Assembly: GCA_044892525.1 (NCBI GenBank)
Contig: CM097885.1
Span: forward strand, 76,198,001-76,262,000
Direction of reading: 5' to 3'
Source of the DNA: Schmidtea polychroa
Lineage: Eukaryota
DNA length: 64,000 nucleotides
In this document: positions 1-64,000 of the stretch, in pieces
Numbering within the stretch: position 1 is the stretch's first letter
How the letters are laid out: each line of letters starts with the position of its first letter
Translations under genes and position numbers: made by a program
The notes under the pieces: model-generated
Told to the model about the DNA's origin: nothing
Seen by the model: the letters and a program-made list of their open reading frames with translations, nothing else
The model's database searches: none

Positions 1-190
1 AAAATCCCAGGACCATCGTTTTTGTATAGAAAAAATTTTTTTGTATTGAAAATCCCAGGACCATCGAGACCTCCTCACTATAGTCTGAAAATTCCTTGGC
101 TTTTTTAGTGTAGACCAGCTTTTTGTATTGAAAAAAATTTTTTGTATTGAAAATCCCAGGACCATCGAGACCCCCTCACTATAGTGTGAT
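1..190. repeat. Short dispersed tandem repeats (AAAATCCCAGGACCATCG x3 with TTTTTGTATTG spacers), probably subterminal repeats of a DNA transposon
   Basis: AAAATCCCAGGACCATCG occurs at about 1, 49 and 150. The block GAGACC(T/C)CCTCACTATAGT occurs twice. Confidence 0.6.
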
Positions 191-261
191 AAAAAAATAA
201 TTTGGACCAAAAATCCCTGAGAGCAAAAAATGTGAGTTGGAACAATTGCGTAATAAAAAGT

Positions 262-310
262 TGGAACAATTTTACCCCCCCCCCCCGGGGGGGGGGGGGT
301 AATTGTTCCA
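262..310. other. Near-perfect palindrome TGGAACAATT-TT-A-C12 / G13-TAATTGTTCCA
   Basis: Read directly from the sequence. The arms are reverse complements apart from a 2-nt insertion and one extra G. Confidence 0.8.
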
Positions 311-519
311 GTGGGCTACTATCTACCTACTCGCATGCAATCATAAATGTTATATTTTTGATACAACATAGAACATAAAAGTAGTTTTTCATTATTTATT
401 TAGAGCGCATATATAATTAACTGAAAAAAATATTGCGTACATTATTAAGTTTACTTACAATGAAAGAGAAGCTAGAAATGGAAATATCAAAAAGAATAAA
501 AATAAATGAGAACTGTAAC

Positions 520-1060
520 TTTAAAACAAAAAATACAAAAGATCTAAATAAAGTTATTAGACAGGAGTTATGCTATTTCGAAGCAGAGAATATCAGGAGG
601 AAATATTTAAACTTGGTATACAACAGTCTTCTTTCAATTCCCCCACAAGCGTTGAGTCAGAAAGAGCATTTTCTGCGGCTGGTATATTGTGTACCAAGAT
701 TAGATCGCGATTGGGCGACAAAAGCCTAGATAAACTTACGTTTCTGCGGACATATTTTAATAACTTAAAAAATAAAATAATTATTTCAATTTATTCTTTA
801 TTATTAATTTTTGAATGTAAATGAATAACTTTCTTTACTTTTAATGTACATAAATGTTATTATAAATTTTTAATGTAAATGAATTACTTTTTTTTTTAAA
901 TTAAAGAATTTTTGTTTCGTTTTTTAATAGTTGTTATGTGTTTTATTTTGAGAATTATTATTTTTTGGAATACCGGTATTGATACCGGGATTCCGGTATC
1001 AATAAATTTCAATACCGAAATACCGGTATTGTTTTTTTTTGGTGTTTTTTGCAATCCCTA
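520..1060 (+). mobile_element. hAT transposon 3' remnant: frameshifted C-terminal dimerization domain plus terminal repeat
   Basis: Joining the two overlapping ORFs gives LVYNSLLSIPP/TSVESERAFSAAGILCTKIRSRLGDKSLDKLTFLRTYF, the hAT dimerization motif. AATACCGGTATT subterminal palindromes lie at about 969-1030. The element ends GCAATCCCTA (reverse complement TAGGGATTGC) at 1060. Confidence 0.8.
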
Positions 1061-1429
1061 CTTGGGATAGTCTTTTTCGTCCATGAGAGATTTTAATTCA
1101 TCGGGTTTCAATATAGAGTTCTTAATACCCATCCTAAATATTTTCAAAAAATCATTACATATTTAACATTTATAATACCAACCTTTATAATAACATTTAT
1201 AGGGATGTTTATTTGTCAACCCGCTTTCAATTCCTAATCGTTTGTCGGCTTCAACAGTGTTCCCTGAGACATGGCTGAAAACTTCACTTGCTTCTTTTTC
1301 GGATTCTGCTGTTCCACATTCATCTGAATTTAATTATAAGACAAATATATAAAATTAAACGTACGAACCATGTTGGGAAGTTTTGGAACCAACTTCTGGT
1401 GGTTGAACATAGCTGTATCGCCTGGTTTT
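1061..1429 (-). CDS. Putative exons of an unnamed spliced gene (exons about 1365-1429, 1179-1323, 1061-1133)
   Basis: Two short AT-rich GT-AG introns (1324-1364, 41 nt; 1134-1178, 45 nt) keep one open frame when removed: KPGDTAMFNHQKLVPKLPNMVHECGTAESEKEASEVFSHVSGNTVEADKRLGIESGLTNKHPYKCYYKGWMGIKNSILKPDELKSLMDEKDYPK. No family recognised. Confidence 0.4.
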
Positions 1430-4400
1430 CTTTTTAGATTTAAATTTAATAGTATTTAAATATATATCAATTTTAGATATTATAATTCACTTGAATATCG
1501 TTTACGTATTATTATTTTTTATGAAAAATTCTGGGTACTTAATGAATACATCATGTACCTCATAGATCTAAGCAAGTTCTAATAACATCTTGCATGTGTC
1601 TAGCAATAAAAATTAAATTCATTATAGGTATTTTAAACATTTTTGGTTGATCAATAAAATATTTCGATATAAGACTAAAACAAATTCATTTAATTCTATT
1701 TTAAATTAACCACTATCAATTTTTTATTTTTTATCATGTTTTGAAACAGCATTTTTATAAACAAAAAAATGTACAATTTAATAAAATTTTAACATTAAGT
1801 TATTTATTCAGGATTTTTCATTAATTTAGAATTGGCTCATGCGATGAGTAATATGGCGAGGAAATGCCGTGGTTGAATGATGAGTATAGGCCCATCACCA
1901 CATTCACCCTCAATAAATACTACAGAAGGGGCTCAGAAAATATAGAGTGAATATATGTGCCGAGGAAAGGCGAAAAATTCAATCAATCCAATGCAATCCA
2001 GTAACAATCCATTCAGAAACAATATCCCTTGTGTTATCATTTTTATCAACATTGACTATTTTATATTTTGTGACTATTCTTTATGCTATTATTAGTGTAT
2101 AGTTTAATTATTTTTATTTTATAGAATTCTGTATATATCACGGAGTAGTTTGTTAATTTTTATTTAATAGATTTTTCCTTGTACATATTTAATATTTTTA
2201 CAAAAGGGTAAATTAATAATTACAGAAAAGTAATTAGTATTATAAAATAATTAAGTTAAATAAATACCAGAAGAATAATTGGTATCATATTATAAAATAA
2301 TTAAGTACTATTATAAATATAAATTTGTCATGAATAATATTAATATAATGCACGCAATTTGTGAGTAAAAGATATTATTATTAAAAAGAAAATAACATCT
2401 GCTATAAGTTAAGAAAAATATCTGTTCGATTATTAAATTAATATTATATAATATGGAAAAAATACCTGTAATATATATTAAAAATTATATAATATTATTC
2501 CGTGCGTACAGGCCGGAAATAAAATAATTTATTTATTAAATTTTAAAATAGTATAAATACCCAAGTAAAAATCAATTCAATCGCCCAAAAATTTGCGTTT
2601 TACAAATATTTAACGGTAAATCCGGCGAATAACTTAAAACCAATAGCAGACAGAAACGCTCTACATCTTTCAAAGAAATTGCAGTAAATAACACATGGCA
2701 TGCACAATATAACAATTTAACTTAAACATATAAATACATGCATTGAATTATCTAAAGAATTGAAATGGTCAACCAAACAAGTACCTGAAGCATCTGTACA
2801 TTTTTAATTGGTAAATTTTATTATTAAATAAACTTTTAAAATTAGGCTTATCTTTTTTTATTTATATAAGAACCAGTAAAGTTGAGCATCTCAAATATTG
2901 AGACCTCAACACCTTTATTAAAAGGTATGACTCATACAAACTAGTCTTTCAGCAGCTTTCTTTTTATACCATTCCTGAAATAATTATTTAATTTATATCG
3001 GGCTATTATTCCTGAAATTTGGGTCTAATTACATTCAAAATAAACCAATTTGCTCAATCTTTCGGCTTCTCGTTTAGAGAATTTAATAATAATTCTTTTA
3101 ATGACTATTATGGTTCCTATACAGTTTGACTCTTCACATAACTCGAGTTATACCTCTTGGATACCTCATTAGTGAATTTATTATTTTAATTACTTTGTTA
3201 TTTACTTATAACTTTTTATAGGTAACCTTCACTAAATCTTTATTATCATTTTTGGGTTCGTCTCATGATTTGGTGTTCAACCATACCCGTTTCCCCGGAA
3301 CAATATTAATTTTCAACGTTAACTGGATTTTAATTACTTTTGGATTTCTTTTATTACTAACGTTTTTTTTTATTTTAACCATATTTAAATTTTTAGTGCT
3401 TTCTTACATTAACCCTAAGAAAATTTAGTTTTATTCCTATAAATTTAATTTTTAGTTGAAGTAGTACAATGATGGTATGTTTTTCAATTTATATGTAAGA
3501 GTGGTAGCATGGAAAACTATGTGTTGCGTACTGATGATGAATGAGTTATAAGAAATAATTGAAAAGACCATTCAAAAACGAAATGGGACCATGTTTTCTT
3601 TCTCCACTCTTGACCTTCGAGATCCAAATAGTCGAATACTCCATTTCGATTTCGGATGTCCCCAGATTACACAATTCTAGCATCACTCTTGATGGTTGAC
3701 TGCATGTTTGATAAGAGTTGTGTCTCATGTTGATTGGGTCACGGGTAGAGAGATGCTAATAACCATGACGACGAAAGACAAATCATCAGACAAAACACTC
3801 TTGTGTCACCAAACGTTGTCTAATAGTTTGCAATAACCTGACTGCAAAATATCAAGGCGGGAAATTTAAACGAGGTATGAGACTAGAATTTATTCATTTC
3901 ACTGCGCCAGTAAAATTACTATACAGCGTAATTAAAATATTCATTAAAAACAATATTTAATACCAAAAGTACACAAAACAACTATAATATAAGGTTAATA
4001 AATTGATGACTCCAAGAAGCATCTTATGTGGCGAAAGGATTAATTACATATCATCATATTTTAATTAATCTAATAAATTTTAGTATTTTATTTTTCATTA
4101 TAATTATATACAAATAATTAAATAATAAAGATAGAAAAGATTTACTGTTAATAAGTGTTAAGTATATCCAATGAATCATTATAGCGTTAGTTGAAAGGAT
4201 AGATATGAAAATCACCAATTAAATAAGGTTTCAAAATTTAATTCTTTTTTTAACTTTATGAATAATGGTTATGTACAGCTAATTTGAAAACTTTTAATGT
4301 TTTTGAAAATCTTAATTGTTCTTTGTTATCATTGTTTGAATATTGTTAAAATTTACATAGAAACAACATGTTTAAATATACTTTAGAGATAATTTTTTAG

Positions 4401-4479
4401 AAAACTTAAATTTGAACGTTTTTAATTATTTTAAATTAATTTGACTAATACTAACATATATGTACATTATTTTAGATTA

Positions 4480-7343
4480 ATGGATGACTCTTTGTTCAAT
4501 GAATCTCTGAACCAACCTTTGAAATATCCAGTTGAAAAAATACCGAACAGATATCATAATTATTTAACTAATTGTAAACTACGTAATCAAAAATTACAAG
4601 AAATAATTAAAAACCAAAATCATAAACGTAATAAAGTTGGAAAATTAGAAGAAGGGTTTACGCTGTATTTCAATGGAGCAAATGATAAAAAAGATTTTAC
4701 AACAACAATAGCTCCTAGGAAATCTAAAACTTGCGAAGAAAGAGGAAAAGCTTATACTGAACGAGCCAAGTCTGGTATTGAACGTCCTAAATGGGGTTCA
4801 GCAACAAAAGTAGGATTCTTAACAGAAAGAGGAGATAAAATGTTTGTTAGACCAAATAATTACTATTCAGACGATTTCGAGGAATTTGAAGATGTTATCG
4901 ATGAATCTGTCAATGAATTTGAGTTTGATAAAAGTAAATTCGATGGTATTTCAATGGAATTATCGTTGAACGAAATGAAGTGCCTTAGAGAAAGTTTAAT
5001 TATGAACAGCCCAATGAATTATAAAGAAAAAAGTAAACATTATTTGAATGTCGATGAAAAACCGATAACAGCTGAAAAGGAAATAAATAAAACAATGAAA
5101 ATAAACGATAACAAACAATTAGAAGAAAATGTTTTAGAAAAGATGGAAGATGAAAATGCAAAAATTGTGACATTAGAATTGAAAATGGACGATGAATTGG
5201 TCGAAATAAATGATACAGATAATGAGAAACGATTAAAAGCGATCGTCGATCGAGTTTTGAAAATGAACTTTAATCAACAACAAAAGTTGTTGAGTACCCT
5301 GGATAAAATAGAAACCGTTTTCGAAACCGACATTGAAAGTGAAGTTGACCTCGATTTAACAATTGAAAGTAATTGGGGCCATTCGTCACGTGTCGGATTG
5401 ACAGAGGTTGAATTCTGGGACTCAAATAAGCAACGAATAATGATTATGAACGTAGAATCAAATGAGAGAGTTGAAGGGAAACTCAATAATCTGACCAATG
5501 ACAAAAAAGATACGGCAAAAGAGAAAAATATGTGGTCTACAAATTTTACCAGTGCTCGTCCGATAACTATCTGTTTTACGTTGTCGACTCAATCTGTTGC
5601 TGATGTCCAGTTCGTCGCGATTTGGAATTTCAACAAATCACTCGATTCCTTATCAATTGGCGTACAGAAATTCTCACTAAGACATTCTGACAAACTCCTA
5701 TGTGCGGGAATCGTCGAAAAGGCACTCGGAAATCAAGTTTTCAATCCACCGACAATATTAGAAATCGGGTCGGTGGTCAATAGTAAGACTATTATTGAGG
5801 ATGTTGAGGAGAATTTGACGGACGAGGATGATGATGAATGCCTAATGGAGAGGCTGAGGAATGCTCAGAATTTGACATTTAGAACGAGAATGTCAGGAGG
5901 GAAATTAGAGGATAACTCCCATGAAAAGATAACAACAGAAATGAAGTCAGAAGACAAATTGGAAATGAAATTGGAGGGAATAAACAATAATTTATCAATG
6001 GAAAAAAATGAGAAATGCAATTCAAATCGGAAAGAAAGTGCTAGATTTGGCCGCAGATCAGAATTAGACGAATGCAGTGGAAGAGATCAATTGAAAGAAT
6101 TGATTGCCGAATTCGAAACAACGACATTAGCAATTGAAGGAAAGAATAATTCAGAAAATCTTGAGAAATCTTGGTCGTCGTTGAAATTTTTCAATAAATC
6201 CCAAGCGGGTCGATTATCATTGGACCATACAGGGGACATTCTGGACAAATATGTTGATCAAATCAGAAGAAATCAGGTAGATGAAGAACATGAAATAGAA
6301 GAGGAATTTGTGATCCCAGAATTGCCGAAAGGAAAAGAATTAGTCATAAATATTCTGTCGACATGGGGGGATCCGCATTATGTCGGACTGACGGGAATTG
6401 AAATGTTTGCATCAACTGGGGATCGAGTGGCAGTCAGGAATATCTCTGCCAATCCTCCAGATATCAATATCTTACCTGGATACGGCACTGACCCCAGAAT
6501 CGTAACGAATTTACTTGACGGCATCAATAAGACCCACGATGACGTTCACATGTGGTTAGTTCCGTTCACTGCAAGCCAAAATCACTTGATAAAAGTTGAA
6601 TTTGAAAAGGAAATCGATTTGGCACTATTACGAATCTGGAACTACAACAAATCTCGGATACATTCGTCGAGGGGGGCAAGAGAGGTCGAGATCAAATTGA
6701 ATGGAGCGGTCATATTCAAGGGGGAAATAGCAAGAGCGTTTCATTGTAGCGAGATCGAAGAATTCGGCGAAGTGATTTTGTTCACGTCGGATGATCAGAT
6801 ATTAGATAGAATCGGTCAGAATGATCAGGAATTTGTCGATTCGAGTCATAACATCGATAATAACAACAAGGACGCAGACGGCCAATTACATATCGGTTCA
6901 TCTGACGAGGCAAAGGAATTACTAGACAGTCTCGCCATGCGCCCACCTACTGCCAAACAGTCACCGACGAACGACAGGAAAACAGATGACATCAGCAATC
7001 GCAAATCAACCAATCTATATCGGCCATTTACAAGCACAAGGCCGGTCCGGTTCTGTGAAGAAAAACAGATTACGAAGGTAAAATTGAGTTTTGTCGACAC
7101 TTGGGGTGATAATTTCTATATCGGATTAACCGGACTGGAACTCGTAGGTGATAACGGCGATGTCATCAATGTCGATACAAATAACATTTCGTTCGACATG
7201 GAGTCATTGAAAGATGACGTCAGACGAGTTGAAAATATTTTCGATGGAACGAATCTGACAATTAGCGATGAGCATATGTGGCTTGCTCCATTTAGTAGCA
7301 ATGAAGATCACTGCCTGACGATTACTGTTGAATCCGCGTCCAA
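4480..7343 (+). CDS. KATNIP: KATNIP/KIAA0556 (katanin-interacting ciliary base protein, DUF4457 repeats), coding exon 1
   Basis: The 968-codon ORF has the N-terminal LEEGFTLYFNGAN motif and repeated modules: STWGDPHYVGLTGIE...MWLVPF...LRIWNYNKS and DTWGDNFYIGLTGLE...MWLAPF. The donor is AA|GTGAGA at 7343/7344. The start is uncertain (ATG at 4480, or acceptor TTTAG at 4475). Confidence 0.9.
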
Positions 7344-7530
7344 GTGAGAAATTATTCATAAATCATATTATTCTTATTATTATTTATTAATTATTATTAA
7401 TAATTAATTATTATGTATTATTAATTATTGTATTTATTAATATTATAATTAATTAATTAATTTTTATATATTATTTATTATTACTATTTCTTATTAATTT
7501 TTATCATTTTTATTATTATTATTATTATTA

Positions 7531-8798
7531 CAGGGTTTCCAAAAAAGTTTCATCCTTTTTAAAAAAAGTTTTATTTTTCCACAAAATTTCAACCTCAAAT
7601 GTAGAAATATTAATATTAATGAAAAATCAAAGATAAAATCAATGTTATTTTATGAATTCTTTAAATTTCCCGCCATTTTTGAGGATATAATAAAGCATAT
7701 TTAAGCCCCAATGGCACCAAGAACAAGACTCACTGACCATCTCAGAGAACTTATATGCGGCAATTACAATGCCTTAAAACCGATTGTTAAAATTGCCGAA
7801 GAGTTGGAATTGAATGTTAAAACGGTTACAGCAGTCATTAAAATATATAAAGAAACTGGAAGAATAAAATCCGCAATCAAAAAATGCGGGAGAAAGAAGA
7901 AAATAACGCCGGAGCAGGTTGGTTTTATAAAAAACGAAATCAACGAGGAAGTTTCAATAACTTTAAACACCTTGAAATCCAAAATACTAGAAAAATTCAA
8001 CGTTTCGTTATCAAAAAGTACAATATCCAACGCAATTGAAGCTTTCCATTATAGCTTTAAGAGAGTTACATTGGTTCCTATGGCACGAAATACGACTGAG
8101 AATAAAGCAAAACGTTTTCAATACGCGTGTGATTTTACCCAAATATCGCATGAGAGTTTCATATTTTTGGATGAATGTGGAATTAGCTGCAGCTTACGCC
8201 GATCTTATGGCAGAAGTTTGAGGGGAACTTCCCCAAGAAAAACTGTCAGAGCTATCAGAAGCCAAAAAATTTATTATCCGCCGCAATCACTCAGAATGGT
8301 ATTTATTTTTTCGAATACAGTTTTTCAGCTTACAACGGTGAAAAATATGGACTATTTATTGCTAATTTGTGTGAGAAGTTGAGATCTGAAGGAATTACGA
8401 ACCGGTGTTTTGTGATGGATAATGTTCCTTTCCACAAAATGATAGCCATAAGAGAATTGATCAATAGCGAAGGGCATAGTGTATTATTCTTGCCGCCTTA
8501 TAGCCCGCAACTAAATCCAATTGAGAATTTATTCTCGAAGTGGAAAGGTCTGATCAAAGATGCTAACTGTGATACCAAAGAACAGCTTTTGGATGCGATT
8601 CGATCAGCCAGCAGTTTAATTACGGAAGAGGATTGCGAAGGCTACTTTTCTAACATGCTTTCGTTTATTGGGAAAGCTTTTGCTGATGAAGATTTTTAAA
8701 TAATTACCTTAATCGTGTACTTCCTTTTTAATTTATTTTAATATTTGTCGATGAAACGTTTTTAAAAAAGGATGAAACTTTTCTGGAAAAGGATGAAA
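7531..8798 (+). mobile_element. Tc1/IS630-like (DD34E) DNA transposon, transposase 7711-8699 with one -1 frameshift
   Basis: TA|CAGGGTTTCC left end. AAAAGTTTCATCCTTTTT recurs inverted at about 8765-8798, running into the gap. The protein has an N-terminal HTH region, FLDECG, VMDNVPFH and LPPYSPQLNPIE, with 34 residues between the second D and E. The frameshift is near the A6 run at 8264-8269. Confidence 0.9.
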
Positions 8799-9374
8799 NN
8801 NNNNNNNNNNNNNNNNNNNNNNNNNNNNNNNNNNNNNNNNNNNNNNNNNNNNNNNNNNNNNNNNNNNNNNNNNNNNNNNNNNNNNNNNNNNNNNNNNNNN
8901 NNNNNNNNNNNNNNNNNNNNNNNNNNNNNNNNNNNNNNNNNNNNNNNNNNNNNNNNNNNNNNNNNNNNNNNNNNNNNNNNNNNNNNNNNNNNNNNNNNNN
9001 NNNNNNNNNNNNNNNNNNNNNNNNNNNNNNNNNNNNNNNNNNNNNNNNNNNNNNNNNNNNNNNNNNNNNNNNNNNNNNNNNNNNNNNNNNNNNNNNNNNN
9101 NNNNNNNNNNNNNNNNNNNNNNNNNNNNNNNNNNNNNNNNNNNNNNNNNNNNNNNNNNNNNNNNNNNNNNNNNNNNNNNNNNNNNNNNNNNNNNNNNNNN
9201 NNNNNNNNNNNNNNNNNNNNNNNNNNNNNNNNNNNNNNNNNNNNNNNNNNNNNNNNNNNNNNNNNNNNNNNNNNNNNNNNNNNNNNNNNNNNNNNNNNNN
9301 NNNNNNNNNNNNNNNNNNNNNNNNNNNNNNNNNNNNNNNNNNNNNNNNNNNNNNNNNNNNNNNNNNNNNNNNNN
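8799..9374. other. Assembly gap (N run)
   Basis: Run of N. Confidence 1.
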
Positions 9375-9815
9375 GGAATTATTTATGGAAATATATAGCC
9401 CCACAAATTTTTATTATCCCATCATGAAGCCTTGATGTTAAATATTATTAAATGCTCAATGAATATATACAATTTAGAAAGTTCATGTTTAATTAAATTG
9501 ATATTTAATCTACATTAAAAAATCTTAATTTGTAAGGATTGACTTCATGATAATTGTTTTTGTTTTTAAAAAATCTCACATTTGTAACTTACACTACATG
9601 AACTTCACCAATGGGTTTCCGTTTGAAGAATCAAATAGTATTGTTGTCATAATTTGTTGACAAGTGTACCTTTAATTTTTTTTATAAATCTGATAAATGA
9701 AGACAATCTGGTATTTATTTTACCATATAGAACTAAAATCCTGTTTATTTAAAAATATATCAATAAATTAAATTATTAAATTGAAAGCGGCCTTGAATAT
9801 TAGTCGTGACTCTGG

Positions 9816-12300
9816 TGCTCCACATTCTGTCCTATGCCCTGATGCTCCACATTCTGTCCTATGCCCTGATGCTCCACATTCTGTCATATGCCCTGATTCT
9901 CCACATTCTGTCCTATGCCCTGATGCTCCACATTCTGTCATATGCCCTGATGCTCCACATTCTGTCCTATGCCCTGATGCTCCACATTCTGTCCTATGCC
10001 ATGATTCTCCACATTCTGTTCTATGCCCTAATGCTCCACATTCTGTCCTATGCCCTGATGCTCCACATTCTGTCCTATGTCCTGATGCTCCACATTCTGT
10101 CCTATGCCCTAATGCTCCACATTCTGTCCTATGCCCTGATGCTCCACATTCTGTCCTATGCCCTGATTGTCCACATTCTGTCCTATGCCCTGATGCTCCA
10201 CATTCTGTTCTATGCCCTAATGCTCCACATTCTGTCCTATGCCCTAATGCTCCACATTCTGTTCTATGCCATAATGCTCCACATTCTGTCCTATGCCCTG
10301 ATTGTCCACATTCTGTCCTATGCCCTGATTGTCCACATTCTGTCCTATGCCCTGATTGTCCACATTCTGTCCTATGCCCTGATGCTCCACATTCTGTCCT
10401 ATGCCCTAATGCTCCACATTCTGTTCTATGCCATAATGCTCCACATTCTGTCCTATGCCCTGATGCTCCACATTCTGTCCTATGCCCTGATGCTCCACAT
10501 TCTGTCATATGCCCTGATTCTCCACATTCTGTCCTATGCCCTGATGCTCCACATTCTGTCATATGCCCTGATGCTCCACATTCTGTCCTATGCCTGATTC
10601 TCCACATTCTGTCCTATGCCCTGATGCTCCACATTCTGTCATATGCCCTGATTCTCCACATTCTGTCCTATGCCCTGATGCTCCACATTCTGTCATATGC
10701 CCTGATGCTCCACATTCTGTGCTATGCCCTGATGCTCCACATTCTGTCATATGCCCTGATTCTCCAACTTCTGTTCTATGCCCTGATGCTCCACATTCTG
10801 TCCTATGCCCTGATGCTCCACATTCTGTCCTATGCCATGATTCTCCACATTCTGTTCTATGCCCTAATGCTCCACATTCTGTCCTATGCCCTAATGCTCC
10901 ACATTCTGTCCTATGCCCTGATGCTCCACATTCTGTCCTATGTCCTGATGCTCCACATTCTGTCCTATGCCCTAATGCTCCACATTCTGTTCTATGCCCT
11001 AATGCTCCACATTCTGTCCTATGCCCTAATGCTCCACATTCTGTTCTATGCCATAATGCTCCACATTCTGTCCTATGCCCTGATTGTCCACATTCTGTCC
11101 TATGCCCTGATTGTCCACATTCTGTCCTATGCCCTGATTGTCCACATTCTGTCCTATGCCCTGATGCTCCACATTCTGTCATATGCCCTAATGCTCCACA
11201 TTCTGTTCTATGCCATAATGCTCCACATTCTGTCCTATGCCCTGATTCTCCACATTCTGTCCTATGCCCTGATTGTCCACATTCTGTCCTATGCCCTGAT
11301 TGTCCACATTCTGTCCTATGCCCTGATGCTCCACATTCTGTCCTATGCCCTGATTCTCCACATTCTGTTCTATGCCCTAATGCTCCACATTCTGTTCTAT
11401 GCCCTAATGCTCCACATTCTGTTCTATGCCCTAATGCTCCACATTCTGTCCTATGCCCTGATGCTCCACATTCTGTCCTATGTCCTGATGCTCCACATTC
11501 TGTCCTATGTCCTGATTGTCCACATTCTGTCCTATGCCCTGATGCTCCACATTCTGTCCTATGCCATAATGCTCCACATTCTGTCCTATGCCCTAATGCT
11601 CCACATTCTGTCCTATGCCCTGATGCTCCACATTCTGTCCTATGCCCTAATGCTCCACATTCTGTCCTATGCCCTAATGCTCCACATTCTGTCCTATGCC
11701 CTGATGCTCCACATTCTGTCCTATGCCCTGATTGTCCACATTCTGTCCTATGCCCTGATTGTCCACATTCTGTCCTATGCCCTAATTGTCCACATTCTGT
11801 CCTATGCCCTGATGCTCCACATTCTGTCCTATGTCCTGATTGTCCACATTCTGTCCTATACCCTGATGCTCCACATTCTGTTCTATGCCCTAATGCTCCA
11901 CATTCTGTCCTATGCCCTAATGCTCCACATTCTGTTCTATGCCCTAATGCTCCACATTCTGTCCTATGCCCTAATGCTCCACATTCTGTCCTATGTCCTG
12001 ATGCTCCACATTCTGTTCTATGCCCTAATGCTCCACATTCTGTCCTATGCCCTGATGCTCCACATTCTGTCCTATGCCCTGATGCTCCACATTCTGTCCT
12101 ATGCCCTGATTCTCCACATTCTGTCCTATGCCCTGATGCTCCACATTCTGTCCTATGCCCTGATGCTCCACATTCTGTCCTATGCCATAATGCTCCACAT
12201 TCTGTCCTATGCCCTAATTGTCCACATTCTGTCCTATGCCTTAATGCTCCACATTCTGTCCTATGTCCTGATGCTCCACATTCTGTCCTATGCCCTAATT
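9816..12300. repeat. 27-bp tandem satellite (ATGCTCCACATTCTGTCCTATGCCCTG), about 92 copies
   Basis: Period of 27 read directly. Variants CCTA/CATA, TGTC/TGTT and GCTC/TCTC/TGTC occur, with one 1-nt deletion near 10591. Confidence 0.97.
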
Positions 12301-12959
12301 TTGTCCATCATATTTCTATTGCAACGGCACTAACACGGTAGTTTACTTCAATTACACTGTGTTTACTTCTGTGTAAGTTCTGATATCATCATCTTATTAT
12401 GATAACCCAAAATCTTTGTGCTTTATTAAGGGCTATGCTTTCTTTAGTTTGTTCGTGTGCACTACTAATAGTTGTAAATGGGTGTTGAATGTAGGTACCT
12501 AATTATATATATGTATTATATTTGTATTTGTAAATGTGTGTGTGCGTGTGTGTATGTTAGAGAGATTTGATGAGCCCAGCCGAGTCACCAGTAAATAAAC
12601 TGTCTCGGGACAGCTGGGGTGAATGTATGTATTGTATGTCACAAGAAAAAATTAATAATAATAAATGGACTAATAAAATATAACCAATTAACAATATTTT
12701 ACAAATTTATTAACGATAATTAATAAAGACCTTAATAATCAAAGTCATGGTTATTACGATTGCCAATCGATGTTAAAACTCGAGTTTGATTCGGGCTTGT
12801 TTTTCAAAATTCTTCGTTTTATGTGGCGAGACTTTGATAAATCTTCGAAAAATTAGGGAGAGTTTCCAGACAATAAAATCGCCAAATAGAGAATCTTTAG
12901 ATAATGTTAGATTGGATATTTGTATAGCGATAATTTTTATCAATAATAATAAGTTGATC

Positions 12960-13200
12960 ACAGAAGTGATCTTATTTCATCGATCCCCTTAGATATGAGA
13001 TAATGAGATTCAGCCAGATAAAGGAACGTTCATAATTGACTATTGATACTGCAATTGTTAAAAGAATTTGCTGAGCAATGTGTAAATTTTAACAGATATC
13101 ATCATTATAAGATTCTTTGAAAGAAATAAGATCAAAAGACATCGATGGTAAAGCATCATGATCTTTAGTAGTAATTAGCATTTTGCGTTCGTAAATTCCA
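12960..13200 (-). pseudogene. hAT transposase dimerization-domain relic (Tip100/ZMYM1-like)
   Basis: The minus strand reads HIAQQILLTIAVSIVNYERSFIWLNLIISYLRGSMK, matching the hAT consensus LLTIPVSxASxERSFSxLKLIKxYLRSTM. Stops flank it. Confidence 0.65.
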
Positions 13201-14020
13201 TTGAATATCATTGTAATAGAAATTAATATGTTTCTGAGGCACATTGAGACACACACTTTTAGCTAAGCCGGTATTTTAATATTTCATGCTAAATCTATTT
13301 TTCCTTGAAATATTCAATTTGATCTTCCACATTTGTATATAATAAATCTCAAAAATTTCTCTTTTGGTTTTGGATTTACCATTTTATTCTTGGCGGCAAA
13401 ATAAGTGTAAAATATAAAACAATAACATTATTGATTGCTCAATAGGAATGTATCATGAGACACAATTTTATATTGTCACTTTTAATACAATATTAACCTT
13501 AAAAATAATTCATACACTTAAAAAACCATAATATTATTGTTGTTTCTTCCAAATTTGCAACTCTTAAAAATATAATTATTATCGTGCACTCTTTAAAAAA
13601 TTGAGTATATTATCGTCTCTCTAGGAGTAATGCTACAACTATCTCTATGAGTTTCCCTATTAACAACTACGAATTAATAATGTTTATTTTTTTTACCATA
13701 CAAATTCAAATAAATTCTCATTGAAAACCTTTCTATTAATCCAATTGATAGTTGATCTTTTGAGTTTTGCTTTAACTTATCTCTTTTGTAATCGCCTATG
13801 ACAATTTCTCAACCACAGTGTATAGAGCGATCAAGAATAGCAAATCTTAATACAATCAATCGTTCTCATATACTGCGAGTTCTGGTCGATCATCATAGTT
13901 TTTTCTGTCTAACTTGATTTAATACCATAATTCCCTTTGATCCTTTATATGGCAAAATATTAATTTTGTTTTCTAAATGTCTTTTATTATCTACATAAAA
14001 AATTTTAATTAAGAAATTTG

Positions 14021-15181
14021 GGCTATAGTAAACTTCTCTTGGGGGTATATAAATAAATTAATAATTAAATAAATAATTAAATAATAATACAATAATAATT
14101 CAATAATAAACCGACCAAAACTATATATTAATAAAAAAAATAATTTTTCTGTACAAAAAAAATCATTTACAAAAGTTTGCATAAATAAAACTCATAATTT
14201 AATTTTTAATGGAATTCGCTAATATCATTAATAAACTGTAAAAATGCTTCATCAATAATCCCAGTATACCCTTTTCTCCAGATGAATTCATCAATATAAC
14301 TTGGTATAAAAATTAGAAGCGTGCCAAGCATTTTTAAAAAATTTTTTTACAGACGTTTCAATAATCTTCGATGTTATTCGTATGAACTCCTGTTGATGAG
14401 TCTTTGTAGTAAAATGAATGATTGACATATTGATGAGTATATAGGCTAAGTAATGATAAGGGAGTTCTCTCCGTTAGAATTTGACCCTCTAGTATACACC
14501 GAATATTCATCGGTCCAAATCACTAAATTAGGTAATATAAGAGAACTAATAACGAGAGACAAAGTTTGTTGTTTTCTGTTTCTTACCAACTGCATATCAA
14601 TATTTTTTATTTCGGTATCGTAAAGATTTTTAGAAGCTTAACCTCGATTATGCTTCAACCTTAAAAATTTTAATTCATCAAGTTGAACTATTTGGTTTGT
14701 TCCGCCAAAAGTTATTGGATTTCTGAGTAATCTTCTTTAACAAACATCTCTAAAATATTGGAAAAATTGGACTACGGTAAGTTTAGAAAATTTTGTAAAA
14801 GAACAAGTAGAATTTACAGCATCATGACACCAGAAATACATTAACAAAAGAATTTTTTAATTGGTATGCTCGAATTTTCAAAAAATGAATTAACTAACAA
14901 TCCTTTATTTACTTTATGTGGGTTCGCAGCAGCTCTTTTTGACATACCCATAAATATCTGTTTAACGTATCCATCGTACGTTCAAGCCGCATGTTTTCTC
15001 CACATCTTTCACAAGTTAAGTTTCTTCTGATTAAATTCTTTGAAAAAAACCATTCTACTATCAAATCATCTGTTATTATTTCTGAAATTTTTAAAATACC
15101 CATTAACTAATATTTTTTTTTATCAATATATTTAAATATTTATTTATTTACTTATGTACCCCCGAGAAGTTTACTATAGCC
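14021..15181 (-). mobile_element. Merlin (IS1016/IS1595-like) DNA transposon with decayed transposase
   Basis: TIRs GGCTATAGTAAACTTCTC(T)TGGGGGTA / TACCCCCGAGAAGTTTACTATAGCC. A perfect 8-bp TSD GAAATTTG lies at 14013-14020 and 15182-15189. Minus-strand fragments read CERCGENMRL...YLWVC, FGGTNQIVQLDE, HQYVNHS...TGVHTNNIE and IDEFIWR. Confidence 0.92.
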
Positions 15182-15256
15182 GAAATTTGTATTTTGAATT
15201 TATCTTATTATTTGTCAAATAAATAGTTAAACATACATGGCAATTAATTTAATTAT

Positions 15257-15781
15257 AAGATAACGCCAATCAAACATTCTTTTCACGATATATTTCGACA
15301 GTTTTCCTGTCATCATCAGGTGGGATATAATAACTATACAAATTAAGGATTTTAAATAAATTTATTAATTATATATTAAAAAAAATTATATTTAATAAAA
15401 ACATTTAATTATTTTTAAAAAGTTATAATTAAATTAATATATTATTTTTAAAAATTTTAGCATTCAAAATTTAATTTAATAATTCAAACATTTTATTTAT
15501 TATTTAATTTAATACAGCAATCAATACATACAATATACAAAAAAATTATTTAAAAACACTCAAAACACAAGTATTTACTGCATTCTGCACATTAATTTTC
15601 GGATTCAATGACTTTATCAACAACGCCTCAAAAAATAATTAAATGTTTTTATTAAATAAAAAAATTTTTTAGATATAATTAATAAATTTGTTTAAAATCC
15701 TTAATTTGTATAGTTATTAAATCCCACCTGATGATGACAGGAAAACTGTCGTGAAAAGAATGTTTGATTGGCGTATATCTT
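15257..15781 (-). mobile_element. Penelope-like retroelement remnant with inverted pseudo-LTR arms
   Basis: Inverted arms of about 165 bp (15257-15420 versus 15630-15781). The centre reads FEALLIKSLNPKINVQ on the minus strand, typical of the end of a PLE GIY-YIG domain. The arms carry a hammerhead motif. Confidence 0.7.
15284..15322 (-). ncRNA. Minimal type-I hammerhead ribozyme (PLE-type)
   Basis: The minus strand reads CAC CTGATGA T GACAG-gaaaa-CTGTC GAA ATATAT C GTG. Stem I is CAC/GTG, stem II is 5 bp, stem III is the palindrome ATATAT, and the cleavage triplet is AUC. Confidence 0.75.
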
Positions 15782-17091
15782 ATTTGTCAAATACTAGTTT
15801 TTTCAATTGGCATTGGTTTCCTGCATCCTGCCGAAAATTATATGAATTTTTACATTAGCAATTCAATCAATTAGTTTTAATTTATTAGCGAATTTCCTAC
15901 AATAAATCGACAATGTTTATAATTTATAGATGGACAATTTTTGTGGATATGCTATTTCACAAAAAATAACAAACAGTCAAAACATTTTGTGCATTATAAG
16001 CTACGTTGCGTTCTATAAAAACAGCGTATAATTAAACAAAACAATCAATAATTTATACGCAACAACTTATCTTTGCGTTGATCATTCATTAATATCAACC
16101 AAGTTAAAGAATTCAAAATAAAGTCAAATACGCAAGCACATTACACGAAATTCCCATAATAAAACATGCAAACAGTCGTAAAAATGAATCTGCTGCAGGA
16201 AATATATTCACTTAAAAAATTTTTTTTATGTAAATTCGGAAAGCATTCCACACGCCACTGCACGCATTCTTTTCATGGAAGAAAAGAAAGAAAATCAGAA
16301 TTTATAGTGGTTTAAAGTAGCTATGCTTAATCTTTATCATTACATTCACATATTAGAGATAGAAAACATTTTTGTGGTCCTGCAAAAAATGTGAAGATAA
16401 AGATTGATATTTAGTAATTTTAACTTAAAGGATTTACTAAAATGGCGCATCATATAGATTCTTTAAAACACTGTAATTAATAATTCTGTTGCTGCTTCCC
16501 AGCGACAAGTTGATCGAATCGCGAAATTTTTGTGCTGACAGCCATTGATATCATTTTGTGAATTGAGCATATTATGTTTGGTTCTATTAACACCATTGCC
16601 GAGAAACCATATTTTCTGAAGCATATTGTATCAAAGGATAATAACACACTAGTTATTATTTGATAAGTTCAACCTTTTTTTTAAAACCCAATCTTGATTA
16701 TATGATTACTACGAAACTCAAGAAAGGATTCCTTCGCAGCGTTCTTATTATCCATATTTTGAGTGTGGCGTCAAAGGGCTCTTTTATCTAATGTCTTGTT
16801 ATTTTCAGCCCTCCTACTGAGATGAAATTCTTTCTTTGAAATCAACTAGCATTTCGCTAGGCAACATGATGTTGAATCCTTTTCTTTGCAGTTTCAGACT
16901 TGAGGAATTGACGATTAAAAAATTAGCAATATATTACAATATTTGAAAAACTTCATTCTCAAAGTACCCAGTTAGTTAATTTATCTGATCTCGAATAAAG
17001 CAAACTCTGCATAAAGTTCGAACCCTCGTGATATTACTCAACCTCAGGACAACCCTCCGATAGTTGAAGACCGTATGATCTTTTCTATTTC

Positions 17092-17095
<4 letters not shown>

Positions 17096-17139
<44 letters not shown>
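17096..17139. repeat. (TA)n microsatellite
   Basis: Read directly from the sequence. Confidence 0.95.
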
Positions 17140-17141
<2 letters not shown>

Positions 17142-17224
17142 CTTTTTTACAAAATTTCTGTCAACTTTTTTTGACTTTGAATAGCATTCATAATTCATTG
17201 TTCAATGTTTTCATTCAATATTTT

Positions 17225-17390
17225 GTGGTAATGTTTTAATTCAAGAGGATATCTATGAAGACCACAATGAGTGTTCAAGAGATGTTTTTCTTCAAATCCT
17301 GGCCTGTTTCTAAGCATAGCAGTGTCTATGTCATTGCATGCACACCCAATCAAATTTTTTTCTAGTTCTTCTTTGATAAAGAAATGGTTA
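17225..17390 (-). pseudogene. hAT transposase internal fragment
   Basis: The minus strand reads EKNLIGCACNDIDTAMLRNRPGFEEKHLLNTHCGLHRYPL, resembling the hAT LIGxxxDxAxxM...HCxxH motif. Confidence 0.55.
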
Positions 17391-17551
17391 CCTTATTAAC
17401 TCTTAAAAGACTAGAAAAAAATAACAATTAAGACCGGTAGTGTCCAATTGATACTTATATGAATAACAGTAGGAAAATTTTTTCGTTTAAGCTTTTTTAA
17501 ATTTTTGATTTTATTTCTTTTTATTTAAATTATTACGTTATACTTTTAGTA

Positions 17552-17853
17552 CGATTTTTTTAATGTCTATAGATGATACGTAAACACATTTACAGGGTTA
17601 TTCCCTATTATAAAGCGACTTCATAATTATAAATCATTTATTCAATATTCTAAATCTTTTATTCAAAATTATAAATTAATTATTCAAAATTATAAATTAA
17701 TTATTCTAAATTCTAAATTAATTATTCAAAATTATAAATTAATCATTCCAAATTATAAATTAATCAAAATAAAATCAATTATTCTTATTATTTATTCTAA
17801 AAAATTAATTTTACGATTTTTTAATGTCTATAGATGATACGTAAACACATTTA
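17552..17853. repeat. Tandem duplication of the left end and flank of the second Tc1-like element, containing 21-bp TTATTCAAAATTATAAATTAA repeats
   Basis: ACGATTTTTTAATGTCTATAGATGATACGTAAACACATTTACAGGGTTATTCCCTATTATAAAGCGA occurs at about 17551 and 17813. Confidence 0.8.
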
Positions 17854-18966
17854 CAGGGTTATTCCCTATTATAAAGCGAATATTCATAATTATAAATCAT
17901 TTATTCAAAATTATAAATTAATTATTCCAAATTATAAATTAATTATTCAAAATTATAAATTAATTATTCCAAATTATAAATTAATCAAAATAAAATAAAT
18001 TATTCTTATTATTTATTCTAAAAATTAATTTTGTCCCAGAAGAAACATAAGAAAGCTACGACGACAGTGTATAACTTTAATGTATTAATAGGAAACAAAT
18101 AACCACATAATCATGTCACAGATTGCATTGTAACACGCCGAGACGCAAGCAGTAGGTAAAAAACCCTTCGAGATTTGTCTTTTTTCAAGGATAATATTTA
18201 AAAAAGTATTAAAGTTAATTAAATATATTTATAAAAAAAATATTAAACACCAACATATTTAATAAAAAAACATCAAAATGTTAAAAGAATTCCACGTTGT
18301 ATGCAAAAACAAGGTATTCCAGCATTCTCTCATAATACCAACCATATACATGTATTATAGACGGATCCACATTCATTTCAGCAATAACCCTGGCTACATT
18401 CTCCTTTATCATTACAGATGTCGTTGGTTCGAGTCTAATTGCTGAATATCTGCTCTTAATTGTTGAAAATATGTTTTCAATTGGATTTAGATTCGGACTA
18501 TAAGGGGGTAAATATTTTATGATAATACTTTTTTCTACGCAAAAATCTTTTACAATATCACTATGGCGAAATCTTACATTATCTATAACTAATATATTAT
18601 TTGTTGTATATTATAAGCTTCATTTAAAAATTACAAAAGTTTCTCAGCATTATATGCACCATCGATCAATTTAAAATGGTTTATCTTTTCAACGCAAATA
18701 ATGGCAAGTAGAGATACATTTCTGCCTCGGTTAGCTCGGTTAGGATTGGACTCGTTCATCATGAATTTTAAATCGTTTCTTTTTATTATTTTTAAAATGA
18801 TCCAAAACAATAAATTAATTCTAAAATCATTTTGATTAATTTATAATTTAGAATAATTAATTTATAATTTTGAATAATTACTTTATAATTTTATATAAAT
18901 GATTTAGAATATTGAATAAATGATTTATAATTATGAATAGTCGCTTTATAATAGGGAATAACCCTG
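17854..18966 (-). mobile_element. Second Tc1/IS630-like element, internally deleted and decayed
   Basis: TA|CAGGGTTATTCCCTATTATAAAGCG ... CGCTTTATAATAGGGAATAACCCTG|TA long TIRs. The minus strand reads NVSLLAII...DGAYNAE, LDNVRFRH and YLPPYSPNLNPIENIFS. Confidence 0.85.
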
Positions 18967-19299
18967 TAAATTTTAAAATGTGTCAGATAGACACTTCCGG
19001 TTCCCCAAGGATTAAAAATATCTATTGCTTTAACTGTAGTTTTAACTGATTTAAGGAATAAAAACTATTCATCCAACTCAACCCCTTTGATATAAAGGAT
19101 AAATATTTAATTGAATATATTAGTTGACCTTTTGCGTTAAATATTCACTTTGATAGCACTGTCTGAATGGTCTACTCCAGTATATCTTGACTTATGTCAC
19201 TGATTCTATCACAAATTATATAGTTAGACAACGAAACCTGATGCAACTTTATCTGAGCTTCAATTTCAAATATTTACTTTATCATTTACATAAAAGAAC

Positions 19300-19930
19300 A
19301 AAAAATAATAAATCTTGGCGTAAAACAATGAAAATCAATGATTAAATGCCAAATCAAATTCACGAACAAGGTTTAGCTAGTTATTCTTCCTTATAAGGCT
19401 TCTTTGATTTGGGAACTTGAAAAACCAATCTCTTCAAATCCTAAATAGGGCAGTGTACTACTATGATCAAATCGAGATATATTTTGCTGAAAATTCTGAA
19501 ATCCATACCAGGTTCTGAACTATCTGCTAATATTTGAAGTGTTCATTAAAATTGACAGATTCTAAAATTGTAGTATAAAAATTAACATTTCTTACTGGAA
19601 GAACTAAGGGCGTCATGCACTATCTCTGTTCATAGCGTTTTAAAGATAAAATTCAAGTCTCTTTTCTCCAACTATAAGAAGTGTGTGCACCACATGTTAA
19701 GAACTATAGTTTGGAAATTTAAAACTTTTTTATATAATTATTTAATAAATAAGGGAAAGCATGATTTAAAATGTCAAAAATTTTGAAAAACAGAAATTAC
19801 TCATTTTTGAATAATTATAGTACCAACACTAATATGGTCTTTAGTGAGTAAAATACTGCAAATATATTAATAAAACTCCAATTACCTCTCCAATTCTCCA
19901 AGTTTCGGGTTACCTTTTCCTCACCCACAC
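19300..19930 (-). pseudogene. Possible highly decayed non-LTR retrotransposon RT fragment
   Basis: Only EKVPETWRIGEVI resembles the LINE pre-RT motif (VPxxWKxxxV). The rest contains many stops. Confidence 0.2.
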
Positions 19931-22189
19931 TTTTAACGTTTAAATTGAAACAAATATAATATTTATTGACTCAAATCAAAATCTACTGGTATGATATTTC
20001 CTACGTTATATATATCTTCCCACTTCATATATATCTTCTAATGTGTTAAAATAATTAATTTAAACGAAATATTACTTAAGCTAGATAACCCGGTAAATTA
20101 AATGTTTATATTTTAAATGGATTTTATTACATATTTACCGAGTTTCGTAAAATAAAAAAAAACCAATTTATCTGAAATCCGTTATAGATGTTTTAGTGTA
20201 ATCATTTTTCTTTAGGAGTAAGTATAGTGCCAGCACCCTAATACGGTTTTTATTGAGTAAAACAGTGTGTAAATAAATTAAACTTTCATTGCGTGCCCAA
20301 CACTTAACAAGTGTTGTCATTTGTCATTTCGAGTGAAAATTATTGAATAAACAATATGGCAATTGTGTATCACACATAATGCAAAAGAATTTCGTCTTAG
20401 TCAATAGTGTACTGAGCTTTTTTTATCCTTTTTGTGACTTAATACTTACATCAAAGGACATGGTAATTTTAAAATTTAGACCAAAGGGTCAAATTTTCGA
20501 TCTAAGGGCCAAAATTACAGGACCAGCTCGACTAAGACTCGTATATGATAAGTTCGCGGTGTAAAAAGAGTCGTTTAAAGGTCAACGTTTAAGGATGAGG
20601 TTGACTTACGGTTATTCAAAAGTTATTTAGGGTCTTAAAAATTTTTTCAAAAGTAATAATATTAATAATAATAAATTAATTAGTATTTCTAAAATTTGAC
20701 ACAGCATGAAAATTATAGATCGAATCATCATTGATATTATTAGTTCCAATGGTGATTTCAATTGTTTCCTCATAATTAATTTCATCACAAGAATTTGTTT
20801 CATAGATAAATAAATTTTTAAATAAGTAAAAAATCAGATAAAATTTAACATTTATTCGACCAATTGAAATGGTTATAAAATATTTAATATATCAAATTTA
20901 AAGTAACTTTATAGAAAGTTATTTAAATTAATATTTTAAAGCAAATTGAAATTACCATAAGTTAAAATTTACCATTAGCAGCTATCATTTCCACGTCACA
21001 TATACCTTTTCTGTATACCCTAACAAATTCAATAATTTTCAAATATATTTTTCGTAATTTATAACAACAAAATGCATGATATAACAATAAAATTTATTTA
21101 CTTCATATTGAGTAAATAAATAAAAATGTCTACACATAAGTGAATAAAATGTTAATAGCGTGTCTTATTCTTTACTTATGTTTTCACAAAGCGATGAATT
21201 CTGTTGAAATAAGGAATGCATAAATATGGTTTATTGAAGCAATCATCCTTAAATGTCGTCACCTTCTTTATAGTTTCCGCGTAATGTGACTTTTAAATTT
21301 TTTTACAGGTTCTTAATAGTAGGAATTGCAACAATAGATAGTTGCTAGACTTCCACTTCATATAGTTCTTTTAGAAGGTTGAGTGTCAGACACTTAATTT
21401 TTTAACATTATGTGCATTACATAAATATCTAAACAATTTTTTCTATATTTTAAAATTGAAATTGACTTATGGTTACTTGCATTATAGAAACCCAAGTATT
21501 TACAACTACTGTTTTTAGTAGAAGTTCCAAAGCTAATTTTCGGTACCATTCTAAGGTTTTTCTTAGCAGTTATTTGGTCGGATATGTCAATGGGAGATTA
21601 ATTATCATTATAGTTCGTAATTAGAGCAGGTTTTATGCATTATCCTATTTTTATTCTTATATTCACAGTGTATGGGATGCCATACGCCAAAACATCGCAC
21701 TTGCTCTCCATTTCATTAAAATAATTCTGGTTCTATGCTCTTTGGCAAAAATATATCCTCGTTATAATCTTTTCTCAATGACTTTTTGAGACCGTGGCGA
21801 TTTGAGCCTATTTTTATTGACTAATTGTTGTGCCAAATCTAAGCTGTTATACCAGTTATCAACGTATATAGTGCGCACTTTTTCTAATATATATTTAGAA
21901 AATATATTTACAAAGCATCAATTTAGTTTTTTATCGTTGAATTTTCACTCTTATTTTTTGTTTTACAGCTCCAGAATTGTAGGAATGTTTCATTCGTCCA
22001 GATTATAATCAATTCATAATTTTAAAAAAATGCAATTATTACAACTGTTTATCAAAACTAATACATATTAAAAATTATAAAAGTAATGAAATCATCAAAC
22101 AAAAATATTTAATGCTTAACTAATGGCCTTTTGTGGTCTGTTAATAAAAATTTGGATTATATTTTACACAACATTTCATTGTTTTTAAC

Positions 22190-22546
22190 CAGTGCATGCC
22201 AAACCTTTTTCGTTTGCGGCACACTAAGAAACAAATATCGGAGAAATTAAATATAACTTATCAATATAAGCAAAAATATACAAATTCTTTAGTGTAGTAA
22301 TAACAAAGATCCCCTTATATTATTTTATTGAGATATAATGCACATATATAGAAACTAGGATCTCGCAAACGACCAATTTGTATATTCACCTTCAAATACA
22401 AAGACGTCCACACGTACTTTGATTTATACTTGGTAGTTTTCCTAATTTTATGTTTGCCTGTTAATTTTTTCAACTGTAGATTAAAATTATCCTAAATATT
22501 TCACGACATACCTGGGATTTTTCACGGCACAGTTTGGCAGACACTG
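22190..22546. mobile_element. hAT-type MITE
   Basis: Imperfect TIRs CAGTGCATGCCAAAC / GTTTGGCAGACACTG with GCGGCAC and CGGCAC subterminal motifs. The TSD is not clean. Confidence 0.5.
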
Positions 22547-23229
22547 CCTTAACCTAACTAGTTTAATTCAATTATAAATTTCAAAGAAAAACTTCTTCGA
22601 AATCTTTTATTTAGAAATTAAAATACATTTTCAATTCAATTCAGCTCAATTCATAACAGTTTAACTTCTGTCGACTTCACAATTTTGAACAACAAAAATT
22701 TTATCAAAATTTATAAAAATTTAATTAAACCTCTTAAATTAAATCTCTTAAAGTCGCTCTGTCAGATTCCATAGCTAAGTCCCATTTATTTATCCAAGCT
22801 GATTGTATTTAGGCCAAAGTCTAAAATATGAATCTCTAAATGAGCAACTAAAATTTTTGAATAAAATAATTTCTATGACATGTCATTGATTTTATTGTAA
22901 CTATTGTAATTAGTTTACCCTCATCAAAATCATCACATCATTTTTAATAAATTTATTGTTATCGGGGGCGACCGGAGACCGGTGCAAACGCACAAGACCT
23001 CGCGTCGTTCCCATTTATAAATCAAATACTATTAATAAATTATTTTTATCATTTGTTTTTGAAAACAATCATAAAAAAATAAAAATATGTGTCATAATTA
23101 TTAAGTTTTTTGTTTGAAATGTTAATTTTATTTTTCTTAATATTAATGTTTTATTTACACGTAATTTAATTTAAACGTAATAAATAACAAATTGCAATAA
23201 ATTATTATTTCTTGTATGGGGTTTCGTTC

Positions 23230-24110
23230 AAGGCTTCTATATATTATTTTCATTCTTTCATTTATTGTATTGCTTTTTTTTCTTACTTCAATCAGATTTT
23301 AAATTATATAATTTACCATGCCTTGACTCATTATTGATTCGAGGTAACAGTTTTGTTTATTTATTGAAAAATTAAAATCCATAACTTTTATTTCACGCCT
23401 AATCGAAATGAAATTCCTTCTAGTAATTATTTTCAAAATAATCTTTAAACTTTACTCAAAATTCAATAGACCTTCATCCTTATTATTTGTTTCTAAATTA
23501 ATTGAGTCAATAAATTATGCCACTACAGGAGAATTACCAGCCGGGTCTAAAACTGGTGAATCATCTGTTCATGATCCAAAAGTAGCACGAGAATAAGAAG
23601 TCATAGCAAAATTTAGTTTGACTATTAAAAATGTTAAATGTTGTTTTGTGACAATAACCAGAGCATTGAAAACTACACAAAAAGATAAAAACTTTGGTTC
23701 TATGTATCCATTTTCAAAATGAGACAATTTAATAATTCTTATTTTAAGGTCTTGATTTAAAATTCGCATTAAATCTGTCATTGGAATTTCAGTCGCATGT
23801 CCAATTAATTTAAATAATTCGTTTCTATTGTAGATGGGTTTTGCTATTTATTTATTATTCCTTTCGGACAACTAACTTTCTTCACTCATTTATTTTCGCT
23901 ATGAATTCTTCAACTTCATTTCGACAACGAGAATATTTTGTCTTTCCTACTACTACTACTATTATTTTAGCAGTGATTTTAATTCGAAATCCGATAATTG
24001 GCTATTCCAAGAGTCTTTTCATTATGTGATGGATAATATTTTCCGGCAATTCATTTACAAGATACAAATCTGCTATGAATCTTGCATTGCCGAATAATTT
24101 ATCTTGAGCT
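23230..24110 (-). pseudogene. Divergent edge copy or progenitor of the satellite monomer; eIF4G-like MIF4G-domain pseudogene
   Basis: The minus strand reads KAQDKLFGNARFIADLYLVNELPENIIHHIMKRLLE*...AKIIVVVVGK. A longer N-terminal half (DLKIRIIKLSHFENGY...) contains sequence that is absent from the array monomers. Confidence 0.6.
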
Positions 24111-27100
24111 TTGTTGACTTGCTCTTACATACTCTCGGCATATATTATTTTCATTCTCTCATTTATTTCATTGCTTTTTTTTCCTTCCACATTCTTCTTT
24201 CTTCTTCAATTATTTTGTTACTTATATTTTTTACCATGCCTTGACATCCATTTAACACGCCTAATCGACATGAAATTCGTTCTAGGCAACGTTTATTGGT
24301 GTCATTATTTTCAAAATAATCTTCAAACTTTTCTCAAAATTCAATGGAGCTTCAATCTTATTATATATTTCTGAATTTGATCTGAACTTTGGTGCTATGT
24401 ATCCATCTTTAAAATGAGACAATTTAATAATTCTTACTCTAAGGTCTTGATTTAACTCATTATTGATTCGAGGTCGACAGTTTTGTTTATTTATTGAAAA
24501 ATTAAAATCCATAACTTTTATTTCAAAACAATCTCTTGATTTTGAAATTTGCATTAAATCTGTCATTGGAATTTCAGTTGCATGTCCAATTAATTTAAAT
24601 AATTCGTTTCTATTGTAGATGGGTTTTGTCTATTTATTTACTATTCCTTTCGGACAACTAACTTTCTTCACTCATTTTTTTTCGCTATGAATTCTTCAAC
24701 TTCATATCGACAACGAGAATATTTTGTCTTTCCTACTACTACTACTATTATTTTAGCAGTGATTTTAATTCGAAATCCGATAATTGGCTATTCCAAGAGT
24801 CTTTTCGTTATGTGATGGATAATATTTTCCGGCAATTCATTTACAAGATACAAATCTGCTATGAATCTTGCATTGCCGAATAATTTATCTTGAGCTCTTC
24901 CAAACTCTCGGCATATATTATTTTCATTCTTTCATTTATTTCATTGCTTTTTTTCCTTTCACATTTTTCTTTCTTTTTCAATTATTTTTTTACTTATATT
25001 TTTTACCATGCCTTGACATCCATATAACGCGCCTAATCGACATGAAATTCGTTCTAGGCAACGTTTATTGGTGTCATTATTTTCAATATAATCTTCAAAC
25101 TTTTCTCAAAATTCAATGGAGCTTCAATCTTATTATATATTTCTGAATTTGATCTGAACTTTGGTGCTATGTATCCATCTTTAAAATGAGACAATTTAAT
25201 AATTCTTACTCTAAGGTCTTGATTTAACTCATTATTGATTCGAGGTCGACAGTTTTGTTTATTTATTGAAAAATTAAAATCCATAACTTTTATTTCAATA
25301 CAATCTCTTGATTTTGAAATTCGCATTAAATCTGTCATTGAAATTTCAGTTGCATGTCCAATTAATTTAAATAATTCGTTTCTATTGTAGATGGGTTTTG
25401 TCTATTTATTTACTATTCCTTTCGGACAACTAACTTTCTTCACTCATTTTTTTTCGCTATGAATTCTTCAACTTCATTTCAACAACGAGAATATTTTGTC
25501 TTTCCTACTACTACTATTATTTTAGCAGTGATTTTAATTCGAAATCCGATAATTGGCTATTCCAAGAGTCTTTTCATTATGTGATGGATAATATTTTCCG
25601 GCAATTCATTTACAAGATACAAATCTGCTATGAATCTTGCATTGCCGAATAATTTATCTTGAGCTCTTCCATACTCTCGGCATATATTATTTTCATTCTT
25701 TCATTTATTTCATTGCTTTTTTTTCCTTTCACATTTTTCTTTCTTTTTCAATTATTTTTTTACTTATATTTTTTACCATGCCTTGACATCCATATAACGC
25801 GCCTAATCGACATGAAATTCGTTCTAGGCAACGTTTTCCTGTGTCATTATTTTCAAAATAATCTTCAAACTTTTCTCAAAATTCAATGGAGCTTCAATCT
25901 TATTATATATTTTTGAAGTTGATCTGAACTTTGGTGCTATGTATCCATCTTTAAAATGAGACAATTTAATAATTCTTACTCTAAGGTCTTGATTTAACTC
26001 TATCTATTTGAGATCGATAGTTTTGTATATTTATTGAAAATTAAAATCCATAATTTTTTTTCAATACAATCTCTTGATTTTGAAATTCGCATTAAATCTG
26101 TCATTGGAATTTCAGTTGCATGTCCAATTAATTTAAATAATTCGTTTCTATTGTAGATGGTTTTGTCTATTTATTTACTATTCCTTTCGGACAACTAACT
26201 CTCTTCACTCATTTTTTTCGCAATGAATTCTTCAACTTCATTTCAACAACGAGAATATTTTGTCTTTCCTACTACTACTACTATTATTTTAGCAGTGATT
26301 TTAATTCGAAATCCGATAATTGGCTATTCCAAGAGTCTTTTCATTATGTGATGGATAATATTTTCCGGCAATTCATTTACAAGATACAAATCTGCTATGA
26401 ATCTTGCATTGCCGAATAATTTATCTTGATCTCTTCCATACTCTCGGCATATATTATTTTCATTCTTTCATTTATTTCATTGCTTTTTTTTCCTTTCACA
26501 TTTTTCTTTCTTTTTCAATTATTTTTTTACTTATATTTTATACCATGCCTTGACATCCATATAACGCGCCTAATCGACATGAAATTCGTTCTAGGCAACG
26601 TTTATTGGTGTCATTATTTTCAAAATAATCTTCAAACTTTTCTCAAAATTCAATGGAGCTTCAATCTTATTATATATTTTTGAAGTTGATCTGAACTTTG
26701 GTGCTATGTATCCATCTTTAAAATGAGACAATTTAATAATTCTTACTCTAAGGTCTTGATTTAACTCTATCTATTTGAGATCGATAGTTTTGTATATTTA
26801 TTGAAAATTAAAATCCATAATTTTTTTTCAATACAATCTCTTGATTTTGAAATTCGCATTAAATCTGTCATTGAAATTTCAGTTGCATGTCCAATTAATT
26901 TAAATAATTCGTTTCTATTGTAGATGGGTTTTGTCTATTTATTTACTATTCCTTTCGGACAACTAACTTTCTTCACTCATTTTTTTTCGCTATGAATTCT
27001 TCAACTTCATTTCAACAACGAGAATATTTTGTCTTTCCTACTACTACTATTATTTTAGCAGTGATTTTAATTCGAAATCCGATAATTGGCTATTCCAAGA

Positions 27101-30100
27101 GTCTTTTCATTATGTGATGGATAATATTTTCCGGCAATTCATTTACAAGATACAAATCTGCTATGAATCTTGCATTGCCGAATAATTTATCTTGAGCTCT
27201 TCCATACTCTCGGCATATATTATTTTCATTCTTTCATTTATTTCATTGCTTTTTTTTCCTTTCACATTTTTCTTTCTTTTTCAATTATTTTTTTACTTAT
27301 ATTTTTTACCATGCCTTGACATCCATATAACGCGCCTAATCGACATGAAATTCGTTCTAGGCAACGTTTTCCTGTGTCATTATTTTCAAAATAATCTTCA
27401 AACTTTTCTCAAAATTCAATGGAGCTTCAATCTTATTATATATTTTTGAAGTTGATCTGAACTTTGGTGCTATGTATCCATCTTTAAAATGAGACAATTT
27501 AATAATTCTTACTCTAAGGTCTTGATTTAACTCTATCTATTTGAGATCGATAGTTTTGTATATTTATTGAAAATTAAAATCCATAATTTTTTTTCAATAC
27601 AATCTCTTGATTTTGAAATTCGCATTAAATCTGTCATTGGAATTTCAGTTGCATGTCCAATTAATTTAAATAATTCGTTTCTATTGTAGATGGTTTTGTC
27701 TATTTATTTACTATTCCTTTCGGACAACTAACTCTCTTCACTCATTTTTTTCGCAATGAATTCTTCAACTTCATTTCAACAACGAGAATATTTTGTCTTT
27801 CCTACTACTACTACTATTATTTTAGCAGTGATTTTAATTCGAAATCCGATAATTGGCTATTCCAAGAGTCTTTTCATTATGTGATGGATAATATTTTCCG
27901 GCAATTCATTTACAAGATACAAATCTGCTATGAATCTTGCATTGCCGAATAATTTATCTTGATCTCTTCCATACTCTCGGCATATATTATTTTCATTCTT
28001 TCATTTATTTCATTGCTTTTTTTTCCTTTCACATTTTTCTTTCTTTTTCAATTATTTTTTTACTTATATTTTATACCATGCCTTGACATCCATATAACGC
28101 GCCTAATCGACATGAAATTCGTTCTAGGCAACGTTTATTGGTGTCATTATTTTCAAAATAATCTTCAAACTTTTCTCAAAATTCAATGGAGCTTCAATCT
28201 TATTATATATTTTTGAAGTTGATCTGAACTTTGGTGCTATGTATCCATCTTTAAAATGAGACAATTTAATAATTCTTACTCTAAGGTCTTGATTTAACTC
28301 TATCTATTTGAGATCGATAGTTTTGTATATTTATTGAAAATTAAAATCCATAATTTTTTTTCAATACAATCTCTTGATTTTGAAATTCGCATTAAATCTG
28401 TCATTGGAATTTCAGTTGCATGTCCAATTAATTTAAATAATTCGTTTCTATTGTAGATGGTTTTGTCTATTTATTTACTATTCCTTTCGGACAACTAACT
28501 CTCTTCACTCATTTTTTTCGCAATGAATTCTTCAACTTCATTTCAACAACGAGAATATTTTGTCTTTCCTACTACTACTACTATTATTTTAGCAGTGATT
28601 TTAATTCGAAATCCGATAATTGGCTATTCCAAGAGTCTTTTCATTATGTGATGGATAATATTTTCCGGCAATTCATTTACAAGATACAAATCTGCTATGA
28701 ATCTTGCATTGCCGAATAATTTATCTTGATCTCTTCCATACTCTCGGCATATATTATTTTCATTCTTTCATTTATTTCATTGCTTTTTTTTCCTTTCACA
28801 TTTTTCTTTCTTTTTCAATTATTTTTTTACTTATATTTTTTACCATGCCTTGACATCCATATAACGCGCCTAATCGACATGAAATTCGTTCTAGGCAACG
28901 TTTATTGGTGTCATTATTTTCAAAATAATCTTCAAACTTTTCTCAAAATTCAATGGAGCTTCAATCTTATTATATATTTCTGAATTTGATCTGAACTTTG
29001 GTGCTATGTATCCATCTTTAAAATGAGACAATTTAATAATTCTTACTCTAAGGTCTTGATTTAACTCATTATTGATTCGAGGTCGACAGTTTTGTTTATT
29101 TATTGAAAAATTAAAATCCATAACTTTTATTTCAAAACAATCTCTTGATTTTGAAATTTGCATTAAATCTGTCATTGGAATTTCAGTTGCATGTCCAATT
29201 AATTTAAATAATTCGTTTCTATTGTAGATGGGTTTTGTCTATTTATTTACTATTCCTTTCGGACAACTAACTTTCTTCACTCATTTTTTTTCGCTATGAA
29301 TTCTTCAACTTCATATCGACAACGAGAATATTTTGTCTTTCCTACTACTACTACTATTATTTTAGCAGTGATTTTAATTCGAAATCCGATAATTGGCTAT
29401 TCCAAGAGTCTTTTCGTTATGTGATGGTAATTTTTTCCGGCAATTCATTTACAAGATACAAATCTGCTATGAATCTTGCATTGCCGAATAATTTATCTTG
29501 AGCTCTTCCAAACTCTCGGCATATATTATTTTCATTCTTTCATTTATTTCATTGCTTTTTTTCCTTTCACATTTTTCTTTCTTTTTCAATTATTTTTTTA
29601 CTTATATTTTTTACCATGCCTTGACATCCATATAACGCGCCTAATCGACATGAAATTCGTTCTAGGCAACGTTTATTGGTGTCATTATTTTCAAAATAAT
29701 CTTCAAACTTTTCTCAAAATTCAATGGAGCTTCAATCTTATTATATATTTCTGAATTTGATCTGAACTTTGGTGCTATGTATCCATCTTTAAAATGAGAC
29801 AATTTAATAATTCTTACTCTAAGGTCTTGATTTAACTCATTATTGATTCGAGGTCGACAGTTTTGTTTATTTATTGAAAAATTAAAATCCATAACTTTTA
29901 TTTCAATACAATCTCTTGATTTTGAAATTCGCATTAAATCTGTCATTGGAATTTCAGTTGCATGTCCAATTAATTTAAATAATTCGTTTCTATTGTAGAT
30001 GGGTTTTGTCTATTTATTTACTATTCCTTTCGGACAACTAACTTTCTACACTCATTTTTTTTCGCAATGAATTCTTCAACTTCATTTCAACAACGAGAAT

Positions 30101-33100
30101 ATTTTGTCTTTCCTACTACTACTATTATTTTAGCAGTGATTTTAATTCGAAATCCGATAATTGGCTATTCCAAGAGTCTTTTCATTATGTGATGGATAAT
30201 ATTTTCCGGCAATTCATTTACAAGATACAAATCTGCTATGAATCTTGCATTGCCGAATAATTTATCTTGAGCTCTTCCATACTCTCGGCATATATTATTT
30301 TCATTCTTTCATTTATTTCATTGCTTTTTTTTCCTTTCACATTTTTCTTTCTTTTTCAATTATTTTTTTACTTATATTTTTTACCATGCCTTGACATCCA
30401 TATAACGCGCCTAATCGACATGAAATTCGTTCTAGGCAACGTTTTCCTGTGTCATTATTTTCAAAATAATCTTCAAACTTTTCTCAAAATTCAATGGAGC
30501 TTCAATCTTATTATATATTTTTGAAGTTGATCTGAACTTTGGTGCTATGTATCCATCTTTAAAATGAGACAATTTAATAATTCTTACTCTAAGGTCTTGA
30601 TTTAACTCTATCTATTTGAGATCGATAGTTTTGTATATTTATTGAAAATTAAAATCCATAATTTTTTTTCAATACAATCTCTTGATTTTGAAATTCGCAT
30701 TAAATCTGTCATTGGAATTTCAGTTGCATGTCCAATTAATTTAAATAATTCGTTTCTATTGTAGATGGTTTTGTCTATTTATTTACTATTCCTTTCGGAC
30801 AACTAACTCTCTTCACTCATTTTTTTCGCAATGAATTCTTCAACTTCATTTCAACAACGAGAATATTTTGTCTTTCCTACTACTACTACTATTATTTTAG
30901 CAGTGATTTTAATTCGAAATCCGATAATTGGCTATTCCAAGAGTCTTTTCATTATGTGATGGATAATATTTTCCGGCAATTCATTTACAAGATACAAATC
31001 TGCTATGAATCTTGCATTGCCGAATAATTTATCTTGATCTCTTCCATACTCTCGGCATATATTATTTTCATTCTTTCATTTATTTCATTGCTTTTTTTTC
31101 CTTTCACATTTTTCTTTCTTTTTCAATTATTTTTTTACTTATATTTTATACCATGCCTTGACATCCATATAACGCGCCTAATCGACATGAAATTCGTTCT
31201 AGGCAACGTTTATTGGTGTCATTATTTTCAAAATAATCTTCAAACTTTTCTCAAAATTCAATGGAGCTTCAATCTTATTATATATTTTTGAAGTTGATCT
31301 GAACTTTGGTGCTATGTATCCATCTTTAAAATGAGACAATTTAATAATTCTTACTCTAAGGTCTTGATTTAACTCTATCTATTTGAGATCGATAGTTTTG
31401 TATATTTATTGAAAATTAAAATCCATAATTTTTTTTCAATACAATCTCTTGATTTTGAAATTCGCATTAAATCTGTCATTGGAATTTCAGTTGCATGTCC
31501 AATTAATTTAAATAATTCGTTTCTATTGTAGATGGTTTTGTCTATTTATTTACTATTCCTTTCGGACAACTAACTCTCTTCACTCATTTTTTTCGCAATG
31601 AATTCTTCAACTTCATTTCAACAACGAGAATATTTTGTCTTTCCTACTACTACTACTATTATTTTAGCAGTGATTTTAATTCGAAATCCGATAATTGGCT
31701 ATTCCAAGAGTCTTTTCATTATGTGATGGATAATATTTTCCGGCAATTCATTTACAAGATACAAATCTGCTATGAATCTTGCATTGCCGAATAATTTATC
31801 TTGATCTCTTCCATACTCTCGGCATATATTATTTTCATTCTTTCATTTATTTCATTGCTTTTTTTTCCTTTCACATTTTTCTTTCTTTTTCAATTATTTT
31901 TTTACTTATATTTTTTACCATGCCTTGACATCCATATAACGCGCCTAATCGACATGAAATTCGTTCTAGGCAACGTTTATTGGTGTCATTATTTTCAAAA
32001 TAATCTTCAAACTTTTCTCAAAATTCAATGGAGCTTCAATCTTATTATATATTTCTGAATTTGATCTGAACTTTGGTGCTATGTATCCATCTTTAAAATG
32101 AGACAATTTAATAATTCTTACTCTAAGGTCTTGATTTAACTCATTATTGATTCGAGGTCGACAGTTTTGTTTATTTATTGAAAAATTAAAATCCATAACT
32201 TTTATTTCAAAACAATCTCTTGATTTTGAAATTTGCATTAAATCTGTCATTGGAATTTCAGTTGCATGTCCAATTAATTTAAATAATTCGTTTCTATTGT
32301 AGATGGGTTTTGTCTATTTATTTACTATTCCTTTCGGACAACTAACTTTCTTCACTCATTTTTTTTCGCTATGAATTCTTCAACTTCATATCGACAACGA
32401 GAATATTTTGTCTTTCCTACTACTACTACTATTATTTTAGCAGTGATTTTAATTCGAAATCCGATAATTGGCTATTCCAAGAGTCTTTTCGTTATGTGAT
32501 GGTAATTTTTTCCGGCAATTCATTTACAAGATACAAATCTGCTATGAATCTTGCATTGCCGAATAATTTATCTTGAGCTCTTCCAAACTCTCGGCATATA
32601 TTATTTTCATTCTTTCATTTATTTCATTGCTTTTTTTCCTTTCACATTTTTCTTTCTTTTTCAATTATTTTTTTACTTATATTTTTTACCATGCCTTGAC
32701 ATCCATATAACGCGCCTAATCGACATGAAATTCGTTCTAGGCAACGTTTATTGGTGTCATTATTTTCAAAATAATCTTCAAACTTTTCTCAAAATTCAAT
32801 GGAGCTTCAATCTTATTATATATTTCTGAATTTGATCTGAACTTTGGTGCTATGTATCCATCTTTAAAATGAGACAATTTAATAATTCTTACTCTAAGGT
32901 CTTGATTTAACTCATTATTGATTCGAGGTCGACAGTTTTGTTTATTTATTGAAAAATTAAAATCCATAACTTTTATTTCAATACAATCTCTTGATTTTGA
33001 AATTCGCATTAAATCTGTCATTGGAATTTCAGTTGCATGTCCAATTAATTTAAATAATTCGTTTCTATTGTAGATGGGTTTTGTCTATTTATTTACTATT

Positions 33101-36100
33101 CCTTTCGGACAACTAACTTTCTACACTCATTTTTTTTCGCAATGAATTCTTCAACTTCATTTCAACAACGAGAATATTTTGTCTTTCCTACTACTACTAT
33201 TATTTTAGCAGTGATTTTAATTCGAAATCCGATAATTGGCTATTCCAAGAGTCTTTTCATTATGTGATGGATAATATTTTCCGGCAATTCATTTACAAGA
33301 TACAAATCTGCTATGAATCTTGCATTGCCGAATAATTTATCTTGAGCTCTTCCATACTCTCGGCATATATTATTTTCATTCTTTCATTTATTTCATTGCT
33401 TTTTTTTCCTTTCACATTTTTCTTTCTTTTTCAATTATTTTTTTACTTATATTTTTTACCATGCCTTGACATCCATATAACGCGCCTAATCGACATGAAA
33501 TTCGTTCTAGGCAACGTTTTCCTGTGTCATTATTTTCAAAATAATCTTCAAACTTTTCTCAAAATTCAATGGAGCTTCAATCTTATTATATATTTTTGAA
33601 GTTGATCTGAACTTTGGTGCTATGTATCCATCTTTAAAATGAGACAATTTAATAATTCTTACTCTAAGGTCTTGATTTAACTCTATCTATTTGAGATCGA
33701 TAGTTTTGTATATTTATTGAAAATTAAAATCCATAATTTTTTTTCAATACAATCTCTTGATTTTGAAATTCGCATTAAATCTGTCATTGGAATTTCAGTT
33801 GCATGTCCAATTAATTTAAATAATTCGTTTCTATTGTAGATGGTTTTGTCTATTTATTTACTATTCCTTTCGGACAACTAACTCTCTTCACTCATTTTTT
33901 TCGCAATGAATTCTTCAACTTCATTTCAACAACGAGAATATTTTGTCTTTCCTACTACTACTACTATTATTTTAGCAGTGATTTTAATTCGAAATCCGAT
34001 AATTGGCTATTCCAAGAGTCTTTTCATTATGTGATGGATAATATTTTCCGGCAATTCATTTACAAGATACAAATCTGCTATGAATCTTGCATTGCCGAAT
34101 AATTTATCTTGATCTCTTCCATACTCTCGGCATATATTATTTTCATTCTTTCATTTATTTCATTGCTTTTTTTTCCTTTCACATTTTTCTTTCTTTTTCA
34201 ATTATTTTTTTACTTATATTTTATACCATGCCTTGACATCCATATAACGCGCCTAATCGACATGAAATTCGTTCTAGGCAACGTTTATTGGTGTCATTAT
34301 TTTCAAAATAATCTTCAAACTTTTCTCAAAATTCAATGGAGCTTCAATCTTATTATATATTTTTGAAGTTGATCTGAACTTTGGTGCTATGTATCCATCT
34401 TTAAAATGAGACAATTTAATAATTCTTACTCTAAGGTCTTGATTTAACTCTATCTATTTGAGATCGATAGTTTTGTATATTTATTGAAAATTAAAATCCA
34501 TAATTTTTTTTCAATACAATCTCTTGATTTTGAAATTCGCATTAAATCTGTCATTGGAATTTCAGTTGCATGTCCAATTAATTTAAATAATTCGTTTCTA
34601 TTGTAGATGGTTTTGTCTATTTATTTACTATTCCTTTCGGACAACTAACTCTCTTCACTCATTTTTTTCGCAATGAATTCTTCAACTTCATTTCAACAAC
34701 GAGAATATTTTGTCTTTCCTACTACTACTACTATTATTTTAGCAGTGATTTTAATTCGAAATCCGATAATTGGCTATTCCAAGAGTCTTTTCATTATGTG
34801 ATGGATAATATTTTCCGGCAATTCATTTACAAGATACAAATCTGCTATGAATCTTGCATTGCCGAATAATTTATCTTGATCTCTTCCATACTCTCGGCAT
34901 ATATTATTTTCATTCTTTCATTTATTTCATTGCTTTTTTTTCCTTTCACATTTTTCTTTCTTTTTCAATTATTTTTTTACTTATATTTTTTACCATGCCT
35001 TGACATCCATATAACGCGCCTAATCGACATGAAATTCGTTCTAGGCAACGTTTATTGGTGTCATTATTTTCAAAATAATCTTCAAACTTTTCTCAAAATT
35101 CAATGGAGCTTCAATCTTATTATATATTTCTGAATTTGATCTGAACTTTGGTGCTATGTATCCATCTTTAAAATGAGACAATTTAATAATTCTTACTCTA
35201 AGGTCTTGATTTAACTCATTATTGATTCGAGGTCGACAGTTTTGTTTATTTATTGAAAAATTAAAATCCATAACTTTTATTTCAAAACAATCTCTTGATT
35301 TTGAAATTTGCATTAAATCTGTCATTGGAATTTCAGTTGCATGTCCAATTAATTTAAATAATTCGTTTCTATTGTAGATGGGTTTTGTCTATTTATTTAC
35401 TATTCCTTTCGGACAACTAACTTTCTTCACTCATTTTTTTTCGCTATGAATTCTTCAACTTCATATCGACAACGAGAATATTTTGTCTTTCCTACTACTA
35501 CTACTATTATTTTAGCAGTGATTTTAATTCGAAATCCGATAATTGGCTATTCCAAGAGTCTTTTCGTTATGTGATGGTAATTTTTTCCGGCAATTCATTT
35601 ACAAGATACAAATCTGCTATGAATCTTGCATTGCCGAATAATTTATCTTGAGCTCTTCCAAACTCTCGGCATATATTATTTTCATTCTTTCATTTATTTC
35701 ATTGCTTTTTTTCCTTTCACATTTTTCTTTCTTTTTCAATTATTTTTTTACTTATATTTTTTACCATGCCTTGACATCCATATAACGCGCCTAATCGACA
35801 TGAAATTCGTTCTAGGCAACGTTTATTGGTGTCATTATTTTCAAAATAATCTTCAAACTTTTCTCAAAATTCAATGGAGCTTCAATCTTATTATATATTT
35901 CTGAATTTGATCTGAACTTTGGTGCTATGTATCCATCTTTAAAATGAGACAATTTAATAATTCTTACTCTAAGGTCTTGATTTAACTCATTATTGATTCG
36001 AGGTCGACAGTTTTGTTTATTTATTGAAAAATTAAAATCCATAACTTTTATTTCAATACAATCTCTTGATTTTGAAATTCGCATTAAATCTGTCATTGGA

Positions 36101-39100
36101 ATTTCAGTTGCATGTCCAATTAATTTAAATAATTCGTTTCTATTGTAGATGGGTTTTGTCTATTTATTTACTATTCCTTTCGGACAACTAACTTTCTACA
36201 CTCATTTTTTTTCGCAATGAATTCTTCAACTTCATTTCAACAACGAGAATATTTTGTCTTTCCTACTACTACTATTATTTTAGCAGTGATTTTAATTCGA
36301 AATCCGATAATTGGCTATTCCAAGAGTCTTTTCATTATGTGATGGATAATATTTTCCGGCAATTCATTTACAAGATACAAATCTGCTATGAATCTTGCAT
36401 TGCCGAATAATTTATCTTGATCTCTTCCATACTCTCGGCATATATTATTTTCATTCTTTCATTTATTTCATTGCTTTTTTTTCCTTTCACATTTTTCTTT
36501 CTTTTTCAATTATTTTTTTACTTATATTTTATACCATGCCTTGACATCCATATAACGCGCCTAATCGACATGAAATTCGTTCTAGGCAACGTTTATTGGT
36601 GTCATTATTTTCAAAATAATCTTCAAACTTTTCTCAAAATTCAATGGAGCTTCAATCTTATTATATATTTCTGAATTTGATCTGAACTTTGGTGCTATGT
36701 ATCCATCTTTAAAATGAGACAATTTAATAATTCTTACTCTAAGGTCTTGATTTAACTCATTATTGATTCGAGGTCGACAGTTTTGTTTATTTATTGAAAA
36801 ATTAAAATCCATAACTTTTATTTCAATACAATCTCTTGATTTTGAAATTCGCATTAAATCTGTCATTGGAATTTCAGTTGCATGTCCAATTAATTTAAAT
36901 AATTCGTTTCTATTGTAGATGGGTTTTGTCTATTTATTTACTATTCCTTTCGGACAACTAACTTTCTACACTCATTTTTTTTCGCAATGAATTCTTCAAC
37001 TTCATTTCAACAACGAGAATATTTTGTCTTTCCTACTACTACTATTATTTTAGCAGTGATTTTAATTCGAAATCCGATAATTGGCTATTCCAAGAGTCTT
37101 TTCATTATGTGATGGATAATATTTTCCGGCAATTCATTTACAAGATACAAATCTGCTATGAATCTTGCATTGCCGAATAATTTATCTTGAGCTCTTCCAT
37201 ACTCTCGGCATATATTATTTTCATTCTTTCATTTATTTCATTGCTTTTTTTTCCTTTCACATTTTTCTTTCTTTTTCAATTATTTTTTTACTTATATTTT
37301 TTACCATGCCTTGACATCCATATAACGCGCCTAATCGACATGAAATTCGTTCTAGGCAACGTTTTCCTGTGTCATTATTTTCAAAATAATCTTCAAACTT
37401 TTCTCAAAATTCAATGGAGCTTCAATCTTATTATATATTTTTGAAGTTGATCTGAACTTTGGTGCTATGTATCCATCTTTAAAATGAGACAATTTAATAA
37501 TTCTTACTCTAAGGTCTTGATTTAACTCTATCTATTTGAGATCGATAGTTTTGTATATTTATTGAAAATTAAAATCCATAATTTTTTTTCAATACAATCT
37601 CTTGATTTTGAAATTCGCATTAAATCTGTCATTGGAATTTCAGTTGCATGTCCAATTAATTTAAATAATTCGTTTCTATTGTAGATGGTTTTGTCTATTT
37701 ATTTACTATTCCTTTCGGACAACTAACTCTCTTCACTCATTTTTTTCGCAATGAATTCTTCAACTTCATTTCAACAACGAGAATATTTTGTCTTTCCTAC
37801 TACTACTACTATTATTTTAGCAGTGATTTTAATTCGAAATCCGATAATTGGCTATTCCAAGAGTCTTTTCATTATGTGATGGATAATATTTTCCGGCAAT
37901 TCATTTACAAGATACAAATCTGCTATGAATCTTGCATTGCCGAATAATTTATCTTGATCTCTTCCATACTCTCGGCATATATTATTTTCATTCTTTCATT
38001 TATTTCATTGCTTTTTTTTCCTTTCACATTTTTCTTTCTTTTTCAATTATTTTTTTACTTATATTTTATACCATGCCTTGACATCCATATAACGCGCCTA
38101 ATCGACATGAAATTCGTTCTAGGCAACGTTTATTGGTGTCATTATTTTCAAAATAATCTTCAAACTTTTCTCAAAATTCAATGGAGCTTCAATCTTATTA
38201 TATATTTTTGAAGTTGATCTGAACTTTGGTGCTATGTATCCATCTTTAAAATGAGACAATTTAATAATTCTTACTCTAAGGTCTTGATTTAACTCTATCT
38301 ATTTGAGATCGATAGTTTTGTATATTTATTGAAAATTAAAATCCATAATTTTTTTTCAATACAATCTCTTGATTTTGAAATTCGCATTAAATCTGTCATT
38401 GGAATTTCAGTTGCATGTCCAATTAATTTAAATAATTCGTTTCTATTGTAGATGGTTTTGTCTATTTATTTACTATTCCTTTCGGACAACTAACTCTCTT
38501 CACTCATTTTTTTCGCAATGAATTCTTCAACTTCATTTCAACAACGAGAATATTTTGTCTTTCCTACTACTACTACTATTATTTTAGCAGTGATTTTAAT
38601 TCGAAATCCGATAATTGGCTATTCCAAGAGTCTTTTCATTATGTGATGGATAATATTTTCCGGCAATTCATTTACAAGATACAAATCTGCTATGAATCTT
38701 GCATTGCCGAATAATTTATCTTGATCTCTTCCATACTCTCGGCATATATTATTTTCATTCTTTCATTTATTTCATTGCTTTTTTTTCCTTTCACATTTTT
38801 CTTTCTTTTTCAATTATTTTTTTACTTATATTTTTTACCATGCCTTGACATCCATATAACGCGCCTAATCGACATGAAATTCGTTCTAGGCAACGTTTAT
38901 TGGTGTCATTATTTTCAAAATAATCTTCAAACTTTTCTCAAAATTCAATGGAGCTTCAATCTTATTATATATTTCTGAATTTGATCTGAACTTTGGTGCT
39001 ATGTATCCATCTTTAAAATGAGACAATTTAATAATTCTTACTCTAAGGTCTTGATTTAACTCATTATTGATTCGAGGTCGACAGTTTTGTTTATTTATTG

Positions 39101-42100
39101 AAAAATTAAAATCCATAACTTTTATTTCAAAACAATCTCTTGATTTTGAAATTCGCATTAAATCTGTCATTGGAATTTCAGTTGCATGTCCAATTAATTT
39201 AAATAATTCGTTTCTATTGTAGATGGTTTTGTCTATTTATTTACTATTCCTTTCGGACAACTAACTTTCTTCACTCATTTTTTTTCGCTATGAATTCTTC
39301 AACTTCATATCGACAACGAGAATATTTTGTCTTTCCTACTACTACTACTATTATTTTAGCAGTGATTTTAATTCGAAATCCGATAATTGGCTATTCCAAG
39401 AGTCTTTTCGTTATGTGATGGTAATTTTTTCCGGCAATTCATTTACAAGATACAAATCTGCTATGAATCTTGCATTGCCGAATAATTTATCTTGAGCTCT
39501 TCCAAACTCTCGGCATATATTATTTTCATTCTTTCATTTATTTCATAGCTTTTTTTCCTTTCACATTTTTCTTTCTTTTTCAATTATTTTTTTACTTATA
39601 TTTTTTACCATGCCTTGACATCCATATAACGCGCCTAATCGACATGAAATTCGTTCTAGGCAACGTTTATTGGTGTCATTATTTTCAAAATAATCTTCAA
39701 ACTTTTCTCAAAATTCAATGGAGCTTCAATCTTATTATATATTTCTGAATTTGATCTGAACTTTGGTGCTATGTATCCATCTTTAAAATGAGACAATTTA
39801 ATAATTCTTACTCTAAGGTCTTGATTTAACTCATTATTGATTCGAGGTCGACAGTTTTGTTTATTTATTGAAAAATTAAAATCCATAACTTTTATTTCAA
39901 TACAATCTCTTGATTTTGAAATTCGCATTAAATCTGTCATTGGAATTTCAGTTGCATGTCCAATTAATTTAAATAATTCGTTTCTATTGTAGATGGGTTT
40001 TGTCTATTTATTTACTATTCCTTTCGGACAACTAACTTTCTACACTCATTTTTTTTCGCAATGAATTCTTCAACTTCATTTCAACAACGAGAATATTTTG
40101 TCTTTCCTACTACTACTATTATTTTAGCAGTGATTTTAATTCGAAATCCGATAATTGGCTATTCCAAGAGTCTTTTCATTATGTGATGGATAATATTTTC
40201 CGGCAATTCATTTACAAGATACAAATCTGCTATGAATCTTGCATTGCCGAATAATTTATCTTGAGCTCTTCCATACTCTCGGCATATATTATTTTCATTC
40301 TTTCATTTATTTCATTGCTTTTTTTTCCTTTCACATTTTTCTTTCTTTTTCAATTATTTTTTTACTTATATTTTTTACCATGCCTTGACATCCATATAAC
40401 GCGCCTAATCGACATGAAATTCGTTCTAGGCAACGTTTTCCTGTGTCATTATTTTCAAAATAATCTTCAAACTTTTCTCAAAATTCAATGGAGCTTCAAT
40501 CTTATTATATATTTTTGAAGTTGATCTGAACTTTGGTGCTATGTATCCATCTTTAAAATGAGACAATTTAATAATTCTTACTCTAAGGTCTTGATTTAAC
40601 TCTATCTATTTGAGATCGATAGTTTTGTATATTTATTGAAAATTAAAATCCATAATTTTTTTTCAATACAATCTCTTGATTTTGAAATTCGCATTAAATC
40701 TGTCATTGGAATTTCAGTTGCATGTCCAATTAATTTAAATAATTCGTTTCTATTGTAGATGGTTTTGTCTATTTATTTACTATTCCTTTCGGACAACTAA
40801 CTCTCTTCACTCATTTTTTTCGCAATGAATTCTTCAACTTCATTTCAACAACGAGAATATTTTGTCTTTCCTACTACTACTACTATTATTTTAGCAGTGA
40901 TTTTAATTCGAAATCCGATAATTGGCTATTCCAAGAGTCTTTTCATTATGTGATGGATAATATTTTCCGGCAATTCATTTACAAGATACAAATCTGCTAT
41001 GAATCTTGCATTGCCGAATAATTTATCTTGATCTCTTCCATACTCTCGGCATATATTATTTTCATTCTTTCATTTATTTCATTGCTTTTTTTTCCTTTCA
41101 CATTTTTCTTTCTTTTTCAATTATTTTTTTACTTATATTTTATACCATGCCTTGACATCCATATAACGCGCCTAATCGACATGAAATTCGTTCTAGGCAA
41201 CGTTTATTGGTGTCATTATTTTCAAAATAATCTTCAAACTTTTCTCAAAATTCAATGGAGCTTCAATCTTATTATATATTTTTGAAGTTGATCTGAACTT
41301 TGGTGCTATGTATCCATCTTTAAAATGAGACAATTTAATAATTCTTACTCTAAGGTCTTGATTTAACTCTATCTATTTGAGATTGATAGTTTTGTATATT
41401 TATTGAAAATTAAAATCCATAATTTTTTTTCAATACAATCTCTTGATTTTGAAATTCGCATTAAATCTGTCATTGGAATTTCAGTTGCATGTCCAATTAA
41501 TTTAAATAATTCGTTTCTATTGTAGATGGTTTTGTCTATTTATTTACTATTCCTTTCGGACAACTAACTCTCTTCACTCATTTTTTTCGCAATGAATTCT
41601 TCAACTTCATTTCAACAACGAGAATATTTTGTCTTTCCTACTACTACTACTATTATTTTAGCAGTGATTTTAATTCGAAATCCGATAATTGGCTATTCCA
41701 AGAGTCTTTTCATTATGTGATGGATAATATTTTCCGGCAATTCATTTACAAGATACAAATCTGCTATGAATCTTGCATTGCCGAATAATTTATCTTGATC
41801 TCTTCCATACTCTCGGCATATATTATTTTCATTCTTTCATTTATTTCATTGCTTTTTTTTCCTTTCACATTTTTCTTTCTTTTTCAATTATTTTTTTACT
41901 TATATTTTTTACCATGCCTTGACATCCATATAACGCGCCTAATCGACATGAAATTCGTTCTAGGCAACGTTTATTGGTGTCATTATTTTCAAAATAATCT
42001 TCAAACTTTTCTCAAAATTCAATGGAGCTTCAATCTTATTATATATTTCTGAATTTGATCTGAACTTTGGTGCTATGTATCCATCTTTAAAATGAGACAA

Positions 42101-45100
42101 TTTAATAATTCTTACTCTAAGGTCTTGATTTAACTCATTATTGATTCGAGGTCGACAGTTTTGTTTATTTATTGAAAAATTAAAATCCATAACTTTTATT
42201 TCAAAACAATCTCTTGATTTTGAAATTTGCATTAAATCTGTCATTGGAATTTCAGTTGCATGTCCAATTAATTTAAATAATTCGTTTCTATTGTAGATGG
42301 GTTTTGTCTATTTATTTACTATTCCTTTCGGACAACTAACTTTCTTCACTCATTTTTTTTCGCTATGAATTCTTCAACTTCATATCGACAACGAGAATAT
42401 TTTGTCTTTCCTACTACTACTACTATTATTTTAGCAGTGATTTTAATTCGAAATCCGATAATTGGCTATTCCAAGAGTCTTTTCGTTATGTGATGGTAAT
42501 TTTTTCCGGCAATTCATTTACAAGATACAAATCTGCTATGAATCTTGCATTGCCGAATAATTTATCTTGAGCTCTTCCAAACTCTCGGCATATATTATTT
42601 TCATTCTTTCATTTATTTCATTGCTTTTTTTCCTTTCACATTTTTCTTTCTTTTTCAATTATTTTTTTACTTATATTTTTTACCATGCCTTGACATCCAT
42701 ATAACGCGCCTAATCGACATGAAATTCGTTCTAGGCAACGTTTATTGGTGTCATTATTTTCAAAATAATCTTCAAACTTTTCTCAAAATTCAATGGAGCT
42801 TCAATCTTATTATATATTTCTGAATTTGATCTGAACTTTGGTGCTATGTATCCATCTTTAAAATGAGACAATTTAATAATTCTTACTCTAAGGTCTTGAT
42901 TTAACTCATTATTGATTCGAGGTCGACAGTTTTGTTTATTTATTGAAAAATTAAAATCCATAACTTTTATTTCAATACAATCTCTTGATTTTGAAATTCG
43001 CATTAAATCTGTCATTGGAATTTCAGTTGCATGTCCAATTAATTTAAATAATTCGTTTCTATTGTAGATGGGTTTTGTCTATTTATTTACTATTCCTTTC
43101 GGACAACTAACTTTCTACACTCATTTTTTTTCGCAATGAATTCTTCAACTTCATTTCAACAACGAGAATATTTTGTCTTTCCTACTACTACTATTATTTT
43201 AGCAGTGATTTGAATTCGAAATCCGATAATTGGCTATTCCAAGAGTCTTTTCATTATGTGATGGATAATATTTTCCGGCAATTCATTTACAAGATACAAA
43301 TCTGCTATGAATCTTGCATTGCCGAATAATTTATCTTGAGCTCTTCCAAACTCTCGGCATATATTATTTTCATTCTTTCATTTATTTCATTGCTTTTTTT
43401 TCCTTTCACATTTTTCTTTCTTTTTCAATTATTTTTTTACTTATATTTTTTACCATGCCTTGACATCCATATAACACGCCTAATCGACATGAAATTCGTT
43501 CTAGGCAACGTTTATTGGTGTCATTATTTTCAAAATAATCTTCAAACTTTTCTCAAAATTCAATGGAGCTTCAATCTTATTATATATTTTTGAAGTTGAT
43601 CTGAACTTTGGTGCTATGTATCCATCTTTAAAATGAGACAATTTAATAATTCTTACTCTAAGGTCTTGATTTAACTCATTATTGATTCGAGGTCGACAGT
43701 TTTGTTTATTTATTGAAAAATTAAAATCCATAACTTTTATTTCAAAACAATCTCTTGATTTTGAAATTTGCATTAAATCTGTCATTGGAATTTCAGTTGC
43801 ATGTCCAATTAATTTAAATAATTCGTTTCTATTGTAGATGGGTTTTGTCTATTTATTTACTGTTCCTTTCGGACAACTAACTTTCTTCACTCATTTATTT
43901 TCGCTATGAATTTTTCAACTTCATTTCGACAACGAGAATATTTTGTCTTTCCTACTACTACTACTATTATTTTAGCAGTGATTTTAATTCGAAATCCGAT
44001 AATTGGCTATTCCAAGAGTCTTTTCATTATTTGATGGATAATATTTTCCGGCAATTCATTTACAAGATACAAATCTGCTATGAATCTTGCATTGCCGAAT
44101 AATTTATCTTGAGCTCTTCCATACTCTCGGCATATATTATTTTCATTCTTTCATTTATTTCATTGCTTTTTTTTCCTTTCACATTTTTCTTTCTTTTTCA
44201 ATTATTTTTTTACTTATATTTTTTACCATGCCTTGACAACTTTAATTCTTCAACTTCATTTCGACAACGAGAATATTTTGTCTTTCCTATTACTACTATT
44301 ATTTTAGCAGTGATTTTAATTCGAAATACGATAATTGGCTATTCCAAGAGTCTTTTCATTATGTGATGGATAATATTTTCCGGCAATTCATTTACAAGAT
44401 ACAAATCTGCTATGAATCTTGCATTGCCGAATAATTTATCTTGAGCTTTGTTGACTTGCTCTTACATACTCTCGGCATATATTATTTTCATTCTCTCATT
44501 TATTTCATTGCTTTTTTTTTTTTCCACATTTTTCTTTCTTCAATTATTTTGTTACTTATATTTTTTACCATGCCTTGACATCCATATAACACGCCTAATC
44601 GACATGAAATTCGTTCTAGGCAACGTTTTCCTGTGTCATTATTTTCAAAATAATCTTCAAACTTTTCTCAAAATTCAATGGAGCTTCAATCTTATTATAT
44701 ATTTTTGAAGTTGATCTGAACTTTGGTGCTATGTATCCATCTTTAAAATGAGACAATTTAATAATTCTTACTCTAAGGTCTTGATTTAACTCTATCTATT
44801 TGAGATCGATAGTTTTGTATATTTATTGAAAATTAAAATCCATAATTTTTTTTCAATACAATCTCTTGATTTTGAAATTCGCATTAAATCTGTCATTGGA
44901 ATTTCAGTTGCATGTCCAATTAATTTAAATAATTCGTTTCTATTGTAGATGGTTTTGTCTATTTATTTACTATTCCTTTCGGACAACTAACTCTCTTCAC
45001 TCATTTTTTTCGCAATGAATTCTTCAACTTCATTTCAACAACGAGAATATTTTGTCTTTCCTACTACTACTACTATTATTTTAGCAGTGATTTTAATTCG

Positions 45101-48100
45101 AAATCCGATAATTGGCTATTCCAAGAGTCTTTTCATTATGTGATGGATAATATTTTCCGGCAATTCATTTACAAGATACAAATCTGCTATGAATCTTGCA
45201 TTGCCGAATAATTTATCTTGATCTCTTCCATACTCTCGGCATATATTATTTTCATTCTTTCATTTATTTCATTGCTTTTTTTTCCTTTCACATTTTTCTT
45301 TCTTTTTCAATTATTTTTTTACTTATATTTTTTACCATGCCTTGACATCCATATAACGCGCCTAATCGACATGAAATTCGTTCTAGGCAACGTTTATTGG
45401 TGTCATTATTTTCAAAATAATCTTCAAACTTTTCTCAAAATTCAATGGAGCTTCAATCTTATTATATATTTCTGAATTTGATCTGAACTTTGGTGCTATG
45501 TATCCATCTTTAAAATGAGACAATTTAATAATTCTTACTCTAAGGTCTTGATTTAACTCATTATTGATTCGAGGTCGACAGTTTTGTTTATTTATTGAAA
45601 AATTAAAATCCATAACTTTTATTTCAATACAATCTCTTGATTTTGAAATTCGCATTAAATCTGTCATTGGAACTTCAGTTGCATGTCTAATTAATTTAAA
45701 TAATTCGTTTCTATTGTAGATGGGTTTTGTCTATTTATTTACTATTCCTTTCGGACAACTAACTTTCTTCACTCATTTTTTTTCGCAATGAATTCTTCAA
45801 CTTCATTTCAACAACGAGAATATTTTGTCTTTCCTACTACTACTATTATTTTAGCAGTGATTTTAATTCGAAATCCGATAATTGGCTATTCCAAGAGTCT
45901 TTTCATTATGTGATGGATAATATTTTCCGGCAATTCATTTACAAGATACAAATCTGCTATGAATCTTGCATTGCCGAATAATTTATCTTGAGCTCTTCCA
46001 TACTCTCGGCATATATTATTTTCATTCTTTCATTTATTTCATTGCTTTTTTTTCCTTTCACATTTTTCTTTCTTTTTCAATTATTTTTTTACTTATATTT
46101 TTTACCATGCCTTGACATCCATATAACGCGCCTAATCGACATGAAATTCGTTCTAGGCAACGTTTTCCTGTGTCATTATTTTCAAAATAATCTTCAAACT
46201 TTTCTCAAAATTCAATGGAGCTTCAATCTTATTATATATTTTTGAAGTTGATCTGAACTTTGGTGCTATGTATCCATCTTTAAAATGAGACAATTTAATA
46301 ATTCTTACTCTAAGGTCTTGATTTAACTCTATCTATTTGAGATCGATAGTTTTGTATATTTATTGAAAATTAAAATCCATAATTTTTTTTCAATACAATC
46401 TCTTGATTTTGAAATTCGCATTAAATCTGTCATTGGAATTTCAGTTGCATGTCCAATTAATTTAAATAATTCGTTTCTATTGTAGATGGTTTTGTCTATT
46501 TATTTACTATTCCTTTCGGACAACTAACTCTCTTCACTCATTTTTTTCGCAATGAATTCTTCAACTTCATTTCAACAACGAGAATATTTTGTCTTTCCTA
46601 CTACTACTACTATTATTTTAGCAGTGATTTTAATTCGAAATCTGATAATTGGCTATTCCAAGAGTCTTTTCATTATGTGATGGATAATATTTTCCGGCAA
46701 TTCATTTACAAGATACAAATCTGCTATGAATCTTGCATTGCCGAATAATTTATCTTGAGCTCTTTCATACTCTCGGCATATATTATTTTCATTCTTTCAT
46801 TTATTTCATTGCTTTTTTTTCCTTCCATATTTTTCTTTCTTCTTCAATAATTTTGTTACTTATATTTTTTACCATGCCTTGACATCCAATTAACACGCCT
46901 AATCGACATGAAATTCGTTCTAGGCAACGTTTATTGGTGTCATTATTTTCAAAATAATCTTCAAACTTTTCTCAAAATTCAATGGAGCTTCAATCTTATT
47001 ATATATTCTTGAAGTTGATCTGAACTTTGGTGCTATGTATCCATCTTTAAAATGAGACAATTTAATAATTCTTACTCTAAGGTCTTGATTTAACTCATTA
47101 TTGATTCGAGGTCGACAGTTTTGTTTATTTATTGAAAAATTAAAATCCATAACTTTTATTTCAATACAATCTCTTGATTTTGAAATTTGCATTAAATCTG
47201 TCATTGGAATTTCAGTTGCATGTCCAATTAATTTAAATAATTCGTTTCTATTGTAGATGGGTTTTGTCTATTTATTTACTGTTCCTTTCGGACAACTAAC
47301 TTTCTTCACTCATTTATTTTCGCTATGAATTTTTCAACTTCATTTCGACAACGAGAATATTTTGTCTTTCCTACTACTACTACTATTATTTTAGCAGTGA
47401 TTTTAATTCGAAATCCGATAATTGGCTATTCCAAGAGTCTTTTCATTATGTGATGGATAATATTTTCCGGCAATTCATTTACAAGATACAAATCTGCTAT
47501 GAATCTTGCATTGCCGAATAATTTATCTTGATCTCTTCCATACTCTCGGCATATATTATTTTCATTCTTTCATTTATTTCATTGCTTTTTTTTCCTTTCA
47601 CATTTTTCTTTCTTTTTCAATTATTTTTTTCTTATATTTTTTACCATGCCTTGACAACTTTAATTCTTCAACTTCATTTCGACAACGAGAATATTTTGTC
47701 TTTCCTACTACTACTACTATTATTTTAGCATTGATTTTAATTCGAAATCCGATAATTGGCTATTCCAAGAGTCTTTTCATTATGTGATGGATAATATTTT
47801 CCGGCAATTCATTTACAAGATACAAATCTGCTATGATTCTTGCATTGCCGAATAATTTATCTTGAGCTCTTCCATACTCTCGGCATATATTATTTTCATT
47901 CTTTCATTTATTTCATTGCTTTTTTTTCCTTTCACATTTTTCTTTCTTTTTCAATTATTTTTTTACTTATATTTTTTACCATGCCTTGACAACTTTAATT
48001 CTTCAACTTCATTTCGACAACGAGAATATTTTGTCTTTCCTATTACTACTATTATTTTAGCAGTGATTTTAATTCGAAATACGATAATTGGCTATTCCAA

Positions 48101-50965
48101 GAGTCTTTTCATTATGTGATGGATAATATTTTCCGGCAATTCATTTACAAGATACAAATCTGCTATGAATCTTGCATTGCCGAATAATTTATCTTGAGCT
48201 TTGTTGACTTGCTCTTACATACTCTCGGCATATATTATTTTCATTCTCTCATTTATTTCATTGCTTTTTTTTCCTTCCACATTTTTCTTTCTTCTTCAAT
48301 TATTTTGTTACTTATATTTTTTACCATGCCTTGACATCCATATAACACGCCTAATCGACATGAAATTCGTTCTAGGCAACGTTTTCCTGTGTCATTATTT
48401 TCAAAATAATCTTCAAACTTTTCTCAAAATTCAATGGAGCTTCAATCTTATTATATATTTTTGAAGTTGATCTGAACTTTGGTGCTATGTATCCATCTTT
48501 AAAATGAGACAATTTAATAATTCTTACTCTAAGGTCTTGATTTAACTCTATCTATTTGAGATCGATAGTTTTGTATATTTATTGAAAATTAAAATCCATA
48601 ATTTTTTTTCAATACAATCTCTTGATTTTGAAATTCGCATTAAATCTGTCATTGGAATTTCAGTTGCATGTCCAATTAATTTAAATAATTCGTTTCTATT
48701 GTAGATGGTTTTGTCTATTTATTTACTATTCCTTTCGGACAACTAACTCTCTTCACTCATTTTTTTCGCAATGAATTCTTCAACTTCATTTCAACAACGA
48801 GAATATTTTGTCTTTCCTACTACTACTACTATTATTTTAGCAGTGATTTTAATTCGAAATCCGATAATTGGCTATTCCAAGAGTCTTTTCATTATGTGAT
48901 GGATAATATTTTCCGGCAATTCATTTACAAGATACAAATCTGCTATGAATCTTGCATTGCCGAATAATTTATCTTGAGCTCTTTCATACTCTCGGCATAT
49001 ATTATTTTCATTCTTTCATTTATTTCATTGCTTTTTTTTCCTTCCATATTTTTCTTTCTTCTTCAATAATTTTGTTACTTATATTTTTTACCATGCCTTG
49101 ACATCCATTTAACACGCCTAATCGACATGAAATTCGTTCTAGGCAACGTTTATTGGTGTCATTATTTTCAAAATAATCTTCAAACTTTTCTCAAAATTCA
49201 ATGGAGCTTCAATCTTATTATATATTTTTGAAATTGATCTGAACTTTGGTGCTATGTATCCATCTTTAAAATGAGACAATTTAATAATTCTTACTCTAAG
49301 GTCTTGATTTAACTCATTATCTATTTGAGATCGATAGTTTTGTATATTTATTGAAAATTAAAATCCATAATTTTTTTTCAATACAATCTCTTGATTTTGA
49401 AATTTGCATTAAATCTGTCATTGGAATTTCAGTTGCATGTCCAATTAATTTAAATAATTCGTTTCTATTGTAGATGGGTTTTGTCTATTTATTTACTGTT
49501 CCTTTCGGACAACTAACTTTCTTCACTCATTTATTTTCGCTATGAATTTTTCAACTTCATTTCGACAACGAGAATATTTTGTCTTTCCTACTACTACTAC
49601 TATTATTTTAGCAGTGATTTTAATTCGAAATCCGATAATTGGCTATTCCAAGAGTCTTTTCATTATGTGATGGATAATATTTTCCGGCAATTCATTTACA
49701 AGATACAAATCTGCTATGAATCTTGCATTGCCGAATAATTTATCTTGATCTCTTCCATACTCTCGGCATATATTATTTTCATTCTTTCATTTATTTCATT
49801 GCTTTTTTTTCCTTTCACATTTTTCTTTCTTTTTCAATTATTTTTTTCTTATATTTTTTACCATGCCTTGACAACTTTAATTCTTCAACTTCATTTCGAC
49901 AACGAGAATATTTTGTCTTTCCTACTACTACTACTATTATTTTAGCATTGATTTTAATTCGAAATCCGATAATTGGCTATTCCAAGAGTCTTTTCATTAT
50001 GTGATGGATAATATTTTCCGGCAATTCATTTACAAGATACAAATCTGCTATGATTCTTGCATTGCCGAATAATTTATCTTGAGCTCTTCCATACTCTCGG
50101 CATATATTATTTTCATTCTTTCATTTATTTCATTGCTTTTTTTTCCTTTCACATTTTTCTTTCTTTTTCAATTATTTTTTTACTTATATTTTTTACCATG
50201 CCTTGACAACTTTAATTCTTCAACTTCATTTCGACAACGAGAATATTTTGTCTTTCCTATTACTACTATTATTTTAGCAGTGATTTTAATTCGAAATACG
50301 ATAATTGGCTATTCCAAGAGTCTTTTCATTATGTGATGGATAATATTTTCCGGCAATTCATTTACAAGATACAAATCTGCTATGAATCTTGCATTGCCGA
50401 ATAATTTATCTTGATCTCTTCCATACTCTCGGCATATATTATTTTCATTCTTTCATTTATTTCATTGCTTTTTTTTCCTTTCACATTTTTCTTTCTTTTT
50501 CAATTATTTTTTTACTTATATGTTTTACCATGCCTTGACATCCATATAACGCGCCTAATCGACATGAAATTCGTTCTAGGCAACGTTTATTGGTGTCATT
50601 ATTTTCAAAATAATCTTCAAACTTTTCTCAAAATTCAATGGAACTTCAATCTTATTATATATTTCTGAATTTGATCTGAACTTTGGTGCTATGTATCCAT
50701 CTTTAAAATGAGACAATTTAATAATTCTTACTCTAAGGTCTTGATTTAACTCATTATTGATTCGAGGTCGACAGTTTCGTTTATTTATTGAAAAATTAAA
50801 ATCCATAACTTTTATTTCAATACAATCTCTTGATTTTGAAATTTGCATTAAATCTGTCATTGGAATTTCAGTTGCATGTCCAATTAATTTAAATAATTCG
50901 TTTCTATTGTAGATGGGTTTTGTCTATTTATTTACTATTCCTTTCTGATAACTAATTTTCTTCAC
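23760..50965. repeat. Tandem array of 767-771-bp monomers (about 33 full plus 5 short monomers of about 335 bp) with a 3075-bp 4-mer higher-order repeat
   Basis: The ORF track recurs every 767-771 bp. Variant-specific ORFs recur at 3075 bp (28726/31801/34876; 29476/32551/35626; 30267/33342). Confidence 0.97.
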
Positions 50966-52176
50966 GAGCTTACGTGAGTTTCGTTTTTTTGTTATAGCAA
51001 CCCTCTTTTTCCAAAAAAGTTGATTAAATACTTTTTTACGTGAAAGCCAGTGAATAGCTATTTGAAATCATAAGGTATTTAATTCAGATTCCATATCAAG
51101 GTGTAGGACTGCGAATTGATCGATCTTTCTTTTGTTAAGTTAACTATTTTAATAAATAATATATAAAATAATTTTAGTAATATTTGTATATTTGTTGATC
51201 TAAAAATCGTTTCTTAATAGAAATATTTCTTATGTTATTAAATTTCTTGTAAATAATGAAATTCTTAAATATTTTCTTGCCTCAAGGCAAATTGATAGAA
51301 ATGTTTCGATTTTGCAAGAAATCTTTTTAAGATCAGAATTTGTAAAAACACTTTTTTGTAAGGAATCGAATCTTGGTGTGTTTATTATGATTTATTATGA
51401 TCGTTTAATGAGCGATAATTTTGGCCTATGGTTAAACATACTCCATATTAGATTAGATCAAAGGTTGGAGTGATCTTAACACAATATCTGACTCCCATTA
51501 TAAACTTTAAATTAATTAAAACATTAATAAAATAATAAAATATTAATTTATATTTAACTAACAATGTCGGTCGTTAGTGTTCCTATAAAATAAATGAAAA
51601 AAACTCAATTTCTTTTGCTCTCATCAAATAAATTTACAAAGAATGTACTGTTATTTACAAGATTCATGATTGAAACAGGAATCTTATGGAATATTAAGAA
51701 TCTGATGTATCCGTTTTATCTTCTTAATCTATTCAATAAACAATTTTCTCAACAACGCCATGTGTTAGTGATTTTTTCTATTTTCCTTTTGCCATTTCTG
51801 TGATATCGAATTGTTAAAATAATAGATTTTCTGTTGTTATTGTGAATAAAAATTGCTTTTCCTGATAAATTTCAAATTTTTCAAAATAGAATTATTCGCA
51901 ATAAATATCAGATTATTGTCTCGAAATTATACGTACAATGTTTGCGTCCTTTTTTTAAAATCACATAATTTTTTAGCCTCCAATATTTGCGTTTTATCTT
52001 GTCTTCCAGTGTCTGGTAACGGCTTATATACTGCCGTATACAGTATATTGAATTGAAATACCAATCATGCGACAACTTCGAGGCAAATATAGAAACCTGC
52101 CAAAACTTGGATGCTGATATCACTACAGGCTATGCTGAGCTCATAATTTCTGAAAATAAAAGTTAATTACAACAAA

Positions 52177-52732
52177 NNNNNNNNNNNNNNNNNNNNNNNN
52201 NNNNNNNNNNNNNNNNNNNNNNNNNNNNNNNNNNNNNNNNNNNNNNNNNNNNNNNNNNNNNNNNNNNNNNNNNNNNNNNNNNNNNNNNNNNNNNNNNNNN
52301 NNNNNNNNNNNNNNNNNNNNNNNNNNNNNNNNNNNNNNNNNNNNNNNNNNNNNNNNNNNNNNNNNNNNNNNNNNNNNNNNNNNNNNNNNNNNNNNNNNNN
52401 NNNNNNNNNNNNNNNNNNNNNNNNNNNNNNNNNNNNNNNNNNNNNNNNNNNNNNNNNNNNNNNNNNNNNNNNNNNNNNNNNNNNNNNNNNNNNNNNNNNN
52501 NNNNNNNNNNNNNNNNNNNNNNNNNNNNNNNNNNNNNNNNNNNNNNNNNNNNNNNNNNNNNNNNNNNNNNNNNNNNNNNNNNNNNNNNNNNNNNNNNNNN
52601 NNNNNNNNNNNNNNNNNNNNNNNNNNNNNNNNNNNNNNNNNNNNNNNNNNNNNNNNNNNNNNNNNNNNNNNNNNNNNNNNNNNNNNNNNNNNNNNNNNNN
52701 NNNNNNNNNNNNNNNNNNNNNNNNNNNNNNNN
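52177..52732. other. Assembly gap (N run)
   Basis: Run of N. Confidence 1.
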
Positions 52733-52894
52733 AATTATTAAAATTATCTTCTATATAAATATATTAAAGCTAAGAATCCATCTTTACTATTTTATGCGCA
52801 TTATTAATCAAATTATCATTATTTTTATTTCTACTATTTCATAAAAATAGTTTATACTTATTATTTTGCAAATTTACTGGAGATCCTTATTCAG

Positions 52895-53237
52895 GATATC
52901 TTCTATTCGCATTTGGAATTACAATAAATCACTGGAAGATTCTTATAGAGGCGTTAAAGTCCTTCATATATGGATTAATGATAAGCGAGTGTCCTCAGAT
53001 GAGGGGTTTTTCGTTCGTCGAGCACCTGGGCATGTTCAATATGATTTCGTTCAGGAAATACAATTAAAATCTAACGTAGGGATTTCCGAAGATATTATTC
53101 AATACAATCATTTACCCTGTGGTTTTGTGTATCAGTTCAACATTTTCAGTTCTTGGAATGACCTGTACTATGTAGGTTTGAATGGCATTGAAATCTTTGA
53201 CCAACATTGCCAGAGCCTTTCTATTAGCCCTCAACAA
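52895..53237 (+). CDS. KATNIP: KATNIP coding exon 2
   Basis: TTATTCAG|G ATA TCT reads ISSIRIWNYNKSLEDSYRGVK...GFFVRRAPGHVQYDFVQEI...FSSWNDLYYVGLNGIEIFD...SPQQ|GTAGAT. The length is 343 nt (1+342), consistent with the splice phases. Confidence 0.88.
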
Positions 53238-54649
53238 GTAGATATTATATTTTCATTTTTCATTATTATTATTTATTATTATCATAATTAATAATGTTAT
53301 GAGCCAGTAACACCAAAGGGAAAATGCCGCCAACCCCCCTAAAACATATCCCGCGCAATGAGGGTAACTGAATATTTTTAAACCTCTCTCTGGTACCCCA
53401 CCTTAAATATTTATCCCCTCTAATGGTCGTATTAATAGATTTAGTTGAATGAATCATTTCGATTAAAACTTTAAATAATTGATCCAATTTCCGACAAAGG
53501 GTAATTCTTTTTCAATTCTTCAACAAAGACATTTAATTAAATTGAAATAAAACAAGCAGGAATAATTAAAAAAAAACGCATACAATAATCGAAATTATAA
53601 ATAATAGCGCACACACAGACGCGAATAAAAATAAAAACACGCACACATTAAGATCATCTCCGAGTTCTCAATGCAATCGAGAGAACTGCAACTGTCCAAT
53701 GAAAATTCACTGGCTTTTATTATTAAATGTTTTTCTTAATTTTTCGACAAATTTTTGCAAAAAAATTTACCAAATAGTCATTTAATTTTCTCGATTACTT
53801 TTAATTCTTTTCGAATTCATAGCGATAATTATTTTCAAAACATTTGTTTAAAAAATGTGTCTAATTTTTAGACATCATTTTTCTCTTTGATGATTGGATA
53901 AGTAGATAAATTTCATATATTTTCAGGGGACAATGAAATCTTTGAATATTAAACATAAAACCACGATATAATAACAATTAATAAATGTTGAATCCATATT
54001 TTACACCGTCCACATTTTACACGAAAAATTAATAATTAATTTTAATGATTACTCAACACTTCCAATTCAAATTTCCAGATTTTATCTCCTTAAAGGAACT
54101 GGAGTATTCTTCTAATTTCATATATTTTTAAAATGTTTCATGTGAGTAAGTTAGATTAATAAATAAATTATTAAATAGATTAATATAGATTATTTTAATA
54201 TTTAATTTTAGTATAAAATATGGATTTGACAATAAATATTAATAATGATTACCGATTATCTTTATTATTATTTTATTATAACCTTTTAACATAATTTATT
54301 TATTTTTAAACATGCGTTCTAAGATATATTTTACTTAAGTATCATCATTATATAAATGATTCATACCAATTTTTAAAATTATTTCAGTTTAAAACTTCAG
54401 TTAAAAACTATCAAAAAAAAGTCAAAATAAATTTCTGAAAAAACCCTAAAAATAATTAACTCAGCAAAAAAATGCACACATGATAAAACTTTTTATTCAA
54501 ATGATAAGAAAAAATTATCAGACTGTAAGCCTATAATGATAAACAAATGGTTTAATATTCTTAGCATTCTTAAATTTTTGGTCTTGAAGTATTTTTCTGA
54601 GACCGAATTTTCTTTGTTTAATTCTGAATTATTTTCCATACTTTCAATA

Positions 54650-56376
54650 TTTGATTGTCAAATGGATCAAAATCCGAAACATTTATAGAGTACATTCATA
54701 TAAGATTTATATAAATTTCGATAAGACCGTCTAACGGCTCACTACACATTGGTTTTATCTGCTGCGTTAAATACAATTCGCACTTTTTTGGTGTCTTTGT
54801 CCATCTGCTTTCAGGGAAATTAGGTAAAATTCCTTTGTCCTCTATTTTTCCAGATCCTCATTGACATCTGTGTTATATCCTTTTCCCGGTAGTCTTCAAT
54901 AATGTCATCATACTACTCCCTGATCCATTCCCTATACAACTTGCGCAGTAGACCTTTGAGTCGTTTTTCAGCCAATACCGTACTATCTGGTAATAACTTC
55001 GGTAAACATTTCCATTGAATTTTCACTTAATTACGCCCATCAACTTTTTGTAAAGTTTCCATGGTCTTATCATAAACGTCCTTATTAAGTTTTTGAGAAC
55101 CCAACTTCCTTTAATTCAATTTCGTCAATTTCCCACAGCCTTTTCATCAGTTACTCCAATACATGATCTTAACTAAAGTACGTTATAATAAAATTACTCT
55201 TATGGTTCCATAACGTTCCAATCGATTAAATTACGACACAGGTCCAGCCAAGTGCAGTTAATCTAGTGATATGCTCGCCCAATTTTCCATCTACCTCTTT
55301 TTTTTCAACGATCTCTGTAGTCCCAGGTAGTCAGCCATAATTAGTACATCACCGCCTGCCGTTCATCCATCATAGGAAATGAATATTCCTTAGATACTTC
55401 CGATTTTTTCTTTTGCTAAATTTATCACTTTCTTCTTCTCCGTAACATTTTTTACTGCTAACGCAGTGAATTCCTTTTTCATTTTCTGATCATAACTGAT
55501 AAGAATCATTTTTAATCTCTTCGTCATTTTTTGAAGATTCCCTCCGATGACACTGTCGTTATTTCGTCTTTCCCTTTCAAATGCAACACTTCTAATACTT
55601 TCTGGCTCACATAGCTGACTGGGCTGGCGTCATCAAGCAAAGCATTGACTTTGATTCTCTTATTACCATTCTCCAGAAAATTTGGAGTCGTTCCCAGGCT
55701 AAGATAATTCTGTTTCACCCTGTTGTATTCTTTTTCGCAACCATTAAAGTTTTCTCTTGAGTAGTTTTCGCTTGATTTTCATGGACTAAATTAGCATGGT
55801 TTCTCTGACAGTCTACAGACGGATGGTTTAGAACATTACTTTACCATATGTATATCTTTCTGCCACGCACAAACTTCAATCTTTTTTCCAATGGTCAATC
55901 TCTGGACATTTTACATTGATCCTAGTAGTGATCATCCCTCTTGCACTTTAAACATTTTAATCGTGACCTTGTTTGTCCTTTCACGACTTCTTTCGCTTTG
56001 TCGAATTCTCCTTCCATTTGTGTGAGATGTGTTTGAACCCTTTGTCTTGAATTGTCAACCATTTGTTCTTAAATTTCGAGCGTGAGTTTTATAAATTATG
56101 TTCGCTTTCAATTTCATGTAGCATTTCCTTCGTTGATCTCAATAGTTCAACTTTTAGTTGAACCCAATTCCTGAACTTTTCGAAACACTCCATTGATCTG
56201 TCTTTCTTCATTTCCTTTCTTTTTTCCATTTTAACAGTAAGGGACAGGATAATTTCTTGGGGCATCTCTGAAGCAAATGCCCACTCTTTAACCGTCCTCT
56301 CGACCTGCTATCTTTAATCGCACTCCCACAGTCTCTAATGTTTCGATCAACTCTTCCAAATATCTCAATTCTCCAT
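54650..56376 (-). mobile_element. Bel/Pao LTR retrotransposon relic (gag, protease, start of RT) in KATNIP intron 2
   Basis: The minus strand has the gag knuckle CLKCKRDDHY, the protease VNALLDDASPVSYVS, LMKRLWEID and the RT motif TKKVRIVFNAA. It has many stops and frameshifts. Confidence 0.75.
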
Positions 56377-56699
56377 TGTTAAGAAAACATAATAATCATC
56401 GTTATCGAGCACAATCATTTAAGTGAGTATAGGAATATATAGAAATATATTATGCAAACGCTTATCGTTATCATTATGTATTAAAACCAGAAAAATCATT
56501 CTGAGTAAGAGACATCATATCAAGGGCAATTACTTAATAACTCGAAAATATTTACTAAAAATATTGTCATTAAAGAGCTTATGAATTAAATAAGGTTTTT
56601 TATAGTTATATATTTTGAATACAATTAAATATAAATTTTCAGCCGGGATTTTAATATATCGAAACTTAAAAATTGCTCCGTAATTTTTGACGGGCAACA
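56377..56699 (-). mobile_element. Probable 5' LTR of the Bel/Pao relic
   Basis: On the minus strand it begins TGTTG and ends TTAACA directly upstream of the gag region. No second copy was seen. Confidence 0.4.
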
Positions 56700-56703
56700 T
56701 CTA

Positions 56704-56704
<1 letters not shown>

Positions 56705-56783
<79 letters not shown>
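56705..56783. repeat. (TAA)n microsatellite
   Basis: Read directly from the sequence. Confidence 0.95.
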
Positions 56784-56784
<1 letters not shown>

Positions 56785-57002
56785 GTATTAATAATAGTAA
56801 TAGTATTAGTGGTTTTGTTTCTTTGTTTTAAAATTGTAAAAAGAAATGAAATTTGAGCTAAAGAGATTTTGTGTAATATTTGTGTAAAAATTCTGTTTTA
56901 GGTTAATCAATCATTCACTTGTGCATTTTAAAAATCCGTTCAATGACTTGATTTCTGGAGTTTTATGGGTGGATGATTAGTGAAAAGAATTTCTATTTTC
57001 AG

Positions 57003-57566
57003 GTATACGCCTATCCAGATTCTGTGAATTCTCTCACTCCCAAAAACCAGCGAACATTCAGCAATTTAGATGTGAGGACTCCAGATAAATTGGTAGATGG
57101 GATCAACGACTCATATGATCCTAAGCATATGTGGCTAGCACCCATTCTGCCAGGTTGTCTCAATCGAATATTTTTCGTGTTTGATCGTCCTGTCTGTGTT
57201 TCGATGATAAGGATTTGGAATTACAGTAAAACTCCATCTCGAGGAGTCAAGGATTTCTCTATTTTAGTTGATGATCTTCTGATATACAGCGGCACATTGC
57301 CATCTGCCATAAGCTCCTCAGTTAGTCGAGGAATATTACCAAACATGAATGAAACAATCGCTCCTACCAATCACCACAAAACCGTTTTATTCGATCGTAC
57401 CAATGAAGCTTTATTGAATCAAGAGAAACTATTTCTTCTTGAGCACAACATATCCAGCGGTCAGGATGTCATCCTTATCAATGACAATGATATCAACTCC
57501 GTTCATTGTGCTAATCAGAAATACCGTCCAATGACCAGTGTCAAAGGCAGAGCTATGGTCAAATAG
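57003..57566 (+). CDS. KATNIP: KATNIP final coding exon
   Basis: TTTTCAG|GTA TAC (phase 0) reads VYAYPDSVNSL...DVRTPDKLVDGINDSYDPKHMWLAPILPG...MIRIWNYSKTPSRGVKDFSILVDDLLIYSG. The stop TAG is at 57564-57566. Confidence 0.9.
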   Translation, partial: VYAYPDSVNSLTPKNQRTFSNLDVRTPDKLVDGINDSYDPKHMWLAPILPGCLNRIFFVFDRPVCVSMIRIWNYSKTPSRGVKDFSILVDDLLIYSGTLPSAISSSVSRGILPNMNETIAPTNHHKTVLFDRTNEALLNQEKLFLLEHNISSGQDVILINDNDINSVHCANQKYRPMTSVKGRAMVK

Positions 57567-57759
57567 ATCAATCAATCGAGGATTTTCTTTTTATGTTTTA
57601 TCCTGGATGATGCCAGTAGATCAGATCGCTCACATGTACATTTCAATACGCTGGACTGCTATCAGGTAGTCTTTATGATCCCCAATGTAACTTCTTTGTG
57701 TTAATCTTTTTGATTTATTTTATACAGTAAATGGATTGATATTTTCATGTTTGTTGGTC

Positions 57760-58905
57760 GATGAAGATTTATCGATGAATGATTGGTTGCTGAGGATTTA
57801 TTGATGAATGATTGGTTGATGAGGATTTATTGATGAATGATTGGTTGTTGAGGATTTATTGATGAATGATTGGTTGCTGAGGATTTATTGATGAATGATT
57901 GGTTGCTGAGGATTTATTGATGAATGATTGGTTGATGAGGATTTATTGATGAATGATTGGTTGTTGAGGATTTATTGATGAATGATTGGTCGATGAAGAT
58001 TTATTGATGAATGATTGGTTGATGAGGATTTATTGATGAATGATTGGTTGTTGAGGATTTATTGATGAATGATTGGTCGATGAAGATTTATTGATGAATG
58101 ATTGGTTGATGAGAATTTATTGATGAATGATTGGTTGTTGAGGATTTATTGATGAATGATTGGTCGATGAAGATTTATTGATGAATGATTGGTTGATGAG
58201 GATTTATTGTTGAATGATTGGTCGATGAAGATTTATTGATGAATGATTGGTTGATGAGAATTTATTAATGAATGATTGGTTGTTGAGGATTTATTGATGA
58301 ATGATTGGTCGATGAAGATTTATTGATGAATGATTGGTTGATGAGAATTTATTGATGAATGATTGGTTGTTGAGGATTTATTGATGAATGATTGGTCGAT
58401 GAAGATTTATTGATGAATGATTGGTTGATGAGGATTTATTGATGAGTGATTGGTGGAGGATTTATTGATGAATGATTGGTTGATGAGGATTTATTGATTA
58501 ATTATTGGTTAATGAATGATTATTTGATGAGGATTCGTTGATAAATTATTGATTGATGAATGATTGGTCGATGAAGATTTATTGATGAATGATTGGTTGT
58601 TGAGGATTTATTGATGAATGATTGGTCGATGAAGATTTATTGATGAATGATTGGTTGATGAGGATTTATTGATGAATGATTGGTTGATGAGAATTTATTG
58701 ATGAATGATTGGTCGATGAAGATTTATTGATGAATGATTGGTGGAGGATTTATTGATTAATTATTGGTTAATGAATGATTATTTGATGAGGATTCGTTGA
58801 TAAATTATTGGTTGATGAGGATTTATTGATGAATGATTGGTCGATGAAGATTTATTGATTAATTATTGGTTAATGAATGATTATTTGATGAGGGTTTGTT
58901 GATAA
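57760..58905. repeat. 29-bp minisatellite (TGATTGGTTGATGAGGATTTATTGATGAA and variants)
   Basis: Period of 29 read directly. TTGCTGAGG, TTGTTGAGG and TCGATGAAG variants alternate, and the repeat decays after about 58440. Confidence 0.95.
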
Positions 58906-60780
58906 ATTATTTGTTGATTTGTAAATGTAATTGCGAGCTCGTCGTATTCGTTCCGCCAAGCTGTTTCGCGTGGTTTTAGAGTTTGTATACCAAATTGATC
59001 CCATTTGAGCTGGTTTTGAAGTTTGATCATCCCTCTGCTCTTTTTTCATATCTCTGGCTTTCACTCGTTCTCGATGTGTGTCTGCTTCGTTTGTTATTCG
59101 AACGAGATTCACTCTGAATCCCTTCATTACAATGTTTCCTATAAGAAAGGCAAATTTATTCATGGATTATTTTTATAATTATCGCTAAATCATTCATCTA
59201 TTTGACCAATTTTGGATTTCTCTTTAATTTATCTTCACAAAGTCTCAAGCTTTCAGACCTTGAACCTCATATTCTGTAGTCCAACCATTATTTTTTCATC
59301 ATAACATTTTATCAGGTAAATAAAGGAAAAGAAAATTATAGGTAAAATTAACCATTTTTCTCAAATTAAATCCAAACAAACAAAAACAAAACAAAAAAAA
59401 TAATAAGAAATGAATAGACAAATGATTTATTGAGTTAAACAACCAAATCATTCTCGAATACTTCATGCTGAAAATCAATCTATTCACAATAACTTCTCAT
59501 TCCTGGGCTGATTATGTGAACAGTGTTACATCTTTTATAACCAGTTCCGGTAGTTCCTCACTATTAACGTGGAAGTTGGATGGTTTCTTTGTATATGTTG
59601 AAGTCGGGCGATTTCTGGACACTTTCCTAAATAAAATTATACACATAACTATGATTAAATGCATTATCATCACAGGCATACCCGTTGATTTCCATCATTC
59701 AAAAGGTTATTATATAAGTACCTTAGCTGAGATTGTTGGGTGAAGAAGAGAACTCAACATATCTATTAGCTACCGTGAATGATGTATTTATCACGTCAAT
59801 AAAATATTAATAATCTTCCAAAAATATTTTTCAAATAAAACAGTTTTTTTCAATATTATTAAAACACACACGATATATCTGAGAAGTTTTATCAGTGTCA
59901 AATATTAATATTTTCCAAAAGACAGATTTCATTCAAATCAACATACTAAATTTAATATTTTAAATTTATAAACATTTTACATCATACATTTATTATCTAT
60001 AATGATGGTAGGTGTGTACAACATTTATCAGAAAATGAATTTTATTTTATGTAATTTATTTTTGTTATTTTAGATATGGCTTTCAAATAAGTTTCAAAAT
60101 ATTTTCAGCAATTTTTTAATCAAAATTATCTTAAATAAAGTTATTATAGAAATGCATCTCGCGGGGTTTTTCTATATATCTTAAGTTTGCATGAATTTTT
60201 TAGTATATCTTGTGTTTGTGTGCAGCATTTAATTTTTCGATTTTTACAATGCAAAGCGTATTTCATTGCACTATCAGTGAGAGGCATCAGCGTCAAATAA
60301 AAGTTAGTTTGTATATTTGTATAATATAAGATTACTGAATTTTTCTTATATTATAGGAAGCGTATCTCAGTGGTTTCTGGTGTATTACAACCAGCGCTTT
60401 GTCATCGACTTGTCAATTGTAAATTAATAAATTTTCGTCGATATATAATTGATACTCGAATTATTAATTTTGTTTTTATCGTTAGTATCTCCAGTCAAAA
60501 AATTAATTTTAGCTCGTTTCGGATTTTTTGCCGAGGAGAAAATTAAGCTTGATTGTTTAGAGCCACAGATTATGCTATTTTTTCGTCTTAGTTTTACATG
60601 CTTGGATTTTACTGGGTTCTCCTGACCTTAATTCATGACCTAGTGTAGTTGCTGTGGTTGTCAAATTCTAATTTTTTCTTTCTTGGTCGCGTTTAACTCA
60701 CTTCATTATGGGTGAATGGGAATACAATTAATTAATAAGAAAAATAAAAAAAATCAACTTACGATTATATGACTCTATAG

Positions 60781-61029
60781 CAGTGGTTCTTAACCTGGGG
60801 TCCATGGACCCCCAGGGGGTCCGCGAACGGGTTCCAAGTGGTCCGCGGCACTATTTACAAAAAACCTTTATTATTTTTGTTTGAAGCTGAATAAACAGAT
60901 TTATAAATAATTATTAAAAAATGTATGTGTTTTACTATCAATTTATTAATTTTTTTACATTTCAGGGGTCCGTGTGTACCAATTATATATTTATGGGGTC
61001 CATAAGTTTGAAAAGGTTAAGAACCCCTG
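60781..61029. mobile_element. hAT (Charlie-type) MITE, 249 bp
   Basis: TIRs CAGTGGTTCTTAACC / GGTTAAGAACCCCTG, an 8-bp TSD CTCTATAG / TTCTATAG and GGGGTCC subterminal motifs. Confidence 0.85.
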
Positions 61030-61314
61030 TTCTATAGTTATAATTCAATTGTACTGTATGCTTAACTGGATGATATTTTCATGTTTGTTGGTCGATGAAG
61101 ATTTATAGATGAATTTATTACGATTTTCGGCACTGCCTTTTCAAGTAAATTCTTCAGTATCAATAAACATCGATATATTACTGATTTATAGTCTTCAAGC
61201 TCTCTTTTTAATATATTTAAACTTTGTTTAAATATGAAATAAAATAAATATTTATAAATTTAAAAATTGTCTTATTTTTATTGACTAAATGACGAGTTCC
61301 GAAAAAGACAACAT

Positions 61315-64000
61315 TGGTGTCAAAAGTGTGACTCATGAAAATATTCACATCCAGATGAAAATACCGCTTTTCTTCGACAACGTGGAAGCGTGGTTCCAAC
61401 AAGTTGACGCTGCACTCGAGCTGGCATCAATAAAAAATTAAAAATCAAAATATTTTCATCTGCTCACCAGTTTACCACCACGAATCCTCGAAAAATACTG
61501 GGATCTATTGAACCCACACATTAAACTGCCGTATTCAACGTCAAAAGACTCAATAATAACGGAATCAAAAAGATCGACAACAGAGGCTGCCAACAAATTA
61601 CTGCAGAAACAATAACTTGGTGACCGAAAACCATGTCAACTGCTCAGGGAACTCAAACGCAGTTACAAATTAGTGGAACCGAATAAAAGCCCACGAACGA
61701 GCCAGATCCTGAGATTTCAATTTATAAATTGCATGCCAGTTCACATACAACACTTATTAGTGTCAAAGGTTATTGATGAGCTGGCAAACATTACAAACTT
61801 ACATATGGGCATCGAAAATCATGTTATATCTAAGGTGGAAAATCGACAATAAGCGGAAATCCAGTATCAACAGGCTATAGAAAATCTCCAAAATCAAATA
61901 AATGCTATAAAATCAAATAACAAATCCAGTCAATACAACAAACTGTCAACAAAAAATTCAATATGCTATTTCCACAGAAAATTTGGAAAAGATGCCTGAA
62001 AATTGGACTAAGTCATCATATGAGGAAAAAGATCAAGGATCTCTTTGATGTCGACGACAGAGATACGGGACAACACTCAGTAATCGACTAAAATTCAAAA
62101 TTCACTGTGCCAATTTTTCAGAGCGACAGAACACACAATTTTCTCGTTTATTCTGGAGTGGATGTCAGTTTCATCCCATCGAATGCATTTACTTCTAATT
62201 CTAGAGACGTCTCTATTAAACTTGTTTCAACCAATAACTGCAACATCAAAAAGTATGGTTCGAAGATTGCAAACATAAAGCAGAACTTTAGATGGAGCTT
62301 CGTACTGACAGATGTAAACCGCCCGATTTTAGAAGCAGATTTTCTAGCAAGCTATAAGTTTGTGACTGACTGTAGAAATGCTAAGATCTACATTGCCGAA
62401 AATACGACAGAAGCCTAAGAAAGGAATGATCATGACAAAGTAAACTCAGTTCTTCTTGAGCACGCATTGGAGATAGAGGTAGCATGCCCTCCAATTGCAC
62501 AATCAGCTAGACGCATAAGCGGGAAGTATTTGCAATTGTGGAAAAGGAATTTAATGAGTTAATCACTAAAGGAATTTGCCGAGAAAGTAAAAGCAACTGG
62601 GCATCCCCATTGGAAATCGTAAGAAGGAAAGACGGGTCGATTCGACCTTGTGGAGACTACAGAATTGTACTAACACCAACTGTGGGATTAGAAACTAATT
62701 CCAGCTGTTGATTAATTTGGTATAAAAGTAACGCGTGGAAATCTAGAAATCAAAAAACGGGCAAGCTATACCTAGCTAAAGACAAAATTAGATTCTAACC
62801 ATAAGGTTATTTATTTGGTAAAAACTATTTTAAAGAAGCACACACCCGACCACGAGAAGCAGTATTTCTGCCTGTCTTGCTCGTCGTCAGAGGGATTTAA
62901 TTTAGGAAACGTTAGATCACTCTTGATCTAATCGATAGCGTAAACTTTGAGAAAATCCCTCCTTCTTTATACAAACTTTAATACACAGTGCTGAGAGCAA
63001 TTAGATCCAGTATTTGTTATTTACTCTGAGGACGATTTGTGTAACCGATTTCTTTACTTCATAGAACTAGCAGCATTTTTGGTAAATAGTGGATTGTATA
63101 TTTTGTGCTAAAAATAAATACATTTTTAAACAGAGTCTTTGTTTGTTAATTCATAATAANNNNNNNNNNNNNNNNNNNNNNNNNNNNNNNNNNNNNNNNN
63201 NNNNNNNNNNNNNNNNNNNNNNNNNNNNNNNNNNNNNNNNNNNNNNNNNNNNNNNNNNNNNNNNNNNNNNNNNNNNNNNNNNNNNNNNNNNNNNNNNNNN
63301 NNNNNNNNNNNNNNNNNNNNNNNNNNNNNNNNNNNNNNNNNNNNNNNNNNNNNNNNNNNNNNNNNNNNNNNNNNNNNNNNNNNNNNNNNNNNNNNNNNNN
63401 NNNATTCTGTGTTAGGAAATATCTTATCCACCAGATCAGAATTAAACACATGGATAAACCTCTACGCCCGTACAGAGATGATATAATCATCTTCTCAAAG
63501 TCTAGAGAAGAACATCGTGGTCACTTATCAGTCATTCGGAATGTCTTGCAAGACGCTAATTTGTCTTTTAATGAAAATGGGGATAATTTTGATAATTGCC
63601 GTACGACTCAGACAGAAGTAAAATTCCTTAGATTTAACATTTCAGGTTCAGGAATATCACCACAATCAGACAAAATTCAAGAAATTTCATCATGTCCACG
63701 CCAAACTACCTAAAATCGCTTCGAAGATTCATATGAGTAGTAACATTTTATCACTGGCTAACTCCAAACCTGGCAGAAATAATTGCACCACTACATTATT
63801 TAGTTTCAGTTAGTATCAAAGACAAACGCAAGTTCTTATGGACAGAAACACATACTCTCTCCTTTGAGGTGACAAAAAAGAAACTAAAAGAAATTGTCAA
63901 GTTGACACCCCCAAATTCTATGTACGGATGCATCGGATATAGGCATTGGCGGAAGTCTCAATCACAGAAATAGCGATGGCAAATTCACACCTATCAGTTT
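61315..64000 (+). mobile_element. Ty3/gypsy LTR retrotransposon, decayed and interrupted
   Basis: AACA|T-TGGTGTCAAAAGTG is a PBS-like site at 61315-61328. Gag reads KIPLFFDNVEAWFQQV, LGDRKPCQLLREL and CYFHRKFG. The protease reads FLVYSGVDVSFIP. RT reads WASPLEIVRRKDGSIRPCGDYR and YRDDIIIFS. It has stops and frameshifts. Confidence 0.85.
63160..63403. other. Assembly gap (N run)
   Basis: Run of N. Confidence 1.

Follow-up and report, generated by a model that had tools for sequence, protein, structure and literature searches.

How a 27-kb tandem array came to occupy a predicted intron of a KATNIP-type gene in the planarian Schmidtea polychroa, and whether it serves any purpose there, is the question raised by the 64,000-nt stretch of DNA analyzed here (the window). 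In profile searches, ORFs of the DUF4457 gene, which we take to be KATNIP, lie at 4435-7347, 52851-53291, and 56952-57566, and no DUF4457 motif was found inside the intron. The original prediction had placed the array within an intron and antisense to the KATNIP pre-mRNA, an arrangement borne out by an in-frame GT-AG join that encloses the array in a 45,551-nt intron, this join being one of four in-frame candidates and predicted from sequence alone (Table 1). The explanation we favor, with considerable confidence, is that the array consists of ~35 copies, arranged head-to-tail and antisense in the predicted KATNIP intron, of a broken mini-eIF4G gene fragment from the host; it was likely multiplied at this site by unequal crossing-over and is likely a functionless sequence removed by splicing.

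Self-BLAST agrees with the predicted 27-kb, ~35-fold satellite: the array runs head-to-tail, its copies are 94-96% identical to the first monomer, and its span equals 35.3 monomer lengths. Thirty-four anchors delimit 33 units, 30 of which measure 765-786 bp; the other three (1110, 1439, and 1447 bp) carry internal 334-bp duplications. Monomer classes differ by up to 30 positions, and the longest ATG-initiated ORF within the array, present in 17 copies, spans 94 aa. The array behaves as satellite DNA in that its monomers are head-to-tail, homogenized, and non-coding, and in that four classes (C-G-D-F) recur five times as a 3,075-bp higher-order unit; the spread over several loci or the very long arrays of a satellite family were not found. 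All 24 genome matches to the 27-mer spanning a deletion junction of the monomer (see below) fall in the window, as does every match above 70% identity to the 115-codon monomer frame (150 of 161 genome candidates scored), and the satellite is thus a single locus.

Table 1. Features of the window (positions counted from its first letter).
Feature	Position	Strand	Remarks
KATNIP-type (DUF4457) coding exon upstream of intron	4435..7343	+	Predicted donor GT at 7344
Predicted intron, 45,551 nt	7344..52894	+	Contains array; in-frame GT-AG join
Older scrambled fragments of mini-eIF4G gene	23239..23760	-	Left array edge
Tandem array, ~35 monomers	23750..50965	-	Each a broken mini-eIF4G ORF fragment (codons 40-354, 148-nt internal deletion)
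Edge monomer, 786 bp	23886..24671	-	Nearest neighbors differ at 15 positions
MIF4G core piece FGNARFIADLY	24005..24124	-	PF02854 positions 94-129, E 1.4e-4, under cut-off
Longest open frame of one monomer, 115 codons stop to stop	24285..24629	-	YxxxxL-phi-type motif YNRNELF 5' of first ATG
Young higher-order repeat, classes C-G-D-F, 3,075 bp, x5	26977..43120	-	0-1 differences within class
Odd monomer inside higher-order repeat region	36202-36971	-	
Rearranged array end	43891..50965	-	334-bp sub-repeats (47328-48336, 49545-50540) and three long units
KATNIP-type exon after intron	52895..53291	+	End is open-frame end
Last KATNIP-type DUF4457 frame	56952..57566	+	

The MIF4G origin originally proposed for the monomer stands far above chance. 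Monomers are 79-84% identical at the DNA level to intact ORFs elsewhere in the genome, which match PF02854 at E 1.6e-25 to 1.6e-26; their scores of 90.5 and 93.8 bits exceed the curated cut-off of 30.8 bits. Derivation of the satellite from this mini-eIF4G gene is almost certain. The peptide pieces quoted in the prediction were found on the minus strand. Its suggested profile check gave a divided result, with two of five open monomer pieces matching PF02854 alone (E 1.4e-4 and 6.6e-4; 22.1 and 19.9 bits), both below the cut-off. A monomer is not about one domain, as had been supposed: it corresponds to residues 40-354 of the parent ORF, comprising ~115 residues upstream of MIF4G and 142 of the 223 MIF4G residues, and with 81 of these missing it does not hold a complete domain. 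Two helix assignments were also mistaken; DLRVRIIKLSHF had been equated with the RVRSILNKLT helix, whereas the first helix is in fact FEKSLKIILKIMTP, and EIYNKIEAPLNF had been equated with LIFEKAISEPNF, whereas the FEKAI helix falls in a 148-nt deletion. This deletion removes part of the start of MIF4G and lies between two 8-bp direct repeats (AAACTTTG, as read from the alignment).

A search for the intact source gene, likewise proposed, recovered 75 copies, of which 58 are open; they fall into four clusters, and three of these are large tandem arrays with 2.5-3.4-kb units and one intronless ORF per unit. The parent ORF, which would be the starting point of the satellite, is intronless, ~390 codons long, and matches PF02854 positions 1-202; it is closer to eIF4GII/eIF4G1 (E 1e-21) than to eIF4G2/DAP5 (1.5e-16), and its nearest solved chains are human eIF4GII (1hu3) and eIF4G1 (8huj). 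Approximately 95 residues upstream of MIF4G it carries YDRNELL or YNRNELL, a putative eIF4E-binding motif of the defining YxxxxL-phi type; the motif is degenerate in several homologs, and an eIF4G with introns has a related one at the end of its 973-aa frame. An MA3 domain (PF02847) was found in neither of the two parent ORFs scanned, in contrast to all four longer intronless paralogs. The parent thus resembles the eIF4G family in its MIF4G domain (HEAT-1, PF02854) and upstream motif yet differs in its small size, intronless and MA3-less structure, and 75 copies, and the satellite differs in being non-coding. The eIF4E-binding-type motif in the monomer and the tandem amplification of the parent itself had both been overlooked. 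A 4E-BP-like peptide encoded by the satellite was considered and rejected, because the first ATG of that frame comes only after the motif.

The gene frame of the monomers contains 3-5 stops each, and dN/dS is 0.75-0.95 in all 14 monomer-gene comparisons, a pattern suggesting neutral decay with later local amplification. Changes between monomer and gene are distributed over all three codon positions, and relative to an outgroup homolog (P0001) the satellite side has accumulated 47-53 residue changes against 9-14 on the gene side (six of six comparisons). In the proposed course of events, one copy or fragment would have moved into the intron as DNA, lacking promoter, start codon, 3' end, spacer, and poly(A); the intronic fragment has lost the 148 nt between the direct repeats and has diverged by ~17%, with dN/dS near 1. 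Head-to-tail duplication and unequal exchange may subsequently have generated four monomer classes and, very recently, the 4-mer higher-order repeat, with transcription presumably confined to the KATNIP pre-mRNA and the transcript degraded along with the intron.

Neither the 5' and 3' surroundings of the mini-eIF4G gene nor the spacers of the intact arrays resemble the array flanks more than shuffled sequence does (against the 3' region, the left flank falls below the shuffles), and the hallmarks of a processed pseudogene are missing, the monomer stopping at codon 354 with no poly(A) or target duplication; intron loss is uninformative here, the parent ORF having none to lose. No parent closer than ~83% identity was found, which counts against the preferred explanation, as the insertion route is not visible. 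Five candidates for a closer parent (L093, L100, L101, L136, and L137) were rejected, being 77-83% identical to the monomers and no nearer than the arrays, as was a locus at C3:21.4 Mb, an isolated 23-bp match. Also counting against it, the classes differ at the deletion join, where class C monomers have kept letters from its 5' side and all other classes those from its 3' side; one clean deletion event does not account for this. Finally, neutral decay of coding capacity is compatible with, and does not exclude, a role for the RNA, which counts on the same side.

Such a role has been envisaged along the lines of Su(Ste), the array being kept or expanded because antisense intronic RNA gives rise to piRNAs or siRNAs that damp the mini-eIF4G genes. 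The satellite is indeed antisense to an amplified intact gene family, its expansion is recent, seven perfect 25-mers occur both in it and in the C3-type gene, and about a fifth of one monomer's 30-mers (152-172 of 743) lie within three mismatches of intact genes; moreover, Y-linked Su(Ste) pseudogene repeats yield piRNAs against Stellate (PMC8794474, accessible part), and the available portions of two planarian studies describe piRNA sources that are sometimes pseudogene-like, which is counted in favor (bioRxiv 10.64898/2026.01.28.702291; PMC10954484). Identity to the targets is, however, only ~83%, with no perfect 30-mer among the 743 and no perfect 25-mer in common with two C4 arrays, and the divergence of the satellite appears unconstrained. 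In the same partial sources, piRNAs of planarian genic clusters are rarer over introns than over exons (bioRxiv 10.64898/2026.01.28.702291) and SMEDWI-1 piRNA production is linked to the pioneer round of translation (PMC10954484); an intron, once excised, would be expected to miss that round. Suppression of this kind is considered unlikely, and the satellite probably has no selected function. An effect in cis, whereby 27 kb of added intron or its chromatin changes when or how strongly KATNIP is transcribed, is highly doubtful: the array makes up ~60% of the predicted intron, but other transposon pieces and minisatellites are also present, as unconstrained sequence would have.

The original prediction had left the source open between a host eIF4G paralog and a virus or mobile element. 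The latter would make the MIF4G gene a cargo of Polinton/Maverick viruses and the satellite a relic of such an element, and all four intact clusters do lie among Polinton genes; in the Atlas, one virus cluster also has a feature score of 0.93 (rank 22). Rather than lying between terminal inverted repeats and travelling with an element, however, the MIF4G ORF is interrupted: two Polintons split it, their ends being AGTAG...CTACT and flanked by 6-bp target duplications (both junction pairs read). Candidates for the Polinton ATPase number 5,075 genome-wide versus 155 for MIF4G, window positions 12300-23300 and 50900-57000 do not match the Polinton-bearing blocks compared, and eukaryote-type homologs and host eIF4G paralogs are the sequences with which the gene groups. 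Nor is a preference of Polintons for these arrays supported, as the elements are abundant throughout the genome. The viral reading is thus largely refuted and extremely improbable, leaving the host paralog as the part of the claim that stands. Equally remote is the prospect that the array is an artefact of assembly: its near-identical higher-order copies invite the suspicion, but the monomer classes are distinct, with up to 30 differences, and in read run X2 (possibly the assembly's own sample) the monomer contig has a depth of 6,120 compared with 165-420 for unique flank contigs, an excess of about 15-20-fold, and its loose ends read into the next monomer, which indicates that the repeat is present in the reads. 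Of other runs compared with window positions 21500-24540, X7 and X8 (tentatively RNA) yielded no satellite-type contig among the pieces inspected, and X1 left the unique flanks uncovered; sequence words of the intact gene occurred in six runs of unrecorded type from two studies, in no listed RNA run, and hardly at all in eight runs guessed to be RNA. No weight is given to these blanks. A decayed host mini-eIF4G fragment remains the preferred account.

Amplification extends to other translation-factor genes. As a rule, eIF4E has few gene copies and is rate-limiting; here an intact eIF4E is arrayed in 1.7-kb units, each with one intronless ORF that keeps the conserved tryptophans, and a 28-mer from it has 878 exact genome copies, a count that could be inflated by unplaced duplicates of a single array. 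eIF4A has a dozen copies. TCTP (five matches from seven candidates) and NAC (four from seven), used as controls, are not amplified, and a general amplification of embryo genes was rejected on these grounds. Complex prediction for the arrayed eIF4E with mini-eIF4G residues 52-140, run without alignments, gave 0.01, 0.40, and 0.00, the median falling below the 0.34 mark, a result that speaks neither for nor against binding. In the parts of Davies et al. (2017) (PMC5293490) that were available, eIF4A-, eIF4E-, and eIF4G-like transcripts are enriched in early Schmidtea mediterranea embryos; by-eye translation of four such transcripts' probes or clones matched them to intronless paralogs, namely a 651-aa eIF4G (L087), a three-copy eIF4E (L106), and two eIF4A types (L130, L134), and none of the embryo probes there matched mini-eIF4G or the arrayed eIF4E. 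Hence SMED30027996, the probe for which matches the 651-aa paralog, was rejected as the ortholog of the parent, and the embryo eIF4E probe, which matches the three-copy paralog, as the arrayed eIF4E; the Davies files searched contained one eIF4G-annotated transcript. In literature made up mostly of papers readable without subscription, no report of the satellite, the mini-eIF4G arrays, or the eIF4E array was found. An amplified, stage-specific mini-eIF4F serving one burst of germ-line or early-embryo translation is a tentative proposal, somewhat short of an even chance. Its extended form, in which rDNA-scale arrays (~880 eIF4E, ~75 mini-eIF4G, and a dozen eIF4A) supply the planarian with a dedicated mini cap-binding complex for such a burst, with the intronic satellite as a Su(Ste)-like antisense dosage brake, is decidedly unlikely.

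D4Z4/DUX4 and RS447/USP17 are gene-containing macrosatellites with one intronless ORF per unit, a layout equal to that of the intact mini-eIF4G and eIF4E arrays; in contrast, the window array is a dead derivative, and the amplified genes are core translation factors, with eIF4E at up to ~880 copies. Drosophila Su(Ste) and PCKR, from the CK2-beta-tes/Stellate family, likewise consist of tandem pseudogenized copies of an amplified gene (PMC8794474, in part), whereas the satellite unit here is a promoterless internal coding fragment, intronic, at one locus, and ~83% identical to the intact genes. As in higher-order-repeat satellites (per the accessible text of the review PMC5615363), the monomers are head-to-tail and homogenized, here with a 4-mer unit, yet the array is small (27 kb), single-locus, and built of protein-coding sequence. 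According to a figure legend in a 2019 review, the coding-to-satellite direction was not yet proved (PMC6947457); Su(Ste) and PCKR are nevertheless precedents for it, at the level of whole genes.

The satellite offers a clean, datable example of protein-coding sequence becoming satellite DNA while the intact parent family persists in the genome, with all stages visible, from the stray copy through a deletion between short direct repeats and neutral decay to higher-order amplification. By itself it is probably without function. Of stronger interest is the parent system, in which an intact eIF4E ORF is arrayed hundreds of times beside arrays of a minimal eIF4G and two housekeeping controls are not. 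If these arrays were expressed together, one could ask directly whether stage-specific translation machinery can be built through gene dosage, in the manner of rDNA and histones.

The satellite is real, confined to a single locus and derived from a gene. In the 781-Mb, AT-rich animal genome to which the window belongs (G000; C1:76198001-76262000), self-BLAST resolved window positions 23750-50965 into head-to-tail copies amounting to 35.3 monomer lengths, in line with the roughly 35-fold amplification of the original prediction. Thirty-four anchors cut the array into 30 units of 765-786 bp and three longer units; pairwise differences among the 30 monomers, aligned without the three long units, average 14.8 bases and reach at most 30. 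The 3,075-bp period seen by self-BLAST corresponds to the order of four monomer classes, C-G-D-F, which recurs five times at 26977-43120 with 0-1 differences within a class, while 334-bp sub-repeats and older, scrambled pieces occupy the right end and the left edge (23239-23760), respectively. The repeat is present in reads, because the monomer contig reached a depth of 6,120 vs 165-420 for unique flank contigs in sequencing run X2 (possibly the assembly's own sample). Frames of DUF4457, to which we attach the gene name KATNIP, flank the array on either side, and the most consensus-like of four in-frame joins predicts a single intron (7344-52894, 45,551 nt), within which no DUF4457 motif was found. 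Long frames stand open on both strands of the intron's 27-bp minisatellite (HRTECGASG-type repeats).

The monomer is 79-84% identical in DNA to intact ORFs in the same genome and corresponds to nucleotides 118-1063 of the parent ORF minus deletions of 148 and 13 nt, spanning parent residues 40-354 and covering 142 of 223 MIF4G residues. The predicted MIF4G/eIF4G family holds, given that the intact ORFs match the MIF4G profile PF02854 (E 1.6e-25 to 1.6e-26) and have eIF4GII and eIF4G1 as closest solved relatives, and a search for intact source genes located them in the arrays described below; open monomer pieces gave weak PF02854 matches in two of five cases. The first two motif pairings originally proposed were mistaken: the true first helix is FEKSLKIILKIMTP, and the monomer has lost the FEKAI helix. 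As read off the monomer-ORF alignment, the 148-nt deletion is flanked by two AAACTTTG copies spaced 148 nt, and its join carries the 5'-side letters in class C and the 3'-side letters in the remaining classes; at the head-to-tail join, only GT is common with both gene ends.

Features of the window and related loci in G000 (contigs C1, C2, C3 etc.)
Feature	Location	Details
hAT remnant	window 421-824	
KATNIP-type open frame, very long	window 4435-7347	970 codons
Tc1/mariner-type transposase	window 7705-8699	in two frames
Minisatellite, 27-bp unit	window 9812-12296	array's intron; 92 copies, 93% matches
Second DDE_3 fragment	window 18281-18610	
Candidate LTR-retrotransposon gag/pol remnants	window 55500-56300 and 61600-64000	frames judged by eye
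Tandem repeat, 29-bp unit, strongly G-skewed	window 57754-58918	directly past last KATNIP-type frame; 40 copies
mini-eIF4G array	C4:83.90-84.01 Mb	
mini-eIF4G array	C4:85.82-85.93 Mb	
mini-eIF4G array	C3:137.95-138.08 Mb	
mini-eIF4G	C1:125.87-125.88 Mb	two copies
eIF4E array	C1:92.60-93.31 Mb, also C59, C100	loci L111, L118-L127
eIF4A-sized ORF clusters	C1:230.75 and 256.95 Mb; C3:66.2, 66.8, 69.2 Mb	loci L130-L134
Intronless eIF4G paralogs with MA3	C3:46.6-47.5 Mb, C29, C36; C3:49.75 Mb; C2:163.5-163.7 Mb; C3:48.16 Mb	

Most of the 118 PF02854 matches in G000 (150 of 155 candidates scored) are intronless, tandemly arrayed ORFs of 393-417 codons from stop to stop. By hand count, 75 loci outside the window match the monomer's 115-codon frame in full, 58 of them with an unbroken frame of at least 393 codons (150 of 161 candidates scored). 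The parent has a motif of the YxxxxL-phi (4E-binding) type at residue 62, followed by MIF4G and an ORF end about 25 residues beyond; MA3 is absent from it and present in 4/4 longer intronless paralogs. Because it combines the motif and MIF4G with a short tail and no MA3, the parent is, on its predicted layout, a mini-eIF4G. Nine homologs were recovered among proteins of 221-706 aa, six of which (386-454 aa, 44-68% identity) share this layout. In trees built without homologs P0003, P0008, P0010 and P0012, the ten short proteins formed one group with the longer alignment (support 99/98); with the shorter alignment the support was 88/75, and their place among the longer paralogs was not resolved by the tree. 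P0003 bears the label of an Aeromonas hydrophila MAG; it shares 63% identity with mini-eIF4G, groups with an unnamed protein of 418 aa and is likely animal DNA contaminating a bacterial bin. The dN/dS ratios of the gene vs older stray copies (0.36, 0.44, 0.62) show a codon-level signature of constraint relative to those copies. Between current arrays the ratios are 0.86-1.12 in 6/6 comparisons, each on 14-55 differences, so that recent purifying selection on arrayed residues is not evident, though the frames are open; such near-1 values are evidence against presuming that every copy matters. Stray fragments L136, L137, L093, L100 and L101 are 85-98% identical to an array unit, with no tandem amplification within the stretches fetched.

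The satellite's origin from a mini-eIF4G gene is close to certain. A long branch leads to the single clade (100/100) that holds the monomers; they contain 3-5 stops, show 47-53 residue changes on the satellite side vs 9-14 on the gene side, and yield dN/dS of 0.75-0.95 against intact genes in 14/14 comparisons; all 24 genomic occurrences of a deletion-junction 27-mer fall within the window. The array flanks have no similarity above shuffles to the gene's 5' region, 3' region or spacer, and no parent closer than the known mini-eIF4G genes was found among the stray copies and matches compared. The array's longest ATG frame (94 aa) starts downstream of the 4E-type motif, and the satellite is probably without function. 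In the simplest history, an old stray fragment of mini-eIF4G would have decayed, been duplicated head to tail and recently expanded through unequal exchange, the last steps being suggested by the repeat pattern.

A viral source had also been contemplated, and Polinton genes (A32-type ATPase, integrase, adenain-type protease, TBP-like) do surround 4/4 intact clusters. A viral origin of the MIF4G gene was nevertheless rejected, as the mini-eIF4G ORF is itself split by two Polintons, which end in AGTAG...CTACT and are bordered by 6-bp target duplications (2/2 junction pairs read), and candidates for the ATPase number 5,075 across G000. The Polinton family is young, since of 150 ATPase copies scored at least 148 have a listed identity of 100%. 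Its TBP-like ORF adjoins the ATPase (PF00352, E 6e-15; L048:5857-6318 and related elements). Polintons also lie within and beside the eIF4E array (L120-L122, L128; C1:92.50-92.63 Mb), where one eIF4E frame is cut at a Polinton end.

Judging from orientation and the predicted intron, about 27 kb of the KATNIP pre-mRNA would be antisense to mini-eIF4G, which the original prediction regarded as a possible small-RNA source. Pairing potential appears partial: 0 of 743 monomer 30-mers match intact genes perfectly and 152-172 do so within three mismatches, with seven perfect 25-mers shared with the C3 gene and none with two C4 genes. Suppression of mini-eIF4G by such RNA is improbable. The planarian piRNA literature points in both directions: pseudogene-like transcripts supply piRNAs (bioRxiv 10.64898/2026.01.28.702291; PMC10954484), but piRNAs over introns are described as rarer (bioRxiv 10.64898/2026.01.28.702291) and piRNA production as coupled to translation (PMC10954484). 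In run X8, presumed to be RNA, the listed letters of a 162-nt contig (depth 3.5) agree with an intact C4 gene at 5/6 and with the satellite at 1/6, which hints weakly that transcription comes from the intact family rather than the satellite.

Other translation factors are represented by intronless copies. Among 949 PF01652 candidates (150 scored), most scored matches belong to a tandem array of 1.7-kb units, each with one intact intronless 190-aa eIF4E that matches solved eIF4E at E 1e-42 with tryptophans in place; an exact 28-mer from this ORF occurs 878 times (control, 0), a count that unplaced contigs may partly duplicate. About 14 intronless eIF4A-sized ORFs form small clusters (56 of 221 candidates scored; six ORFs translated, one identified by name), and the MA3-bearing eIF4G paralogs measure 805 (18 matches), 788, 651 (three copies) and 666 aa. 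TCTP (five matches) and NAC (four) are not amplified in G000. A CWC22-like MIF4G gene (L091, L092) occurs a second time, at C1:256.9 Mb, in a copy interrupted by a stop.

In S. mediterranea, eIF4G-, eIF4E- and eIF4A-like transcripts are enriched in the early embryo, with SMED30027996 at an RPKM of 400 at stage 2 and below 0.1 in adults (PMC5293490), and oogenesis requires a germline eIF4E paralog (PMC5544531). By eye, an embryo-enriched probe matches the 651-aa eIF4G paralog, and two eIF4A-sized types match embryo-enriched sequences; such matches are one reason for treating G000 as planarian. A germ-line or embryo role of the arrayed eIF4E and mini-eIF4G may be entertained tentatively, with the balance leaning slightly against it, and is an analogy because the readable probes correspond, by eye, to eIF4G and eIF4E paralogs of low copy number rather than to the arrayed genes. 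The terms eIF4, Polinton and Maverick are absent from the main text of PMC11410931. The value of the locus rests on the intact eIF4E and mini-eIF4G arrays that it exposed as much as on the satellite.
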